A stretch of 64,000 nucleotides of DNA from an uncultured virus (IMG/VR IMGVR_UViG_2831345111_000004) (lineage: Duplodnaviria; Heunggongvirae; Uroviricota; Caudoviricetes). The first letter of the stretch is position 1; each line of letters opens with the position of its first letter. Where the stretch lies: IMG/VR virus record IMGVR_UViG_2831345111_000004, one strand, 5' to 3'. The translations under genes and the position numbers were made by a program. A model generated the notes under the pieces. The model was not told where the DNA came from. It did no database searches and saw only the letters and a program-made list of their open reading frames with translations. Below, one piece after another: positions 1 to 64,000 of this stretch.

Positions 1-132
1 AGCCTGCCGCTGGGCTTGGCCAGCGGCAGGCTTTTCCGCATGTCGCATAATGACGATGGTGGTGTCGGCAGCCACTGAGGACGAAAACAGGGACATCGCC
101 ACAATTAACAGCGATAGCAAGGGCGCAATCAT
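1..132 (-). CDS. Secreted histidine phosphatase-family protein, 5' part (runs off window)
   Basis: Manual translation MIAPLLSLLIVAMSLFSSSVAADTTIVIMRHAEKP: signal peptide plus RH(G/A)EKP motif; preceded by promoter at 159-187. Confidence 0.7.
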   Translation of the reverse strand, partial: MIAPLLSLLIVAMSLFSSSVAADTTIVIMRHAEKPAAGQAQRQA

Positions 133-158
133 ATTTTTACCTTTTTTGAATTAGGCTT

Positions 159-187
159 ATTATATCAAAAAAGATTGAAAAGGTCAA
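159..187 (-). promoter_or_regulatory. sigma70-type promoter
   Basis: TTGACC-17-TATAAT. Confidence 0.75.
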
Positions 188-195
188 GCCCCTTT

Positions 196-414
196 CTAAT
201 CCTCCTTCTCGTCCAATTCTTCCACTTCTTCCTCATCTCCGTATTCGTCGACAACCTCAATATTGAGGTGAGCAGCGAGCGATTTAAGCGCACTCTCCAC
301 CTCCTCCATTCCGTCCCAGCCCACGCTATCGTGGCTGCAACTGGATATCACCTTATCATCGAAGCAAACCTCGAGGACCTCATCATTTTTGCGCCTGAAT
401 ATCAGTTTAGCCAT
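196..414 (-). CDS. Small acidic hypothetical protein
   Basis: 72 aa ORF starting 3 nt after the ligA stop, same strand. Confidence 0.75.
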   Translation of the reverse strand: MAKLIFRRKNDEVLEVCFDDKVISSCSHDSVGWDGMEEVESALKSLAAHLNIEVVDEYGDEEEVEELDEKED

Positions 415-417
415 CGC

Positions 418-2497
<2,080 letters not shown>

Positions 2498-2502
2498 GGA
2501 GT

Positions 2503-2718
2503 TTATGCCCAAACATCGATGGAGGAGCGACCTTCCGCACTCATGTATCCAGCCATTTTAATAGTCTCTACTCGGTCGCTCTGGTGCTTGGCTTCATTCA
2601 ACACAGCCTGCGTTACACGTTCCCGGTCACGTGGGCCGACCTGGCCATAAGCGACATCAAGCATTGCGCGGTTGCGAGTTGGGTCAATCGTAGTCATACA
2701 CTTTTCCGTATCATTCAA
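2503..2718 (-). CDS. Small hypothetical protein downstream of the putative effector
   Basis: ORF 12 nt after the stop of 2731..3855; alternative start ATG 2697. Confidence 0.6.
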   Translation of the reverse strand: MNDTEKCMTTIDPTRNRAMLDVAYGQVGPRDRERVTQAVLNEAKHQSDRVETIKMAGYMSAEGRSSIDVWA

Positions 2719-2730
2719 TATTTTGTAAGG

Positions 2731-3855
2731 TCAACGCTCCATCCCCATGGAGCGACTTGGTTGGGAGGTTGTCTGGGCGTGTTGTTGAGTTGCCTTTACT
2801 GTCTCTCCGCCGCGAGAGGGCGCCGCATGAGGAAGGTCATGCGCAACTTCCCCCGCCTGCCGAGCCTTTACAGTCTTAGCAGTATCGAACATAGCCGAGC
2901 TCACATCCTTTAAGGTCGCCTCCTTGGGCAGACTGGAAATGGCTTTTGCCGTTTCCAGGGCAAGCTCCCGGTCATGGGGCTTGCCGCTCTTCACCATGTC
3001 GGTGATGATGGTCCCAAGGCCTTCAATTTGTTTGTTGTGCTTGCTCACAGGATGCTCAACAACGGCCTTTTTGAGCCCGTCCAGGGAATGATTCCCATAG
3101 GCCGCGCGCAATTCTTTCTGGTACTCATTCTGGCTGATATGCGACAGACGGCTAATAGCAGACTTCATCGTATGGAAGTCTTCAGGTGATTTAAGCGACG
3201 CCCGGGTGGCATCATTTTCCATGATGTTGAGAAACTTCTGCGCAACCGGCCCGCGATAGTTGTTGAAGATTTCTTCTTTGGCTATCCGGGAATTATGCTC
3301 AGTGATGAGTTGCAAGTCCTGTAACGCCTGCTTGTTTGAGAAGGCGTGCTGGGAGCCGGTGTAGTAATACATGTTTTCTGCAGCGCGAGCCTTATCCAGA
3401 GGGAGCGCCGTTTCATGCAGCTCTTTCTTGATGAGGTTGTCGATTTCCATGCGGATATTGTTACGAGCCCGCTCGTCCTGCGTACCAGCTAGCTCTGCGA
3501 CCTTCGGGCGCAACAATGCCTCCGCCTCCTCGATGGAGCGGCCACCGCCATGGCCATTCATTGCCTTTTCCATCCCATAGTCAGGGTAGAATCGCGCGCT
3601 TCGGTCAATTGCATATTCGCCGACATAGCCAACCTTCCCGGCCACACCGTTATGCGTGTACATGGAAGCCACGCGCGGCGTCAGCGCAGCGTGCATCACC
3701 GTATCCGAAATCACGCCACCCTCTTGGATGGGGGTGGAGGTGCCGCGGTAAATCTTTGCGCCCTCGAGCAAAGGCTTCTTCTCGATGAAGTTTCTTTCCA
3801 GCAGCTCAAAAAGGTCTTGAGCGCCGCGCTTTAGTAATGCAGATTGGAGGCTCAT
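2731..3855 (-). CDS. Hypothetical protein; putative ADP-ribosyltransferase-like N-terminal domain and T4SS-substrate-like C-terminal tail
   Basis: 374 aa; KIYRGT...MHAAL.P.VASMY...GEY pattern; low-complexity tail ending SQPSRSMGMER. Confidence 0.5.
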   Translation of the reverse strand: MSLQSALLKRGAQDLFELLERNFIEKKPLLEGAKIYRGTSTPIQEGGVISDTVMHAALTPRVASMYTHNGVAGKVGYVGEYAIDRSARFYPDYGMEKAMNGHGGGRSIEEAEALLRPKVAELAGTQDERARNNIRMEIDNLIKKELHETALPLDKARAAENMYYYTGSQHAFSNKQALQDLQLITEHNSRIAKEEIFNNYRGPVAQKFLNIMENDATRASLKSPEDFHTMKSAISRLSHISQNEYQKELRAAYGNHSLDGLKKAVVEHPVSKHNKQIEGLGTIITDMVKSGKPHDRELALETAKAISSLPKEATLKDVSSAMFDTAKTVKARQAGEVAHDLPHAAPSRGGETVKATQQHAQTTSQPSRSMGMER

Positions 3856-3875
3856 ATTCGTCTCTTGACAATGAA

Positions 3876-3904
3876 TTGCTTTTTTGGGCTAAATAAGGTA
3901 TACT
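3876..3904 (+). promoter_or_regulatory. sigma70-type promoter
   Basis: TTGCTT-17-TATACT upstream of 3962. Confidence 0.65.
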
Positions 3905-3961
3905 TTGTTAACAACGTATAGAGCAATTGCCGCTCCAAAGTTAACAGAAAGTGAACAAACT

Positions 3962-4378
3962 ATGTCTGATACAAAATTGAATTCTGTGCTGGAAGATAAC
4001 GGTTATACAGTTCTCGACGAGAAGTTTGGGGTGTATCGTTTGCAGCAATTTTATGGGCCGAATAAAACTCTCAGTTTTGATGGTGTGGGTGTATTCTGCT
4101 CTCCCGTGCCCATGAGCCAAGCTAAAGAAGTGTACCTGAGCCTGTACGACGCTATTGAATACAGCAATGGTTCTCAGGAAGCCATCGATGCGACCATGGA
4201 ATCATGGGCAGTGCTGAATGCCTGTCGGCTGTCTATGACCGGGATTCCTACTGCAGTCATTAACGACATGTCTCGATTTGGCAAGGTTGTCCAGGATAAC
4301 GTGACGCTTGTGCGCCCGGATGGCCGTATCCGCCACTGCGCCATCATGGAATCGGGTGATGTCATCTGCTATCACTGA
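3962..4378 (+). CDS. Hypothetical protein, overlapping the start of the ARH gene
   Basis: ORF from MSDTKL; overlaps next gene by 20 nt. Confidence 0.75.
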   Translation: MSDTKLNSVLEDNGYTVLDEKFGVYRLQQFYGPNKTLSFDGVGVFCSPVPMSQAKEVYLSLYDAIEYSNGSQEAIDATMESWAVLNACRLSMTGIPTAVINDMSRFGKVVQDNVTLVRPDGRIRHCAIMESGDVICYH

Positions 4379-5387
4379 ACCACTAAGGTTGGCGCTGGGG
4401 TATCACCCCGGTGATAAACCTGTTTCGAAGGGCGCCGTCCTTGCCGGTGTATTCGGCGCCCTGATGGGAGATGCCTTTGGTGTCCCTCATGAATTCAAGC
4501 CTCCCTACATCTTACCCACCGCAGACCACTTGAATCTGGTCATGCCGGCCCATTATCCGAAAACCTATAGCGGCATCCCGTACGGCACCTGGTCGGACGA
4601 TGGCAGCCAGTTATTGTGCCTGCTCGATTCGTTGGAAAGCGAAGGGGGACAGCTTGTTTTGAGTACTTTCGGCGCAAGATTACTAGCCTGGTACGAACGG
4701 TCCCTCCATCAAGCAGGTGGAATCGTATTTGATTGTGGCGGCCAGACTGCCTACGCTTTAGGTCGCCTCAAAGAAGGTGTAACCCCTTGTCGGGCTGCCT
4801 TGAGCCGCTTCACGGCCGAGGCGGAGCGCTCCAGCAACGGGAATGGGGCCCTCATGCGTGCGTTGCCGGCAGCGTTCAGCAGCGTGCTATGGGAGGTATC
4901 CGAGGAAGAGGCAGTTCGTATGGGCGCGCAGCAGTCCAGGATTACGCATGCGCACCCAATTTCAATGATTACTTGTGCCTTGTATACCCAATTGGCCATC
5001 CAGGTCATGCATGGGTCAAGGCTGCCCTCCTGGAAGGACCGTGCAATTTCCGCGGCGCATCAACTTGAATCCGAACTCGAGCTCTCGGATGAGGAACTGA
5101 AGGCTCTGGACGAAATACGTCGCTTTGGCCGTTCAGAGATGCCAACTGGCGGCGGATATGTCGTCAATTCATTCTGGTCGGCTATCTATGCCTTAGACCG
5201 CAGCACTGATTACCTTTCAGCAATCCGAGCGGCCGTGAGCCTGGGAGACGATACCGACACCACCGCCTGCATCGTGGGCGGGCTTGCTGCGTTGGAGCAC
5301 GGGCTCGCCACTGTGCCCACTCAATGGTGGGAAGTGCTTACGCTGCCAGAAGAGTCTGTTGGGCTTCTAACCCGTATTGCTGCCTAA
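4359..5387 (+). CDS. ADP-ribosylglycohydrolase (DraG/Tri1-like)
   Basis: GALMGDAFGVPHEF, GTWSDD, GNGALMR, SRITH, GDDTDTTA motifs. Confidence 0.95.
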   Translation: MSSAITEPLRLALGYHPGDKPVSKGAVLAGVFGALMGDAFGVPHEFKPPYILPTADHLNLVMPAHYPKTYSGIPYGTWSDDGSQLLCLLDSLESEGGQLVLSTFGARLLAWYERSLHQAGGIVFDCGGQTAYALGRLKEGVTPCRAALSRFTAEAERSSNGNGALMRALPAAFSSVLWEVSEEEAVRMGAQQSRITHAHPISMITCALYTQLAIQVMHGSRLPSWKDRAISAAHQLESELELSDEELKALDEIRRFGRSEMPTGGGYVVNSFWSAIYALDRSTDYLSAIRAAVSLGDDTDTTACIVGGLAALEHGLATVPTQWWEVLTLPEESVGLLTRIAA

Positions 5388-5685
5388 GTAGCCAGCTTTC
5401 CACCGCTAGCGTGTAGAAGGCGTTGACCGAGCGGCGATAGCGTACGGCTGCCCGACGCATCTCCATATCAAACTCGGCGGAGAGCACCATAGCTAAGCGG
5501 CGGCGACGAGTCCCCTGGTAACTTTGAGACCATCGGCGGGGATGATGGACCTCGGCACCCTCAGGCTGTCGGGCCAAGTCTGCGACGGCAACACGTACAA
5601 CTTCCGACTTGTAGAGTTCTTGGGTTGAGCAGTGTGTGCAAAGGGCGTTGTAAACACTTTCAGGAAAGGAAATAATTCTGCGCAT
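5338..5685 (-). CDS. Tandem ribbon-helix-helix (CopG-like) protein
   Basis: Two RHH-like units (RRIISFPESVYNAL...KSEVVRVAV; RRLAMVLSAEFD...SVNAFYTLAV); overlaps the ARH 3' end by 50 nt. Confidence 0.55.
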   Translation of the reverse strand: MRRIISFPESVYNALCTHCSTQELYKSEVVRVAVADLARQPEGAEVHHPRRWSQSYQGTRRRRLAMVLSAEFDMEMRRAAVRYRRSVNAFYTLAVESWLLRQQYGLEAQQTLLAA

Positions 5686-5745
5686 GAGACGAGTACGATG
5701 CAATCTGTATCCTGTATAGCTTGCATCGGCCAATCCCGCGGCGCG

Positions 5746-7890
5746 CTAAGTCCCCTCGGCGTCAGGCAACTCCATCTCCAGTGGCCCCAGGGTGAAATAG
5801 AACACAGAGCCGCCAGGCACAATTGTCTCTGCCCACATGCGACCACCATGCCGCTCCACCATTCGTTTCGCCAAGGCCAACCCTATCCCGCGGCCCTGAT
5901 GGGCTGACGCCTGATTGAAATAAGGCCTAAACATGTCGTCATGCATTTCTGTATCAAACCCAGGCCCATTGTCCTTCACGTAGAACACAGTTTCCATCTC
6001 CAATTGCTCCGCACCAATTTCAACAATTGGGTTTTCATTATCGATTGATGCGAAGTGGACCGCATTGTCGAGCAACGCGTTGTAGATGGTCCTTAGAATC
6101 AAGGCCGAGCCAATCATTCGCGGCATCGGCTTGGTCGTGAACGTAACCTTTGGGTAGCGCTGATGCAGTCCCAGCACCACAGGCGCCAGGATATCCGACA
6201 TACTCAAAAACTCGGGTTCGAACGGCATCGAGGTTCCACAGAGATAACTCACCGCACCCTCCAGCAGTCGTTCCATTCTGGAGGCAACGTCCATCATCTC
6301 ACCAACATTCTTGGCAGGTGGCGGCGTATCTTCCTCGCGCATGTTCTGGAGTAACTGGACCAGGGTCTCAAGGGATTCCTGAAGCAGAGTCGAAACCGAA
6401 TAGACAAAAGTTTCCAAATCACCCACCGCGTCCGAGAGACGCTTCTTCTGGGTGGACACGCGTTGATTCAGTTGGTCATTGAGGCGAAGTACTTCCGTTT
6501 CATTACGCTTACGCTCGGTGATATCGTCAAACAGCATGACGAAAAATCCCTTCTCAAGACCGCAAACACTGAATTCCAGCCAACGGCTAAGAGAGGGTAC
6601 CCATGCTTCAAAACGAGAGGAAACTCCAGAGTTGGCGGCGGACGCACAGCGCTCAAACAACTCCTTGTTGGTGCGGTAAAGGTCGGGCATGACATCACGC
6701 AGTTTTTGCGCGGTGATGTACATCGGATTCAACCCAGAGACAGTCTCAAAATGATTGTTGGACTCCAATACGATGAGGTCCGGCGAGCCGTCCTCAAGAG
6801 ATATTGCCTGGCAATAAGCTACGGCGGCCATCATATGCTCAAACAGACTTAGATAGCGCTTCCGGCTCTTGAGCAATTCCTCTTCAAAACGGTTTTGTTC
6901 GCTGATATCGACTATCGACCCCATGAGGTACGATTCTTTATTCACCGGTAACGTGTCGCCGTAGTAAGCAACATGGAACTCAGTTCCGTTCTTCCTTCGA
7001 TGAATAAGCTTTAGTCCTTGTAGGCGGCCATTTAGGGCTAACCCTTCTTGAATGTCGTGGAAGGAAAATCCACCCGCCCACAAATTCAGCTCTTCCGGAG
7101 TTTTACCAAGGATTTCATCTTCGGTATACCCAAAGGCATGGCAGAACGCTTCATTTACGGCGAGATATCGCCCATTATCCCGTTCGCTAATGAACGTGCT
7201 GGTCGGACTGCATTGGAAGAATTGATAGAACTTCCGCTCACTTTCCTTAAGCTTGTCCTCCATCTCCTTTCTGGAGGTGATATCCGTCGCAATGGCGCAA
7301 ACTCCGTAAACAATGCCATCCGAATTTCGCATCGGGGTTTTTGTCGTGAGAAAAGTAAGCGGCGCTCCTTTGGCGTTATGGTGCAGCGACTCCTCGAAAA
7401 TAATGCTCTTCCCTTCTCGCATCACTTCCCGGTCGCTAGCCATAAATTGTTTTGCGAGGTCCTCTGGGAAGACTTCGTCATCAAAGTGACCGATAACATT
7501 GGATGCCTTCAGGCCAAACATATTCTCCGCGGCATGGTTGAATACCAGATACCGACCGGACATGTCTTTGGCAATAATGACATCCGCAGAATTATCCGCC
7601 AGCGCCGAGAGCAGGATGCCCATTTCTGTTGACCGGGCTCTCGCCGAGTCCAACTCCGTACGCCATTTTTTGGTCTTGTAGATGTGATATCCAACGAGAA
7701 GTAGCAGGACAACCAGCGTCGCCACAAAAATGAAATAGAGGAGCGCCTCACTTGTCTTCAGGGCCGGATTACCGTCTTCACGGACATACCCCATCATCAG
7801 CAAAATGCCAAAAATCTGGAGCACAACTACGGAAGTGTGCGCAATGATAGGGAAGTTCGAAGGAGTCCTTCGGTCTCGTCGCGCTTGCAT
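5746..7890 (-). CDS. Membrane PAS-PAS-PAS sensor histidine kinase-like protein with degenerate H-box
   Basis: Two TM helices, three PAS/PAC units, HATPase N/G1/G2 boxes (LLDNA, DNGPG, GIGLA); H-box reads YSVSTLLQES. Confidence 0.9.
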   Translation of the reverse strand: MQARRDRRTPSNFPIIAHTSVVVLQIFGILLMMGYVREDGNPALKTSEALLYFIFVATLVVLLLLVGYHIYKTKKWRTELDSARARSTEMGILLSALADNSADVIIAKDMSGRYLVFNHAAENMFGLKASNVIGHFDDEVFPEDLAKQFMASDREVMREGKSIIFEESLHHNAKGAPLTFLTTKTPMRNSDGIVYGVCAIATDITSRKEMEDKLKESERKFYQFFQCSPTSTFISERDNGRYLAVNEAFCHAFGYTEDEILGKTPEELNLWAGGFSFHDIQEGLALNGRLQGLKLIHRRKNGTEFHVAYYGDTLPVNKESYLMGSIVDISEQNRFEEELLKSRKRYLSLFEHMMAAVAYCQAISLEDGSPDLIVLESNNHFETVSGLNPMYITAQKLRDVMPDLYRTNKELFERCASAANSGVSSRFEAWVPSLSRWLEFSVCGLEKGFFVMLFDDITERKRNETEVLRLNDQLNQRVSTQKKRLSDAVGDLETFVYSVSTLLQESLETLVQLLQNMREEDTPPPAKNVGEMMDVASRMERLLEGAVSYLCGTSMPFEPEFLSMSDILAPVVLGLHQRYPKVTFTTKPMPRMIGSALILRTIYNALLDNAVHFASIDNENPIVEIGAEQLEMETVFYVKDNGPGFDTEMHDDMFRPYFNQASAHQGRGIGLALAKRMVERHGGRMWAETIVPGGSVFYFTLGPLEMELPDAEGT

Positions 7891-8004
7891 ATTCTTTTTA
7901 GTAGCAAAAAAACAATATTCTAATGATTCCTAAGATGCTTTTCCATTACAAATGTAACGTACAAAATTCCTATGCGGACATAGGCTTTAAGTCTTTGTAT
8001 ATAA

Positions 8005-8032
8005 AAATGGGACCCGACAAAGGGTCCCATTT
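8005..8032 (-). terminator. Intrinsic terminator
   Basis: AAATGGGACCC/GGGTCCCATTT stem followed by T-run on the minus strand. Confidence 0.75.
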
Positions 8033-8033
8033 G

Positions 8034-8087
8034 ACGTTACATGTCTGTCAGGCAAACGTTACATGTCTGTCAGGCAAACGTTACATG
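8034..8087. repeat. 22-bp tandem direct repeat (about 2.5 copies)
   Basis: ACGTTACATGTCTGTCAGGCAA x2 plus ACGTTACATG. Confidence 0.95.
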
Positions 8088-8090
8088 CGA

Positions 8091-8498
8091 CTAATGATTT
8101 TCATTAATCACCCACTCCCAGTTGTAGGCTTTTTTGCAGTCTCCATTGATGGCCATCTTGATGATGGCTCCTTTATCGAGAGTCCCACCCAGGAGCGTTC
8201 CATCACCGTCCCACCACCAACCCACGAAAGCTGTTTCGCTGGCATACAGGTGAACACGATTAGTGACTAGCTCACGCCGCAGAGCGGCCTCACCTTCACC
8301 CGTGCTCCACCAGCAATTTTGAAAGAGGAAGGCGAGTAACTTACGACCCAATTCCGAGCTTTTATTAACCGGCGCCATATCGGGGGCAACATCAAAATTT
8401 GAGTAGCATCCGACACCCGGGCCAGGGAAGACCTGGTTGCGCATCAACTCCCCAAAGGTCGTTGCGTCGTCCAGCTCTAGCAGGTTTTCGTGAAGCAT
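8091..8498 (-). CDS. Hypothetical protein
   Basis: 135 aa, AAGGA RBS, in operon with 8506..9336. Confidence 0.8.
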   Translation of the reverse strand: MLHENLLELDDATTFGELMRNQVFPGPGVGCYSNFDVAPDMAPVNKSSELGRKLLAFLFQNCWWSTGEGEAALRRELVTNRVHLYASETAFVGWWWDGDGTLLGGTLDKGAIIKMAINGDCKKAYNWEWVINENH

Positions 8499-8505
8499 AA
8501 CATCC

Positions 8506-9336
8506 TTAACAAATAATTTTTTGCAGGGTGGAGGGTGGAAACAGCAAGTCGCCAGGGCCAGGTGCGGTCACCTTGTTGAATACCAAATTGAGATGCTCCT
8601 TAATGGATGCCCACTCCTCCGCCGTCGGCGCCGCTGCCACCAACTCCGCACGGCCCTGAAGCCAATAACAGAATTGTTCCGGAGTCATCGAAGGGCCAAG
8701 GTGTTTGGGCGCAGGGAGGCCTAATGTTGATGGTATTTTGACAACTGAAGGGGCTTTATTGAATACCAACTCATCGAGCGGTGAGCCCCGGAATGTTCCT
8801 CGCCATCTAAGTGCAGAGAGGTCACCCGCTTCATCATGGGTAATCTCTAATTTTCCATTTTTGCGGGCTTTCCGCCAGCATCCATTTTTACGCCACGCCG
8901 TATAGCCCTGCCGAATAGCCATCTCGTTGGTATAGACCACACAGTGAAGGCCGGACGCCTTATCTAAAATAACGTCCCCAACAAATAGCGGCTTACCGTT
9001 AAGGTCGTCCACACGTTTAGCCTCGAAAGGGATGCCCGTCAAAACCCGTAGGTCATTTATCCATTGAGAAGTTGGGCCGGTTGGCTCTGATGCGATGGCG
9101 GATTCCATTTGCGCAATCGACTGCAGGTAGTGGGATAACGGGTGCGTAGGGTTCTTCACCCGCGCGTACACTTTTGAAAAAGGCTCCCCCGCCCCGCAAT
9201 CACACAACGTTGCATAATCATCAGTGTGGTCATGCCCCGTGACGATATTCATCTTTATCGGCAACTTGCCACAATGAGCGCACACGTTAGCAGAACCGTT
9301 CCAACGGAAATTAACCGCCAATAATTTTTTCGACAT
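8506..9336 (-). CDS. Hypothetical protein, N-terminal Zn-finger-like region and phage-like C-terminal module
   Basis: CAHC...CDC; C-terminal MTPEQFCYWLQG..EL motif; AGGAG RBS. Confidence 0.8.
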   Translation of the reverse strand: MSKKLLAVNFRWNGSANVCAHCGKLPIKMNIVTGHDHTDDYATLCDCGAGEPFSKVYARVKNPTHPLSHYLQSIAQMESAIASEPTGPTSQWINDLRVLTGIPFEAKRVDDLNGKPLFVGDVILDKASGLHCVVYTNEMAIRQGYTAWRKNGCWRKARKNGKLEITHDEAGDLSALRWRGTFRGSPLDELVFNKAPSVVKIPSTLGLPAPKHLGPSMTPEQFCYWLQGRAELVAAAPTAEEWASIKEHLNLVFNKVTAPGPGDLLFPPSTLQKIIC

Positions 9337-9359
9337 CCGAGTCTCCTTGTTACTTTAAT

Positions 9360-9388
9360 ACTATACCATTATATGCTATATAAAGCAA
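9360..9388 (-). promoter_or_regulatory. sigma70-type promoter
   Basis: TTGCTT-17-TATAGT with extended TG. Confidence 0.65.
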
Positions 9389-9460
9389 TAATTGCTTGAG
9401 AAATATAGCAATTTATGTTAGTATAGTTAAACACTACCAATAACAGTTACTCCATCAAAA

Positions 9461-11377
9461 ATGTACGATTCTGACCAGTTAGTTGTTGTAAACCATGGCG
9501 AGGGACCGATGCTGGTTGTTGCAGGCGCAGGCTCGGGAAAGACCACTGCCGTCGTTGGGCGTGCTGCCCGCCTCATTCTGGAAGGTCTCGACCCGACCAA
9601 GCATTTAATGCTTACCTTCACTCGCAAGGCAGCTGAGGAAATGCGGGAGCGAATTGCAAAGCAACTACCGGGGATTGACCCAATGTTGCTGCAGATTTAT
9701 ACGTTCCATTCCTTCTGTTGGAAAACCATCCGCAAAAGCCCGGGGCTCTTTGGCTGCCTACCAGGATTGACACTGCTTCTCGATGACGACATCGACAAAC
9801 TCTTCAACAAGTTCGCCAAGTCTCGCGGTTTATTGTCGGCGACAGACCCTGCAGCTAAGCGCAAGCAGCAGAGATTCGTTAATGACCTCCGGACCTGTTA
9901 TGGGGTATTGAGGAATGAGGGCGGAACCCTCGATGACGCAGACATGATTGCAGACATCCTGGGCCGGTTCATCGATGATAGCGCTGACACGCTCACGGCA
10001 TTCAATGGGTTGGTGACCGCCTATGAGGAGTACAAGGCCTCGACCAATACGGTGGATTTTGACGATTTGATTGGCATCATGGTGCATGGCTTGCGCAAGG
10101 AACCCATGCTCCGCGATAGGATGCGGGCACAATTCCCCTACCTCACAGTTGATGAATCGCAGGACACCAACCTGCCGCAATTCCAACTCGTGGAATTATT
10201 GGCCGGCGACTCACGGAATGTCGTCATGGTGGGTGACGACGACCAGGCCATTTACGCTTGGCGTGGTGCGCGTCCTGAGAATCTTCAGGACTTCAAGAGC
10301 ACGTTTGGCGCCAAGGTGGCGTACCTCATGAATAACTATCGTTCCCAGAGCCGGATTGTCGAATCAGCCGGGGAGCATATCAGCTACAACATTGCCCGAT
10401 TTGAGAAGACTCCCGTGCCTATCCGTGCTGGGGCCGAGAAGCTTAAGGTCTGGTATCTGGAGGCGGGCGCCGAAGCTGCCAAGCTGTTGGCCAAGTCCAT
10501 TCAATCCGCCATTCGGAACGGCGTAGCGCCTGGTGAAATCGCCGTGTTGTACCGGACCAACCGGGCCGTGCACCTCCTAAAGCGTGCATTGATTGCGTTG
10601 CGTATTCCGCACCATATCGTGAACGGCATGGATTTCATCGAGCAAGCAGAAATCCAGCTGGCTATTGCCGCCGGTCGACTCGCGCTCAACCCACGGGACG
10701 CGGCCGCGCTCACCCGCCTATCCGAACTGGCAGATGGCGTTGGCGAGAAGGCGCTTGAATCGCTGTTTATGCATGCAACAGATGCCGGGTTATCCATCCT
10801 GGAGGCTATCCCGACCGCAAAGCTTTCTGCAAAGGCGCTAGGTAGTCTGGAATCCATCAGAAAAGGCATTGCCCGGCTCACAGAAGATGGCCCGCTGGAA
10901 TTGTTTTCAGTGCTGGAGGATTTGGGAATCCGCGCATACTTTACAGCCAAAGATAAGGACAAGGAACTCACGGCACGTCGGTTGGCGGCGCTCCACGAGC
11001 TGCAGAACATGATTAACGACTGGCTGGCCGGGAGCCTCATGGATGCCGAGTCCCAATGGGATGAAGTATTTGATTCCCTGTTGCTCGACACTAAGCACAA
11101 TGACACCCCTGACGGCCAGGTTTGGCTGTCCACTGTGCATCAGGCAAAAGGTCTGGAATGGGGACATGTCCATGTTTGGGGTTTATCCGACGGCATCTTC
11201 CCGTTGTCCCACGGGGATGAGGAGGAAGAGCGACGGCTATCGTACGTGGCAATTACCCGCGCTAAGGATGTGTGCGAGCTGTGGCACGCAAAAGAGTATC
11301 CTGACCGTCAGGGGCAAGCCTTTTCACGCTCACGCTTTATCGGCGAATTGCCAAAGCATCATGTCGAATTCAATTAG
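9461..11377 (+). CDS. UvrD/Rep/PcrA SF1A helicase
   Basis: AGAGSGKT, TFTRKAA, VDESQD, VGDDDQAIY, NYRS, TVHQAKGLEW, EERRLSYVAITRA. Confidence 0.97.
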   Translation: MYDSDQLVVVNHGEGPMLVVAGAGSGKTTAVVGRAARLILEGLDPTKHLMLTFTRKAAEEMRERIAKQLPGIDPMLLQIYTFHSFCWKTIRKSPGLFGCLPGLTLLLDDDIDKLFNKFAKSRGLLSATDPAAKRKQQRFVNDLRTCYGVLRNEGGTLDDADMIADILGRFIDDSADTLTAFNGLVTAYEEYKASTNTVDFDDLIGIMVHGLRKEPMLRDRMRAQFPYLTVDESQDTNLPQFQLVELLAGDSRNVVMVGDDDQAIYAWRGARPENLQDFKSTFGAKVAYLMNNYRSQSRIVESAGEHISYNIARFEKTPVPIRAGAEKLKVWYLEAGAEAAKLLAKSIQSAIRNGVAPGEIAVLYRTNRAVHLLKRALIALRIPHHIVNGMDFIEQAEIQLAIAAGRLALNPRDAAALTRLSELADGVGEKALESLFMHATDAGLSILEAIPTAKLSAKALGSLESIRKGIARLTEDGPLELFSVLEDLGIRAYFTAKDKDKELTARRLAALHELQNMINDWLAGSLMDAESQWDEVFDSLLLDTKHNDTPDGQVWLSTVHQAKGLEWGHVHVWGLSDGIFPLSHGDEEEERRLSYVAITRAKDVCELWHAKEYPDRQGQAFSRSRFIGELPKHHVEFN

Positions 11378-11397
11378 ATAGTGAAGGTAGCCACAAC

Positions 11398-11664
11398 ATG
11401 ACCATATTGCTCAACGAAGAAACTTTCGCAGAACCACTTAGCCCTGAGGAACTCGCCTGGGCGACAAAGCTCGACAAATTATTGGGGCAAATGCCACCCA
11501 GGATTAAGCTCATCGAAATCGATGACCGTCTCAAGATTGTTGATAAGGCGCTCGCAGAATGTGCGGGCTTATCAGGCGGCGGCTATGGGCAAATTGTAAA
11601 AGCGGGGGCCGAGCTGGCCGACCTCACCAACGGGATGTTTCAAATCAGTGGTATGACGTTTTAA
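11398..11664 (+). CDS. Small hypothetical protein (apparent paralog of 54402..54605)
   Basis: 88 aa ORF; shared L...L..MP...K....DD motif. Confidence 0.75.
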   Translation: MTILLNEETFAEPLSPEELAWATKLDKLLGQMPPRIKLIEIDDRLKIVDKALAECAGLSGGGYGQIVKAGAELADLTNGMFQISGMTF

Positions 11665-11711
11665 TCACTAGTCGAACAGCGAAAATGACTGAGTACCCAC
11701 AAAACAATAAG

Positions 11712-11740
11712 TAGACAAATATAGTAATTAATAGTATACT
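11712..11740 (+). promoter_or_regulatory. sigma70-type promoter
   Basis: TAGACA-17-TATACT. Confidence 0.7.
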
Positions 11741-11770
11741 TTTCGGCAATCAAAGAAGTTTGGAGCCGAA

Positions 11771-12709
11771 ATGTCCCTCGCGGTCATTACCACTTATTAT
11801 AACCCTTGCCGTTACGTTACTCGCCGCAAGAATTACGACATCTTCATGGCGGGTATGCGCGCCGCCGGCGTTCTTTGCCTCACGGTAGAGTGCGCATTCC
11901 CTGGTCAAGACTTTGAGCTGCCTCCCTCGCCGGACGTTGTGCAGGTTCGCGCGACTACTTTGCTTTGGCAAAAAGAGCGGTTGCTTAATATGGCTGCGGC
12001 CTATCTCCCATCGGACGTGAAATATGTTGCATGGCTGGATTGCGACATCGTGTTCGACAACAATAAATGGGCGGATGACCTGGTTGAAGTGCTGAAACAG
12101 CACCAGGTTGCCCAGGTCTTTGAAACAGCCATTCGCCTCGACCGCGATGGTATTACTGATGCCGAGCCGCGTGCGGAATCATTTGCCTCAGTGATGTCGC
12201 GTTGTCCAACAACACTCAATGCCGGCCGGTATGACGTTCATGGCCACACCGGGTATGGCTGGGCGATGCGACGAGAGTTGTTTGATGAAGTTGGGTTGTA
12301 CGAGGCGGCCGTAAGCGGTAGTGCCGACCATTTTATGGCGCATGCCATCTATGACCATTACGGCTTCTGCATCGAAAATGCACTGAAGCATGACCCGGCG
12401 CAAATATCGCATCTCAAGGAATGGGGTGACCAGTTTTACAAGCTGGTCCGCGGGAGCCTGGGTGTCGTCCCCGGCACGATTCGTCACTTGTGGCATGGAG
12501 ACACCGTAAACAGGCGCTATTTCCTGCGCATGCATGAAATTACCGACTTGGGATTTAATCCCTATACCGACATTCAGGCACAACCAGGAAAACCCCTTGA
12601 GTGGACGCCTGGAATTAACAAACCAGGGCTTGAAGCCTATTTCGCAAACTATTTCAATCAGCGCCAGGAAGATGGCGATGGAAAAGAACGCCAAGGAGTA
12701 TACGCATGA
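11771..12709 (+). CDS. Putative GT-A-fold glycosyltransferase-like protein
   Basis: WQKERLLN...YVAWLDCD (DxD)...GYGWA...GSADH...HLWHG. Confidence 0.6.
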   Translation: MSLAVITTYYNPCRYVTRRKNYDIFMAGMRAAGVLCLTVECAFPGQDFELPPSPDVVQVRATTLLWQKERLLNMAAAYLPSDVKYVAWLDCDIVFDNNKWADDLVEVLKQHQVAQVFETAIRLDRDGITDAEPRAESFASVMSRCPTTLNAGRYDVHGHTGYGWAMRRELFDEVGLYEAAVSGSADHFMAHAIYDHYGFCIENALKHDPAQISHLKEWGDQFYKLVRGSLGVVPGTIRHLWHGDTVNRRYFLRMHEITDLGFNPYTDIQAQPGKPLEWTPGINKPGLEAYFANYFNQRQEDGDGKERQGVYA

Positions 12710-13332
12710 CGCAGTACCCCACATCGATTACGTCTGACGCGGAAGCTGCAGCCGTTGAAGCCAAAATAACAACGGCCCAGCAGGAGCTCGAAAAAATCCG
12801 CGGACAGGTCCGCGATATTACGCGTGGCCGCACCAACGCCGGCCAGCGTATGGTGAATACCTATCTGGGGAGCCTTAGCTCTACAGGGTTAACGACACTG
12901 GCTCGAGCATTTCCAGGGTTCCTCAAGGCGGAATTGCGTGAACTCTATCTCAAGAACATCCCGATTCTCTGGATATTCAAGCCCTCTGGATACGCGAACG
13001 CGCTTTCGCTGCTCAAGACGCAATTCCTGGCCTACCTCGACAAGAGCGGTCAGTTCCTGGTTGAAGATGGCCTGCTGCGCGAGCTGGGCCTGCGCCAGGC
13101 CATGGTTAGCCAAGAGCTGACCCGACTCGTTACCCTGCATGCTCAATATCGACACATGCAGTCCATGGGGGTTAAGTCGCCCGTCATCAAGCGGTCCACG
13201 ACCATTATCGAGGAAGATGATGAAGATGTTCAGCCCTACCTCGTCGACATTGCAGATGACGAAATTCTGAATCTCATCAATCCTCCTTCTGTAGTAATTG
13301 CTACCGACGACAGCCTTGGCTATTATTCCTAG
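12706..13332 (+). CDS. Hypothetical coiled-coil protein
   Basis: ATGA overlap with upstream gene; AAGGAG RBS. Confidence 0.8.
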   Translation: MTQYPTSITSDAEAAAVEAKITTAQQELEKIRGQVRDITRGRTNAGQRMVNTYLGSLSSTGLTTLARAFPGFLKAELRELYLKNIPILWIFKPSGYANALSLLKTQFLAYLDKSGQFLVEDGLLRELGLRQAMVSQELTRLVTLHAQYRHMQSMGVKSPVIKRSTTIIEEDDEDVQPYLVDIADDEILNLINPPSVVIATDDSLGYYS

Positions 13333-13382
13333 GCGACCTTCCTCCAGCCCCGTTCTCCGGGGCTTTGTTTTTGGATGCCGTG

Positions 13383-14177
13383 ATGCTGGTTAGAAAATTC
13401 GAACGAAATTCTCAAGGCCGTGACTTTGTCGTGGGAGACATCCATGGTGCGTTTGACCTGTTGGTCAATGCTCTAAATTTGGTGGAGTTTAATCCGGATG
13501 TTGACCGCCTGTTCCTGGTTGGGGACTTGGTAGACCGTGGCCGCTATTCGAAGGTGGCAAAGGATTTCCTCTCCCAGCCGTGGGTCCACTCCACACGAGG
13601 CAATCACGAACAGTTATTCCTTTCCCTCTTCGCCAATGGTAAGCCATCCGCTAATGAGTTAGCCTGGCACGTCGAAAGGAATGGCTTGGGGTGGGTTACC
13701 GAACTCACGCAAGATGAAATCGCTGAATTCTGCCGTCTGTTCTCCGCCCTTCCTTTCGCTATCGAGGTCGAGACAGTCCGCGGCAGCGTCGGGCTGGTCC
13801 ATGCAGAGGTCCCTGTCGGTATGGATTGGGCAACCTTCCTACGCCGCATCTCCGAAGGAGACGAGCAGGTTATCCAGTCAGCCATCTGGGGGCGCACGCG
13901 CGCCAAACAGGAAATTGTGTCAGGGGTTTTAGGTGTCGACCGGCTCTTTGCCGGGCATACCCCCCAGGCGCAGGGCGCCAAGCGCTTTGGAAACTGCTAC
14001 ATCGTGGATACAGCAGCGGTATTCGGAAGTGCTCATGGCCCGACTGAAGGGCACCTTTCGCTTGCGAACATGACCTGCACTACCGAGGTCTTGGTGTCTC
14101 CCGCGTCGCAAAAATCACTGGTCGAGATTTTCAACATTCCTTCAAATCGACCATTTGGGTATTACGCTAGTAATTAA
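13383..14177 (+). CDS. Metallophosphoesterase (PphA/lambda NinI-like Ser/Thr phosphatase)
   Basis: GDIHG, GDLVDRG, RGNHE, VHAE, GHTP motifs. Confidence 0.95.
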   Translation: MLVRKFERNSQGRDFVVGDIHGAFDLLVNALNLVEFNPDVDRLFLVGDLVDRGRYSKVAKDFLSQPWVHSTRGNHEQLFLSLFANGKPSANELAWHVERNGLGWVTELTQDEIAEFCRLFSALPFAIEVETVRGSVGLVHAEVPVGMDWATFLRRISEGDEQVIQSAIWGRTRAKQEIVSGVLGVDRLFAGHTPQAQGAKRFGNCYIVDTAAVFGSAHGPTEGHLSLANMTCTTEVLVSPASQKSLVEIFNIPSNRPFGYYASN

Positions 14178-14223
14178 GCGGTATTTTTAGCACGGATTTT
14201 GCCAAAAATACCGCCGGATACTC

Positions 14224-14901
14224 TCAACTTTCGAAATTATCGCGCACCAATCCAAGCGCCTTTAATGCTGCCAACGTGCTGTCGACATCTGTGTGATGGA
14301 TGGCAATACCACCTGCCTCCTCCCATGGCTTGAGGTTGCGCTCCAGGTCATCGACCAGGACAGCCCCAGGGGAGACAAACTTGTATTTGTTGACCCCGCC
14401 GTACACCGTGTTCACCTTCAGGTCTGGAGATAGATTCCTCGCTACCCAATGGCGCTTATCGCGCTCCGCTGTGACCAGGAAGCCTGTTGGCAGGGGCATG
14501 GCTGTCAGGATTTCAACCCCCTCCCCCAGATGAGAAACCGCATCCAGAAGACGCATGGAATCAGGGATAAGGGGAAGCTTTGAAAATAGATTCGGTACCA
14601 GGGACAACCGGCCCCAGGCCATCGCGCCACTCATCTCGGTGTAATCGCGCTTCAGAATCTGCCGAACAAACGGGAAGAAATCTGCGAATACCCCATCCAG
14701 GTCAAAATAGAGCCTGGTCGGGACATCAGAGATTACACCGGTTTGGTTGCGCGCATCATTCATGACAGGCAGGCTTGGCAGTGGTATTGGCGCCCCTGCC
14801 GCGCCTGAGGAGGGGTAGCAACATGGGAAGCAATGAAGCACCCCAGGATGCGTATGACAATCGCAGGTACACCCGCCATAGGCGATTGGCAGACGCCTCA
14901 T
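14224..14901 (-). CDS. HAD-family 5'(3')-deoxyribonucleotidase-like protein with Cys/His-rich N-terminus
   Basis: FDLDGVFADF, ILTA, LVDDLERN..PWEEAGG; ATGA overlap with upstream gene. Confidence 0.85.
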   Translation of the reverse strand: MRRLPIAYGGCTCDCHTHPGVLHCFPCCYPSSGAAGAPIPLPSLPVMNDARNQTGVISDVPTRLYFDLDGVFADFFPFVRQILKRDYTEMSGAMAWGRLSLVPNLFSKLPLIPDSMRLLDAVSHLGEGVEILTAMPLPTGFLVTAERDKRHWVARNLSPDLKVNTVYGGVNKYKFVSPGAVLVDDLERNLKPWEEAGGIAIHHTDVDSTLAALKALGLVRDNFES

Positions 14902-15971
14902 CGGGGGCCCCCTCGCTTGCGGAGAAACTTTTTCACCAGGGTGGCCATAACTTCCTCGACCTCGGCCGCCGAGTCAAGAATGAGAACCGGGACAACGTTG
15001 AGGTCGTCTTGGTAGAAAACCCTTGCCAGGTGGTTAATCTGCATCTCGGCAGAACCTGGCAGGTGGATACTATGGCTAAACAGCGTATCTGCTGTAGGTT
15101 CCAGGTAGGCCTCGAGCCCGTATTGGCCAATATCCGAGATTAATTTTTGGAAGTGTGCAGGCTGCGCCTCGAGTAGCTCAAAGTCCCCGGTCGTCAATAC
15201 GACCGCCGGGCGCCTGAAGCCTTGCCCGTCGTTGGAAAATAGAACTCCACGGATATTCAACGGAATTTCCCGAGGATTCATCAACCCCATAACCTCAAGG
15301 TTAAGCGAATCACCATGGTTTAAGAACCGACTCCCCTGCTCAAGTATCCAACTTTCATGCTCTTCATCTAGGAGGGCCGCAGCCAAGGGGAAACAATTCC
15401 ACTTGTAGAGTTGTTCAAACATGCGGCCACGCAGGATGAATTCGGAGACATTAAAGACTTCAGAGAGCGCTGCAGCGCGATTTTCGGCTACGACCGCTTC
15501 GCACTGCGCCTCAATAAGAATATTCGCAGCACCGCGAAGATGCATGTTGGCGCGGGTTTCAACTTCAGTGGGGAGGCCAACCAGGGATTCGGGATGTGGA
15601 TGATTAAGCATTGAGTTGATGCTGCCGGAAGCAAGGCCATCTCGCAGGATAGCGGCTGAATACGCCAGCACCAGCATCAAGGTCACCAACACCGGGTCCT
15701 GGGCCTCGAGATGAGAACTTACTTTCGGCGCAATGAGGGCAGCCAGCTCATCACACATCGCAAGCTCTGCCCGAGGGAAATGTACCCCAGCAGTGTCAAG
15801 CAAGTGAGTCGCCTGTATGCGACATAACTGCCCCTGCAACGATGGCGGGAAGAGGTCACTATAATGGTCGATAAGCACGGAGGCTGCTTGGTACGCCCGC
15901 GTGAGCTTAAGTCCGGAAAATTTCCCTCCCATAGCCCAATCACGCGCCATCAAAATACTATCGTTTGTCAT
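14898..15971 (-). CDS. Hypothetical protein
   Basis: 357 aa ORF, AGGTG RBS, promoter at 16012-16040. Confidence 0.8.
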   Translation of the reverse strand: MTNDSILMARDWAMGGKFSGLKLTRAYQAASVLIDHYSDLFPPSLQGQLCRIQATHLLDTAGVHFPRAELAMCDELAALIAPKVSSHLEAQDPVLVTLMLVLAYSAAILRDGLASGSINSMLNHPHPESLVGLPTEVETRANMHLRGAANILIEAQCEAVVAENRAAALSEVFNVSEFILRGRMFEQLYKWNCFPLAAALLDEEHESWILEQGSRFLNHGDSLNLEVMGLMNPREIPLNIRGVLFSNDGQGFRRPAVVLTTGDFELLEAQPAHFQKLISDIGQYGLEAYLEPTADTLFSHSIHLPGSAEMQINHLARVFYQDDLNVVPVLILDSAAEVEEVMATLVKKFLRKRGGPR

Positions 15972-16011
15972 TTATCACCTGCTAATGCCGTGTGTGGCGA
16001 GAATAAAGAAA

Positions 16012-16099
16012 AGTATAACTATAAATCCATTAACAGTCAAGAATCAAGGCCATATTAACTTCACATTACATTGACAAAAGTAAACAATAATGGTATAGT
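16012..16099. promoter_or_regulatory. Divergent sigma70 promoter pair
   Basis: Minus TTGACT-17-TATACT (16012-16040); plus TTGACA-17-TATAGT (16071-16099). Confidence 0.8.
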
Positions 16100-16134
16100 T
16101 TAACCTTCAATTTCAGACATAAACGGGCGCGCTC

Positions 16135-17373
16135 ATGGCAAAATTATTCATCCCCTCTAAGCTCAAGGTTGGCTTCCAGAATCGAAACGACACCTTCACA
16201 GGGAAACTGGCTTACGTCACCTATTACGACGAAAAAGGTAAGCTTCGTAAAGAAGGCTCGTGGACGGGTTGGATTGATAAATCCATCGACACCCTCGAAA
16301 TCGATAACAAGCCATTAGCTGGGTTTGTGCTGAACAAAGGGGTGCAGCGTAATGGTTACTGGGGCTCCGGCCGCTCTATCGTCCGGGTGCATCATCCTGA
16401 CGGTTTTGAATTTGAAATCTCCATCGACAACCTCATCGGCATCCTGATGCATTCCGATGTCTCCAAACGCGATATCGTGGAAGAGTGCGTCTTTGCCTGG
16501 GCCGGGAGCGACCTGGTGCTGTTGCCGGTCAATTCCCAGGACTATCTGGATTCTCTGGAGTACACCAAAAAACAGGATGGCAAGGTTTCCGCAAAATCAC
16601 TTGTGCCGGGCCGCCAGTATGCTTTAAAGAAGAACGACCATGTACTCACTTATGTGGGGTATTACGAATGGTTTGATTTCAACGTTACGCATGAAGAGAT
16701 TGGCACCCGGAGCTATTACAGCGCGATGAGCTGGCTATCTATTACCAAACAGGTTTCAAAGGGCAAAAAGCATGTGTTCTTTGACGGGAATCAGTTTGTA
16801 GTGCCTAGTGTAGCGACTCTCAGCGGCGAGGTTTCCACCGACATCAACCCGGACTTTTCAGCCATCGTGGATAAGTTCTTCCATACCACGCACTCCCAGC
16901 CCATTGCTGGGCTGGCGATTGAGCCTGTCGAGGTGAAGGACTATACCATCGACTACAGTTCGCCATTATGTAGCCTCTACCGGCTCACGATGGCAACTGA
17001 CAAGATGACCGGGTATGAGCGCATCACACATAAGGCCCATGGGCATTATTTCCATGAGCAGCCTGACGCTGCTAAGCAAGCAGCCCTTGTATGTAGCTCG
17101 CTGGGTCAACGGGATTTTGATGTGACATTCAATAATGGCTTTACTCAGACCAGCGCTGGAAACGAGCACACCTGTGCACTCCCGTTTGATGCCGAAGGAA
17201 AGCTTGAGGATGTCGTGTACCCAAGCGACATTCAATTCGTGGGCGAATCGGTACCCGGCTATTTGAAACCCCGGTATTCAGCACGATACGTGGCTCTACT
17301 GAACAAGCTGGGTTACGGCCACCTGCGCTACAAATTACAAAACGGCAATATTTCGAAAGGTGAAAAAGTATGA
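16135..17373 (+). CDS. Hypothetical protein (large-phage-like)
   Basis: 412 aa; N-terminus FIPSKLKVGFQNR.DT.TGKLAYV.Y. Confidence 0.85.
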   Translation: MAKLFIPSKLKVGFQNRNDTFTGKLAYVTYYDEKGKLRKEGSWTGWIDKSIDTLEIDNKPLAGFVLNKGVQRNGYWGSGRSIVRVHHPDGFEFEISIDNLIGILMHSDVSKRDIVEECVFAWAGSDLVLLPVNSQDYLDSLEYTKKQDGKVSAKSLVPGRQYALKKNDHVLTYVGYYEWFDFNVTHEEIGTRSYYSAMSWLSITKQVSKGKKHVFFDGNQFVVPSVATLSGEVSTDINPDFSAIVDKFFHTTHSQPIAGLAIEPVEVKDYTIDYSSPLCSLYRLTMATDKMTGYERITHKAHGHYFHEQPDAAKQAALVCSSLGQRDFDVTFNNGFTQTSAGNEHTCALPFDAEGKLEDVVYPSDIQFVGESVPGYLKPRYSARYVALLNKLGYGHLRYKLQNGNISKGEKV

Positions 17374-17822
17374 CAACTGAACAACTCACGGCAGACCAAA
17401 AAGTTGAGAAGCTCCTCGCTGCGGTCGCGGTCCAACGTAAAGAAGTGGATGCTCTTGACGCACAAACCAAGCGTCCCTGGGAAACGAATTGCTCCTTCAA
17501 GCTGGAGTGGGCCGCTGTGCCGGTAAATTTGCAAACCGCACCCCTCACCATGGTGCTCTCATTGACGGCCGAGCTGGTTATGCGTCGCAGCGCTAGTGCT
17601 GAAGCAGCACGCATCCTGGGCTTGGAAGATGCGACCATTACCCTGAGTGGATTCAGCTATGAAGCCTGGGAAGCTGACTTCAAGAAGCGTGTCGCTATCA
17701 TCCGCCTCCAGGAAAAGCGCAAGAAGCTGGACGATGTGGAAGCCCGCCTCAACCAGCTGGTTTCCCCGGAAAAGCGCCGTGAAATGGAACTGGCCGCGGT
17801 CGAGGCAGAACTGTTGAGCTGA
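17370..17822 (+). CDS. Hypothetical coiled-coil protein
   Basis: ATGA overlap with upstream gene. Confidence 0.85.
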   Translation: MTTEQLTADQKVEKLLAAVAVQRKEVDALDAQTKRPWETNCSFKLEWAAVPVNLQTAPLTMVLSLTAELVMRRSASAEAARILGLEDATITLSGFSYEAWEADFKKRVAIIRLQEKRKKLDDVEARLNQLVSPEKRREMELAAVEAELLS

Positions 17823-17866
17823 CACTTCGCTAAGCCTACAAAACTAATAGCAAAAAGGAATCTCCC

Positions 17867-18892
17867 ATGGGCGGCAACGCATTGAGTTACACAACGGTTC
17901 GGCTTACCGACAGGAATTTCCACCGTTTTGCGGCGGATACCGTCAGCAAGCTTCGGTCGCTGCTGCCCGGTCGCAAAATATCAGCCATTGAAGCGTACCG
18001 CTCAAAGAGCGACTTCGGTGACCTTGATGTGCTGGTTGAATCCTCGGATTACGACCCCTTTAAGGCGGCAGAAGCCTTGGGCGCCATCGAAATCGTGCGT
18101 AATGGCCCGGTAACATCCATCGGTGTGGTTGTGCGGCCTGAGTTGGGGCTTCTGCACGGCAATGTGTTCCAGGTCGACTTGATTGCCATCGATGAGCCCT
18201 CGTTCGACTATGCCAAGGGCTACTTTGCGTTCAATGACCTCGGTAACCTGGTAGGACGGATTGCGCATGCCATGGGCGTTTCCCATCGACACGATGGGTT
18301 GTATTTCTATGTGCGGGACGGCGATTACAAATTCCGTGAAATTTGCCTAACTAAAGACCATGCCCTGGCTCTAGCCTTTCTTGGGTTCTCCCTTGAACGC
18401 TTTGCACAGGGCTTTGAGACATTAGAAGAAATTTTCCGGTTCGTCGGCAACTCGCCATTCTTCAATTCTGACATCTTCCTGCTCGAGAACAGGAATGCGG
18501 TATCGCGCGTTCGCGACCGCAAGCGGAAGACATACACAGCTTTCCTGAGTTGGTGCGAGCTGCATCACGAGTTACCCCAATTTCCCTTCCCTGAGGATAA
18601 GGCCGCCTGGCAACCAAGGATTGAAGAGTACTTTCCGCACTTCAACCACGAACATGCTGCGGCGCTTCAGGACCTGTCAAACCAACGCTTAGCTAAGGAA
18701 AAGTTTAACGGTGCGCTGGTGGCTTCGTTGACCGGCCTTGAGGGGAAGGCGTTGGGGGAACTGATGAAACGCATCAAGACATCGTTTGGTGGCCCCGAGG
18801 CACTGCGAAGCGAGGTGCTGGGTATCACGGAGGAGGCGCTTCGGCAAAGAATCCTCGATACCCACACAGCTATGCTTAATGACCGCCCATAA
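17867..18892 (+). CDS. Pol-beta/PolX-superfamily nucleotidyltransferase-like protein
   Basis: DFGDLDVLV (DxD) and QVDLI (third Asp). Confidence 0.65.
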   Translation: MGGNALSYTTVRLTDRNFHRFAADTVSKLRSLLPGRKISAIEAYRSKSDFGDLDVLVESSDYDPFKAAEALGAIEIVRNGPVTSIGVVVRPELGLLHGNVFQVDLIAIDEPSFDYAKGYFAFNDLGNLVGRIAHAMGVSHRHDGLYFYVRDGDYKFREICLTKDHALALAFLGFSLERFAQGFETLEEIFRFVGNSPFFNSDIFLLENRNAVSRVRDRKRKTYTAFLSWCELHHELPQFPFPEDKAAWQPRIEEYFPHFNHEHAAALQDLSNQRLAKEKFNGALVASLTGLEGKALGELMKRIKTSFGGPEALRSEVLGITEEALRQRILDTHTAMLNDRP

Positions 18893-18964
18893 GCCATCCA
18901 ACCTTGATTAGCGTCGGCTATACCCTTGATGTAGGTCATTTATAACTTCATCAAGGAGCATATT

Positions 18965-20023
18965 TTGGGCTGTTCTAATATTTTTTGTGGGGTAACCAAC
19001 CAGGTGATTGGGCCGTGGGACCGGTGTTATGTGATTCCGGTTCGTCAATCCAGTACTTTTAATGAGGTTGAGATGTCGATTGGCGACCGCGATTTATCTA
19101 TGCCAGGAATCGCCAATTCATCCTGTTATCCAGGCTGCTACTGGGAGCCGATGTCGGCCTTTGTCAGCGGCACGTATGACGACGACTATTATCGGATAAA
19201 TCCGGATGATACCGCCGTTAATCGACGTGCCATGGCAAACTTCTTTCTGGAGCTGTATCGCAATGCTCCGGTGGTGAAGGTGGGTAAAAACCCGACGCAT
19301 GACGTGCCCTTTAACATCCAGGCCTTCATTGCCGAGAAAGCCCCCAGTCTGGAAAAAGCTGTGCAGGGCCTTAAATGGTTTATGACGGTTGACCAGGTTG
19401 ATGGCCTCAAATCCGATGAACTTGTGAAGGTGTGGGAGTACGTTTTTAGCGTCTCCTCACAACACCGGCTCTTTTGCAATGCTCATGGAATGATTCGTCC
19501 AGTTCAGTTTGCTGCATTTCACCATGTGACCTTCGACAACCTGGTTCAATTAACCTCAGGGTTCAAAACCTATTCAGGGGACTCCTATGAGCTAAGCGAA
19601 CTGCTTCGCCGTGAGCTGGATACATTGGAAGCCAAACTGCAAGAAGTATTGGCCAATGATGAGTACGATGAGACCAAGAAACTGAGTTACGCGTATGTTC
19701 ATCGTTCTAATTTCCAGAGCGAGCTGAAGCTGAATATGTCGGACAGCGTCCATAATATTCTGTATCCGTTTAACGGAGAACAGTTTGACCTGCTTGGCAA
19801 ATATCTGGATGAGGGCATGCCCTTTGACGAGTATGTTGAAGCCATGCGGCCGACCATGGCCGGTGTTTATGCCCTAGCTGGCATGAATGCCTTGAACCTG
19901 AAGTTTGCACCGTTTGTTACGGCTGGCCAGGACTATGACAACAGCCAGGGTACCGCGTATGCAAAGTTCGTCACCTCGGTCTCCAAGGCAATCAACAAGG
20001 AAGTAACGAAAAAGTACCGCTAA
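18965..20023 (+). CDS. Hypothetical protein
   Basis: 352 aa, TTG start with AAGGAG RBS. Confidence 0.85.
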   Translation: MGCSNIFCGVTNQVIGPWDRCYVIPVRQSSTFNEVEMSIGDRDLSMPGIANSSCYPGCYWEPMSAFVSGTYDDDYYRINPDDTAVNRRAMANFFLELYRNAPVVKVGKNPTHDVPFNIQAFIAEKAPSLEKAVQGLKWFMTVDQVDGLKSDELVKVWEYVFSVSSQHRLFCNAHGMIRPVQFAAFHHVTFDNLVQLTSGFKTYSGDSYELSELLRRELDTLEAKLQEVLANDEYDETKKLSYAYVHRSNFQSELKLNMSDSVHNILYPFNGEQFDLLGKYLDEGMPFDEYVEAMRPTMAGVYALAGMNALNLKFAPFVTAGQDYDNSQGTAYAKFVTSVSKAINKEVTKKYR

Positions 20024-20046
20024 CCAGCAGTACTTTGTAGCACTCA

Positions 20047-20072
20047 GCGCCCACCGATAAGGTGGGCGTTTC
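20047..20072. terminator. Intrinsic terminator between convergent genes
   Basis: GCGCCCACC-GATAA-GGTGGGCGT-TT. Confidence 0.7.
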
Positions 20073-20495
20073 TTAAGCCTTCCGCCAGAATTCTTTATAG
20101 GCCTTAGTTGCTGCTGCCAAAAACTCCTCCTCAGTGTAGTCTTCAGGCGCAGTGAGGCCTGGCAGAACTTCACACAGGACATATTCCGAGGTCATCCCAA
20201 GGATGTTTGGCGTATCTTCCCCTAAGTCGCCGCGCCGAATGTAGAAGAGCTTTTTGGCGGCTGCCGGCACACTGTGCTCATCATAGAAGTCCTCCTCTCC
20301 GCCCATATCAAAGAGCTCGCCACCTTCATAGGTGATGTTTACCTCATCAGGCTCATCTTCGAAAACCTCGATTATGTACAGCGCCAGGAAGGGCTTGGGT
20401 GGATTGAAGTCAAGTGCGACAAATTCCATGCCCGGCTCCTTTTTTGCCGCGACAATTGCTTCTTGATAGGTCAGGAATGTTAGGTTGTTGTTCAT
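20073..20495 (-). CDS. Acidic hypothetical protein
   Basis: 140 aa, GGAG RBS. Confidence 0.8.
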   Translation of the reverse strand: MNNNLTFLTYQEAIVAAKKEPGMEFVALDFNPPKPFLALYIIEVFEDEPDEVNITYEGGELFDMGGEEDFYDEHSVPAAAKKLFYIRRGDLGEDTPNILGMTSEYVLCEVLPGLTAPEDYTEEEFLAAATKAYKEFWRKA

Positions 20496-20530
20496 GTTGG
20501 CTCCGATGTGAAGCCAACAGTATAAAATTT

Positions 20531-21244
20531 CTATTGAGGAATATGGTAGTACTTAAAAACAAATGCTTTTGCAGCTGCCTCAGCCTCTGGCCATTTATCT
20601 CTTGGTAAAGGGGATGGAATCTTGCAATCCAATGTCATGCCGCATTGGAACCGTTCCATTCCATACGCAGTGGGCCATCGGTGGTCATAGGTCAGACCAT
20701 CCTTTAGCTTTACGAACATCGATTCAGCAAGAATTGCTGACTTTTTAGCTTGGTCAGGATGGTCCTTTAGATAAGCGATTAACTGCTCGACGCCAGTTTT
20801 ACCTGAGGTACTGAAAGGCAGCAAAAAGAATTTAGCATTCGTTTGAATCTCATCTCGACCGGAAGCAGAGCCATATCGCAGGGCATCATACCAACCTAAC
20901 ATCGCAGCAGTTAAAATAACAGGCAACCCTGATTCAATGCCTTCTCGTGGCATATAGAATGCGCCTAGGAGCTCCATTGTCTCCATGGGTGTCAACTGCC
21001 ACCTCTCAGAGGCTGTCAGTGTTTTATCAAAGGCAGTTCCTGCAGCCGCGTCATGCGCCAATACACCAGTCATTTGCTCTCTTGTACGAAGACGGCGTTG
21101 TTCCCACGACTGTAGCCGATAAGGGGATTGCGCTATCTCGCCAACTTGCGCCGAAGGGCCGGCAAAGCTCGAAGCACTAAATACAAGTGTCGAAATAGAT
21201 AAAAATGCCACAAGCAAAAGGTTTGGTGACTTGAGTTTCTGCAT
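20531..21244 (-). CDS. Secreted hypothetical protein
   Basis: Sec signal peptide (…SSFA|G), 237 aa, AT-richer DNA. Confidence 0.8.
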   Translation of the reverse strand: MQKLKSPNLLLVAFLSISTLVFSASSFAGPSAQVGEIAQSPYRLQSWEQRRLRTREQMTGVLAHDAAAGTAFDKTLTASERWQLTPMETMELLGAFYMPREGIESGLPVILTAAMLGWYDALRYGSASGRDEIQTNAKFFLLPFSTSGKTGVEQLIAYLKDHPDQAKKSAILAESMFVKLKDGLTYDHRWPTAYGMERFQCGMTLDCKIPSPLPRDKWPEAEAAAKAFVFKYYHIPQ

Positions 21245-21328
21245 TTCAATGATGATAAGTTAACAAAATTATTTAGGTATAGATAAGTTAACTTAAGGCG
21301 CTATCGTCTCCTGCCAATTTGATATAAC

Positions 21329-21991
21329 ATGCTCGACAAAAGATTAATTATAAGGTATGATTCCGACAATTCCAAAGGATTTCCCGGAGCCATATTGAAT
21401 AATGCACTTGAGTGCCTGGCTATTATAGCTAGGTATCATGGACTCGCTGTTGACCCTGAGCAACTTAAGCATGAATACGCAAGCACTGAGTTTGGGGTAA
21501 CCGAAGTTCTGCTGGCAGCAAAGCACCTCGGGCTTAAAGCAAAAAGCACCTCCGTAGCCCATGACCGTCTAGCGAACACACCCCTTCCTCTATTGGCAAT
21601 AGGGACAGATGGGAAGTGGTTTATTGTTGCAAAATCCGATGGAGACAAGGTTCTTATTCAAGACCCCGCTGTTGGCCATCCAGAAGTTATAAGTAGAGCA
21701 TCCCTTCAAGAGCGATGGGATGGCAGCTCAATTTTGATGGCTTCACGCGCATCAACCGGAGCCGCCTTTGCAAAGTTCGACTTTACTTGGTTTATTCCAG
21801 CCGTCATCAAGTACAGGAAACTCCTATCTGAAGTGCTCTTGGTATCTTTATGCCTCCAATGCCTTGCTTTGGTTACGCCTATGTTTTTCCAGGTGGTAAC
21901 CGTAGAGATTAAAACTGGGCGTAGACGGTTAATAGAATACGTTTTAAGCCCCCTTGAGCAGCATACCTCGAGTGCTTTGCATGAAAGGTAA
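21329..21991 (+). pseudogene. In-frame fusion remnant: N-terminus of HlyB-type T1SS ABC transporter plus C-terminus of HlyD-type membrane fusion protein
   Basis: C39-like domain and FDFTWFIPAVIKYR...LVTPMFFQVV joined to TVEIKTGRRRLIEYVLSPL...HER. Confidence 0.9.
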
Positions 21992-22056
21992 AAATATAGC
22001 CAATATTATTTCAGTTGCAAGCTTAATTACTGACTATCTTTGAAAGTAAACTCATT

Positions 22057-22605
22057 TTGAATACGCATCCTAAAGCACTTGTTGTTTTTTGTTCAATTAT
22101 AGGCATCTCTGTATTTGCAGGATGTTCAAAACAAGTGCCATCTAAAGATTTGCCGAATCCCCCAGAGGTAAATCCCACTCCTCATGAAAAAGTAGAACTT
22201 GGCTTCATTGAGAATGGCACAAAATGGCCAAAGATACTGAATGTTATGTATGTAGCCAAAAATAAAAATTGTGACATAAAAAATAAATTCGAAGGCGTTT
22301 ATACAAAACAAGTTCTAAATGAATATTTAAGCCTAAGTTCGTCACAAGGCAGCGGTGTTGTTTCCTTCTACGCAGACAAGTATTTGGCGGGAGCCTGCCA
22401 ATGGGAATTAGCCGGAATTACCCTTGGGCCATCTCCCTCTACATCAGTAAGTATTGGGTCTCTTCTCACTAGCCCATTGCACGATGTACCGAAGAAAAAT
22501 TATTCCTACTCCTGCTCAATATCTAAGCAATTTTGGTGCTATGGAGCAGATTCAATCAACTACAGCACTAACCCGGGTGCATTCATTATCTGGAGAAATA
22601 AATGA
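22057..22605 (+). CDS. Lipoprotein, putative immunity protein for the lipase toxin
   Basis: Lipobox FAGC; ATGA overlap with the lipase gene. Confidence 0.75.
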   Translation: MNTHPKALVVFCSIIGISVFAGCSKQVPSKDLPNPPEVNPTPHEKVELGFIENGTKWPKILNVMYVAKNKNCDIKNKFEGVYTKQVLNEYLSLSSSQGSGVVSFYADKYLAGACQWELAGITLGPSPSTSVSIGSLLTSPLHDVPKKNYSYSCSISKQFWCYGADSINYSTNPGAFIIWRNK

Positions 22606-23180
22606 GCGACGACACTACAACTGCATTTTTTGCAAACCTTGTATATGACACCGGGTTTGATAAAAGCATTCAAATGGGAATGGTAGTAGAGTCTCCAGAT
22701 GGAAATTTGTGGACAGTATTAAAAACATCTGATGTTAACTTGCAAGGGTTTCAGGCTGCTGCCTACCAAAATATTGAAACTGGCCAAATTATAGTCGCAA
22801 CAAGAGGAACTGAGCCAACCTCGAAAATGGATTTGTATGCAGACCTGCAAATGGGAATGGATGGTGTTTTAGCCGGGCTTCCTAACCAATTTGTTCTTGC
22901 CAGTAATTTTCTTTCTTCGGTTGAAGCAATCGCAGGGGCAAACCCAATTTCATTAACTGGGCATTCCCTTGGGGGGTCACTGGCTGAATGGCTTGGAGCT
23001 GAGAGTCATTATCCGACTGTAACGTATAATGCCTACGGGATAGGGACAATATTAGCTGCTAACCTAATGCTTCCCGATGATTCGGATTTCTCTAACATTG
23101 TGAATAATGTTATAGATAAAGACCCGGTAATGATGTCCTGTATGGGACTTCCTCAGGCGACACTTACATCTTCAATCTAG
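22602..23180 (+). pseudogene. Lipase class 3 (GxSxG) N-terminal domain of a broken RTX protein
   Basis: GFQAAAY, ATRGTE, GHSLGG, YNAYG, DPV; frame becomes non-homologous after 23130. Confidence 0.85.
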
Positions 23181-23956
23181 GGGATGGAGCCGATACTATT
23201 ACCGAGCCTACCGGCGGTAAAGGTATTGACACCCTGAAGTTTGGTGCTGGCATCAAAGCATCTGACCTTACAGTCACTTATTCTGTAAATGACCTCATCA
23301 TTTCCCTTCCAGGGGGAACTGACAAGTTAACCCTGAAGAATTATTTCGCAGCAGGGGTAAACGGTGGGAATCCAATGATTGACGTGTTCCAATTTGCAGA
23401 TGGAACCTCAGTCACGTCAGCTGACATGGCTGCAGCCGCCAAAGGGATTAATGGGACATCCAGCAACGATGTTCTCACAGGTAGTGCCTTAAATGACAAA
23501 ATTTACGGGCTATCTGGAAATGACACATTAACTGGTGGTGCTGGAAATGACCTTTTGGTTGGCGGCGTTGGTAGCGATTTGTATAAGCTTGGGCGAGGTG
23601 CCGGTCAAGATATCATTGATAACTCCACCGCAGACACTACGCCTGGAAAGCAAGATATCGTTCAATATTCAGCCGACGTAGCCTCTAACCAGCTCTGGTT
23701 CCAACATGTTGGGTCTGATTTGGTGGTAAGCATCATTGGGACGACAGATAAAGTGAATATACAGAATTGGTACAGTTCAACCGCCAATCACGTTCAAGAG
23801 TTCATTGCAGGTGACGGGAAAACTCTTAGCGATTCGCAGGTGGACCAGCTTGTTAACGCAATGGCTGGGTTTGCTCCTCCCCCTCAGGGACAAACCACTT
23901 TGCCTCAATCCTACCAAGACCAGCTCGCACCCACATTAGCTGCTAGTTGGCAGTAG
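23126..23956 (+). pseudogene. C-terminal RTX/haemolysin Ca-binding repeats and T1SS secretion region
   Basis: Frame open from 23126 (GNDVLYGTSSGDTYIFNLGDGAD…); GGAGNDLLVGG nonapeptides; ends VDQLVNAMAGF...LAASWQ. Confidence 0.9.
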
Positions 23957-23960
23957 GCAG

Positions 23961-23995
23961 AAAAAGAACAGCCGGCAATGCCGGCTGTTCTTTTT
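23961..23995. terminator. Bidirectional intrinsic terminator
   Basis: AAAAAGAACAGCCGGCA-A-TGCCGGCTGTTCTTTTT. Confidence 0.9.
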
Positions 23996-24009
23996 ATCTT
24001 TCAATTAAA

Positions 24010-24468
24010 TCACTCTGCGGTGTTTATTGCCTTTTCCCTAACGAATAGCGGATGCATCGCCGGCAGTGGATTTTCAATCAGGTCATCAGGCACAAACTCA
24101 CCCATGATGCCCCAGGTTTCCGTAGTGAGGATGTTCTGGGCAAGATAGTCGCGCTTGAAGGCCAACCCAAAGTACTGGCAGGTCTCAGGAGACTGCCACG
24201 TGGGGTCGATGACATCCCCATCCAACGTGACCAACCAGGCGTGCGGGACGGGAATCAATCGAAGCGCTACACCCTCGACATAAATTAAGTCTTCGCGCTG
24301 CAGGGCAATACGGCCGGCGTTTTCATAGCACATCTTGGCCCGGCCGAGCTTCAGCCAATCTGGGTTGGGCTTCGGCGTCCAGGCGCGGCCATACGTGCTT
24401 ATAAACTCGTAATACCCGCCTGTAAGCTTGGCGAACTGCTGGATGTAGCTTTCAAGTACATTGCTCAT
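24010..24468 (-). CDS. Transglutaminase/papain-like fold protein
   Basis: CYENA...YVEG...HAW...IDPTW gives a Cys-His-Asp triad. Confidence 0.6.
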   Translation of the reverse strand: MSNVLESYIQQFAKLTGGYYEFISTYGRAWTPKPNPDWLKLGRAKMCYENAGRIALQREDLIYVEGVALRLIPVPHAWLVTLDGDVIDPTWQSPETCQYFGLAFKRDYLAQNILTTETWGIMGEFVPDDLIENPLPAMHPLFVREKAINTAE

Positions 24469-24494
24469 ACCAAAATGTTACCAGGGCTAAAGAA

Positions 24495-24713
24495 TTACGC
24501 CACCCCTGCTACCTTAAGACTCGTCCGTACCAATTCACGAAATTCCGCATCACTGAGCTTATCGTTATCGACGTTTTTGCTCAGGAGATTTAAGGTCGTA
24601 TCGGCCATCGTGGTTTCTTGGCTTAAATCGACCGCCCCAACCAACCGCTCCGCCTTTTGGAGAAGCGATTGTAGCTCGGCAATTGCCCTGGCGTTCCTTT
24701 CGGATTTGCTCAT
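24495..24713 (-). CDS. Small hypothetical protein
   Basis: Starts 2 nt after the clpX stop. Confidence 0.7.
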   Translation of the reverse strand: MSKSERNARAIAELQSLLQKAERLVGAVDLSQETTMADTTLNLLSKNVDNDKLSDAEFRELVRTSLKVAGVA

Positions 24714-24715
24714 GG

Positions 24716-25912
24716 TTACGCTGCCAGCTTAAGTTGAGGATAGTCTACCGTTACCTTGAGGTCTGCCGATACTTGTACGGTTGCCCCTTCCTCCCCCGGC
24801 ACCTCATAGAGTGCGTCCTTCAGCAAGTCCTCGAGGATGGAGCGTGCACCGCGGGCACCCGTCTTCAGCTCGTAGGCTTTCTCGGCAATGGCGCGCACTG
24901 CGCCGGCTTCGAAGTTAAGCTTTGCACCATCCATATCGAACAGGGCTTCCATCTGGCGCACGACGGCATTCTTGGGCTCAACCAGGATACGCTCGAGCGC
25001 GTCTACATTGAGTTGCTCCAGCGTTACCACCACCGGCAGACGCCCGATGAATTCCGGAATCATCCCATGCTCAACGAGGAGGTCCGGGGTCACCGTCTTT
25101 ACACCCTTGGCATCTGGTGCCTGCGAGAAGAAACCCATCGAGCGGACTTCCTTAGGCTCCTCCAAGCTCTCCAAAACCGACACAAACGCGCCAGAACAGA
25201 CGAACAGGATGTTGGTGGTATCAATGAACTCAGCCTGAGCACCTGGATGCTTACGGCCGCCTGCGACCGGTACACGCACCTTGGTGCCTTCAATCAACTT
25301 CAGCAAGGATTGCTGCACACCTTCCCCAGATACATCACGGGTGACCGAGGGGCCGGTAGATGCTGACCGCAACTTGTCGACTTCATCGATGAAGACGATG
25401 CCACGCTCGGCCTTGGCGATATCCCCATCTGCCGCTTGCAGGAGGCGCTGCAGGATGGTTTCCACGTCGTCACCCACATACCCTGCTTGAGTAAGGCTGG
25501 TGGCGTCAGCGATGGTGAAGGGCACGTCCAGCAGACGTGCGATGGATTGCGCTAGCAGCGTCTTCCCGGTGCCGGTTGGGCCGAGCATCAGGATGTTGCT
25601 CTTGCTGATTTCAACGTCGGTCGGGTTGGACAGGCGCTTGTAGTGGTTGTATACGGCGATGGCGATAGCCTTTTTTGCGGCTTCCTGGCCAATGACATAA
25701 TCATTGAGGAAGGCTACGATTTCCTTGGGGGTCTTGCGACCTTCAGGAATGGCTTCTTCCTTCTCTTTCTGCCCCATCACGAGCATTTCGTTGGCCAGCG
25801 CGATGCACGCGCCGCACAGGTTCGAACCGTTTTGCAGCTGAAGCATCGAGGCGGCTGCCTCTGGGGACGTGCCGCAGTGTACGCAATTATGGTTATTTTC
25901 TGCTTGTGACAT
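24716..25912 (-). CDS. clpX: ATP-dependent Clp protease ATPase subunit ClpX
   Basis: C4 Zn finger, KSNILMLGPTGTGKT, GYVG pore loop, IDEVDK, RDVSGEGVQQ, RKH loop, MGF (IGF-like) loop, TGARG. Confidence 0.97.
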   Translation of the reverse strand: MSQAENNHNCVHCGTSPEAAASMLQLQNGSNLCGACIALANEMLVMGQKEKEEAIPEGRKTPKEIVAFLNDYVIGQEAAKKAIAIAVYNHYKRLSNPTDVEISKSNILMLGPTGTGKTLLAQSIARLLDVPFTIADATSLTQAGYVGDDVETILQRLLQAADGDIAKAERGIVFIDEVDKLRSASTGPSVTRDVSGEGVQQSLLKLIEGTKVRVPVAGGRKHPGAQAEFIDTTNILFVCSGAFVSVLESLEEPKEVRSMGFFSQAPDAKGVKTVTPDLLVEHGMIPEFIGRLPVVVTLEQLNVDALERILVEPKNAVVRQMEALFDMDGAKLNFEAGAVRAIAEKAYELKTGARGARSILEDLLKDALYEVPGEEGATVQVSADLKVTVDYPQLKLAA

Positions 25913-25949
25913 TTTTGACCTCTGTGGCTCGATTGCGAAAACAGGCATA

Positions 25950-25978
25950 AATATAGCACAGTTATCATGATAAATCAA
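25950..25978 (-). promoter_or_regulatory. sigma70-type promoter of clpX
   Basis: TTGATT-17-TATATT. Confidence 0.6.
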
Positions 25979-26061
25979 GTTTGTTAATTCGTCTTAAGTA
26001 TTGGTGGAGCAGATTCCTATACTGGATGTGGGTCAATACTTAACTTTTTGAGAGGTCAATC

Positions 26062-26352
26062 ATGCTTACACTTAATTCGCGTCAAATGGCCATTGTCCGT
26101 AACCATCCTCATACCCAAGCGGTAAAGGATACCGGCTGGCTGCTCCTGGCCGACCGCAACATGTGTGGGAATCGTATTTTCATCGTGAGCGAGCACCGCG
26201 ACATTGCGGTGACATTCGAACACGAGGAGCCTTATGCCGACCATATGCGGTCGTACATCAAGGCTACGGAATACGCCAAGGAAAATCCTGAAAAGTCTGA
26301 AGCAGGTGTTGATGGGCTTGAGATTGTCCATCTGCAGTTTGCTGCGGCTTAA
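26062..26352 (+). CDS. Hypothetical protein
   Basis: GAGG RBS, CTATAC motif upstream. Confidence 0.8.
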   Translation: MLTLNSRQMAIVRNHPHTQAVKDTGWLLLADRNMCGNRIFIVSEHRDIAVTFEHEEPYADHMRSYIKATEYAKENPEKSEAGVDGLEIVHLQFAAA

Positions 26353-26442
26353 ATCACTCCACCCCGGCTAGCTTTGCTTGCTGGGGTTTGTTTTGCGCAA
26401 CAAAAATCCCGCACGAGGCGGGATGGAGAGAGAAGAGAACGA

Positions 26443-26835
26443 TTAGTGAACTCGACCTGGGTTTGGCACATACTTGGAAGCATCCAGAGTACGGTGCGCA
26501 TCACCACGGCAATTCAACCATACAGTCTTGAGAACCCACTTATCCGTGATAACGAGAACCAGGTCATGATGTTCGTCATACTTCTGACGATACACACGCT
26601 TGGTCACCTTACCTGCGGCATGGTCCACTTCGACCTCGATTAACTTTGCCTTCCGTGCATCGAAGTATTCAGGAATATCTATCAGGCCATACCGGTCCGT
26701 TTGGGCCGCACGTGAAGCATGATAAGATACTTTCATACGACCCTGCAGATTCGGTTCTACTAGCTTCAGCAATTCGCCCGTGCTCAGCCGAATACGTTCG
26801 GGCATGTATACATCGGTATGAAACAGCAACAGCAT
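26443..26835 (-). CDS. Hypothetical protein (phage-like; HA...DRYG...R...D...VLV...KTVW.N..D.H)
   Basis: GGAGG RBS; 130 aa. Confidence 0.8.
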   Translation of the reverse strand: MLLLFHTDVYMPERIRLSTGELLKLVEPNLQGRMKVSYHASRAAQTDRYGLIDIPEYFDARKAKLIEVEVDHAAGKVTKRVYRQKYDEHHDLVLVITDKWVLKTVWLNCRGDAHRTLDASKYVPNPGRVH

Positions 26836-27016
26836 GATAGCCTCCCAATAGATTTTCCACAGCTAGGTATAGCGCAAATATAGCAAAGAAACACACAAAG
26901 CGCAAGCGTAAAGTTTTCAGGAATGAAGTCGATATCTAATTCAGAGCAACCGAGCTTTTCAATTTGTTAACTTCTGCTTATAATCGCCATTATCGGCGTA
27001 TTGATTGAGGTCCCTG

Positions 27017-27334
27017 ATGCTGAAAGATGTCTACCCCTACCGTAAGCTGATTGCTGATGAATCCGTCACCATGCAGAATGGCCGCACCTTCCGGTTTATT
27101 GCCTATGGTGAAGTCGCTGGTGAACCAGATGCAAAGCGTGCTGCGGCCGTTTTCGATGAGGACCACAAGCTGGTTCTGGTCGATGGCCTGTTTGCCGATG
27201 CTCAAACCCCCGAACAACTAATGTCAAGCCTGCAAGGTTTGCTGAAGGCTGACCTCCCTGAACTAGTCCGCACCATAAACACCCATCCCGAAGCTCGCCA
27301 CCAGATGACCGCAGATGGCGGAATCCCCTGGTAG
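27017..27334 (+). CDS. Hypothetical protein
   Basis: GAGG RBS; terminator follows. Confidence 0.75.
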   Translation: MLKDVYPYRKLIADESVTMQNGRTFRFIAYGEVAGEPDAKRAAAVFDEDHKLVLVDGLFADAQTPEQLMSSLQGLLKADLPELVRTINTHPEARHQMTADGGIPW

Positions 27335-27351
27335 GACTTAAGCCAAGACAC

Positions 27352-27380
27352 AAAAAAGCCTGCATTAAGCAGGCTTTTTT
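27352..27380. terminator. Bidirectional intrinsic terminator
   Basis: AAAAAAGCCTGC-ATTAA-GCAGGCTTTTTT. Confidence 0.9.
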
Positions 27381-27390
27381 ATTTCAGCGT

Positions 27391-27840
27391 TTACTCGGTA
27401 GGCGTTGAGGTATCGAACGCCTTTTTCAATATAGCTTTGAATCGCTCATTCACCTCGCTGTTGTAGGCGCCGAGCTTCCCAGGTACGGACTGCATCTCCG
27501 CCTTGTGTGTTTCAGACATCAGGATGACCTCGAGTTCCTTGTAGGTGAACTGGTCAGCCAGAACCTGAGCGTTTACGTTCCGGATGGCCTCAGGGGTGAG
27601 CTTTTTTAGTTCTGCTGCGACCGGCACACGTTGGATATAGGGGATATCCTCAATCTGCTTATCCAACTCCTTACGAATACCGTCAGCATCCACCGTTATC
27701 AGGGTAATTTTCTTGGCCAGCGCCAATCGGGATGCAGGAGTATCTTGGACGGATACTGTCGCTGCGTTCGATGTCAATGTCGCGGCCAAGAGCATCAGGC
27801 CAACCAGGAGATGAGCCTTTTTCAAAGGGCGTCCTTTCAT
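27391..27840 (-). CDS. Secreted hypothetical protein
   Basis: Signal peptide, helical mature region. Confidence 0.75.
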   Translation of the reverse strand: MKGRPLKKAHLLVGLMLLAATLTSNAATVSVQDTPASRLALAKKITLITVDADGIRKELDKQIEDIPYIQRVPVAAELKKLTPEAIRNVNAQVLADQFTYKELEVILMSETHKAEMQSVPGKLGAYNSEVNERFKAILKKAFDTSTPTE

Positions 27841-28192
27841 GATGAGATTGAGTATATGTTATGGCTTCGGCAACTAAGGAACCTTCAGCCTTTACGTTTT
27901 CCAGCATTTTAGAAAGCAGTGCGGCCTCATGCTCTTTAAAGGCGGCAATATTTTCTGGTAAGGAATGTTACAATATGAATTCGGGATTCATAAGGCAATG
28001 CTTAACTTGCGAAAGATACCATTAAATGGCATATTACACCATCTGCTATGGAGTGCGCAATGGCTAATCCAATTCCCGTTTTTATTTATTTTGCTGATTT
28101 AAGTAGAGGAGCAATCAAAGCTGGAATGTTTGCATAGCACCTGACCATCAGGGACAAGGAGCGGCAATACCACAATTGACCCTAAATTCAAG

Positions 28193-28675
28193 GTGCGGCA
28201 TGATTACTTCTCAAAGGATTCACGGAAAGAGGAGCAACGAGTTTTGGCTAGTTTAAGATTGATTGCTGGTACGGAAGTGACCAGGGCTGGAAAAGAGGTT
28301 TTCACTGGCTTTACCATCAAGCAAGCCGCAAAGGCTTCGGCCGGCACATCTAAGCGTGACCTGGAAGAATTAGCCCGTAAGGTGATTAACAATCATGTGG
28401 TCGATGACGCTGGAACAACGGTCAGGATGCTCCTGGACGAGCACAACAAAACGTTAGACCGCATTGGAAGCCATAAGGCTAAGCCTAATGATGCCAAGCG
28501 CCTGATGGAGATTAGCACCATTCTGAGAAGACTTGGCTTGCAGTCGGCCTTTTCCGATGAAGATGACGAGGTGGATGTCTGGTCATACGGGAATGTCTTT
28601 GACCCTAAAACGCTTATCGAGCGAATTCCTTTTCTGCACGTTTGCCAGTCAGTGCTATTCCGTCTTACCTTTTAA
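28193..28675 (+). CDS. Hypothetical protein
   Basis: 160 aa ORF. Confidence 0.55.
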   Translation: MRHDYFSKDSRKEEQRVLASLRLIAGTEVTRAGKEVFTGFTIKQAAKASAGTSKRDLEELARKVINNHVVDDAGTTVRMLLDEHNKTLDRIGSHKAKPNDAKRLMEISTILRRLGLQSAFSDEDDEVDVWSYGNVFDPKTLIERIPFLHVCQSVLFRLTF

Positions 28676-28720
28676 GGGGTATCCGGAAAAAGCTATGGGA
28701 TATGAGAGGATTAAAGCATC

Positions 28721-28999
28721 ATGGGCTCCACTATAAACAGGATGACGGCTAGCGAATTCAACCATGATTTAGCCAAGGCAAAGCGTCTGGCAAGCGATAA
28801 CCCGGTGGTCGTGACCAACCGCGGGAAGGACGAGTACGTCCTGCTTTCTGCCGAATACTTCAGTCAGCTCATCGCCCATTATCCGAGCCAGCAGAGCTCG
28901 ATTGTGGATATGCTGCGTATGCCAGATATCAAGGACGAGATTAAGTTTAAGCCGCAGAAGATGACGATGATGGCTCGTCCTGTGGACCTTGACGACTAG
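28721..28999 (+). CDS. Phd/YefM-family antitoxin (orphan)
   Basis: MTASEFNHDLAKAKRLA..PVVVTNRG....VLLS. Confidence 0.9.
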   Translation: MGSTINRMTASEFNHDLAKAKRLASDNPVVVTNRGKDEYVLLSAEYFSQLIAHYPSQQSSIVDMLRMPDIKDEIKFKPQKMTMMARPVDLDD

Positions 29000-29011
29000 C
29001 GAAACGCATAG

Positions 29012-29040
29012 TAGACAAAATATGTAATTAATGGTATATT
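29012..29040 (+). promoter_or_regulatory. sigma70-type promoter
   Basis: TAGACA-17-TATATT; 24/30 identical to 11711-11740. Confidence 0.7.
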
Positions 29041-29070
29041 AATGGCTGTCGTGTGCCATTCTCAGCCATT

Positions 29071-29703
29071 ATGCCAGCCTCATCTAAGCAGACCAATCGT
29101 CCCAAAAAAGTTCCAGGAATTATCTATATTGCGAATCCAACCAAATTGAATGATTCAATCAAGTATGGAAAGGCAAAAGAGTCGGTTGGCGTCATTGGAA
29201 AACAAAAATCCTACATGACAACAAACAAGGATTTTGCTATAAAGATGGCATGGAATGTCGATGACATTCATTCTGCTGAGAGGGAAGGGTTGGCAAAATT
29301 GCGATTGGTTGCTGGGACTGATTATAAGGGGCCCGGTAGAGAGATTTTTCCATTTTCCGTGTCAGAAGCGGCAAGGATATGTGCACCTACAACCTTGAAA
29401 AAACAGTTGTCTGAGGCGCGTGAGCTTATTCTTAAAAAGGTCGTTCTTCCTTGTGGCATGACTGCCCATGCAGCCCTACTCTGGATGCGGGCGCATATGG
29501 ATGACGCCAAAGTACAAGACCGCTGGATTGCGCTTGTGGTCGAGTTGGATTCCTTCGGAATCTCGTTCCTGCCACCTTGGGAATCCGCTACAGTCGTGGG
29601 GGTCCTTGAAGACCCGAAATCTCTTTTTCGAAAACTCCCTAATTTTGAAGTTTATATTGGCGTGCTTGAACCCGGAACGGACTTGTATCTGACGTCCACG
29701 TAA
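29071..29703 (+). CDS. T5orf172/GIY-YIG-like domain protein
   Basis: GIIYI...IKYG...AE...GREIF. Confidence 0.6.
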   Translation: MPASSKQTNRPKKVPGIIYIANPTKLNDSIKYGKAKESVGVIGKQKSYMTTNKDFAIKMAWNVDDIHSAEREGLAKLRLVAGTDYKGPGREIFPFSVSEAARICAPTTLKKQLSEARELILKKVVLPCGMTAHAALLWMRAHMDDAKVQDRWIALVVELDSFGISFLPPWESATVVGVLEDPKSLFRKLPNFEVYIGVLEPGTDLYLTST

Positions 29704-29759
29704 ATTGCTAAAACCTGAAATAAAAACATCGGCTTAAGAAAAGCCGATGTGAGAGTTTT

Positions 29760-30833
29760 TTACTTAAGCTTACCCTTTATTGCCAGAACTTTAGCTGTCT
29801 TTGTGCTTCCCGTAACTTTCGGCGGAGCTGTCTTAGAGCTTGCAGAAATTGTCGTCGGAGCAGCCAAAGACTTCATTATTTCGACATTCACCCAATCCAT
29901 CAGAACAGGAACCATTACCTCAGCATACTTATTGTACTGAGAGTCAAGGCTTCCCAAACGATGTTTTGCTTTGAAGTTTGCCTTATAGTCTGGGTGTGCT
30001 TGTTCAATGAGCAATTTAGTCAGCTTTGACGGGGTTCCTGATGCCTTCCCCTTCACCGCCTGAATAATTGCAGCTTCCATATTGATGAAAAATGCATTGA
30101 TTGCACTTACAGGAAAGCCCTCATTGGCCATTGCAACAAAGGAACGGAACACAGCTAAGGCCACCCCTGGATTGAAGTAGTTTTGAACACTGTTGCGCTC
30201 TTCTGCAACCGCATACAACGCATCAACCAGTTTATGAGCAGTCAGGTTACTCTTCACAACCTTCGTTAACGTAGAAGTTGGCTTCTTGTGGTCGCCAACC
30301 ACATCGTCTCGCTTGAAAAACGACGTAGCATTTCGGCCATTACGATAGGCGTTGGAAATAAATCCTTTGCCATACGCGGCCTTCAAAGCTGCTCGAATCC
30401 AATCGAAGTTCTGTTTTGCCGATTTCTTGCTGTCGATTGCGGATAAGATGGCATGAATCAGCTTTGCCTGCTCTTCCAGACTCAGGTCAGCATCCACGTA
30501 GTGATTGATTAAGGTAATTCCCTTGAATGGGCACTTACGTGCAGCCATCCAAACACTCATACGATGAAATCCATCGGCCAGCTTATTCTCGAGAACCTCA
30601 AGTTTCTTGCCGCGCTTCCTTACGATTTTGATGCAATGCATCACCTTTTGGGGACCGATTGGGTCTGTGAGGCTATCGAAGACATGCTTAACCTTAGAAC
30701 GAACCTTCAAACGTTCTTCCTGGTCTCGCTGGCCCTCAATGCTTGCTTCTTTTTCTTCCAGCACCTGGGCGCCGTACTCCTCAATCATTTCAGCAAAAGG
30801 CTTATTGGCAACAACGTCAGACTCGATATACAT
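29760..30833 (-). CDS. Hypothetical protein with ParB/DGQHR-like motif
   Basis: LADGFHR; GAGG RBS before ATG 30833. Confidence 0.65.
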   Translation of the reverse strand: MYIESDVVANKPFAEMIEEYGAQVLEEKEASIEGQRDQEERLKVRSKVKHVFDSLTDPIGPQKVMHCIKIVRKRGKKLEVLENKLADGFHRMSVWMAARKCPFKGITLINHYVDADLSLEEQAKLIHAILSAIDSKKSAKQNFDWIRAALKAAYGKGFISNAYRNGRNATSFFKRDDVVGDHKKPTSTLTKVVKSNLTAHKLVDALYAVAEERNSVQNYFNPGVALAVFRSFVAMANEGFPVSAINAFFINMEAAIIQAVKGKASGTPSKLTKLLIEQAHPDYKANFKAKHRLGSLDSQYNKYAEVMVPVLMDWVNVEIMKSLAAPTTISASSKTAPPKVTGSTKTAKVLAIKGKLK

Positions 30834-31046
30834 GATTTTTCCTCTCAGGGGGCTTGTCGCCCCCAATTAACAATTGATGGGCGGCAGAGCCGCAAATAAG
30901 TTTCACGAATCTGTATAGCTCAGGCTGTGAGACTAGGAAAAATCGAATGGGTGGAAAAACAAAAGCCCGGCAGCTTACGCTACCAGGCTTTTAATTTATT
31001 AGCCTTAAAAGGCTAAATTCTTAGCAGTTTTTTCAGCCTTATAGGC

Positions 31047-32453
31047 TTAAGCGGCCTTGGCCATCTGCGGCCGGATACTGATGCTACCGCTACGTGGAAC
31101 CAGTGTTAGCTTGTTGGTGGACAAATGGATGCACAGGTCACGCGGCAGCGCCACTACCGGGTCGTTAGCTGCTTTACCCACTGTCCAGTTCGAGTCCTCA
31201 GCCGGGGTCAGTGAGATAAGGTCATTTCGGACCGTCACCTTGAATTGCTTACCCGGCGTAAAGCCAGCTGCATGCAATACTTTTGCCGGAATTGTCAGCG
31301 TCTTGGCACTATTGCCCAAGGTGATGTCGACCGGAGAATAATCACGAGGCACATGGACCTTGATAAGCGGGATTTCGTTCTCAACTTCAGCCGGCAGCAA
31401 ATATAGAGCGCCTTCAACAGCAATCACCTGGATGGAATTTTGAGCTTGAATCCATGTGAGCTGTCGTTCACCAACACGGTATGTAGGGTAGAGCCTGACA
31501 TTATCTTCCCCGTCCCTTCGAGAATAGCGTATCTTCTGCTCATGTTCGCCTTGCTTAGCCCGAGAAATTTTAATGGCGCCGCAAGCCATACGCTCTGAAT
31601 ACAAGCATTCTTCAGCTTCAAAGCCAGCTGCGCGCAAAGGAATATGACCGATGTCCGCGTAACGGATATGCCCGCGCTGCTTACAGACAGTGGCCAGATG
31701 CTTGCCTATAACCTTTTCATGACTCAAGTCAGGCATTGCTACCTTAAGCAACTTCTCAGGCTCCGCACCCACGTTGGAGGCCTGCAGGACCCAACCCAAG
31801 TTTGGTACCGACAGGACATGCATGGACATGCAATGTTTACCCTTATCCAGCAGCTCCAAGGGTAAGCGGACCACTTTACCGTCCCACAGATTAAGTGGAA
31901 CACCGGCACCCGGGTTTTTCGACAGGACGATACGCTGAATCTGCGTATTAGGCTGGCTCGCGTAGGCACCGTAAAGAAGCGTTCCCGGCTCAACGCCTGC
32001 CAACGAAACACTCTCCTCAGGAATCACGATGCCAGCGCCAGTAATAGGTGCCACATGGCTAAATTTAGAGTTGGACAACACCCGGCTATACATCGAGCGG
32101 GGCAATTCGGGGATTGCGTCCAGGTCCCATCCTACAGGGAGCTTATCCCGGCTAGTAAACAGGATACCTGTACTTGTGCCGACCATCACACCGTCTTGCA
32201 CAAACCCTTCCAGCCACTCCACTTCCAGCACCTTAAAGGTAACTTCAAGGCTCGCACGGCAACGGGGCAGGAAACGCTGTTCCGTTGCGTCCTTGTCCGC
32301 ATGAATGAATAAGCCGTTTTTGTGCTTAACGACCTTGTATGCAGCACGCTCTCGGATGCCTGGTACCAGGCACTCAAAGATGTGGTTGATTGACGACTCG
32401 ATGCCGAAGCGTTCGCGATAAATCAGGGGGATTCCGATATCAAGCTTAGCCAC
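31047..32453 (-). CDS. Hypothetical protein with repeated AbrB/SymE-like modules
   Basis: LTIPAKVLHAAGFTPG..FKVTV, IPLRAAGFEA, IVIPEESVSLAGVEPG. Confidence 0.6.
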   Translation of the reverse strand: MAKLDIGIPLIYRERFGIESSINHIFECLVPGIRERAAYKVVKHKNGLFIHADKDATEQRFLPRCRASLEVTFKVLEVEWLEGFVQDGVMVGTSTGILFTSRDKLPVGWDLDAIPELPRSMYSRVLSNSKFSHVAPITGAGIVIPEESVSLAGVEPGTLLYGAYASQPNTQIQRIVLSKNPGAGVPLNLWDGKVVRLPLELLDKGKHCMSMHVLSVPNLGWVLQASNVGAEPEKLLKVAMPDLSHEKVIGKHLATVCKQRGHIRYADIGHIPLRAAGFEAEECLYSERMACGAIKISRAKQGEHEQKIRYSRRDGEDNVRLYPTYRVGERQLTWIQAQNSIQVIAVEGALYLLPAEVENEIPLIKVHVPRDYSPVDITLGNSAKTLTIPAKVLHAAGFTPGKQFKVTVRNDLISLTPAEDSNWTVGKAANDPVVALPRDLCIHLSTNKLTLVPRSGSISIRPQMAKAA

Positions 32454-33105
32454 GAACCACTCCTTGCGTCTTCGCCCAGCTCATCAAATCAGAAAACAAC
32501 TTTTCACCAACACCACGGGTCTTGGCTTGCCAATCCTTGTCGAGCGAGCGAAGTTGCTTGGTTGTACGAATCCCTTGGGAAGCGAGGACACGTAGGATAC
32601 GAGAAGGCAGGGCATTAAAGCCGGACACCTTAGCCAACAGGAGGGCACGGTTACGCTTGGGCTCAGGCACAACAATTTCCGGGACTGCCGCCGTTACCGG
32701 CTTCACTGGTACAGGCATTTTGCCAGTCGCTACTGGCTTAACAGCCACGGGCGATTTCACCACAGGAGGCTTCGCCTTTGCAGCCTTCTTAGGCTGAGCC
32801 GCTTGCTTTACTGCAACCTTAGGCTTCACTTCGAGGTTCGACTTGGCAGGTGCAGCAGCCTTCTTAGCAGTTGTTTGCACCTTGGCCGCCGGTTTGATTT
32901 CAGCCTTCTTTTTACTGGACTTTGCCTTTTTGGCAGCCACACGATTCTTGAGCTTTTGCTCATCAGCACTCACGGACTTTTCGTTTTCGCGTAATGCAAT
33001 TGCAATGTGTTTAGCTTCACGCAAAGGCAAAGTAACTTGCTTCGTAGCAGGGTTGGCGGCCAATGCTTTCGCAATACGCAGCCGCAGGATGTTAGATGCG
33101 GACAT
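32446..33105 (-). CDS. K/A/P-rich (histone H1-like) protein with C-terminal RNAP alpha-CTD-like domain
   Basis: AAKKAK/PAAK repeats; LPSRILRVLASQGIRT..QL......KTRGVGEK. Confidence 0.7.
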   Translation of the reverse strand: MSASNILRLRIAKALAANPATKQVTLPLREAKHIAIALRENEKSVSADEQKLKNRVAAKKAKSSKKKAEIKPAAKVQTTAKKAAAPAKSNLEVKPKVAVKQAAQPKKAAKAKPPVVKSPVAVKPVATGKMPVPVKPVTAAVPEIVVPEPKRNRALLLAKVSGFNALPSRILRVLASQGIRTTKQLRSLDKDWQAKTRGVGEKLFSDLMSWAKTQGVVRG

Positions 33106-33183
33106 AGGTTTCCTCAGTGACGTTGTTAAGTGTTTTCAATTATTGCATAGAAAGCATAAAACGTCAAGTAAATGAGGAGGCTT

Positions 33184-33720
33184 TTAGTGAGGCTGCCTGA
33201 TTCTGTATTCTTCACACGCCAAGACGGGAAACACACTCAGCCGCCACATAATTTCAGGCGACAAGAAAAAAATTTGGTAAATAGATTCTGTTAGCTCAGC
33301 GCAGATTGCGTCTAATTGTTTTCCAGGGACAGCTTTATAGGCAGCCCTAAATACTGCATCGACATCGCCGGCAATGATTTCTGCAGTCAACCAATAAGCT
33401 TCAGACGCCAATTCAAAATCTGTACGTTTTGTCTTCTTGGGTGGCCAGCTTTTAGCGGTGAATATTCTCTGTAAAACTTGGATGATGATTTCTGGTTTTT
33501 TTGATTTTGTGCTGAGCAGGGCGACCTGCTCTGTGACCGAGGCCTTGAGTTTGGCCACTAAATCATCTAATTTCTCGTACCGTATCGGCAGATGGGGGAG
33601 ATAGCTATCCAATATCAGCGGCATTAGGTATTCAACCGCTTCTCTGCGACGGGTCGCAATTGGCCTGAAAGAGCCTTTTGGCTCCATCCAGTCGAAGTAA
33701 TCAATCAAGCGAGTATCCAT
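33184..33720 (-). CDS. Hypothetical protein
   Basis: AAGGAG RBS, 178 aa. Confidence 0.8.
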   Translation of the reverse strand: MDTRLIDYFDWMEPKGSFRPIATRRREAVEYLMPLILDSYLPHLPIRYEKLDDLVAKLKASVTEQVALLSTKSKKPEIIIQVLQRIFTAKSWPPKKTKRTDFELASEAYWLTAEIIAGDVDAVFRAAYKAVPGKQLDAICAELTESIYQIFFLSPEIMWRLSVFPVLACEEYRIRQPH

Positions 33721-33786
33721 GACGGACTCCTTCTTAATTCATTACTTCATACTGTACGCCTAATTTTTGTCTTGTTGATTCTTTTT

Positions 33787-34638
33787 TTAGGACAGTAAAG
33801 ACTGCACCTTGGCCAGATAGCCGGGAACCGCTTCGATGATGTTAAAGGCTTCCGGATTCAGGAACGGATGCAGGCTATGCGTCGCTACAACGAGTTGCCG
33901 CGTCGAGCAGTCGGCCTGTTGAATAGCCCGCCATAGTTCGAGCTCAGTAAGCGCATCCAAGGATTGCTCTGGTTCATCCAGGATAATCATTGGGAGGCCA
34001 GCGCCCTTGTAGGCGGCCTTACGAGCCTTCAGGATTTCACTGCGGTATTCGTACTGCCCTACCCAATTTTTACCTGAAAGCTCGCGCGGGGCTTCGCCAC
34101 CGGACCAGTTGATGTACTGGTACTCGAAGTCACCCGATGGGGCCTGCAGGGCAGCTCTCACTCGGTTCAGGAGCGCATTACATCCTTGGCCGGACGATTT
34201 CCTTTCAACCGCATCTGCGTAGGCGCGAGCTTCGTCCATATAGCCGACCATCATGGCCGTGACGATGCAGCTTTCATTTCCAGCCAGGTGCTGCGGGCGA
34301 TAGAAGACCGCCGGCGCATTATCCGTCTCGAACTCCGCGCCCGGCAGAAACACCGCATCATCTCGCCATGTCCGCTCACTCCAGAGCATGTCCGCTTCAC
34401 GACCGGTTCGTGTGAAATTGTCATCAAGCGAAGTGACGCCACTGAAATAGGTCAGGGTTTGATAGGCCAGCAGCGTCAAAAAGGCAGTCTTGCCTGAGCC
34501 ATTAGGCCCAACTATGACGTTAGGCTTTTCCAGTGACAGGGTCAGTTTGTTCTTGCGCGCCTGCGTCGCCCATAAGGACGTGCCCTTGAGATAGGGAACA
34601 GCCGCAAAGTCAGCGGTGAGCTTAATGGAGTTAATCAT
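33787..34638 (-). CDS. Stand-alone ABC-type ATPase (AAA_21-like)
   Basis: GPNGSGKT, SSGQ signature, IILDEPE, ATHS. Confidence 0.9.
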   Translation of the reverse strand: MINSIKLTADFAAVPYLKGTSLWATQARKNKLTLSLEKPNVIVGPNGSGKTAFLTLLAYQTLTYFSGVTSLDDNFTRTGREADMLWSERTWRDDAVFLPGAEFETDNAPAVFYRPQHLAGNESCIVTAMMVGYMDEARAYADAVERKSSGQGCNALLNRVRAALQAPSGDFEYQYINWSGGEAPRELSGKNWVGQYEYRSEILKARKAAYKGAGLPMIILDEPEQSLDALTELELWRAIQQADCSTRQLVVATHSLHPFLNPEAFNIIEAVPGYLAKVQSLLS

Positions 34639-34640
34639 GG

Positions 34641-34856
34641 TCAGTGAAAGGTCACCGTGAAGGGTGCGTGTGATGCCCATGCGAAGGCGAATCCGGCGAA
34701 TACCACACAAGCTAGCAGATAGGAGCCTCGCTTCACCCATGAATTAGGGACACCTCCAATATTGTAGACGCCCAAGCAATTCACCCCAAGCACACCCAGC
34801 ACTGCGCCAACACAGAGCAGGATGAGTCCGAGTACAGCCCACCCCAAAATAGCCAT
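34641..34856 (-). CDS. Small membrane protein
   Basis: Two TM segments; tight operon spacing. Confidence 0.7.
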   Translation of the reverse strand: MAILGWAVLGLILLCVGAVLGVLGVNCLGVYNIGGVPNSWVKRGSYLLACVVFAGFAFAWASHAPFTVTFH

Positions 34857-34858
34857 GG

Positions 34859-35044
34859 CTACGCCACCCCCTTAAGTAAAGGCATTGAGTGCCCCAACAC
34901 CAGCACGAAGTAGCACATCACAGGGATTGCCCCGCAAAACACGAAATACTTAAGCCGGCTCTTCAAGCTGTACTCGATATATCCCAGCATCATGATGGCA
35001 GCTATCAGGCCTAAACAGCTCAAACACCAGAGCGCGTGACTCAT
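34859..35044 (-). CDS. Small membrane protein
   Basis: Two TM segments; AGGAG RBS. Confidence 0.7.
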   Translation of the reverse strand: MSHALWCLSCLGLIAAIMMLGYIEYSLKSRLKYFVFCGAIPVMCYFVLVLGHSMPLLKGVA

Positions 35045-35053
35045 CAGACGCTC

Positions 35054-35248
35054 CTAGTGGACGCTTGTCGGGCCCGGATAGGCATTCGCCCACAACCACC
35101 AGGCATACATGATGGCGGCGACAATGGCCAAGGCGACGGCGCGCTGCCAGGGCTTGTACGTGCCGAAATTATTGATAATCCGCACACAGGCCGCGAGCGT
35201 TACCGTGATGAGCACAAAGGCAGACATGTACCAGGTGAAAAGCGACAT
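35054..35248 (-). CDS. Small membrane protein
   Basis: Two TM segments; AAGGAG RBS. Confidence 0.7.
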   Translation of the reverse strand: MSLFTWYMSAFVLITVTLAACVRIINNFGTYKPWQRAVALAIVAAIMYAWWLWANAYPGPTSVH

Positions 35249-35272
35249 TCTTGTTCTCCTTGAGTGGATTGC

Positions 35273-35539
35273 TTATTTAGGTTGATATTTCTGTGCCCAG
35301 GCGGATACTGAACCACCAAATGCGGTCACAACTTCTTCTGCTCGGGTACCGCTGAAGTCGACATGCATCTCGACCATCCAACTGACGGCAGACTGCGCAA
35401 TCATGATTTGGCGTTCGAACTCATATTTCAAACGGGTCTTCTTCATTGCCATCGATGCGACCGTGGCGAGATTGCAATCTGTTAGGTAGGCGAGCGCCTG
35501 TTCGGCCGTCCGGACTGCGGATTTCGAGGTAACACTCAT
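35273..35539 (-). CDS. Hypothetical protein
   Basis: GGAG RBS; follows NADAR. Confidence 0.8.
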   Translation of the reverse strand: MSVTSKSAVRTAEQALAYLTDCNLATVASMAMKKTRLKYEFERQIMIAQSAVSWMVEMHVDFSGTRAEEVVTAFGGSVSAWAQKYQPK

Positions 35540-35549
35540 CAAGGCTCCC

Positions 35550-36302
35550 TTAATTCGATTGTTGTGAGCCAATCAGCTCGAGCGTCGAACCACCATTTGC
35601 ACGCGGCAGCTCGCGGCGGGCATGCTCACGGAACAAGCGAAGCTGACGAATCACATCATCGATATCGGTTACCAGATAATCCTTAGAGCCATCTGCAAGG
35701 GCGGTTTCCCAATTTTGCAGGAGCACCTTTGCTGCGGCCTCTGCGGCATAGCCAGCCAGGTCCGCTGTAAACCCATCCTCCACTCCCGGCGAAGCAAGCT
35801 TGCTTAACCGTGCAATGGGCGCGGCTTGCAGCCGGGCACGAACCAGCATCAACGCTTCCCCAAGCAGGTTTAACCCATGCCAGTTAGCCGGGTCTTCAAC
35901 ACGCGGGTCGTTTTCATCAAGCCCAACACCCCAAATGGTGTCTACCGGGCTTGCCTCGACGATTTCCCGACTACCCGTAGCCAGTAGCTCAGCTTTCATG
36001 GCTGAATTCTGAGTAAACTTGAGAAAGTTTCCTTCGGTGACAATTTCAAGCCGCTTAGCCGCCCATACCGCATCGTCGTAGCCCTTAACTTCACGACCAA
36101 GTTGCTTCATATCCATCGGGTGAACCTTGCGAAGGATTTTTGCAGCCGTCTCGGTATCCCCAAACAGCATGGCCTTATGCCACATCATGTGCTGCTCGGT
36201 GTTAATGAAGCGGACACCATTTTCATAGAACACCGCGGGATGCCAGTTCGAAAAGACATCCTCAGTGCGCCAAAAAAGCACCATGGTTTCGGTAATACGC
36301 AT
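35550..36302 (-). CDS. NADAR (YbiA/DUF1768) hydrolase with C-terminal extension
   Basis: FSNW, EQHMMWHKA.LF.D, KQLGR, KFTQN, EASPVDTIWGVG, GLNLLG.ALM.VR. Confidence 0.95.
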   Translation of the reverse strand: MRITETMVLFWRTEDVFSNWHPAVFYENGVRFINTEQHMMWHKAMLFGDTETAAKILRKVHPMDMKQLGREVKGYDDAVWAAKRLEIVTEGNFLKFTQNSAMKAELLATGSREIVEASPVDTIWGVGLDENDPRVEDPANWHGLNLLGEALMLVRARLQAAPIARLSKLASPGVEDGFTADLAGYAAEAAAKVLLQNWETALADGSKDYLVTDIDDVIRQLRLFREHARRELPRANGGSTLELIGSQQSN

Positions 36303-36358
36303 GCTGATTCCTGATTTTAAGTTTTATTGGGTTGGCTAAGCTGCCACTGATGAAAAAC

Positions 36359-36391
36359 AGTATATCACATATAGTGTAAAAATGCAACTAT
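36359..36391 (-). promoter_or_regulatory. sigma70 promoter of NADAR with overlapping NrtR-type operator
   Basis: TTGCAT-17-TATACT (36359-36387); operator ATAGTGTAAAAATGCAACTAT (36371-36391). Confidence 0.75.
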
Positions 36392-36439
36392 TGTTAACAA
36401 TAAAGAGGGCTATGACCTAGCCCTCTGAGATGTGAACTA

Positions 36440-36916
36440 TCAATCTTCTGTATCGCGATGCAAAACAATCCGGATACCAGGGAGATTCGGCTTTCCATCA
36501 AAATATTGGTCATTTTTCGAGAAGTTCACATTGAACGTGAACCGTCCACGCCGCGGCTGAGTAGTCACCATGCTGAGATAGAGAACGCCGAGATATCCGG
36601 TATCGTTGCCGAAGAAAGCTTGCAGCTGCGTTCCACCACCGCACAACACCCAGATACCCCCCACATTCAAGCTAGTGCAGAATTCATACATCTGCTTCAC
36701 TATGGTGTGATGGCGCTCTATGATGAGCTTACGGTGAATCACGTTTTCCTCAACATTACGCAAATCGCCATGGCAATCCATTACATACTGGACTCCGTCG
36801 TGCTCAGCGACAACCATCGTGCCTCGATGATTAAACCAAGGACTACCCTCGGTCAGTGCAGTCACGGTGAGGCCATGCGCGGCGTATTCTTTTACAAGCT
36901 CGGGATTAAGTAACAT
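36440..36916 (-). CDS. Hypothetical protein
   Basis: GGAGG RBS, CTATAC motif upstream. Confidence 0.8.
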   Translation of the reverse strand: MLLNPELVKEYAAHGLTVTALTEGSPWFNHRGTMVVAEHDGVQYVMDCHGDLRNVEENVIHRKLIIERHHTIVKQMYEFCTSLNVGGIWVLCGGGTQLQAFFGNDTGYLGVLYLSMVTTQPRRGRFTFNVNFSKNDQYFDGKPNLPGIRIVLHRDTED

Positions 36917-36986
36917 TTGATTTCCTCCAGATTAAATTAGACCTGCTTCTGTATAGCCGCAGGCCACCCTTTCTCTGGCTGGACAA

Positions 36987-37427
36987 TTATTCTTTCTCGA
37001 GGAAGTGTTCGAGTACGGTTGACTCCCGGCCATCTAACCAATAGGCAACTTGGCCCAATTCGGCCTCAAAGCAGATGCCGATGACGCGATGCCCGCTGAC
37101 TACCTGCCCAACCGAATACTTAGGCTGCATTATCGCGGCGCCGGTCTTTACACTGAATACCGGAAGCTGGTTGTTTACCGCTGCGGCTCCTTGCTTAGTG
37201 TCGTCGGTGAACCGGTAAACGACGTCCACATTTTCCTTCATAAACGCAGCGCCCGCATCCAGGACAGACATCCTGAATACCGGACTATCGACGTCCCGTT
37301 CACGTACCTTGAAGGTGACAATCTGCTTGGCAAAGCCACCAGGGATGAATCCCTCAGCAAAGACAGTCTTGCAGTCCTTGATGACCAACTCCATCTCGAC
37401 GGCAACTGCTTTTTTCACGTCTGCCAT
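36987..37427 (-). CDS. Hypothetical protein
   Basis: GAGG RBS, 146 aa. Confidence 0.8.
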   Translation of the reverse strand: MADVKKAVAVEMELVIKDCKTVFAEGFIPGGFAKQIVTFKVRERDVDSPVFRMSVLDAGAAFMKENVDVVYRFTDDTKQGAAAVNNQLPVFSVKTGAAIMQPKYSVGQVVSGHRVIGICFEAELGQVAYWLDGRESTVLEHFLEKE

Positions 37428-37493
37428 TTAATTCCCCTCATGCAACGAACAAAACAACAAAAGGGCCGTAGCCCTTTGTTGTCGTCCGGTATG

Positions 37494-39209
37494 TTATGCA
37501 ACCTTCCATTCGATGCTACCGATTTCTGGGCAGGTCCATGAGGCACGCAACCGCTGGCGGATTTCTTCTTGCGTCGTTGTGATGACAAACTTCCCATCGC
37601 GGAACACGACTTCCAATGCGCCCTGGTTGAATTCTTCTTCAGACTGCTGCTCATAGAGCACGTAGTCGTCCCCTTCCTTCTCGACGCGCAGGAGACCCTT
37701 GGCGGATTTCTTGGTCCCTTCATCCGTTGCCGGGTCCTTATAGATTTCGATGCCCTGCTCACCCAGTTGCGCGTAAATGGCCTTCAATGCCCAACCGAAG
37801 GTATCCCGAGAAAGGAGATTATAGGTAAAGCTCCCTATTCCGAATACGACGTTGTTGGATGCGAAACCCTTTTCACTCAGCCGCACCAGGATGTCGCGGG
37901 CACGTTCCAAGGTAATGGAATCGCCGTAAATCAGACCAACACGCTCATTGAGGACCTTGTATCCATTATCCGTTGCCGTGCCGCCATAGATGTCCCAGAG
38001 GCACTGCACGGCGCCTTTCTTTTCGGCTTCAGTGATAACCAGATTACTAGCCTTGACGACGTACCTTCCATCATCGGCCGCCACCACTTCCTCATCTCGA
38101 TATCCAGCCAGGATGCGGACGGGGTCGCCGGAGTCGGGGCGGAAGACCACCTTGGCCAACCCGAGTGCGTTGACCTTGCGCGCCTCAATTTCCGGCTTCA
38201 GCACCTTGGAAATATTGGTGATGACGTTCCAGAAGTCGAACGTGTCCGATACGATGGACACCAAACCTTCGGCATAGTCGACCGTTACAAACTCACGAAT
38301 CACCTCAAGCTCGGCCTGACGACGGATTTCCTTCTCAGGGATACCGGCGTTTTCAGCCAGCGCCTGCAAGCGCTTCATTGTGGTCAGGATACGCAGTGCC
38401 ATGACGCTGTGCTCGGACGCAGGGATTGAGCAGCCAATCAAGGCCTCGTCCGAATTTGCGCCATAGAAGTCTTCGGCATAGTCGATGGCCGGAATCGTGT
38501 CGGTACCGGTAAAGCTTGCCAAGTGAGCAAAGCCGCAACGCATTGCGTCGTGGACGCCACTCATACCGCGCATCGAGAAATCGTGCCCTTGTAAATCCAC
38601 GAACCATTCTGGCGCACCGGTGAGGCGTGCGAAATAGGTCAGCAGCTTGCGGAATTCGAAGGCAATGGTCGCTACGGTCGAAGGCTTCCACATTTCTGTG
38701 CTGATGAGTGTTTCGAAGTAGGTGGCGACGAACGCAAAGTCCTCATGGGTGCTGATGAACAAAACCGGAGGCACCTTGATGTTGACCCGCTCACCTTCAG
38801 GGATTGCACGGATTTCCAGCGGTAGGTAACCCAGGTCGTGCAATGCCGCCAGCCGGTTAGGCGTTACCACCCCAGCGCCCAAAGCGTTATCCATGCGGCG
38901 CATGTATTTGCGAACGGCTTTATCCTTGGCCATGCCGAAGAATTGTTCGTTGAAGGTATCAATCAAGTATTCCTGAATGAAGCCTTGCAGGCCCAGCCAG
39001 ACAATTTTGTTGTCGTAGAGCTCCGGCAGCACAGGGGCATACTTGGCTGAACGGGGCGTGAAGTTGGCGACGAGCTTGGTCGTAGCCTTGGGATACATGC
39101 CCGGGTGGCCGGTCTTGTAAAAATCCGCAAGCGCAAATGGGCTCGGCTTCTTGTCGGCCGAGATGTTTGCCATTTCGTTTTCGATGGTTGATTCAACACG
39201 CATATTCAT
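37494..39209 (-). CDS. nadV: Nicotinamide phosphoribosyltransferase-family protein (NadV/Namat-like)
   Basis: DFYKTGH..MYP, HDFSMRG, GTDT, IPASEHSVM, SIVSDTFD, RPDSGDP, IYGDSIT, GIGSFTY, KKSAKG. Confidence 0.95.
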   Translation of the reverse strand: MNMRVESTIENEMANISADKKPSPFALADFYKTGHPGMYPKATTKLVANFTPRSAKYAPVLPELYDNKIVWLGLQGFIQEYLIDTFNEQFFGMAKDKAVRKYMRRMDNALGAGVVTPNRLAALHDLGYLPLEIRAIPEGERVNIKVPPVLFISTHEDFAFVATYFETLISTEMWKPSTVATIAFEFRKLLTYFARLTGAPEWFVDLQGHDFSMRGMSGVHDAMRCGFAHLASFTGTDTIPAIDYAEDFYGANSDEALIGCSIPASEHSVMALRILTTMKRLQALAENAGIPEKEIRRQAELEVIREFVTVDYAEGLVSIVSDTFDFWNVITNISKVLKPEIEARKVNALGLAKVVFRPDSGDPVRILAGYRDEEVVAADDGRYVVKASNLVITEAEKKGAVQCLWDIYGGTATDNGYKVLNERVGLIYGDSITLERARDILVRLSEKGFASNNVVFGIGSFTYNLLSRDTFGWALKAIYAQLGEQGIEIYKDPATDEGTKKSAKGLLRVEKEGDDYVLYEQQSEEEFNQGALEVVFRDGKFVITTTQEEIRQRLRASWTCPEIGSIEWKVA

Positions 39210-39238
39210 TGTTTTTTCTTTCTTTGTTGTTAGGGTGG

Positions 39239-40081
39239 TTAGTTGGCCACGAACAAGTACGGGTCCTTGCAATCGGTCCAGTCATAACCGGTGTAGATGC
39301 GGCAATAATGCTTGCGCAGCTCGCTGAGGCCACGGCTGAAAATGCCGTGGGTCACATAGAGGTGCAGTTCATAGTCACCAACTTCTTGTGCGGCCTTGGC
39401 GAGCTCGAGGAACGTGCGGCCGCCGTCGCAGATGTCATCAATGACCAGGATGGGCTTATCTGTTGAAACTTCAGGGAAGCTGGTGCCGGTAATTTCCCCT
39501 GTCACCGTGTTTCGCACCTTGTCTGCGAACACGACGTCCGTCACACCGACCTTCCGGGCAATCGACAGCACACGCTTGCGCGCACCGGCATCCGGGGCGA
39601 GGAACGTCACCCCATTGCCGAACACCGCAGTGTTGGTCAATAGTACGCGCTGCACCAGCTCAGAGGCATCCTGGATGACCACACGGTCGAGCAAGGCGCC
39701 AACGACATCGCTGTGCGGGTCGGTGATGCGCACATATTCGTAGTTCTGGGCGTTGATAAGGTCACAGAACACCCGTGCCGACAAAGACTCACCAGGGTTA
39801 CAAACGCGGTCCTGGCGTGCGTACGGCACATACGGCATTTCCAGCGAGATAGGGGTCGTCGTCGGGATGATGCGGCGCAGCGCATCGGTTACCAACAGCA
39901 ACTGCATGACGTCGTCAGAAGTCTTCAGCAAGGCTGAAATGGTAACGCCCTGGAAGCGTTCAGCATCCTCCAAGACATCCTCCGGAATGCGGACGTGGGC
40001 CTCGCCGCCGGCAAAAACCTTCAACTCAGGGCGAATTGCACGGCCATTGCCATCAATGTCGAGCGCGAAAATTGTTAACAT
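39239..40081 (-). CDS. prs: Ribose-phosphate pyrophosphokinase-family protein (Prs/Adps-like)
   Basis: F.GGE, PYVPYARQDR, DPHS, APDAGA, IDDICDGGRTF, VTHGIFS. Confidence 0.93.
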   Translation of the reverse strand: MLTIFALDIDGNGRAIRPELKVFAGGEAHVRIPEDVLEDAERFQGVTISALLKTSDDVMQLLLVTDALRRIIPTTTPISLEMPYVPYARQDRVCNPGESLSARVFCDLINAQNYEYVRITDPHSDVVGALLDRVVIQDASELVQRVLLTNTAVFGNGVTFLAPDAGARKRVLSIARKVGVTDVVFADKVRNTVTGEITGTSFPEVSTDKPILVIDDICDGGRTFLELAKAAQEVGDYELHLYVTHGIFSRGLSELRKHYCRIYTGYDWTDCKDPYLFVAN

Positions 40082-40094
40082 GAATAGTCCTTAC

Positions 40095-40151
40095 TTAGTG
40101 TTGTTTTGCAACTATGTAAAATAGTATAGTGTATTTATGCTACTAAGTCAA
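40095..40151 (-). promoter_or_regulatory. sigma70 promoter of prs-nadV with two NrtR-type operators
   Basis: TTGACT-17-TATACT (40123-40151); operators TTAGTGTTGTTTTGCAACTAT (40095-40115) and ATAGTGTATTTATGCTACTAA (40126-40146). Confidence 0.8.
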
Positions 40152-40198
40152 TAAAAAAGTTATTAACTATTTTTATTTGTTAATAACATATGTAATGC

Positions 40199-40516
40199 TT
40201 AACAGTTTTTTGTGTTGAACGCGGATTTGTATTGGTCTGGTTTGGATTTGAGCACATATCGCGGGTGAAGAATTTCCCGGCCAGACCAGTCCGCAGCACG
40301 AATATACTGGGTTTGCTCGAATAGATTGCTTGCTGCAAGTGCCGACCGTACCCTCTTCCACACGTCATTGGGATGGACGTTGGCTGCTCCGCGTGCCAGC
40401 TCATAAGCTTCATGCCAGATGCGCTCTTGGCCAAACCAGACATGTTTTTTGCCGTCACGCTCCATGACCAGCTTAACTGCGGCAGCAATGGTCAACCTAT
40501 TTGGGTGGTTAGTCAT
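40199..40516 (-). CDS. Hypothetical protein (possible winged helix)
   Basis: 105 aa at the end of the nrtR operon. Confidence 0.65.
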   Translation of the reverse strand: MTNHPNRLTIAAAVKLVMERDGKKHVWFGQERIWHEAYELARGAANVHPNDVWKRVRSALAASNLFEQTQYIRAADWSGREILHPRYVLKSKPDQYKSAFNTKNC

Positions 40517-40661
40517 TGGTCCATTTCACCCTGCAAAATGGGCGAAGCCACGCGGCGACTTGGCGCAACACCTTGGCGTCTTCTTCTGGGCTTGGCTTGC
40601 TTACTCGGAAGCGTTCATAGATTCCAAGCTCAAACGGACCAAGCCAGATACTGCTGGTCAT
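40509..40661 (-). CDS. Small hypothetical protein (50 aa, below ORF-track cutoff)
   Basis: MTSSIWLGPFELG...; overlaps both neighbouring genes. Confidence 0.55.
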   Translation of the reverse strand: MTSSIWLGPFELGIYERFRVSKPSPEEDAKVLRQVAAWLRPFCRVKWTND

Positions 40662-41623
40662 TTTGACGCTCCAGTGGCAGGTTGAATTCGTTCACGGAAG
40701 ACCGACACTGACCAGTCCGAAGCGACGTCCCATAAGGTAAAGTCTGCGCATACCGGCGCACCTGCATAAGCACTGTCAATAAGCGCCACCTCGTCGTCCT
40801 CGCCACCTTCCTGGCCTTGGATGTATTCGATGCTAAGGCCTTTCGCCCAACTACCCTGGCCACGCAGTTTACGCATCTCATGGGTGACCGAGTTGGCGCG
40901 CACACTTTCGAATGTCTTTACCTGGATGGCTGGTACGCGAACCAAATGCGGGCTTCCTGTCTCAAGGCCATAGACCAAAAAGTAGGCGTGCTTGGGTGCT
41001 TTTTTACGCTCCATGAGGTACAGGCGTGCCCGGCGGCCAGTATCTTGTAATTCGATTAGGAAGAGATACTGCCGCAGCAATTCCTTTTGTTGAGGAGTTG
41101 CGAGGCCCGCGGCCGCAATGCCAGCCAGAGCTTCTGCCTGACGGCGGGATAGCCTCTCAGCATTGAACACTGACAGCTTGAGGTCAAATTTATCCTGGCC
41201 ATACACAAAGGCGCGACCATCTTTGGTCTCGAACCAGCAATTCTTGCCGTCCGAATAGATACCAGGCCGCTTGATTCTAGGCTCGGTCTCGCGATATCCG
41301 TCGTAGTCCAGGGTTGATTCCAGGGCGTCCTCATTGGCCATCCAGTATTCCAATGGGAGCACCTTGAGATGCTTTTTAGCGGGTTGTGCTGCATGGGGGC
41401 CGGCATCCAGGGGCTTCCAGTACAGGATGGTGTCCGAGACATCCCAGCCTTCTGAGTCAGCGGTATACCAGACCTGGTCACCCCCTTCAGTACGCGCAAG
41501 GTAAACCACGCGCTGACGGCCATCCTTGAAGTACCCCTGAACTTCAGAGGATACTCTGCGCCATCCTTCATCGATGGAGAGCTTGGGAGGACGGGATACA
41601 GGACTCCATGCAGTTTTTTTCAT
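40658..41623 (-). CDS. Hypothetical protein
   Basis: 321 aa, starts 2 nt after the nrtR stop. Confidence 0.8.
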   Translation of the reverse strand: MKKTAWSPVSRPPKLSIDEGWRRVSSEVQGYFKDGRQRVVYLARTEGGDQVWYTADSEGWDVSDTILYWKPLDAGPHAAQPAKKHLKVLPLEYWMANEDALESTLDYDGYRETEPRIKRPGIYSDGKNCWFETKDGRAFVYGQDKFDLKLSVFNAERLSRRQAEALAGIAAAGLATPQQKELLRQYLFLIELQDTGRRARLYLMERKKAPKHAYFLVYGLETGSPHLVRVPAIQVKTFESVRANSVTHEMRKLRGQGSWAKGLSIEYIQGQEGGEDDEVALIDSAYAGAPVCADFTLWDVASDWSVSVFRERIQPATGASK

Positions 41624-41625
41624 CG

Positions 41626-42288
41626 TTACAACGCCTTGTTAAATACCATCACGTTTTCGAAGCGGTAGAACTTCGCCGGGCGCTGCATCCCCGATTGGAA
41701 TTCTCCGGTTGGAATGACACATCCCATAGCATCGATTCGGCGACGGAAGTTCGCCTTGTCGAGTTTCACCTGCAAAACCGCCTCGTAGGTTTTTTGAAGC
41801 TGCGTCAAGGTAAACTGCTCTGGCAGCAATGCGCAGGGCAGTGTCGAGTAAGCCGATTTGTTGCGCACACGCTCCACGGCCGCGGCGATAATACGCCGGT
41901 GGTCGAAAGCAAGGTCTACCGGCAGGTCATCGACGTCATAGAAGTGAAACACCCCCTTGCCCGCAGCCTCGAGGTCAGCCAGCGGCACAAGAGCAATATA
42001 AGCCACCGAGACAGACCAGTCCCAGCGATTGTCGCGTTTACCAGAGAAAACACGCAACTGCTCGATATACCGAGGAATGAATCCAGTCTTCTGCTGCAAC
42101 ACACGCAGCACAGCCGCGTCGGTGTCCACATCCTCATCGATATGGATAACCCCTCCCGGCAAGGCCAACTTACCCTGCTCAGGAATGTTCTCACGGCGAT
42201 GCAATGCGACATGCAAGCGCTCTCCTCGCAAGGTCAACAATGCAGCGTCGACCGTAGTTACAGGGAGCGGATATTCAAATACGTTCAT
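41626..42288 (-). CDS. nrtR: NrtR-family Nudix/wHTH ADP-ribose-responsive repressor
   Basis: TVD, ALPGG, degenerate Nudix box (VLQQKTG), EQL..F, LAFDH, FTLTQLQ..YE, DKANFRR, RPA. Confidence 0.93.
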   Translation of the reverse strand: MNVFEYPLPVTTVDAALLTLRGERLHVALHRRENIPEQGKLALPGGVIHIDEDVDTDAAVLRVLQQKTGFIPRYIEQLRVFSGKRDNRWDWSVSVAYIALVPLADLEAAGKGVFHFYDVDDLPVDLAFDHRRIIAAAVERVRNKSAYSTLPCALLPEQFTLTQLQKTYEAVLQVKLDKANFRRRIDAMGCVIPTGEFQSGMQRPAKFYRFENVMVFNKAL

Positions 42289-42305
42289 AAATCACTATCC
42301 TTTTT

Positions 42306-42414
42306 CGTGTTATTGTTTAAGTGCATTTGGCACGATATTAGTATCTGTTAATTAGGCAATACCAAATCAACAGGGCCGCAATCCTACCATTACAGGGCTT
42401 AAACAGAACACACG
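42306..42414 (-). ncRNA. Candidate structured 5' leader RNA of nrtR
   Basis: Closing stem plus three internal hairpins; G-U pairs favour the minus strand. Confidence 0.45.
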
Positions 42415-42458
42415 AGCGCCTTAGATGGGCTCGGCATGGGGTCAATCGAGTAAGTGTT

Positions 42459-42544
42459 AATATAGCACTAAGTATAACAATAGTCAATATTTACCTCGTA
42501 TGCATTCTCGGAAAGTTGCACAAAACAACAAAACACGGTATATT
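42459..42544. promoter_or_regulatory. Divergent sigma70 promoters (nrtR and PTP-like gene)
   Basis: Minus TTGACT-17-TATATT (42459-42487); plus TTGCAC-17-TATATT (42516-42544). Confidence 0.7.
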
Positions 42545-42609
42545 TTTGTTATGATGTTTCATTCTTAGGGTGCCTCACCCGCTTCATCTACTCACTGGAG
42601 TGACCTTAC

Positions 42610-43095
42610 TTGCTTTCAGCTGTCGATTTTGTTTCCTTGCAGGCGTTTATGGATGTGTTGCCGGAGGACCGTTTGGCTGTGATTTCCATCGGCGACCCGG
42701 CGCAGCTTCCACCCAGCCAGTTCTATGGGCACGCCCATGCGTTACGTCTTGAGTTCCTGGATAATGAACTCGAAGACCTGGCCATCCATGGTATTCCAGC
42801 AGAGGCGCTGTGCTCGCTCGAGCAGGTAGAATCGGCCGTCCACTTTATCCGTGAATTACATGCATCACCGCAATCCTATCGCTTGGTTGTTCATTGTCGA
42901 ATGGGGGCTTCCAGAAGCGCAGCCATTGCACTGGTGGCGCATTCCATGACGCAATGTCATTTTCCGCGATGGGCGGAGGCCAACTATGCAAACAAGCATG
43001 TGCTGCTGTTGGCACAGGACATTCTTGGTATCCAGATTGCCGTGCCGCCCTTCCCTTACGATTACGACTACCTGCCCAGCGCTCTCGCTATTTAG
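42610..43095 (+). CDS. Protein tyrosine/dual-specificity phosphatase-like protein
   Basis: VISI, VVHCRMGASRSAA (CX5R). Confidence 0.88.
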   Translation: MLSAVDFVSLQAFMDVLPEDRLAVISIGDPAQLPPSQFYGHAHALRLEFLDNELEDLAIHGIPAEALCSLEQVESAVHFIRELHASPQSYRLVVHCRMGASRSAAIALVAHSMTQCHFPRWAEANYANKHVLLLAQDILGIQIAVPPFPYDYDYLPSALAI

Positions 43096-43139
43096 CGCCG
43101 GCGCTATACCCATCAGGACTTACTATTTAACAGGAGGAA

Positions 43140-43328
43140 ATGATGTCATTTAACTACGTGGTGCAGGTCTTCTGCACAGGGATGGGATGGGTAGATTCAA
43201 AACACGGGGGCAATACGCCGGCGGAAGCAAAAGCTGCAGAAGAACGCCTGCTTAGCACCGATGACGCTTGGGTCAACCCGGCCGCTCCCCGACAAACCCG
43301 CATCAAGCCGGAGGTGTCCCATGGCTAG
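43140..43328 (+). CDS. Small hypothetical protein
   Basis: AGGAGG RBS. Confidence 0.75.
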   Translation: MMSFNYVVQVFCTGMGWVDSKHGGNTPAEAKAAEERLLSTDDAWVNPAAPRQTRIKPEVSHG

Positions 43329-43530
43329 ATATGCTCCATTCACAGGCCAATTGTATCAACTGAATGCTGCATACAAGTTGCATGTCGGGGCCTACGTGGC
43401 AGTTAATGGGCCGCACGACCGTTACGGCATCGTTACGAGTATTGCAGAGTCGAAGTCCAGTGAGGGCTTCCTTCATCAGATTCGTGGATGTAAACCCCGT
43501 TCTCTGGAAAAACCTGCATATCAGTTCTAA
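43321..43530 (+). CDS. Small hypothetical protein
   Basis: GGAGG RBS, overlaps upstream stop. Confidence 0.7.
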   Translation: MARYAPFTGQLYQLNAAYKLHVGAYVAVNGPHDRYGIVTSIAESKSSEGFLHQIRGCKPRSLEKPAYQF

Positions 43531-43534
43531 TCTC

Positions 43535-43592
43535 AACGCCTGGTACCGCCAGGCGTTTTTCTATTGAAAAACCCCGAGCTATGTCGGGGTTG
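43535..43592. terminator. Back-to-back intrinsic terminators
   Basis: AACGCCTGG-TACCG-CCAGGCGTTTTT and AAAACCCCGA-GCTATG-TCGGGGTT. Confidence 0.75.
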
Positions 43593-43601
43593 AGTTTGTT
43601 G

Positions 43602-43889
43602 TTATGACAGGTTTGTGCCTTCGTACTTTGCCTTGAGCCGTTCAACCTCAGCGGAAAGTTCCTTGTTTTTCTTTTCGAGCTTGGTCACGTAATTGCCGTA
43701 CCCATCACTTACATGGCAGCAGTCGGGATTGGTGCAGATAAAATTTGCTGTTTCCCAGTTGGCGCCCAACACCTGAAACTCCTTACGATGAAAATCTTTC
43801 TTGGTAAGTTGGTGATAGGCCGAGCCAGGGGCACTCAGAGTCACTTGGACCTGCATCCGCGTATCGCTACCGCATTTTTCACATTTCAT
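43602..43889 (-). CDS. Zn-ribbon hypothetical protein
   Basis: CEKC...CTNPDC plus coiled coil. Confidence 0.75.
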   Translation of the reverse strand: MKCEKCGSDTRMQVQVTLSAPGSAYHQLTKKDFHRKEFQVLGANWETANFICTNPDCCHVSDGYGNYVTKLEKKNKELSAEVERLKAKYEGTNLS

Positions 43890-43977
43890 TTTCCATTCCA
43901 GTCCTGATGTATTTGAATCCCACAGGTGGTATAGGTTGTGGCGAAAGAAAATCCCGGCCATACGACCGGGATGCGAG

Positions 43978-44235
43978 TTAGGCGTTGTACCAAGTACGCA
44001 CGTATTCCGGGGGATTTAACCCCAAGCAGTGCAAATCTTCCTTTTGGAGCTTGCCGCAGTGACCTCGGCAGCAGGTGCGAGTTGCCGGCTTCATCACGAT
44101 ACCCAGTCGTTGGGAATGTTCATCATAGAATTCAGCCGGGGTATAGCGCCAGCGATGATGCCCAAAGAAGCAGGCAGTTTTACTGGCCAGATGACGAAGC
44201 TTACGCTTCGCAGCTTTCAAAATGGTTTGTTGCAT
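43978..44235 (-). CDS. Small Cys/His-rich hypothetical protein
   Basis: CFFGHH.W...C..C motif. Confidence 0.7.
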   Translation of the reverse strand: MQQTILKAAKRKLRHLASKTACFFGHHRWRYTPAEFYDEHSQRLGIVMKPATRTCCRGHCGKLQKEDLHCLGLNPPEYVRTWYNA

Positions 44236-44305
44236 GGATATGTTCCTAATATGTTGGCGGTGGCCTGTTGAGGGAAGTTACATTCCGTATAGGCTCACCA
44301 ACCAT

Positions 44306-44397
44306 CGAAAAGTCAAAACCCCGCAAAGGCGGGGCTCGACCTTAAGTACCTGGTAGGGAGACGACTGGCGTGTGAATCTAGGAGTCCCAGGACTCAA
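44306..44397 (-). ncRNA. Candidate small RNA (about 90 nt)
   Basis: TATACT at 44404-44409, 5' hairpin GAGTCC/GGACTC, intrinsic terminator 44308-44341, no ORF. Confidence 0.45.
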
Positions 44398-44452
44398 TGA
44401 TTGAGTATAGTGCGATTTTACCTACGCGGAAGTATTTTGATTCCGCTAGAGC

Positions 44453-44839
44453 TCAACCCAACCCGAGCTGGTCAAGTAACCGGTTAGCGTTATCCCCACC
44501 ATTAGAAGCGCAGGCGTGGTTCACGCAAAAAATTAAAACCGCCCCTTCTGGCGAGGTTTCCTTGCGCATATCGGGTTCACCACAAATCGGGCAGTCTACC
44601 CAATCACGCCGCACAACTTGTCGCGGGTCTTCAACCACAACAGAAAGTTTTCGCGTCTTGCGTGGCTCATACCGCTGCTCGGGATGAAAATCGGGGAAGC
44701 TTCCGCGCCCAATCGGACATTGCAGCGTATTTGCGCGATGATTTCCTTTTTGACGTCCGCAATGCTTACACAGGGGCACCGGGCTGGTGTTCAGGTTCAA
44801 CTCAAAGGTTCCGTCTTCAATCAGGGGCGCATCACTCAT
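44453..44839 (-). CDS. Double Zn-finger hypothetical protein
   Basis: CKHC...H...C and CPIC...CVNHAC. Confidence 0.7.
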   Translation of the reverse strand: MSDAPLIEDGTFELNLNTSPVPLCKHCGRQKGNHRANTLQCPIGRGSFPDFHPEQRYEPRKTRKLSVVVEDPRQVVRRDWVDCPICGEPDMRKETSPEGAVLIFCVNHACASNGGDNANRLLDQLGLG

Positions 44840-44850
44840 ACATCTTCCAT

Positions 44851-45291
44851 TTACGCAGGCAAACCGATATGCGACCAAACCCATTGGTTAAGCCAAGCCT
44901 GCTTACGCGCACTCAACATCGAATTAACTTCAGCAGGCGGCACCAGCCGGAATTCATCCACTTCCGGATAGTCAGGGCCGCTGGGATTTGTCACCATCGA
45001 CATGCAGAACATCTCGGCCGGATTGAGCGATACCCGGGCAAGGTAGAGCCGCATATCCTTTTCCTCGGTAAAAGGGTGCTGGCCAAAATCATGAGCGTTG
45101 GAGACCTCCGCTGCCGATAGGATGACGCCGGTCTCCTCCCGCAGCTCACGTACAGCTGCCGAGAGATGCGTTTCACCTTGGGCCGCCCAGCCTTTGGGAA
45201 AGTCCCATACGTCCTTGCCTGGAGGATGAACCAATAGCCAATGGCCGGTCTGGTTATCCACGAGAATGAACCCGCAACTGCACTTTTTCAT
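44851..45291 (-). CDS. Nudix hydrolase
   Basis: WDFPKG...GETHLSAAVRELREETG. Confidence 0.93.
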   Translation of the reverse strand: MKKCSCGFILVDNQTGHWLLVHPPGKDVWDFPKGWAAQGETHLSAAVRELREETGVILSAAEVSNAHDFGQHPFTEEKDMRLYLARVSLNPAEMFCMSMVTNPSGPDYPEVDEFRLVPPAEVNSMLSARKQAWLNQWVWSHIGLPA

Positions 45292-45321
45292 TATGTTTTA
45301 ATTACGAAAATGTAGTGTTAA

Positions 45322-45350
45322 ACTATGCCACAAAAATGCTTATTTGTCAA
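45322..45350 (-). promoter_or_regulatory. sigma70-type promoter
   Basis: TTGACA-17-CATAGT. Confidence 0.65.
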
Positions 45351-45361
45351 TTACATGGTTG

Positions 45362-46330
45362 TTAATCAGGCTCAGTCAGTCCATGACGGACGGTCGAGCG
45401 TAATTCTTCGTGCCCGAGGAATTCCTGGACCTCCTCCGGGGAGTAGCGAAGCAGAGCCTGGCGCGCAAAAGTATTGCGGAGAAGATTGACGCCGCGGTCT
45501 TCCTTCCGGTGGATGTTCGCCATGCGAAGCCAGGTATCGATGCGACGAAACACCCCTGACTCGGTGTAAGGTCGGCCGGCGCGCGTTGCTGGAAAGGCAA
45601 CCTCAGAACGTACGCCCATGTCATGTCGGTCTCGTTCCCATAGCTCCCAGAATCCCCGCGCCTGTCCTGGAAGGATAATGGATACATGCTCCCGGTGGAC
45701 GCCGGCCGGCAGGATACGCACCCTGTAATCCGGCCCAACAGCAGACCAGGGCATGGCCAGGAGTTCATTACAGCGTAACCCTGCGCCGAGGAGGAGCGCT
45801 GCCATTGCCCGGTCGCGGTCGCCCTTCCATCCATCCAGGAGCTTGATGGCCCTCCACAGGCGGTCCACTTCTTCGTCGGTCAGACTGGCGGGTTCAGGGA
45901 CGGCAAGCCCGCGTTCTTTTTTGAGTTCAAGAAGCATGGGGTTCGCTCCATCCCAGCCTAGTTGCCGCAAGGCGCGGTAGACGCGGTCGATGAGCTGCAG
46001 GTAACGCCGTCGGGACACCGCCTCGATGCCTTCTTTGTGCGTTCGCCGGCGGGAGACGTGCTTCAGCGAGAGTTGGTTGAAGTAGGCCTCAGCATCGTCC
46101 TGGGTTGCCTCGAGCAACGAGCTATGGCGTGCTTCGAGGAATCGCAGCCAGGTTTCGAATTGATGAGTGTAGGTATCGGCCGAGGAGGCGCGGAATTGCC
46201 GGCGTTGAGCAACCACCTCGCCGGCCAGCCAGCGTGCAAAGGATTCTCGCGGATGCAGAGACCAATCGAGCAATGAGCTGCCGGCAAACAGCAGACCGGA
46301 TTTAACGTCAATTTCGGGACTTTTCGCCAT
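45362..46330 (-). CDS. Tyrosine recombinase/integrase-family protein with degenerate active site
   Basis: RDRAM..LLLGAGLRCNEL, NLLRNTFA, FLGH; STVRH at the Tyr position. Confidence 0.9.
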   Translation of the reverse strand: MAKSPEIDVKSGLLFAGSSLLDWSLHPRESFARWLAGEVVAQRRQFRASSADTYTHQFETWLRFLEARHSSLLEATQDDAEAYFNQLSLKHVSRRRTHKEGIEAVSRRRYLQLIDRVYRALRQLGWDGANPMLLELKKERGLAVPEPASLTDEEVDRLWRAIKLLDGWKGDRDRAMAALLLGAGLRCNELLAMPWSAVGPDYRVRILPAGVHREHVSIILPGQARGFWELWERDRHDMGVRSEVAFPATRAGRPYTESGVFRRIDTWLRMANIHRKEDRGVNLLRNTFARQALLRYSPEEVQEFLGHEELRSTVRHGLTEPD

Positions 46331-46361
46331 AGTGGGTACGAGATTACGAAGCACCAAAGTG

Positions 46362-46495
46362 AAAGTCAAGTAACGAACAACCCGAATGAAACATAATGCC
46401 TAGCTTTTCTTGGAATATCCATGTGAAAGGGTCTTCCAGAAATACAAAAACTAAGCGGCTAAAGTATTTGAAGGTCTTGTGCGTTACTTGACTTT
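46362..46495. repeat. 19-bp inverted repeat (18/19) with 96-bp spacer
   Basis: AAAGTCAAGTAACGAACAA (46362-46380) and TTGTGCGTTACTTGACTTT (46477-46495). Confidence 0.9.
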
Positions 46496-46588
46496 GTTGA
46501 TGCCGAAGGCATTGGCGGTCGGATTTCTTTGCATCGTTTGCGAAATGAAGAATCTCCCGGCTGAGTCGTGGCTCAATGCGGCAGATGG

Positions 46589-46831
46589 TTACTTTTGAAT
46601 TACGCGGAGGGAGGGATGCTGGTCAGTCAGGAGTAAAAAATATTCCCATAAACCGATGGGAATAGCTCGCGAATCAGAATTGGTTTCAGGGGCCTCATAG
46701 CGCTGCCAGGTGCGATACCCTTTAGCCCCTGCATTAGACACAAGTTGGGCGGCCTCGGTTTGGGTCAGCCCTGCCGCCCTGCGAGCCGCAACAACCTCTT
46801 CAGGCGTGGGCGGGCGGAGCTTGGTTCGCAT
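46589..46831 (-). CDS. XRE-family HTH repressor (KorC-like)
   Basis: PPTPEEVVAARRAAGLTQTEAAQLV...YRTWQRYE...IP..LWE.F. Confidence 0.85.
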   Translation of the reverse strand: MRTKLRPPTPEEVVAARRAAGLTQTEAAQLVSNAGAKGYRTWQRYEAPETNSDSRAIPIGLWEYFLLLTDQHPSLRVIQK

Positions 46832-47102
46832 CTTGACGGCTTGCCAGTTTGTTAGCCCAGTAGCGGTCCCGCTCAGCCTCACTTACCGTGAGCGAGTGAT
46901 AGTTTTTTGCATCCTGCAAAGCCTGTTCAGCCGCAGCTTCTTTCGCGGCATAGAAACCTTCCAGGAAGGCTGCCAACTGAAATGAGTTTTCCAAATAGCT
47001 GTGCTTACCGCGACCTGTAACCCCGAAGCGCTGGAAGGCTTCACGACCCTCTTTTCGACAGGCGTGCGCCGTTTCGTTTGCCAACAGCGAATGATTGTAC
47101 AT
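46800..47102 (-). CDS. Hypothetical protein
   Basis: First gene downstream of the palindromic promoter; overlaps the HTH gene. Confidence 0.7.
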   Translation of the reverse strand: MYNHSLLANETAHACRKEGREAFQRFGVTGRGKHSYLENSFQLAAFLEGFYAAKEAAAEQALQDAKNYHSLTVSEAERDRYWANKLASRQDANQAPPAHA

Positions 47103-47128
47103 AGTGTTTAAGGGAAATATGGATGATT

Positions 47129-47159
47129 CATTATACGCCCAATGGGCGTATAATGTCAA
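47129..47159 (-). promoter_or_regulatory. Consensus sigma70 promoter embedded in a perfect 27-bp palindromic operator
   Basis: TTGACA-18-TATAAT; CATTATACGCCCA-A-TGGGCGTATAATG. Confidence 0.9.
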
Positions 47160-47222
47160 GGACGTTCCACTTTCCTATACAGGTATGCCAATAGGCATCA
47201 TCTAATCTTGAGAGGAAAAATC

Positions 47223-48197
47223 ATGCGTTACAAAGTGAAAGTCGAGATTGTCGCCTCGAACCGGCCACCAGTGTACGTGGGCAGTGCCACCGTCATTGCA
47301 GATTCAGAGGAAATCGCCATCGGGGATGCGTTAATGCAATGTGACGACGGCTCGCTCCAGGCGGATGAACATTTGCAAGGGACAGCAGAACTGCTCCCCT
47401 CTTTGCTAAGCGTCCAACGCTATGTGCTGGATTACGTCACTTACCGCTTTATCTACAACCTGGACGACGGTACGCTTCACCATCTCCAGCAGAACCGGGG
47501 TCCATTTTTATCGGAGTCAAATGGACCATGGCTGTCGGTGGGCAAGGATGTGCAGAAAAAGCTTCTGGATGAACTCGCTAATGGGCAGGAAAGCCTGCAT
47601 ACCATTATCGTCAATCCAGCCCGGTATTCCGCGGAGCAATGCTTCACCTTACCGGATTGGGTTCCACAGCGCTTCCTCTGGGTGGATTCGTGCAGCTACA
47701 AATTTAAGGGGATGCATAGGTATGCTGACCTTCGATTTGTGTATGACCGGCTGCATAATAAAGTTGAGTATGCGCAAATTGAAACGAAGACGGCCGGTTG
47801 GGTTTCATTACTCGATGAACTGGTTCCTGAAGTCGAAAGTTATTTCAAATCGATTCCTGGCGCGACTGAGTGTTGTGACCCCTGGGACTTCATCATCAGT
47901 AACGAGCTGCCTCCCTGGGTGGTCAATATCAAAAATGACCTTCCCTCCTGGGCCGAAGAAGAACCAGTGTCCTCGGTTATCGGACCTGTGAAGGTTATCG
48001 TGCTTTCTAACCTAGTCAACGGACAGCCAGCGCTGTACATGGCTGAAGTCGAGGGCGGTGATGGCAATCGGCATATCCACCAGGCCATCCAGGTAGGATT
48101 GATGGCTGGGTTGATGGAGCCCATGCTGTGTTTCTCCAAATCGGACCCAGTGGGCCAATCCATGGCCGACGCACTCGCCTGGTTGAACACTCCTTAG
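47223..48197 (+). CDS. Modular hypothetical protein (paralog of 48328..49221)
   Basis: GAGG RBS; internal duplicated RF.Y...LP.W unit. Confidence 0.85.
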   Translation: MRYKVKVEIVASNRPPVYVGSATVIADSEEIAIGDALMQCDDGSLQADEHLQGTAELLPSLLSVQRYVLDYVTYRFIYNLDDGTLHHLQQNRGPFLSESNGPWLSVGKDVQKKLLDELANGQESLHTIIVNPARYSAEQCFTLPDWVPQRFLWVDSCSYKFKGMHRYADLRFVYDRLHNKVEYAQIETKTAGWVSLLDELVPEVESYFKSIPGATECCDPWDFIISNELPPWVVNIKNDLPSWAEEEPVSSVIGPVKVIVLSNLVNGQPALYMAEVEGGDGNRHIHQAIQVGLMAGLMEPMLCFSKSDPVGQSMADALAWLNTP

Positions 48198-48327
48198 GCA
48201 AATACTGGCATCTCCACACACCTCATTCGAGGTGTGTTTTTTGCGTCAATCGCACCTTCCTATACTCAAAAGCCATAGGGCACATCATTCGCCGGTTCCC
48301 GGCGCCAATAATTACGGAAGGAAAAAC

Positions 48328-49221
48328 ATGCGATTCAAAATCAGTATCACGGCACAATTCCCGAGTCTCGCCGGTAGCGCGCCATTCCCCCTGGGTACGG
48401 CTATCGTGACGGCAGAAAATGTGGAAGCGGCAAAGGCCAAGGCCTTGGCGGAGCTAAGCACCGATGAATTTGTAGACGGCAAGGCATCGCCAGACTTCAC
48501 CATCATCGAAATGCCTCGTTTCCTTATCTCGGAAAACTGGAATCACTTCTTCGAAAAACTGGGGCAAAGAATAGTTCGGTTTGTCTATGACCATGAAACC
48601 GAATGCGTTGAGCATCTCGATATCCTGGGCGGCGATGAATGGACCCAAGTTTGGCATCCAGCTACCGAGATTCAGCGACAGGACTTCCAAGACAGTCTCG
48701 TCAATGCCAACGAAGGGTGCCTGGTCAATCCGCAAGACTACACCTGCGAAGAGTCCAATTCATGTCCGAGCTGGGCGACGCGCGTATCTGCCAACCTGAT
48801 ATATCCCAAGGTGGCGGTGCTGTGCTCCAATTCCAACGGAGAACCTGAGTTGTATACCTGTTCGCCCGCGGTCACCAAGGAGTCCTACGATGAAGGCCTG
48901 CATTACAGCATCGCCAAAAGCAATGCTGAAGACGAGGGCTACGAAGGACCCTACCTCGCCTTTGATGACAAGGACCAGGCAGCCAAGCAATTGGTGTCGA
49001 CTGCTGACTGGATGGGGACTCGCGAGAAGGCCTCAGAGGCGTCTGAAGTGGCCAGCGAACGGCAGTGGAATGCAGTTTGCAGCGACCAAGGCTGGAATGA
49101 CGCCACCCAGATTATTCATCTGATTGGTTTTATCCGGGGAAAGGGTTTGTTTTCAGAGTTTGCCGCCTATGCTGAAAAGGCTGCTGACGAAGAAAACGAA
49201 GAATCAATACTCGATATGTAA
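48328..49221 (+). CDS. Modular hypothetical protein (paralog of 47223..48197)
   Basis: AAGGA RBS; shared N-terminal, RFVYD and NG.P.LY modules. Confidence 0.85.
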   Translation: MRFKISITAQFPSLAGSAPFPLGTAIVTAENVEAAKAKALAELSTDEFVDGKASPDFTIIEMPRFLISENWNHFFEKLGQRIVRFVYDHETECVEHLDILGGDEWTQVWHPATEIQRQDFQDSLVNANEGCLVNPQDYTCEESNSCPSWATRVSANLIYPKVAVLCSNSNGEPELYTCSPAVTKESYDEGLHYSIAKSNAEDEGYEGPYLAFDDKDQAAKQLVSTADWMGTREKASEASEVASERQWNAVCSDQGWNDATQIIHLIGFIRGKGLFSEFAAYAEKAADEENEESILDM

Positions 49222-49292
49222 CGCTCAACACCTCGGCTTGCCGGGGTGTTTTTACGATAAACAAAAGAGCGCCAGTCGGCGCTCTGAGATTG

Positions 49293-49676
49293 TTAACTGT
49301 CCTTCTTGGGCAGAGCCTTCAAGACCTGGTCGATGGTGCCGACGAATTCTTTCCCGTCAGCCTTTTTCTCGAGCAGAATGCATTTTGTCCCGCGGGCTTT
49401 CATCCCCTTGATGACAAAGACATCCTTACCCAGCGTGAGCTCAGTATTCAACGGAGGCAAACCGTAGAGCCCATGGCTCGCCTCATAAATCTGCGCTTCA
49501 CGCGACAGTCCGCCTTCCACAAGGCCCTCGAGCTTCAACGTGAAGGTCGTCTCCGTGTAGGAGGCGTGACCTGCAGAAATTTGAATGCCGTGCTTTTCAG
49601 CAACACCTTTCAAGGCCTCATTCACCTCCTCACGAAGAATCTTCAGGAAGGCCGGGGTAATCGTTTTGTTTGCCAT
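49293..49676 (-). CDS. Hypothetical protein
   Basis: GAGG RBS, CTATAC motif upstream. Confidence 0.85.
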   Translation of the reverse strand: MANKTITPAFLKILREEVNEALKGVAEKHGIQISAGHASYTETTFTLKLEGLVEGGLSREAQIYEASHGLYGLPPLNTELTLGKDVFVIKGMKARGTKCILLEKKADGKEFVGTIDQVLKALPKKDS

Positions 49677-49733
49677 AATATTTCCTCTTTAGCCGACAGG
49701 TTGTCGTAAAGAGGTATAGGCAATTTGCGCGGT

Positions 49734-50237
49734 TTAGGCCGCGATGCCAAACTTACGCAGGTGGGCCTGTTTGACCTCATGGTAGCCCCGGCCATGCGTG
49801 ATGATGAACAACTCACCATTCTCACGGGTCAGGATGGCGCCGCTCATCGAAGAGCGCCCCTTATCCTTAAAACGGGTCAAGAAACAATCACCCGCTACAT
49901 CTGAAAACATCCGGAGTGCTTTTACTAGCGTATCGGAACACTTAGGCGCGCCATTAGTGTGGAGCATGTAGCGGGTTTTTGAGTGACGGCGTAACGCCTT
50001 AAGCTCTTGCGAGGCCTGCAATCGCGACGGACGAGGCAATCCCTCTGCCCGCGGCAATTGATACCAGAATATGGCAGGAAACCGCACCTGGCCCAGTGCG
50101 TCACGGAAGAGATAGCCGCGCTTTACCAAGCTGACCTCACCATTCTGCCGCACCGTCACATACTTATTCCGGTCGTACGCCAGAATATCCACCAGCTCCA
50201 ACCCAAACCCCGTATCTAAATACCCAATCATGCTCAA
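49734..50237 (-). CDS. Basic hypothetical protein
   Basis: Follows recD2 directly. Confidence 0.75.
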   Translation of the reverse strand: MSMIGYLDTGFGLELVDILAYDRNKYVTVRQNGEVSLVKRGYLFRDALGQVRFPAIFWYQLPRAEGLPRPSRLQASQELKALRRHSKTRYMLHTNGAPKCSDTLVKALRMFSDVAGDCFLTRFKDKGRSSMSGAILTRENGELFIITHGRGYHEVKQAHLRKFGIAA

Positions 50238-50240
50238 TCC

Positions 50241-52409
50241 TTAAATATCTTCAGACACGTCGAATTGCGCCTGTATGGCTGCTTTCAACCGTGTTTGCCG
50301 GCGCACCGAATTCACATTCTCGACCGCCATCTTGAGTGCCTTCTTCTGTCCGACCAGCACCACCATCTTCTGCCCGCGCGTCACGCCGGTATACAGCAGC
50401 TTTCGCTCCAACAATGCGTAATGCTGGGTCGTAAATGCCATGACAATGGCCGGCGCCTGGCTCCCCTGGAGCTTGTGTACGGTCGCGGCGTAGGCGAGCT
50501 GCACCTGGTCGAGGTCGCTCACGTCGTAGACCACGCTCCGACCGCCGAAGTCGATAGTGATTTCGTCCTCGACGATGCTCTCGATATAGCCGACGTCGCC
50601 GTTGAAGACGTCCTTGGCCACATCGTTCTCGGTTTGCATCACTTTGTCGCCCACTTTGTATTTCGTGTCGAATCGCTCAACGAAGGGCTTGTCTCCGGGA
50701 TTCAGGATGGCCTGCAGCCGTTCATTGAGGTGCCGCACACCCGTCACCCCCTTGTTCATCGGGCTAATCACCTGAATATCGCGTTTGGCATCAATCCCCA
50801 GCCGCGCAGGGAGCCGAGTGCTCACCAGGTCCAACACCTGCGCCACAACCTGCTCCGGCTCGTCGCGCTCGACGAAATAGAAGTCACCGGGTCGGTCTTT
50901 GGTTGAGAATTCAGGCTCACCCCCGCGATTTATAGCATGGGCGCCCGTAATGATGTGGCTACCGGCCGCTTGGCGGAAAATTTTAGTCAACCGGCAAACA
51001 CGAATCGCGCCAGAGGCCATAATATCGCCCAACACGTTCCCAGGCCCGACCGATGGCAACTGGTCTTCATCGCCCACAAGGAGCACGCTGGCGCCGTCCG
51101 GCACTGCCTTCAGGAGGCCATGCATGAGGTGGACATCCACCATGGAGCACTCATCGACCACCAAGAGGTCGCAATCAAGGCGATTGGTCTCGTTGTAGGT
51201 AGCGCCACCACCTGGCTTGAAGCCCAGCAGGCGGTGTATGGTGCTGGCAACCCGTCCCGTCGTCTCCGACATGCGCTTGGCTGCCCGGCCGGTCGGGGCG
51301 CAGAGCAGCATCTTGGCTCCTGCCTCGGCATACATTTTGAGGATAGCGTTTTCCAGGCTGGTTTTACCACAGCCCGGCCCGCCGGTAATCACCATGAATT
51401 TTGCATATCCAGCGGACAACAGCGCAAGCTCCTGGTCTTCAGAGAGCTTCATCCCTAAACTTCCCTTGATGCGCTCATACAAGGCGCGGGAATCAAACGC
51501 GCGCATCCGGCGTGGCGCCTTCACCAGCCTAGCAATATTCTGGGCAATACCAGTTTCGGTCGCATACATCGCCGGGTGATACAGGACGGTGCGGCCACGG
51601 TCATCCTCTTCCGGCACCAATCTCCCCTCAGCCAGTTCACGGTCGACACCCGCACTCACGAGGTCTTCACTGACACCCAGCAGCTCACAGGCCGCTTCTA
51701 CGAGTTTTTTGCGTTGTAGCCCGCAGTGGCCATCATTAGTGGCTTCCCATAAGGCATGGCCAATGCCGGCGTCGATGCGCTCACGCGAATCCATCCCCCA
51801 TCCGAGATTTTGGGCAATCTGGTCAGCGGAAAGGAAGCCAATGCCGCGAACATCATGGGCAAGACCATATGGATTGGTGCGGACCTTGGTCACAGCGTCG
51901 TCGCCATAGGTCTTATAGATACGCGTAGCGCGCGAGGTCGAGACTCCGTTGGTGTGCAAGAACAGCATAATGTCCTTGATGACCTTTTGCGAGGCCCAAC
52001 TCTCAGCAATGATGCGCATACGGCCTTCACCGATTCCACGCACCTTAAGCAGTTCTGCCGGTGAATGCTCGATGACTTCCAACACCCGCTCACCAAACAC
52101 ATCCACCATGCGCTTGGCGTAAGCCGGACCAATTCCCTTGACCATGCCGCTACCAAGGTAGCGTTCGATGCCCTCGACGCTCGAGGGCGGCGTCAGGCGG
52201 ACCGTTTCTGCCTTGAATTGGCGACCGTAGGATTTGTCGTTGAACCATTGCCCCGCAGCGGTGAGATACTCACCTGGCTTTACGATAGGCGCATGGCCCG
52301 TAACCGGAACAAGCCCCTTATGTAACGGAGCTTTCACCTGCAATACGCAGAATCCACTTTCCTCATTATGGAACGTGACGCGCTCCACCAGGCCGGAGAG
52401 TTCCTCCAT
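50241..52409 (-). CDS. recD2: RecD2 (RecD/TraA-family) helicase
   Basis: VERVTFHN..SGF, HhH (KGIG, GIGFLSADQIA), TGGPGCGKT, APTGRAA, DECSM, IFRQ, AYAATVHKLQGS, LLYTGVTR. Confidence 0.97.
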   Translation of the reverse strand: MEELSGLVERVTFHNEESGFCVLQVKAPLHKGLVPVTGHAPIVKPGEYLTAAGQWFNDKSYGRQFKAETVRLTPPSSVEGIERYLGSGMVKGIGPAYAKRMVDVFGERVLEVIEHSPAELLKVRGIGEGRMRIIAESWASQKVIKDIMLFLHTNGVSTSRATRIYKTYGDDAVTKVRTNPYGLAHDVRGIGFLSADQIAQNLGWGMDSRERIDAGIGHALWEATNDGHCGLQRKKLVEAACELLGVSEDLVSAGVDRELAEGRLVPEEDDRGRTVLYHPAMYATETGIAQNIARLVKAPRRMRAFDSRALYERIKGSLGMKLSEDQELALLSAGYAKFMVITGGPGCGKTSLENAILKMYAEAGAKMLLCAPTGRAAKRMSETTGRVASTIHRLLGFKPGGGATYNETNRLDCDLLVVDECSMVDVHLMHGLLKAVPDGASVLLVGDEDQLPSVGPGNVLGDIMASGAIRVCRLTKIFRQAAGSHIITGAHAINRGGEPEFSTKDRPGDFYFVERDEPEQVVAQVLDLVSTRLPARLGIDAKRDIQVISPMNKGVTGVRHLNERLQAILNPGDKPFVERFDTKYKVGDKVMQTENDVAKDVFNGDVGYIESIVEDEITIDFGGRSVVYDVSDLDQVQLAYAATVHKLQGSQAPAIVMAFTTQHYALLERKLLYTGVTRGQKMVVLVGQKKALKMAVENVNSVRRQTRLKAAIQAQFDVSEDI

Positions 52410-52472
52410 GATGCCTCACTTTACTTTTTGGATGTTAACATATAACCACAAATATCGTTTGTTGTCAAGTAA

Positions 52473-52964
52473 TTACCAAACTTGAAAACGAATGTTAACA
52501 GCGTGAGACATCGGTTCAACAGACTTAACTTTCCGGCCCAGCCAATTCTGGGACTCATACAGCTTGACCGGCTTCATCCTTGGGAGGACATAATTATTGA
52601 GTAAACCCTTGAGGCGTTCTGCATAAGCCGGCTTCAATCCGGCGACATCCAAACTGAATAGCTGGAAGCCATCTGCCATCAATGACGCCGTTTCTGGAGA
52701 CCAGCGTGGTGTGGCTTCTGCGCAGAAGTGTCCAGTCAGGTCCACAAACTGCGGCTGGGCATCCATGCACACCAGCACCCGTCCGGGCATAAGCTCGATG
52801 ACGGGATGGCTTAGGTCGACACCTTTAACAGTGCGCGGGAAGCTGCCTGCAGCAACCTTGTTGACCGTTGCCTCGGACAGCTGTGGGTTTAGCTCCAGTG
52901 CGTGGCTAGGACTTGCCGATAGGCCGAGCAGGAGCGCAAGCCCAGCGCCCAGGCTAACGGCCAT
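52473..52964 (-). CDS. Secreted hypothetical protein
   Basis: Signal peptide (…SHA|L). Confidence 0.7.
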   Translation of the reverse strand: MAVSLGAGLALLLGLSASPSHALELNPQLSEATVNKVAAGSFPRTVKGVDLSHPVIELMPGRVLVCMDAQPQFVDLTGHFCAEATPRWSPETASLMADGFQLFSLDVAGLKPAYAERLKGLLNNYVLPRMKPVKLYESQNWLGRKVKSVEPMSHAVNIRFQVW

Positions 52965-53208
52965 GTCGCTTATCCAACGCCCTTTCGAAAAAGGAGGCCA
53001 CAAACAGGATGCTCACGACGGCCATGAAAATCACGACATGAAGCCCGTGCTCCCCGGTTTCCGGCGTCACATTGAGCGCGCGAAAGACTTCGGGTTGATG
53101 CATCAGGATGGTTCTAACAGTGAACAAGACGGTCAGCCAGCGCACCGCGTAAAACACGTCATAAGCCCAGATACGACGGGGCGGTTGGGGCAGCGTAGAT
53201 TCAGTCAT
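52954..53208 (-). CDS. Small membrane protein
   Basis: Two TM segments; follows ruvB. Confidence 0.7.
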   Translation of the reverse strand: MTESTLPQPPRRIWAYDVFYAVRWLTVLFTVRTILMHQPEVFRALNVTPETGEHGLHVVIFMAVVSILFVASFFERALDKRHGR

Positions 53209-53216
53209 AGCAGTCT

Positions 53217-54233
53217 CTAGTGAGGAGTTTTGAGATGTGCACGGCCCAAGTCGGTCAACTGTCGACCGCGTGGTGTGCGCTGGATAAAACCTTGTTGCAA
53301 CAGGAAAGGCTCCATGGCGTCCTCGAGCGTGGCCACATCCTCAGAGAGAGCGGCCGCCAAGGTTTCGATGCCTACTGGACCACCCTTGTAGAAATCCTCC
53401 ATGGCACGCAGGAGCCGAATGTCCGCATCATCGAGGCCGGCCCCGTCCACGCCCAGCATTGAGAGGGCACGACATGCTGTTTCCTTATGAATGCCTGCAG
53501 GCAAGTCCTCGCGCGCTTCCGCATAATCTCGAACCCGGCGCAGAAGACGATTCGCAATTCGGGGCGTCCCGCGGGAACGGCGAGCAATCTCATAGGCGCC
53601 GTTATCAGTAATCATGGTATTCAGCAGCATGGCAGTGCGAGACACAATCTTCTGCAAGTCATCAGCTGCGTAGTATTCGAGGCGGCAGGTAATACCGAAC
53701 CGGTCGCGTAAAGGGGCCGTCAAGGCCCCGGCGCGCGTCGTAGCGCCCACCAGCGTAAATGGGGGAAGGGGAACCTGCACCGACTTAGCGGCGGAGCCTT
53801 CTCCAACCAGAATGTCGAGCATGTAATCCTCCATGGCGGGATAGAGGATTTCCTCAACCAATGGCGAGAGCCGGTGAATCTCGTCAATGAACAGAACGTC
53901 ATTGGGCTGGAGCTGGGTCAGAATGGCGGCAAGGTCACCGGGCTTCTCAATAATCGGGCCGGAGGTTACACGGATTGCCGCGCCCATCTCGGCGGCAATA
54001 ATCTGGGCCAGCGTCGTCTTGCCTAAGCCCGGCGGCCCATACAACAACACATGGTCAAGCGCCTCTCCGCGCCGCTTCGCTGCCGTCAGGAAAATCTCAA
54101 GCTGCTCACGAACCCGAGGTTGCCCCTCATATTCAGACAGCGTCTGCGGGCGAAGCGCGCGCTCAACACCCGACTCTCCGGACAATTCCGTAGATTCCAG
54201 AACTTTTGATGTAATAGACTCTTGAGATTCCAT
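53217..54233 (-). CDS. ruvB: Holliday junction branch migration ATPase RuvB
   Basis: [58 protein letters not shown]. Confidence 0.98.
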
Positions 54234-54290
54234 AGACTCCGCCACCAGACTCGCTGGAAACGATTTTCCATTCAATTTTTGATTGTTTTA

Positions 54291-54365
54291 AGTATAACCA
54301 AGAATGGTATTTTCGTCAATTATAATCTTGTATTACTTGACAATTTATGAACAAATGAGTATGCT
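54291..54365. promoter_or_regulatory. Divergent sigma70 promoters
   Basis: Minus TTGACG-17-TATACT (54291-54319); plus TTGACA-17-TATGCT (54337-54365). Confidence 0.8.
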
Positions 54366-54401
54366 AAGTGTCCCCGCACAAACAGCCGAATCACGACTGC
54401 T

Positions 54402-54605
54402 ATGTCCAACGAATTTACCAATGATGAAGGAAAGGCGATTCGCCGCCTTAAGTCTGCTCTGTCTAAAATGCCATCCACACTCAAGGTGTATGTGGTGGAT
54501 GATTCCGTCTTTGTTTGCAAAGTCGGCGTGTCGAGCTTTGAACTTGCGGAATTTGCAGGCACCATAGAAACGCCTTGCAGCGTGCTGTCGGATGTTCATC
54601 CTTAG
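54402..54605 (+). CDS. Small hypothetical protein (apparent paralog of 11398..11664)
   Basis: 67 aa downstream of promoter 54337. Confidence 0.7.
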   Translation: MSNEFTNDEGKAIRRLKSALSKMPSTLKVYVVDDSVFVCKVGVSSFELAEFAGTIETPCSVLSDVHP

Positions 54606-54650
54606 CCCGCCTGGCTGATTGCCCTGCGTCAATCCAGGTGACTTTCGAAG

Positions 54651-54899
54651 ATGTCTACTTCAAATCACAAGTGTGGCGTTTGTGATGCCCGCGAGAGTGA
54701 GGTGGATAGGCTCGTCAAGCTCGGCAGGATGGGGCATATTTGCCTCACCTGCCTGGAGCTTGTAGCGGAGATGGCCCTGGATAGACCGATGACGAGAAGC
54801 GGAGACTTGCTCTCACTAACCTCTCAACAATACCCGCCGGAAACCGAAAACGTCGTCCCAATCAGGCCGCCGTTCCGGTGGTTGTCAAAAGATGATTAA
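54651..54899 (+). CDS. Stand-alone ClpX C4-type zinc-finger protein
   Basis: CGVCDARESEVDRLV......ICLTCLELVAEM. Confidence 0.8.
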   Translation: MSTSNHKCGVCDARESEVDRLVKLGRMGHICLTCLELVAEMALDRPMTRSGDLLSLTSQQYPPETENVVPIRPPFRWLSKDD

Positions 54900-55528
54900 A
54901 TAAGAACCAGCCTGTTCGTCAGCGCATACCGCATGATGTCCATGCTTGTCTTAAGCTTAAGTTTCTGCAAAATCCGACTTCTGTAAGTAGAGATAGTGTT
55001 TACATTACAGCCAATATTTTCTGCAATCTGTTTTGGCGTCTTACCGTTTGCGATGTGGCACATCACCTGATATTCACGGTCAGACAAGGACTCATGCGGG
55101 TGTGCTGGCGCATTCGATACCAAGGTGCCTGCCAGCACGTCAGCGAACTCTGCGCTGACATAGCGCCCGCCCGCCATGACGCGTTTGGCCGCACTGACCA
55201 GCTCATCCGGCGAACAACCCTTATTGACGAGGCCATTCCCGCCTGCCTTGAAAACCCTAGGTCCAACAGTTGAGTCAGGTAACATGCTATGGACCAAAAC
55301 CGGGCCTGAGATACCCATTCCGCGAATATCTGTAAGCATTTCCAGGCCATTTCTATCAGGAAGATGAATATCAAGAACGGCTAAATCCCATGTCTTGGTA
55401 TATAACAGCTTTTCACCTTCGGCAGCAGTTCCCGCCTCCGCAACTACACTCCAGCCCTGCGCTTGAAACAACTGACCAATCCCATTACGAAGCATTGGAT
55501 GGTCATCAATAATTATTATGTTCGACAT
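54896..55528 (-). CDS. NarL/UvrY-family response regulator
   Basis: DDHP, LAVLD, LSDRE...IANG, NTISTYRSR (LuxR HTH). Confidence 0.95.
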   Translation of the reverse strand: MSNIIIIDDHPMLRNGIGQLFQAQGWSVVAEAGTAAEGEKLLYTKTWDLAVLDIHLPDRNGLEMLTDIRGMGISGPVLVHSMLPDSTVGPRVFKAGGNGLVNKGCSPDELVSAAKRVMAGGRYVSAEFADVLAGTLVSNAPAHPHESLSDREYQVMCHIANGKTPKQIAENIGCNVNTISTYRSRILQKLKLKTSMDIMRYALTNRLVLI

Positions 55529-55550
55529 ACCATTTTCCACTTATATAACG

Positions 55551-56690
55551 CTATGAAATCACCCGTTGTACTGGGAGAACCAATGAAATTGAACTACCTT
55601 TGATGTCTGGCCTGGTCAGCAACTTCACTGCCCCGCCATACATCGCGGCACGCTCAAAAAATCCACGTAAGCCAAGGCTCTTCCCGACGCCCCCCTGATT
55701 GACTTGCGCAACTACAGATGCCGGAAACCCGACACCGTTATCCGTCACCTCCAACTTATAGTCATTATTGAGTAGTTGAAGGCGAACAAAGAAACTACTT
55801 GCCTTGGAGTGCTTGGCCAAATTGGTCAATAACTCCTGCAAACTTCTATAAAGCTGCAGCGCCATGTCCGGCTCAGGGTCCGTCCATTCACCACACACTT
55901 CAATGTTTCCGCGGATTCCAATACGTTTACAAAATTCAATGACAAGATTGCTCGATGCTGCTGCCAACCCTTGCGTCCGCAACACATCGGGCTTCAACTC
56001 ATAAGCAATGCGTTTGGCTGATACCATGACCGCATCCACCTGCTTCATCAGGCTGCTCACCTGCGAGGTAATATTAGACGGGATGTTGACTGAAGAGGCA
56101 GACACTTCGCTTTGCAATCGATGTATGGCCAACTTCAGCACCGTGATTTCCTGGCCCAGGTGGTCATGAATATTTCTCGCCACCTCCGCACGCTCTTCTT
56201 CCCGAATAAACTGGAATTCCGTTGCAAGCTTTCGTAGCTGGGTCTGGCAGTTTTCGGTTTGCTGCCTATCTTCAAGACTAATATTGGCGGCAATCCCGCC
56301 GACCTGCAGCTCATCCCCCTGGACAGGAAACAACATCAAGCACCAGATATTGCCGTTCTTGTCGTCGATTTCAACAACGTCCGGCTCCTGGCTGGCCACA
56401 ACCTTTCGGTGGCTGGCGCGCATTTGCAACGCCAGGTCAGGATTCAAGGATTTGGCACAGGAGTTCCCGAGCTCAGAACATTTTTGGGCATCACAGGTGG
56501 AAGGGCATTGCTGAAGCTTGCTGTATTGCCTGTTTCGCAGAAGGACCGTGCCGCTTCGGTCCATCAGCCATGCCGGCATGGGGATAGACCAGAGGTAGCG
56601 CATCACGCCGTTTGGGATTTCCGGATTTACGGTAGCACGCCCCTGATTCCGGCTTTGAGCCATCGTTGATGTGGTTACTGCGACTTCCAT
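55551..56690 (-). CDS. Cytoplasmic PAS + HisKA_3 histidine kinase
   Basis: EERAEVARNIHDHLGQ, QELLTNLAKHS, DNGVGF, GL.G..ER. Confidence 0.93.
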   Translation of the reverse strand: MEVAVTTSTMAQSRNQGRATVNPEIPNGVMRYLWSIPMPAWLMDRSGTVLLRNRQYSKLQQCPSTCDAQKCSELGNSCAKSLNPDLALQMRASHRKVVASQEPDVVEIDDKNGNIWCLMLFPVQGDELQVGGIAANISLEDRQQTENCQTQLRKLATEFQFIREEERAEVARNIHDHLGQEITVLKLAIHRLQSEVSASSVNIPSNITSQVSSLMKQVDAVMVSAKRIAYELKPDVLRTQGLAAASSNLVIEFCKRIGIRGNIEVCGEWTDPEPDMALQLYRSLQELLTNLAKHSKASSFFVRLQLLNNDYKLEVTDNGVGFPASVVAQVNQGGVGKSLGLRGFFERAAMYGGAVKLLTRPDIKGSSISLVLPVQRVIS

Positions 56691-57007
56691 CGAATCTCTT
56701 CCTAGGACTTGGCTAAGCTATCACATGCCTTAATCCGAACACCGTCCATAATTAGTTCGCGGCCATACTAACAGAGACGAAAGATTCAGGATAGAGATAT
56801 CTTCAAATGCAAAAACTGCCTGACGCCCAGCTTTAAATTCGTTCGCAACCACAGCCATAATTCCTATTTTTAATTGTTTCTAATTTGTAACAAGAGGGCA
56901 GCAAGTCTACTCCAACCAAAAAAATTTTGGCAACTAGAAGTTAGCGAATCGGGCTGCGAGCCCCTATACATCTAATATCCAGTCATTTTTTTAGATATGT
57001 AATTCGC

Positions 57008-57397
57008 ATGAACAAACCCCATTACAACCCTGCGCATGAGCGCCGAGGATTCCCTCGATATCATGTGCCTCATCGACTGGAGGCATTCCTACGCATGCCC
57101 GGCGGAAAGGTTGTTGCTCGCGTTGTAGATGTGAGTGAAGGAGGTTTTGGGGTATTGGCGCACAGTCAGGAAGTGAAACACTTATCCGTCGGGACTTGCC
57201 AGGAGATTGCCCTCAAATATGGGGACTTGCAGCTTGAGGAGCGGATGGAGGTTCGTACGGTTGAATCCGGGCCAGAAGGATTTCGCCTTGGGTTACAGCT
57301 CAACTCCCCCGCAAGCAGTAGCCTGGACGTCGTATCCAAAATACTGACTTACCTGCGTCTGCACGAGGAGTTCGTACGGACGCATGCACACATCTAA
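57008..57397 (+). CDS. PilZ-domain protein
   Basis: ERRGFPR (RxxxR) and DVSEGG (DxSxxG). Confidence 0.9.
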   Translation: MNKPHYNPAHERRGFPRYHVPHRLEAFLRMPGGKVVARVVDVSEGGFGVLAHSQEVKHLSVGTCQEIALKYGDLQLEERMEVRTVESGPEGFRLGLQLNSPASSSLDVVSKILTYLRLHEEFVRTHAHI

Positions 57398-57975
57398 CGT
57401 TTTAAGCGGGAGCGTTCTCGGGTAAAGGTGTGCCGAGCTTCCTGTTGCAGCGCTGGATGCCCTTTTACCAAGCCTTTAACGAGCGCTTCATGGTCAGGTA
57501 GGTAGACTTTGGCGAGCCTGAGGTCAGCATGCACAATGCCATCCAGGCTATCGATGATATCCGCCAGCTTTATGTCATGCACCCTGGGTTCGGCCGCTAT
57601 CAAGCGCTCGCGATAGAGGCGCTTTCTTTCTGCCCGAGGCACACCGGCCAGTGCCGGCCCCTCGGTTAGGGGGAGCACGAGGGACAGTACCTCTTCGCCA
57701 TACTGTCGGCGCAACATCGAGGCGGACATCCCGGCATTCATATCGAGCGCGCTATGAAAGAGCGCCGCAATAAGCGTGGGCTCATCCGCCCCAATGTTCA
57801 GCAGTCGCATAGCGACGCCGTAGGGATGCGTTACATAGGGAAGTTCGGTGTATCGACGATACTGGCTGGCATACAACTCGGCTGCGTCCTGGACGGCCAA
57901 CTGCACTTTACTGGAGGCGTGCGTACGCAGCGCCTCGGGAGGGAAAACTTTAATAGTAGACTCCAAACTCGTCAT
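57394..57975 (-). CDS. HD-domain (Mesh1/SpoT-hydrolase-like) protein with degenerate HD
   Basis: PYVTHP..VA, AALFHS, LTE, IKLAD. Confidence 0.8.
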   Translation of the reverse strand: MTSLESTIKVFPPEALRTHASSKVQLAVQDAAELYASQYRRYTELPYVTHPYGVAMRLLNIGADEPTLIAALFHSALDMNAGMSASMLRRQYGEEVLSLVLPLTEGPALAGVPRAERKRLYRERLIAAEPRVHDIKLADIIDSLDGIVHADLRLAKVYLPDHEALVKGLVKGHPALQQEARHTFTRERSRLKR

Positions 57976-58243
57976 CCTTCACGCCGCACTCCTTGCACTG
58001 GTCAAAGAGCAGCGTCGTGCCATCCTCTTCCATATCCCCGGTCTTGAGATACGAACACCAGCCGTTACATTGGCCAGGGGCATCCGATTTCAGGGACCAG
58101 AACGGACAAAGGCCTGTCTGCCGTTCAACACCATCTGCGCCGACTTCCCATCCCCGCACAGTGCCCTGCTTGTAACAGTACTGCCCCACGGGAATGAGCG
58201 TTTCAGCCTTGATAATTGGGATGACCTTAGACATGAGACTCAA
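57950..58243 (-). CDS. Cys-rich hypothetical protein
   Basis: IPVGQYCY...CPFW...C..L...LFDQCKECG. Confidence 0.75.
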   Translation of the reverse strand: MSLMSKVIPIIKAETLIPVGQYCYKQGTVRGWEVGADGVERQTGLCPFWSLKSDAPGQCNGWCSYLKTGDMEEDGTTLLFDQCKECGVKDDEFGVYY

Positions 58244-58254
58244 CCTTTCTAGTG

Positions 58255-58662
58255 CTACTTCGCGACCATGACACGACCACTGACCCCTATGGCCTTTGCG
58301 GCCTGAGCAATAGGTGTCTGGGTATCCTGACGAATGAACGTGTCGGTCTCATAGGGGTTGTACCGGACTGGCAGCCAATCTGCGAGCGGGATATCACCCG
58401 CCATCTCGACAGCCGTCACCTCCCCGCGCACTACGGCATGCACCAGCTTACGGCGGGTAGCCCGCACCTTTTCTCGCCCCGCGGCTGAGACCTTGAAGGT
58501 CACGTCCTTGAGCTCGATGTGCTGCACATGCGCAAGCACGCGGCCGCGATTGGGACCCGCGGCAACTCGAACAGAGAATGTTCCATGGGGTTTGTGCAAG
58601 TTGCGGTAGATTTCCACCTCCTGCCCCACCAGGGATTGCACATCAGCGACCAGATACGTCAT
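58255..58662 (-). CDS. Phage-like hypothetical protein
   Basis: YRNLHK...FSV...AGREKV...VHA...YNPY; GGAG RBS. Confidence 0.8.
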   Translation of the reverse strand: MTYLVADVQSLVGQEVEIYRNLHKPHGTFSVRVAAGPNRGRVLAHVQHIELKDVTFKVSAAGREKVRATRRKLVHAVVRGEVTAVEMAGDIPLADWLPVRYNPYETDTFIRQDTQTPIAQAAKAIGVSGRVMVAK

Positions 58663-58725
58663 GGAGACTCCATGAGAAAGGGCTCGAAGTTTCCGAGCCC
58701 TTTTATTCAAGCAACGACAGCCAGG

Positions 58726-59445
58726 TTAGAAGCTGTAACCAACGTTGACACGTGCTTCGTGGTTGCGGTCCTGCGCCTTGTCGGCGGCATCGTGACCGTC
58801 AACCTGATAGGCCACGCCTACGGAGAAGTTGTCGTTCACCTTGTAGCCGGCACGCAGTTGCGCCAGGGACACGCCGTTATGAGCGGCATCGTTGTCATAC
58901 CAGTAGTAACCAACGTCGCCGCCGAGGCTGAACTTGTCGATGTTGTAGGTGTAACCCAGGCTTGCATAGGTGTCGCCATGCGCGAATGCAGCCGGGCTGT
59001 TCTTGGCACCACCGATGTTGCGATAGACAGCGCCTTCGATGCCGTTCCAGCCCGCGTGAGCATAGACTTCATTGAAAGTCATATCAGCAGCACTGTTCGG
59101 GCCATTGAATTGATAACGGGTGACGCCGCCGCCCAGCTTGATGCCAGGGCCGACTTCGGTGTTATAGCCGACGGTGATGTTAGACAGATATTGGTGAACA
59201 CCATTGATGCCGCTGACGTTGACGGTATTTTCGTCCAGGGACGCAAACAGGCCGGTCTCATGGGTGGCGGTCACATTGAAACCGAGAGTCGGATTATTGC
59301 CAGACAGGGACATACCTCGGAAATTGTAGTCAGTCGCAGCATGCACATCACCGGTCAGCTTCACACCAGGCACAACGTCAGCATGGGCAACACCAGCCAT
59401 ACTCATTACAGCCATAGCGGCCAATGCAAACTTAGAAAACTTCAT
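58726..59445 (-). CDS. TorF-family outer-membrane beta-barrel protein
   Basis: Signal peptide, TDYNFRGMS, C-terminal VGYSF. Confidence 0.88.
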   Translation of the reverse strand: MKFSKFALAAMAVMSMAGVAHADVVPGVKLTGDVHAATDYNFRGMSLSGNNPTLGFNVTATHETGLFASLDENTVNVSGINGVHQYLSNITVGYNTEVGPGIKLGGGVTRYQFNGPNSAADMTFNEVYAHAGWNGIEGAVYRNIGGAKNSPAAFAHGDTYASLGYTYNIDKFSLGGDVGYYWYDNDAAHNGVSLAQLRAGYKVNDNFSVGVAYQVDGHDAADKAQDRNHEARVNVGYSF

Positions 59446-59595
59446 TCGATACTCCATTTTTGATTTAGATTTTTGAACAAGGCCAGACAAGGCCTCTTAT
59501 GGGCGTATAAGCAAATCACCTCCGGCCGGAGACAAGCTGGAGGCCTTTTAGAGCCTCCAGCGGTCGGGGATGTCGCTTTTACGCAACAAGCTTCG

Positions 59596-59877
59596 TTACA
59601 GCATCGCCTTCACTGCCGGGGATACGGTCAGCTTCAGAACACGGCGGGCCGGTACGACAATGCGTTCGTTGGTGATGGGGTTACGGGCAACGCCCGCTGC
59701 ACGATTGCGCGCTTCCAACGTACCAAACTTATGCAGGCGAACTTGCTTGCCCTGGGCGAGCTCAGCGGTCACCTTGTCGAAAATAAAGCGCGTCAGATTG
59801 GCGCCATCTTGACGGGTCAGACCGAATTCAGCCGCAACTGCATTCGAAAGGTCTTTCATGTTGAAAGTATCAGCCAT
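59596..59877 (-). CDS. HU/IHF-family DNA-binding protein
   Basis: VRLHKFGTLE...RNPITNE.I.VPAR. Confidence 0.93.
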   Translation of the reverse strand: MADTFNMKDLSNAVAAEFGLTRQDGANLTRFIFDKVTAELAQGKQVRLHKFGTLEARNRAAGVARNPITNERIVVPARRVLKLTVSPAVKAML

Positions 59878-59948
59878 TTACTATAGTCTCCAAGAGGGTT
59901 GAAAATCGCACCACGGAATGATGGGTGCTTCATCGATTGGTGATTTTT

Positions 59949-59977
59949 AGTATAGCGTAATATGCACAAAACTGCAA
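59949..59977 (-). promoter_or_regulatory. sigma70-type promoter
   Basis: TTGCAG-17-TATACT. Confidence 0.65.
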
Positions 59978-60079
59978 GTTTAAAGCGATGTTTTCGTCTT
60001 TCGACTTCTTTTTGGTGTTAACTTTCGGTCAAGTCTGGTCGCCTATAGCTAAATCGCGGGCTGTTAACATCCCGCTTAT

Positions 60080-60736
60080 TCAAGCATCTTCTTTGATGTC
60101 GTAGGCGGGATTGGCTGCAACGCGATTGAATAACTTCTTAAGCCTCGTCACGGAGCGCTGATAGTCCTCTTTATTCTCGGAACCGTTGTATCGCATGATG
60201 GCGCGAGGCTCGTTACCGCCTTCTAGCGTCAGGTATTCCCGGACCACCTTGGCGCCGATTTCGATGTTTTCCGTCACGGTTGTCGGGTGAACCACGCCTC
60301 CGCTGAACTTATCCCGGTGGTATCGTCCGATGACCTGCATGATGCCATAGGTGTTGTTGGGGTCCGCATCCTGGCGGTGCCTGAAAGAGGATTCCCTGGC
60401 TGCAATTGCGAGGAGTGTTGTCGGCTCTAGGTGATACTTTTCTGCTGCATGGAAGGCGGCTCCCACAACGGTTTTAGCGTACCCCAACCCAAGCCCCCAC
60501 CGAACGGCAATAAATCTTGCCATTCGATTCCGCTGCGCCGTGACCTGGATGGCCGGGTCTATCGGTTGAGGGGTGCTATGTTGGATTGGATGAAGCGCAA
60601 GAGACAACGGCTTCGAGGCAGAGCTGACCACTTCTGGTGGCGGATTGATGGACGGGCAGGCCAGCAGGGCTGCTAGCAGCCCTGTCAGCGTTACAATCCG
60701 TTTAAGTGAAATATGTCCTGATACTGCCGCCCTCAA
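60080..60736 (-). CDS. Lytic transglycosylase (SLT domain)
   Basis: AIAARESSF, YGIMQV, NIEIGA, RYNG. Confidence 0.9.
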   Translation of the reverse strand: MRAAVSGHISLKRIVTLTGLLAALLACPSINPPPEVVSSASKPLSLALHPIQHSTPQPIDPAIQVTAQRNRMARFIAVRWGLGLGYAKTVVGAAFHAAEKYHLEPTTLLAIAARESSFRHRQDADPNNTYGIMQVIGRYHRDKFSGGVVHPTTVTENIEIGAKVVREYLTLEGGNEPRAIMRYNGSENKEDYQRSVTRLKKLFNRVAANPAYDIKEDA

Positions 60737-62775
60737 GCGGCTAACCTGTCTCCCGCCTTGACCAGAGCAACATTGAGCTCAGGATAGGCTGGGCGCTCGC
60801 GAACAACACGCGTCCAGGATACCTGCATAGGATAACCTTCTTCTAACGGGACCACTTGGCCATTACGACCCGGGCCATACCATGTGGATTCTTCTAGCTT
60901 GAAGCCATTTGCACGTAGGCTTCCGGCCGGCAACCATGCTGCACACTGCCACCCTTGAATAACGACTCGCAAACCACGGGGCGTGATGCGTACCACCCGT
61001 GCCTTTAAAGAGGTAGCCGTCGGCACTTCAGCCGTGAAGTTTTGCAACTTGAGGCCATCCCATACGCCACGCTCCGCCAAGCGCGCGGCTTGAGACCGCT
61101 CAGAGCACTTCGCGACACGTCGCTCGAGGTCCGTCATCTCAGCGGCATTGAGTTCATATCCCGCAGGCGCCAGCAGCAATCGGTGAACCAGGAGGTCGGC
61201 ATATCGACGGATGGGGCTTGTGAAATGAGTGTACCAATCAAAGGACAACGAGAAGTGGCCGCCAGCCTGCTCACGGTCCAGCACGACATACTTTGCCGGA
61301 CGCATACAGGAGCGAATGCGATGAGACGCAGCAGCCAGGCTATCCGCATCGGGTTGTGCTGCCAGGAATCCAGCCAGGGACTTCATGCTAGGCGCGTCTG
61401 GCAACTCGACGTCTTGAGTCAGCGCCCAGGTGCGCAAATCATGCCAGTCCTCCGCCTCCGGCGCAGGCTGGTGACGCAGCACCGCGGCGCCGTAGCGGTC
61501 GAGCAACATTTCAGCCGTCACCCGGTTGGCCAGCAACATCAATTCCTCGACCAGCTTGTGCGCCTCGGTACGGGATTCCCATACCAGCTTCCAGCCGCCA
61601 TCCGGCAGCTTTTCCAGATTCGGCTCTGGCTCATCAAAGTCCAGCTTGCCAGCCTCGTCGCGTTGCTTGAGCAGCACACGGTAGACATCGACCAGCGCAT
61701 CGAGATTCTTTTCCACCGGAGCGGCAAAACGCTGCCCTTCGTCCGCCATGTAGGACGCGACTTCGTTGTAGGTGAGTCGTGCGGCAGATTGGATGAGGGC
61801 ACGCTCAATGCGAGCCTCGCTCACCTCTCCCGCCTCTGACAGCTTACATTGCAGGATTACCGCGCGTTTGACATCTCCGGGAGTCAGGGAACACCGGTCC
61901 GTTGACAGCGCCTCAGGCAGCATTGGCACGGTACGGCCTGGCAGATACACTGAAGTGCATCGTTCCGCCGCCCAAGCATCGAGCGCGCTACCCGGTCGGA
62001 CATAATAGGAAACATCTGCGATAGCGACGCGCACATCCCAGCCACCTTCAATAGCCTCGGCATACACCGCGTCATCAAAGTCACGAGTGCTTTCACCGTC
62101 AATCGTGACGAACGGAAGGTCGCAATGGCCTATAGGCTCGCCGCCAGCCTCCGCCTGAAGCGCTTCAGCTTCCGCCATGACACTTTCCGTGAAAGTCGAC
62201 TGGAAACCATGCTTAACAAGTGCGTAATCCTGGGCGAAGCCATCGCGATTGCGGTCACCTAGGACTCGTTCGATTTCCACTTCAAGAGGGCGTGACACAG
62301 GCTGGCCTTCATACGCAGAAATTTCTACAGCCACTACATCACCATCATCGACGCCATGGGCGCGCACATCGTGCTCTTGGAGGAATAATCGGGTGAAGCA
62401 CGGCTCGTCAGACCGAAGGTACCAGGCTCCATCCGCTTCCTTCTTCACCTCACCCAGCAGCAGGAAGGCCTCACGACGCACTGACACGACAGCCTTAACT
62501 TCTCGGCCATCAGCTTCAGGATTAACCGGGGCAGGCACAAATCGAATTTCATCGCCAGAGAGCAACGGGCGCACGAGGTCGGAGGGGATGTAAAAGGCGT
62601 CACCTTCTGCGGTGGTCACAAAACCGAATCCACGGTAATGCAAGTTGACCCGGCCTTTAGGTAATTCCGTTTTTTTGGAGGGCATCTCTTGTGGGCGGGC
62701 CCCTGGGACTAAGGCTACTGCCTTAGAAATGAGCTGCTCAACAACAGGGCAGCTATCAAATTTACGACGAATCAT
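60733..62775 (-). CDS. RNase R/RNase II-family (RNB) exoribonuclease
   Basis: H..GFGFV (CSD), TIDGESTRDFDDA, TSVYLP, LVEELMLLAN, HFTSPIRRYADL. Confidence 0.95.
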   Translation of the reverse strand: MIRRKFDSCPVVEQLISKAVALVPGARPQEMPSKKTELPKGRVNLHYRGFGFVTTAEGDAFYIPSDLVRPLLSGDEIRFVPAPVNPEADGREVKAVVSVRREAFLLLGEVKKEADGAWYLRSDEPCFTRLFLQEHDVRAHGVDDGDVVAVEISAYEGQPVSRPLEVEIERVLGDRNRDGFAQDYALVKHGFQSTFTESVMAEAEALQAEAGGEPIGHCDLPFVTIDGESTRDFDDAVYAEAIEGGWDVRVAIADVSYYVRPGSALDAWAAERCTSVYLPGRTVPMLPEALSTDRCSLTPGDVKRAVILQCKLSEAGEVSEARIERALIQSAARLTYNEVASYMADEGQRFAAPVEKNLDALVDVYRVLLKQRDEAGKLDFDEPEPNLEKLPDGGWKLVWESRTEAHKLVEELMLLANRVTAEMLLDRYGAAVLRHQPAPEAEDWHDLRTWALTQDVELPDAPSMKSLAGFLAAQPDADSLAAASHRIRSCMRPAKYVVLDREQAGGHFSLSFDWYTHFTSPIRRYADLLVHRLLLAPAGYELNAAEMTDLERRVAKCSERSQAARLAERGVWDGLKLQNFTAEVPTATSLKARVVRITPRGLRVVIQGWQCAAWLPAGSLRANGFKLEESTWYGPGRNGQVVPLEEGYPMQVSWTRVVRERPAYPELNVALVKAGDRLAA

Positions 62776-62785
62776 TAATAAAATC

Positions 62786-63235
62786 CTATTCTTCTTTGGG
62801 CAAGCGCAGCAGCAATCGCATGTACGCTAGAAAGCACCATGTATTCATAAAGAAATCGACCTCATGGCCACCATGACCGCCAAGAGCCATCATCAGCAGG
62901 AAAAGCGACTGGATGCCAATACCAATAAGCAGGTAGCCGGAAAATGCCCTTAGCTTTTTCACGTAGCCCAATAGCGTACGGAGAATAAACAGGGGAATAA
63001 GCTCAACGACAACCCCAACAAGGGATACCTCGCCATGGTCGGCCCAGAAGGTCAGTTGCGACATGAAAAGATAAATACCGAGGAGTATCCAGATATAGCG
63101 ACTGTTCGACGCTGGCAATCCCGTGCCATCATGCCTCAGGGTGAGCAACCGACTGATGTGATACATCAAGGCAGACACAAACAATACAGGCAAGCTATCA
63201 GATACAGAACGCATATAACTTGGAAAATCTTTCAT
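62786..63235 (-). CDS. Membrane protein
   Basis: Several hydrophobic segments. Confidence 0.75.
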   Translation of the reverse strand: MKDFPSYMRSVSDSLPVLFVSALMYHISRLLTLRHDGTGLPASNSRYIWILLGIYLFMSQLTFWADHGEVSLVGVVVELIPLFILRTLLGYVKKLRAFSGYLLIGIGIQSLFLLMMALGGHGGHEVDFFMNTWCFLAYMRLLLRLPKEE

Positions 63236-63288
63236 ATCTAGTATACGGTTAATTTTCGTTTGTTAACTTTTGGTCTTGTTAAGTTGGG

Positions 63289-63912
63289 TTACGCCCACCA
63301 GGCATCCCGCTGCACATTGGAGTCCCACACATTCAACTCCACATGAACGCCCGCGACATCGAACCCAGATGTCTTCAAGACCTCGGTAAGTCGAGAAATA
63401 CGCTCACGCGCGGCATTGGCGGCGCCAGTTCGAACACGAATATTGGCAAACTGCGCGACCACGCCTGCTTTCCGCTCGCGCGGATTACTGGAGAGGCGAA
63501 AGTCATATTGCACTCCTAGCTGCGCTAGCTTTTCACGCTCCTGAAGGAACAATCCCTCCGGAATTTGGCATTTGATATGGGCCTCCAGATAGTTCAGCGG
63601 CGTCAATTCGCAATCAAACTGACCCATGAATTCCAATTTAGCCCGTATCACAGGCACCCCTGAGGCCTCTGCCATCCTGCCGACATCCCGCTTTACAGCC
63701 TGCAAGATACTTTCCCTCACCTCAAGGCCGCCGCGGTAATAGCGCGTCAACATAACATCACGCTGACGGGCCGTATCTCGTTCGAGGTCTATCAACGTGA
63801 CTTTGGTTCCAGAGGGAAGGTCCTCAAGGTTTGCTACTGCGCCATCTTGGAGCGTAAAATGAGCATGAAAGACACCGGCGCAATTCGCCGCCGGCGTAGG
63901 TTGGAGTTGCAT
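63289..63912 (-). CDS. Hypothetical protein
   Basis: FHAHFT...YLEAHIK...DSN...D..W; GAGG RBS. Confidence 0.8.
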   Translation of the reverse strand: MQLQPTPAANCAGVFHAHFTLQDGAVANLEDLPSGTKVTLIDLERDTARQRDVMLTRYYRGGLEVRESILQAVKRDVGRMAEASGVPVIRAKLEFMGQFDCELTPLNYLEAHIKCQIPEGLFLQEREKLAQLGVQYDFRLSSNPRERKAGVVAQFANIRVRTGAANAARERISRLTEVLKTSGFDVAGVHVELNVWDSNVQRDAWWA

Positions 63913-63938
63913 AGCGATTCCTCAGGAGAAGAATCGCT

Positions 63939-63967
63939 AGTATACCGTTTAATGCTTGTTTTTGCAA
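63939..63967 (-). promoter_or_regulatory. sigma70-type promoter
   Basis: TTGCAA-17-TATACT. Confidence 0.7.
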
Positions 63968-64000
63968 GTTTTACGCTACGGCATCGGCTTTACAGTCAAG

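What the first reader, a model, noticed from the sequence alone, without database searches (positions are those of the whole stretch)
5714..56969. Second promoter-like class: strand-oriented CTATAC upstream of 13 genes
Seen: (C/G)CTATAC on the coding strand at 5714(-), 18918(+), 26017(+), 26867(-), 30913(-), 36951(-), 43104(+), 43929(-), 44287(-), 47175(+), 48260(+), 49714(-) and 56964(+). Ten lie 28-42 nt before the start. I see no obvious -35, and the base after TATAC varies, unlike the invariant T of sigma70/RpoS -10 elements. Several have TGT(A/G)G a few nt later (ccttgATGTAGGTCA, tggATGTGGGTCA, cacCTGTGGG, ctagCTGTGG). Nearly all downstream genes are hypotheticals. Inference: a regulon read by an element-encoded sigma factor, RNAP or activator, i.e. 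a second expression programme.
Basis: partly seen in the sequence, partly recalled or inferred. Interest (0 to 1): 0.78.

Follow-up and report, generated by a model that had tools for sequence, protein, structure and literature searches.

The report
Private CTATAC promoters of a megaplasmid
A six-letter signal, CTATAC, sits just upstream of about one gene in seven on a giant conjugative plasmid but almost never on the host chromosome, so it is very probably a promoter private to the plasmid, and the plasmid carries a previously unrecognised sigma-factor-like gene that may read it.

Summary
All 13 sites are at the stated coordinates and strands. The window is part of a conjugative megaplasmid of about 410 kb (contigs C7, C8 and C10). 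There CTATAC is the most enriched of all hexamers 15-70 nt upstream of starts on the coding strand: 82 observed against 6.1 expected. It precedes 72 of 534 plasmid genes but only 10 of about 3,350 genes elsewhere in the genome.

The motif is S-CTATAC with no -35 box and no conserved T after it. A GG-centred box often follows about 7 nt downstream.

Two related giant elements use the same code: a Variovorax plasmid and an Achromobacter contig. Four plasmids related through the T4SS do not.

The host has no RpoS by the NCBIfam model. Pfam and PHROGs find no sigma factor or RNA polymerase on the plasmid. One conserved 309-aa hypothetical protein (C8:16042-16971) folds as sigma domain 2 plus sigma domain 4, and all three code-using elements carry it. 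This is an inference; nothing here shows it.

The parts
5714..5719 (-). gCTATAC promoter-like site, 28 nt before the ATG at 5685 (ORF to 5338, no family)
   Evidence: My gene caller chose a start at 5703 instead.
18918..18923 (+). gCTATAC, 41 nt before the TTG at 18965 (352 aa, phrog_5960, unknown function); followed by ccttgatGTAGGTCA
26017..26022 (+). cCTATAC, 39 nt before the ATG at 26062 (96 aa, no family); followed by tggatgtGGGTCA
26867..26872 (-). gCTATAC, 31 nt before the ATG at 26835 (130 aa, phrog_24108; homologue on the Variovorax plasmid)
30913..30918 (-). gCTATAC, 46 nt before the TTG at 30866 or 79 nt before the ATG at 30833 (about 360 aa, no family)
36951..36956 (-). gCTATAC, 34 nt before the ATG at 36916 (158 aa, phrog_15575); followed by agaagcAGGTC
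43104..43109 (+). gCTATAC, 30-33 nt before the ATGATG at 43140 (62 aa); followed by ccatcAGGAC
43929..43934 (-). cCTATAC, 39 nt before the ATG at 43889 (95 aa); a terminator-like hairpin plus T run lies just upstream
44287..44292 (-). cCTATAC, 51 nt before the ATG at 44235 (ORF 43978-44235, 85 aa); a terminator-like hairpin plus T run lies just upstream
47175..47180 (+). cCTATAC, 42 nt before the ATG at 47223 (324 aa, no family)
48260..48265 (+). cCTATAC, 62 nt before the start at 48328 (297 aa, no family); a terminator-like hairpin plus T run lies upstream
49714..49719 (-). cCTATAC, 37 nt before the ATG at 49676 (ORF 49293-49676, 127 aa)
56964..56969 (+). cCTATAC, 38 nt before the ATG at 57008 (129 aa, PilZ domain)
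21277..21282 (-). tCTATAC, 32 nt before the ATG at 21244 (237 aa). Preceded by T rather than C/G, so its class is uncertain.
40124..40129 (-). Not a member of the class. This CTATAC lies inside a near-consensus sigma70-type promoter (TTGACT-17-TATACT) 42 nt before the PRPP-synthetase-like gene.

Best explanation
S-CTATAC is the -10-like core of a promoter class private to a conjugative megaplasmid of about 410 kb (contigs C7, C8 and C10; the window is C10:1-64000). It needs no -35 box. Transcription probably starts about 7-8 nt downstream, at a GG-centred box (CTATAC-N7-GG[A/T]C), which leaves a leader of 20-35 nt that holds the RBS. About 70-90 plasmid genes are headed by it. Roughly 100 others have near-consensus sigma70 promoters, so the plasmid runs two expression programmes.

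The most likely reader is the host core RNA polymerase carrying a plasmid-encoded, highly divergent sigma70-family protein. That protein is C8:16042-16971, 309 aa, outside the window, next to the tra genes. It has a sigma-2-like domain and a sigma-4/LuxR-type HTH.

Shown here: the enrichment, position, strand and element specificity of the motif, its conservation in related elements, and the sigma-like predicted fold. Inferred: that the site is a promoter, where transcription starts, and that this protein reads it.
For: Motif statistics:
- CTATAC is the top hexamer in the -70..-15 windows of the plasmid: 82 observed against 6.1 expected, of 183 occurrences in all, z = 30.8. The reverse-complement word occurs only 21 times.
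- The distance from hexamer to start peaks at 30-39 nt (41 of 183 sites).
- 72 of 534 plasmid genes carry it 20-50 nt upstream, against 10 genes on the other 29 contigs, which hold about 3,350 genes.
- Test without gene calls: 86 of 183 sites on the plasmid pass, against 10 in the opposite orientation and a control mean of 12.6. In the rest of the genome 45 of 497 pass, against a control of 68.7 of 995.

Architecture:
- No -35: 61 of 72 sites match TTGACA at 3 of 6 positions or fewer at 16-18 bp spacing, and no upstream k-mer is enriched except the motif's own reverse complement.
- A terminator-like hairpin lies within 60 nt upstream in 23 of 72 sites, against 70 of 420 control regions.
- Five back-to-back divergent pairs occur.

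Related elements:
- The same code is used on the Variovorax plasmid NZ_LR594690.1 (50 of 136 sites promoter-like, control 14.4 of 150) and on an Achromobacter contig of 487 kb (109 of 232, control 10.2 of 109).
- Halomonas plasmid NZ_CP011053.1 does not use it (5 of 92, control 5.6 of 108).
- In that plasmid and three other T4SS-related plasmids SCTATAC is rarer than its control word.

Host:
- The RpoS model finds no hit over its cut-off. The best hit is RpoD at 279 bits against a cut-off of 378.7.
- None of the 10 Sigma70_r2 hits of the genome lies on the plasmid.

Candidate reader:
- tblastn finds it in both other code-using elements. In PLSDB it occurs only on 4 Variovorax megaplasmids among 72,556 plasmids.
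- AlphaFold model of the N-domain: pLDDT 85.
- In a Foldseek-independent search of 48,161 chains, ranks 1-21 are, by their entry titles, all sigma factors or complexes that hold one, most of them domain 2: SigB Z 6.8; the T4 gp45-dependent activation complex 7d7d_F Z 6.2; Taq sigmaA domain 2 on -10 DNA Z 6.1.
- The full-length model aligns to whole ECF and FliA sigmas over 130-147 residues at Z 8.3-8.6, though at 18 A rmsd because the two domains are placed differently.
- Foldseek's top hits on the full-length model are sigma factors.
- Nearest ESM-Atlas clusters are ECF and phage sigma factors, score 0.96.
- 6 of 78 distant family members give sub-threshold Sigma70_r2 hits in the N-domain. 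7 give Sigma70_r4_2 hits and 1 a Sigma70_ECF hit in the C-domain.
- The 8 long metagenome loci that carry a homologue hold 57 CTATAC against 30.5 for control words, and 13 promoter-like sites against 2.7.
- The most divergent homologue (Variovorax) goes with a relaxed code, CTANAC. The two closer ones go with strict CTATAC.
Against: - No transcription-start or expression data exist: no sequencing run could be listed.
- The sigma assignment is by fold only. Z scores are modest (5.3-6.8 for the N-domain) and Foldseek E-values for the N-domain alone are 0.4-1.5.
- No Pfam or NCBIfam sigma model reaches its cut-off.
- hhalign against the host's own sigmas matches only the HTH, best P 0.0014.
- The C-domain matches LuxR, KorA and sigma-4 HTHs equally well, so the protein could be an activator rather than a sigma.
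- A sigma with a conserved domain 4 would be expected to read a -35 box, and none is seen.
- The gene sits in the tra cluster and could regulate transfer genes only.
- The Halomonas plasmid, which does not use the code, has a very distant relative (19.8 bits).
- Co-occurrence rests on three elements whose hosts all belong to Burkholderiales, so a conserved host factor is not excluded by that argument.
- 58 other proteins are shared by the three code-users and absent from the non-user.
Confidence: 0.55

Rival explanations
1. CTATAC is a private promoter, but something else on the element reads it: an unrecognised sigma, a gp55-like factor or an RNA polymerase among the many unknown proteins. 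On this reading the sigma-like protein at C8:16042-16971 only regulates the neighbouring transfer genes.
For: - 59 plasmid proteins, many of unknown function, are shared with both other code-using elements and absent from the non-user.
- The candidate lies inside the tra cluster, between a DUF2274 gene and traU.
- A very distant relative sits on a plasmid that does not use the code.
- The element carries many T4-like nucleic-acid genes, including an RIIA-like gene, a ribonucleotide reductase, RNA ligases and endonuclease VII, and T4 uses a -10-only late promoter.
Against: - Pfam on the ORFs of 60 aa or more and PHROGs on 288 ORFs without a Pfam family found no sigma, gp55 or RNA polymerase.
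- No D.DGD polymerase motif occurs in any plasmid ORF.
- Four large unknown proteins have no sequence relative in the PDB.
- An HMM of the candidate's family finds only one member on the plasmid.
Confidence: 0.2
2. A host factor reads CTATAC. This could be RpoD tolerating a TATAC -10 box, perhaps helped by a plasmid-encoded activator or a polymerase modifier, or another host sigma conserved in Burkholderiales.
For: - TATAC keeps the -12 T and -11 A of the sigma70 -10 box.
- CTATAC and CTACAC equal positions -13 to -8 of the RpoS consensus CTAYRCT (recalled from the literature, not from any call).
- All three code-using elements live in Burkholderiales hosts.
- 17 genes have a sigma70 promoter just upstream of the CTATAC site.
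Against: - Only 10 of about 3,350 non-plasmid genes carry the motif at promoter distance, which is no more than control words give.
- The T at -7 is not conserved: 18 of 86 sites.
- There is no TGn extended -10 and no -35.
- The invariant C on each side of TATA is not a sigma70 requirement.
- No RpoS was found in a genome that is 100% complete by marker genes.
- Chromosomal upstream regions are topped by TAAAAT, TATAAT and TAGAAT instead.
Confidence: 0.2
3. The motif is not a promoter. It could act on the RNA (a processing site or a binding site in the leader) or be some other DNA site, such as a protein-binding or methylation site, that happens to lie upstream of genes.
For: No transcription-start data exist. 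The motif is on the coding strand, so it could be part of a longer leader RNA.
Against: - It often follows a terminator-like hairpin directly (23 of 72 sites against 70 of 420 control regions).
- It occurs in back-to-back divergent pairs 10-30 bp apart.
- It is an AT-rich TATA core at the classic distance in front of an RBS.
- In tandem cases it lies downstream of a sigma70 promoter, not at a fixed place in the leader.
Confidence: 0.05

Closest known systems
SigN (ZpdN) regulon of Bacillus subtilis plasmid pBS32 (PMC6751061; passages read)
   Same: A sigma factor encoded on a large plasmid directs host polymerase to a regulon that lies on the plasmid. The paper reports weak homology of SigN to known sigmas and that no SigN promoters were found on the chromosome.
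   Different: - SigN promoters have both a -35 and a -10 box, and the regulon was mapped by Rend-seq. Here there is no -35 and no experimental mapping.
- The host here is Gram-negative.
- The regulon here is far larger: about 70-90 sites on this plasmid and 109 on the Achromobacter element.
- No sequence relation to SigN was tested.
RpoS (sigma-38) dependent -10 element, CTATACT / CTAYRCT (consensus recalled from the literature)
   Same: CTATAC, and on the Variovorax plasmid also CTACAC, is identical to positions -13 to -8 of the RpoS consensus, including the hallmark C at -13. RpoS promoters also have a weak -35 or none.
   Different: - The T at -7 is not conserved (18 of 86 sites).
- The host has no RpoS by TIGR02394.
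- There is no chromosomal regulon.
- A conserved GG box lies at the presumed start.
Phage T4 late promoters (TATAAATA, read by gp55 with gp33 and the gp45 clamp; recalled)
   Same: Both are -10-only promoters with no -35, used as a second programme by an element rich in T4-like nucleic-acid genes. The candidate's N-domain aligns to chain F of the gp45-dependent activation complex 7d7d at Z 6.2 over 78 residues.
   Different: - The sequence differs.
- No PHROGs gp55 or gp33 family hit was found.
- The candidate keeps a sigma-4-like domain, which gp55 lacks.
- No clamp gene was seen on the plasmid.
ECF (group 4) sigma factors
   Same: The predicted architecture is the same two domains, sigma-2 plus sigma-4. 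The nearest structures and the nearest language-model clusters are ECF sigmas.
   Different: ECF promoters depend on a -35 box. No ECF model reaches its cut-off. The candidate also has a disordered, acidic N-terminal extension of about 90 residues.

Membership tests
sigma70-family sigma factor (for the candidate reader C8:16042-16971) | Sigma domain 2 fold | tested here: met
   N-domain model, pLDDT 85. By entry title, ranks 1-21 of 48,161 chains are all sigma factors or complexes that hold one, most of them domain 2, at Z 5.3-6.8, rmsd 2.3-5.0 A, 61-88 residues aligned. The Z scores are modest, so this is fold-level support only.
sigma70-family sigma factor (for the candidate reader C8:16042-16971) | Sigma domain 4 (helix-turn-helix that reads the -35 box and binds the beta flap) | tested here: inconclusive
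   The C-domain matches sigma region 4 at Z 8-9 (SigF, sigmaE r4 on DNA, SigR r4). It matches LuxR-type and KorA HTHs equally well.
sigma70-family sigma factor (for the candidate reader C8:16042-16971) | Score over the curated cut-off of a sigma profile (Pfam Sigma70_r2 or r4, NCBIfam) | tested here: not met
   The protein itself hits only KorA (E 0.005) and UhpA (E 0.12). Among 78 distant relatives, 6 have Sigma70_r2, 7 Sigma70_r4_2 and 1 Sigma70_ECF hits, all below cut-off.
sigma70-family sigma factor (for the candidate reader C8:16042-16971) | Binds core RNA polymerase and directs promoter-specific initiation | not testable with these tools
   Needs biochemistry.
RpoS-dependent promoters | -10 box CTATACT with C at -13 and T at -7 | tested here: not met
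   CTATAC is invariant by construction. The next base is T in only 18 of 86 sites (A 28, C 26, G 14).
RpoS-dependent promoters | The host encodes RpoS and uses the motif on its chromosome | tested here: not met
   TIGR02394 gives no hit over its cut-off in a genome 100% complete by markers. Only 10 of about 3,350 non-plasmid genes carry the motif 20-50 nt upstream.
T4-type late promoters (gp55, gp33, clamp) | -10-only promoter without a -35 box | tested here: met
   No upstream position or k-mer is conserved in any of three elements.
T4-type late promoters (gp55, gp33, clamp) | gp55 and gp33 homologues on the element | tested here: inconclusive
   No PHROGs sigma or late-transcription family hit in the 288 ORFs scanned. 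The only link is fold-level likeness of the N-domain to chain F of 7d7d, Z 6.2.
Plasmid-encoded sigma with a plasmid-confined regulon (SigN type) | The regulon lies on the plasmid, not on the chromosome | tested here: met
   72 of 534 plasmid genes against 10 of about 3,350 other genes. The test without gene calls agrees.
Plasmid-encoded sigma with a plasmid-confined regulon (SigN type) | Bipartite -35/-10 promoter and autoregulation | tested here: not met
   There is no -35. The sigma-like gene is not preceded by a forward CTATAC. Instead a conserved A/GAGTATA(T/G) lies about 40 nt upstream in 4 of 7 loci.
Extended -10 sigma70 promoters | TGn immediately upstream of the -10 hexamer | tested here: not met
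   The two bases before CTATAC are S and N (position -1: C 34, G 40 of 86), not TG.

The most novel reading that the evidence does not exclude
Giant conjugative plasmids of Burkholderiales encode a previously unrecognised clade of the sigma70 superfamily that matches no Pfam or NCBIfam model. It has about 105 representatives among 1.84 billion protein clusters. This clade would read a -10-only CTATAC (or CTANAC) element without a -35 box and without the -7 T. That would give these plasmids a phage-like private transcription programme of about 70-130 promoters each, invisible to the host's own promoter code.
Probability: 0.5. Interest if true: 0.82.

Novelty: new variant of a known kind. Interest (0 to 1): 0.72.

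Why it matters
If the reading is right, a family of plasmids of 400-800 kb controls roughly one gene in seven through its own sigma factor and promoter code, as a large phage does. That would explain how hundreds of cargo genes of unknown function are kept silent or switched on together and insulated from host regulation. It would define a new sigma clade whose -10 recognition does without the -7 T. It would also give a simple sequence tag, S-CTATAC-N7-GG upstream of an RBS, for recognising members of this plasmid family and their transcription units in genomes and metagenomes. The promoter and its factor would form an orthogonal expression pair for Betaproteobacteria. The question becomes directly testable with one gene and one reporter.

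Tried and rejected
- Sequencing runs: none was listed for window 42000-50500, so no expression evidence either way.
- Near-identity DNA search of window 40000-52000: one 79-bp hit in plasmids and none in phages.
- Pfam at E <= 1e-5 (<= 1e-3 for the window ORFs) on the plasmid ORFs of 60 aa or more, and PHROGs at E <= 1e-4 on 288 ORFs without a Pfam family: no sigma or RNA polymerase. The only hit was the LuxR-type response regulator at window 54896-55540, weakly matching sigma region 4.
- Six-frame Sigma70_r2 search of the genome: none of the 10 hits lies on the plasmid.
- D.DGD polymerase motif: none in plasmid ORFs.
- Four large unknown proteins against PDB sequences: nothing.
- hhalign of the candidate family against six host sigmas: only weak HTH matches.
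- PDB sequence-profile search with the family: only the C-terminal HTH matched.
- Foldseek on the N-domain alone: no row with E <= 0.001, although 47 of the 50 rows shown are sigma-factor chains.
- Homologue searches: genome contigs gave one locus, viral contigs none, and a sample of 401 genomes of the host's order only the window's own genome. An association test across genomes was therefore not possible.
- ESM Atlas on a second shared unknown protein (C7:2002-2571): no usable hit.
- Literature: 'CTATAC' + promoter + plasmid (140 papers, 15 listed) and a five-term megaplasmid/sigma-factor search (402 papers, 15 listed) showed nothing relevant in titles or abstract starts. 'plasmid-encoded sigma factor' returned 11 papers, mostly on SigN of pBS32. 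I found no paper describing this motif or this protein family in those three searches.

Full report
**Observation**

CTATAC occurs 27 times in the window on both strands. Dinucleotide shuffles give 12.05 +/- 3.10, and 0 of 100 shuffles reach 27. All 13 listed sites are at the stated coordinates and strands, and each is preceded by C or G. Using the ORF list and the contexts, ten sites lie 28-42 nt before a start codon that has an RBS. The other three lie 46, 51 and 62 nt away. My automatic gene calls disagree on the start or the strand for 5 of the 13.

I therefore added a test that uses no gene calls. It asks whether a site is followed within 20-50 nt by an RBS, a start codon and an ORF of at least 50 aa. 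In the window 9 of 27 sites pass. Two pass in the opposite orientation, and the 89 permutations of the same six letters give a mean of 1.9 and a maximum of 8.

**What the window is**

The window is the first 64 kb of contig C10 of a 3.69-Mb assembly. Three contigs stand apart from the rest: C7 (225 kb), C8 (108 kb) and C10 (77 kb). Their G+C is 52-54% against about 57% elsewhere, and their CTATAC density is three times higher.

Pfam and PHROGs scans show these contigs to be a conjugative megaplasmid. It carries:
- an F-type T4SS (TraL, E, C, F, H, G, N, U and TrbC) and a TrwB-type coupling protein;
- ParA/ParB, Rep- and TrfA-like proteins and an actin-like segregation protein;
- a large set of phage-like nucleic-acid genes: ribonucleotide reductase, thymidylate synthase, dNMP kinase, RNA ligases, a Pnkp-like protein, an RIIA-like protein, endonuclease VII, a family-A DNA polymerase, RecA and GyrA/B-like proteins.

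Genes of all three contigs have homologues on one 487-kb Achromobacter contig. That fits a single element of at least 410 kb.

**Replicon-wide statistics**

- On the three contigs CTATAC is the most enriched of all 4,096 hexamers in the -70..-15 windows on the coding strand: 82 observed against 6.1 expected, out of 183 occurrences in all, z = 30.8. The reverse-complement word occurs 21 times.
- On chromosomal contigs it is not among the top 25 hexamers (21 observed, about 12.6 expected). The top words there are TAAAAT, TATAAT and TAGAAT.
- The distance from the hexamer to the start peaks at 30-39 nt (41 sites).
- 72 of 534 plasmid genes have the motif 20-50 nt upstream, against 10 genes on the other 29 contigs, which hold about 3,350 genes.
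- Without gene calls: 86 of 183 sites pass on the plasmid (opposite orientation 10; control mean 12.6; control maximum 45, for the overlapping word CCTATA). In the rest of the genome 45 of 497 pass, against a control of 68.7 of 995.

**Anatomy**

- The logo is S-CTATAC.
- The base after the hexamer is free (A28 C26 G14 T18 of 86 sites).
- There is no -35. Only weak T preferences appear upstream. 61 of 72 sites match TTGACA at 3 of 6 positions or fewer at 16-18 bp spacing. The only enriched upstream k-mers are the motif's own reverse complement, from divergent pairs, and TATA words from tandem sigma70 promoters.
- Downstream, GG most often begins after 7 nt. [TC]AGG[AT] occurs in 20 of 72 sites against 3 in a control window, and GG[AT]C in 22 against 4.
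- A terminator-like hairpin plus T run lies within 60 nt upstream of 23 of 72 sites, against 70 of 420 control upstream regions and 166 of 1,000 random windows.
- Five back-to-back divergent pairs occur.
- The plasmid also has near-consensus sigma70 promoters (TTGACA-17-TATAnT) in front of 103 of 533 genes. 17 genes have both kinds in tandem.

So there are two promoter classes. CTATAC behaves as a -10-like element about 7-8 nt upstream of a G start, giving leaders of 20-35 nt. The start position is inferred.

**Relatives**

TraC relatives in PLSDB include Variovorax plasmids of about 800 kb (45% identity) and Halomonas plasmids (41%).

| Element | CTATAC sites that pass the call-free test | Control words |
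|---|---|---|
| This plasmid | 86 of 183 | mean 12.6 |
| Variovorax NZ_LR594690.1 | 50 of 136 | 14.4 of 150 |
| Achromobacter 487-kb contig | 109 of 232 | 10.2 of 109 |
| Halomonas NZ_CP011053.1 | 5 of 92 | 5.6 of 108 |

- On the Variovorax plasmid the motif has the same CTATAC-N5-7-(T)AGGAC look.
- On the Achromobacter contig CTATAC is again the top hexamer (93 observed against 7.6 expected). About two thirds of the listed genome-wide pattern matches fall on that one contig.
- In the Halomonas plasmid, a second Halomonas plasmid, a Pseudomonas mandelii plasmid and Burkholderia pM7012, SCTATAC is rarer than its control word.
- The Variovorax code is relaxed at the fourth position: CTACAC 50 against 7.1 expected, CTATAC 35 against 4.3, CTAAAC 25 against 3.6, CTAGAC 22 against 3.4. 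The other two elements are strict.
I tested conservation on elements I fetched myself.

**Who reads it: host factors**

The RpoS model TIGR02394 has no hit over its cut-off in a genome that is 100% complete by marker genes. The best hit is RpoD at 279 bits against a cut-off of 378.7. The Sigma70_r2 hits over the cut-off are, by size and by my own reading of their sequences, RpoD, RpoH, two FliA-like proteins and four ECF sigmas, and none lies on the plasmid. The chromosome does not use the motif. These points, together with the missing -7 T, the missing TGn and the missing -35, argue against RpoS and make RpoD alone unlikely.

**Who reads it: plasmid factors**

No sigma or polymerase is recognised by Pfam or PHROGs. 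tblastn found 59 plasmid proteins that are shared with both other code-users and absent from the Halomonas non-user. One of these is C8:16042-16971 (309 aa), which I picked out on reading its sequence. Its findings are as follows.

- It has no Pfam or NCBIfam family.
- It has 100 homologues at 41-77% identity, none with a name beyond 'hypothetical protein', on contigs up to 640 kb.
- The family has 105 representatives at E <= 1e-3 among 1.84 billion clusters.
- In PLSDB it occurs only on the four Variovorax megaplasmids. In a sample of 401 genomes of the host's order it occurs only in the window's own genome.
- AlphaFold models: full length, pLDDT 73.8 with both cores above 90; N-domain alone, pLDDT 85.
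- Foldseek on the full model lists almost only sigma factors over 190-250 columns, at E 3e-3 to 9e-2.
- A Foldseek-independent search aligns the full model to whole FliA, SigL and SigH at Z 8.3-8.6, although at about 18 A rmsd because the two domains are placed differently. It aligns the C-domain to sigma region 4, LuxR and KorA HTHs at Z 8-9.
- For the N-domain alone, ranks 1-21 of 48,161 chains are, by their entry titles, all sigma factors or complexes that hold one, most of them domain 2, at Z 5.3-6.8. They include Taq sigmaA domain 2 on -10 DNA and chain F of the T4 gp45-dependent activation complex.
- The nearest ESM-Atlas clusters are ECF and phage sigma factors, score 0.96.
- Among 78 distant family members, 6 have sub-threshold Sigma70_r2 hits in the N-domain. 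7 have Sigma70_r4_2 hits and 1 a Sigma70_ECF hit in the C-domain.
- Eight long metagenome loci that carry a homologue hold 57 CTATAC against 30.5 for control words, and 13 promoter-like sites against 2.7.

**Weaknesses**

- The sigma assignment is at fold level, with modest Z scores.
- Sequence-profile methods see only the HTH.
- A sigma with a conserved domain 4 but no -35 box is odd.
- The gene sits in the tra cluster next to a conserved DUF2274 gene and might regulate transfer only.
- The Halomonas non-user has a very distant relative (19.8 bits).
- All code-using hosts seen here are Burkholderiales.

**Verdict**

I rate the statement that CTATAC is a promoter class private to this plasmid family at about 0.9. 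I rate the full statement, that the sigma-like protein at C8:16042-16971 reads it, at about 0.55.

The closest known cases are the plasmid-confined SigN regulon of pBS32 (PMC6751061; passages read), RpoS -10 elements and T4 late promoters. This case differs from each in at least one defining feature. I file it as a new variant of a known kind: an alternative sigma with a private regulon.

Noticed in passing
plasmid contigs C7, C8 and C10; e.g. window 40088-40160 (-), 16090-16134 (+): A first promoter class: near-consensus sigma70 promoters (TTGACA-17-TATAnT) precede 103 of 533 plasmid genes. 17 genes have such a promoter in tandem 25-30 nt upstream of a CTATAC site.
   Followed up: partly
G000:C8:15990-16041, and L089, L117, L120 about 40 nt upstream of the sigma-like gene: A conserved AAGTATATG (GAGTATAGC in this genome) lies about 40 nt before the start of the sigma-like gene in 4 of the 7 loci inspected. 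It could be that gene's own promoter, or on the other strand a CATATAC/GCTATAC site pointing away from the gene.
   Followed up: no
Variovorax plasmid NZ_LR594690.1 (L032-L072): The code is relaxed there to CTANAC. All four variants at the fourth position are enriched 6- to 8-fold upstream of genes. The plasmid in hand and the Achromobacter element are strict for T.
   Followed up: partly
window 35550-40081 and 4308-5387: An NAD-related cluster: NADAR domain protein, NAPRTase-family protein (592 aa), PRPP-synthetase-like protein and an ADP-ribosylglycohydrolase, as seen in large phages.
   Followed up: no
G000:C7:76308-76844: A formaldehyde-activating enzyme (Fae) gene on the plasmid, which suggests a methylotrophic host. 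The plasmid also carries TerC/TerD, CheW/MCP and several GGDEF-EAL and two-component genes.
   Followed up: no
G000:C8:61607-65030 (L016:2696-6119): Six consecutive same-strand ORFs of 182-201 aa with no family, directly after the plasmid's recA. They look like a tandem paralogue array.
   Followed up: no
window 47208-48197 and 48232-49221: Two adjacent ORFs that are each 329 aa by the longest-ORF list, each with its own CTATAC site and no family. They may be paralogous cassettes.
   Followed up: no
Halomonas plasmid NZ_CP011053.1, 48696-49271 (+): A 191-aa protein distantly related to the sigma-like family (19.8 bits), on a plasmid that shows no CTATAC code and no other strong private hexamer.
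   Followed up: partly
G000:C7:188481-190628: A 715-aa protein with no Pfam family and no PDB sequence relative matches phage family phrog_2426 (unknown function) at E = 6e-182.
   Followed up: no
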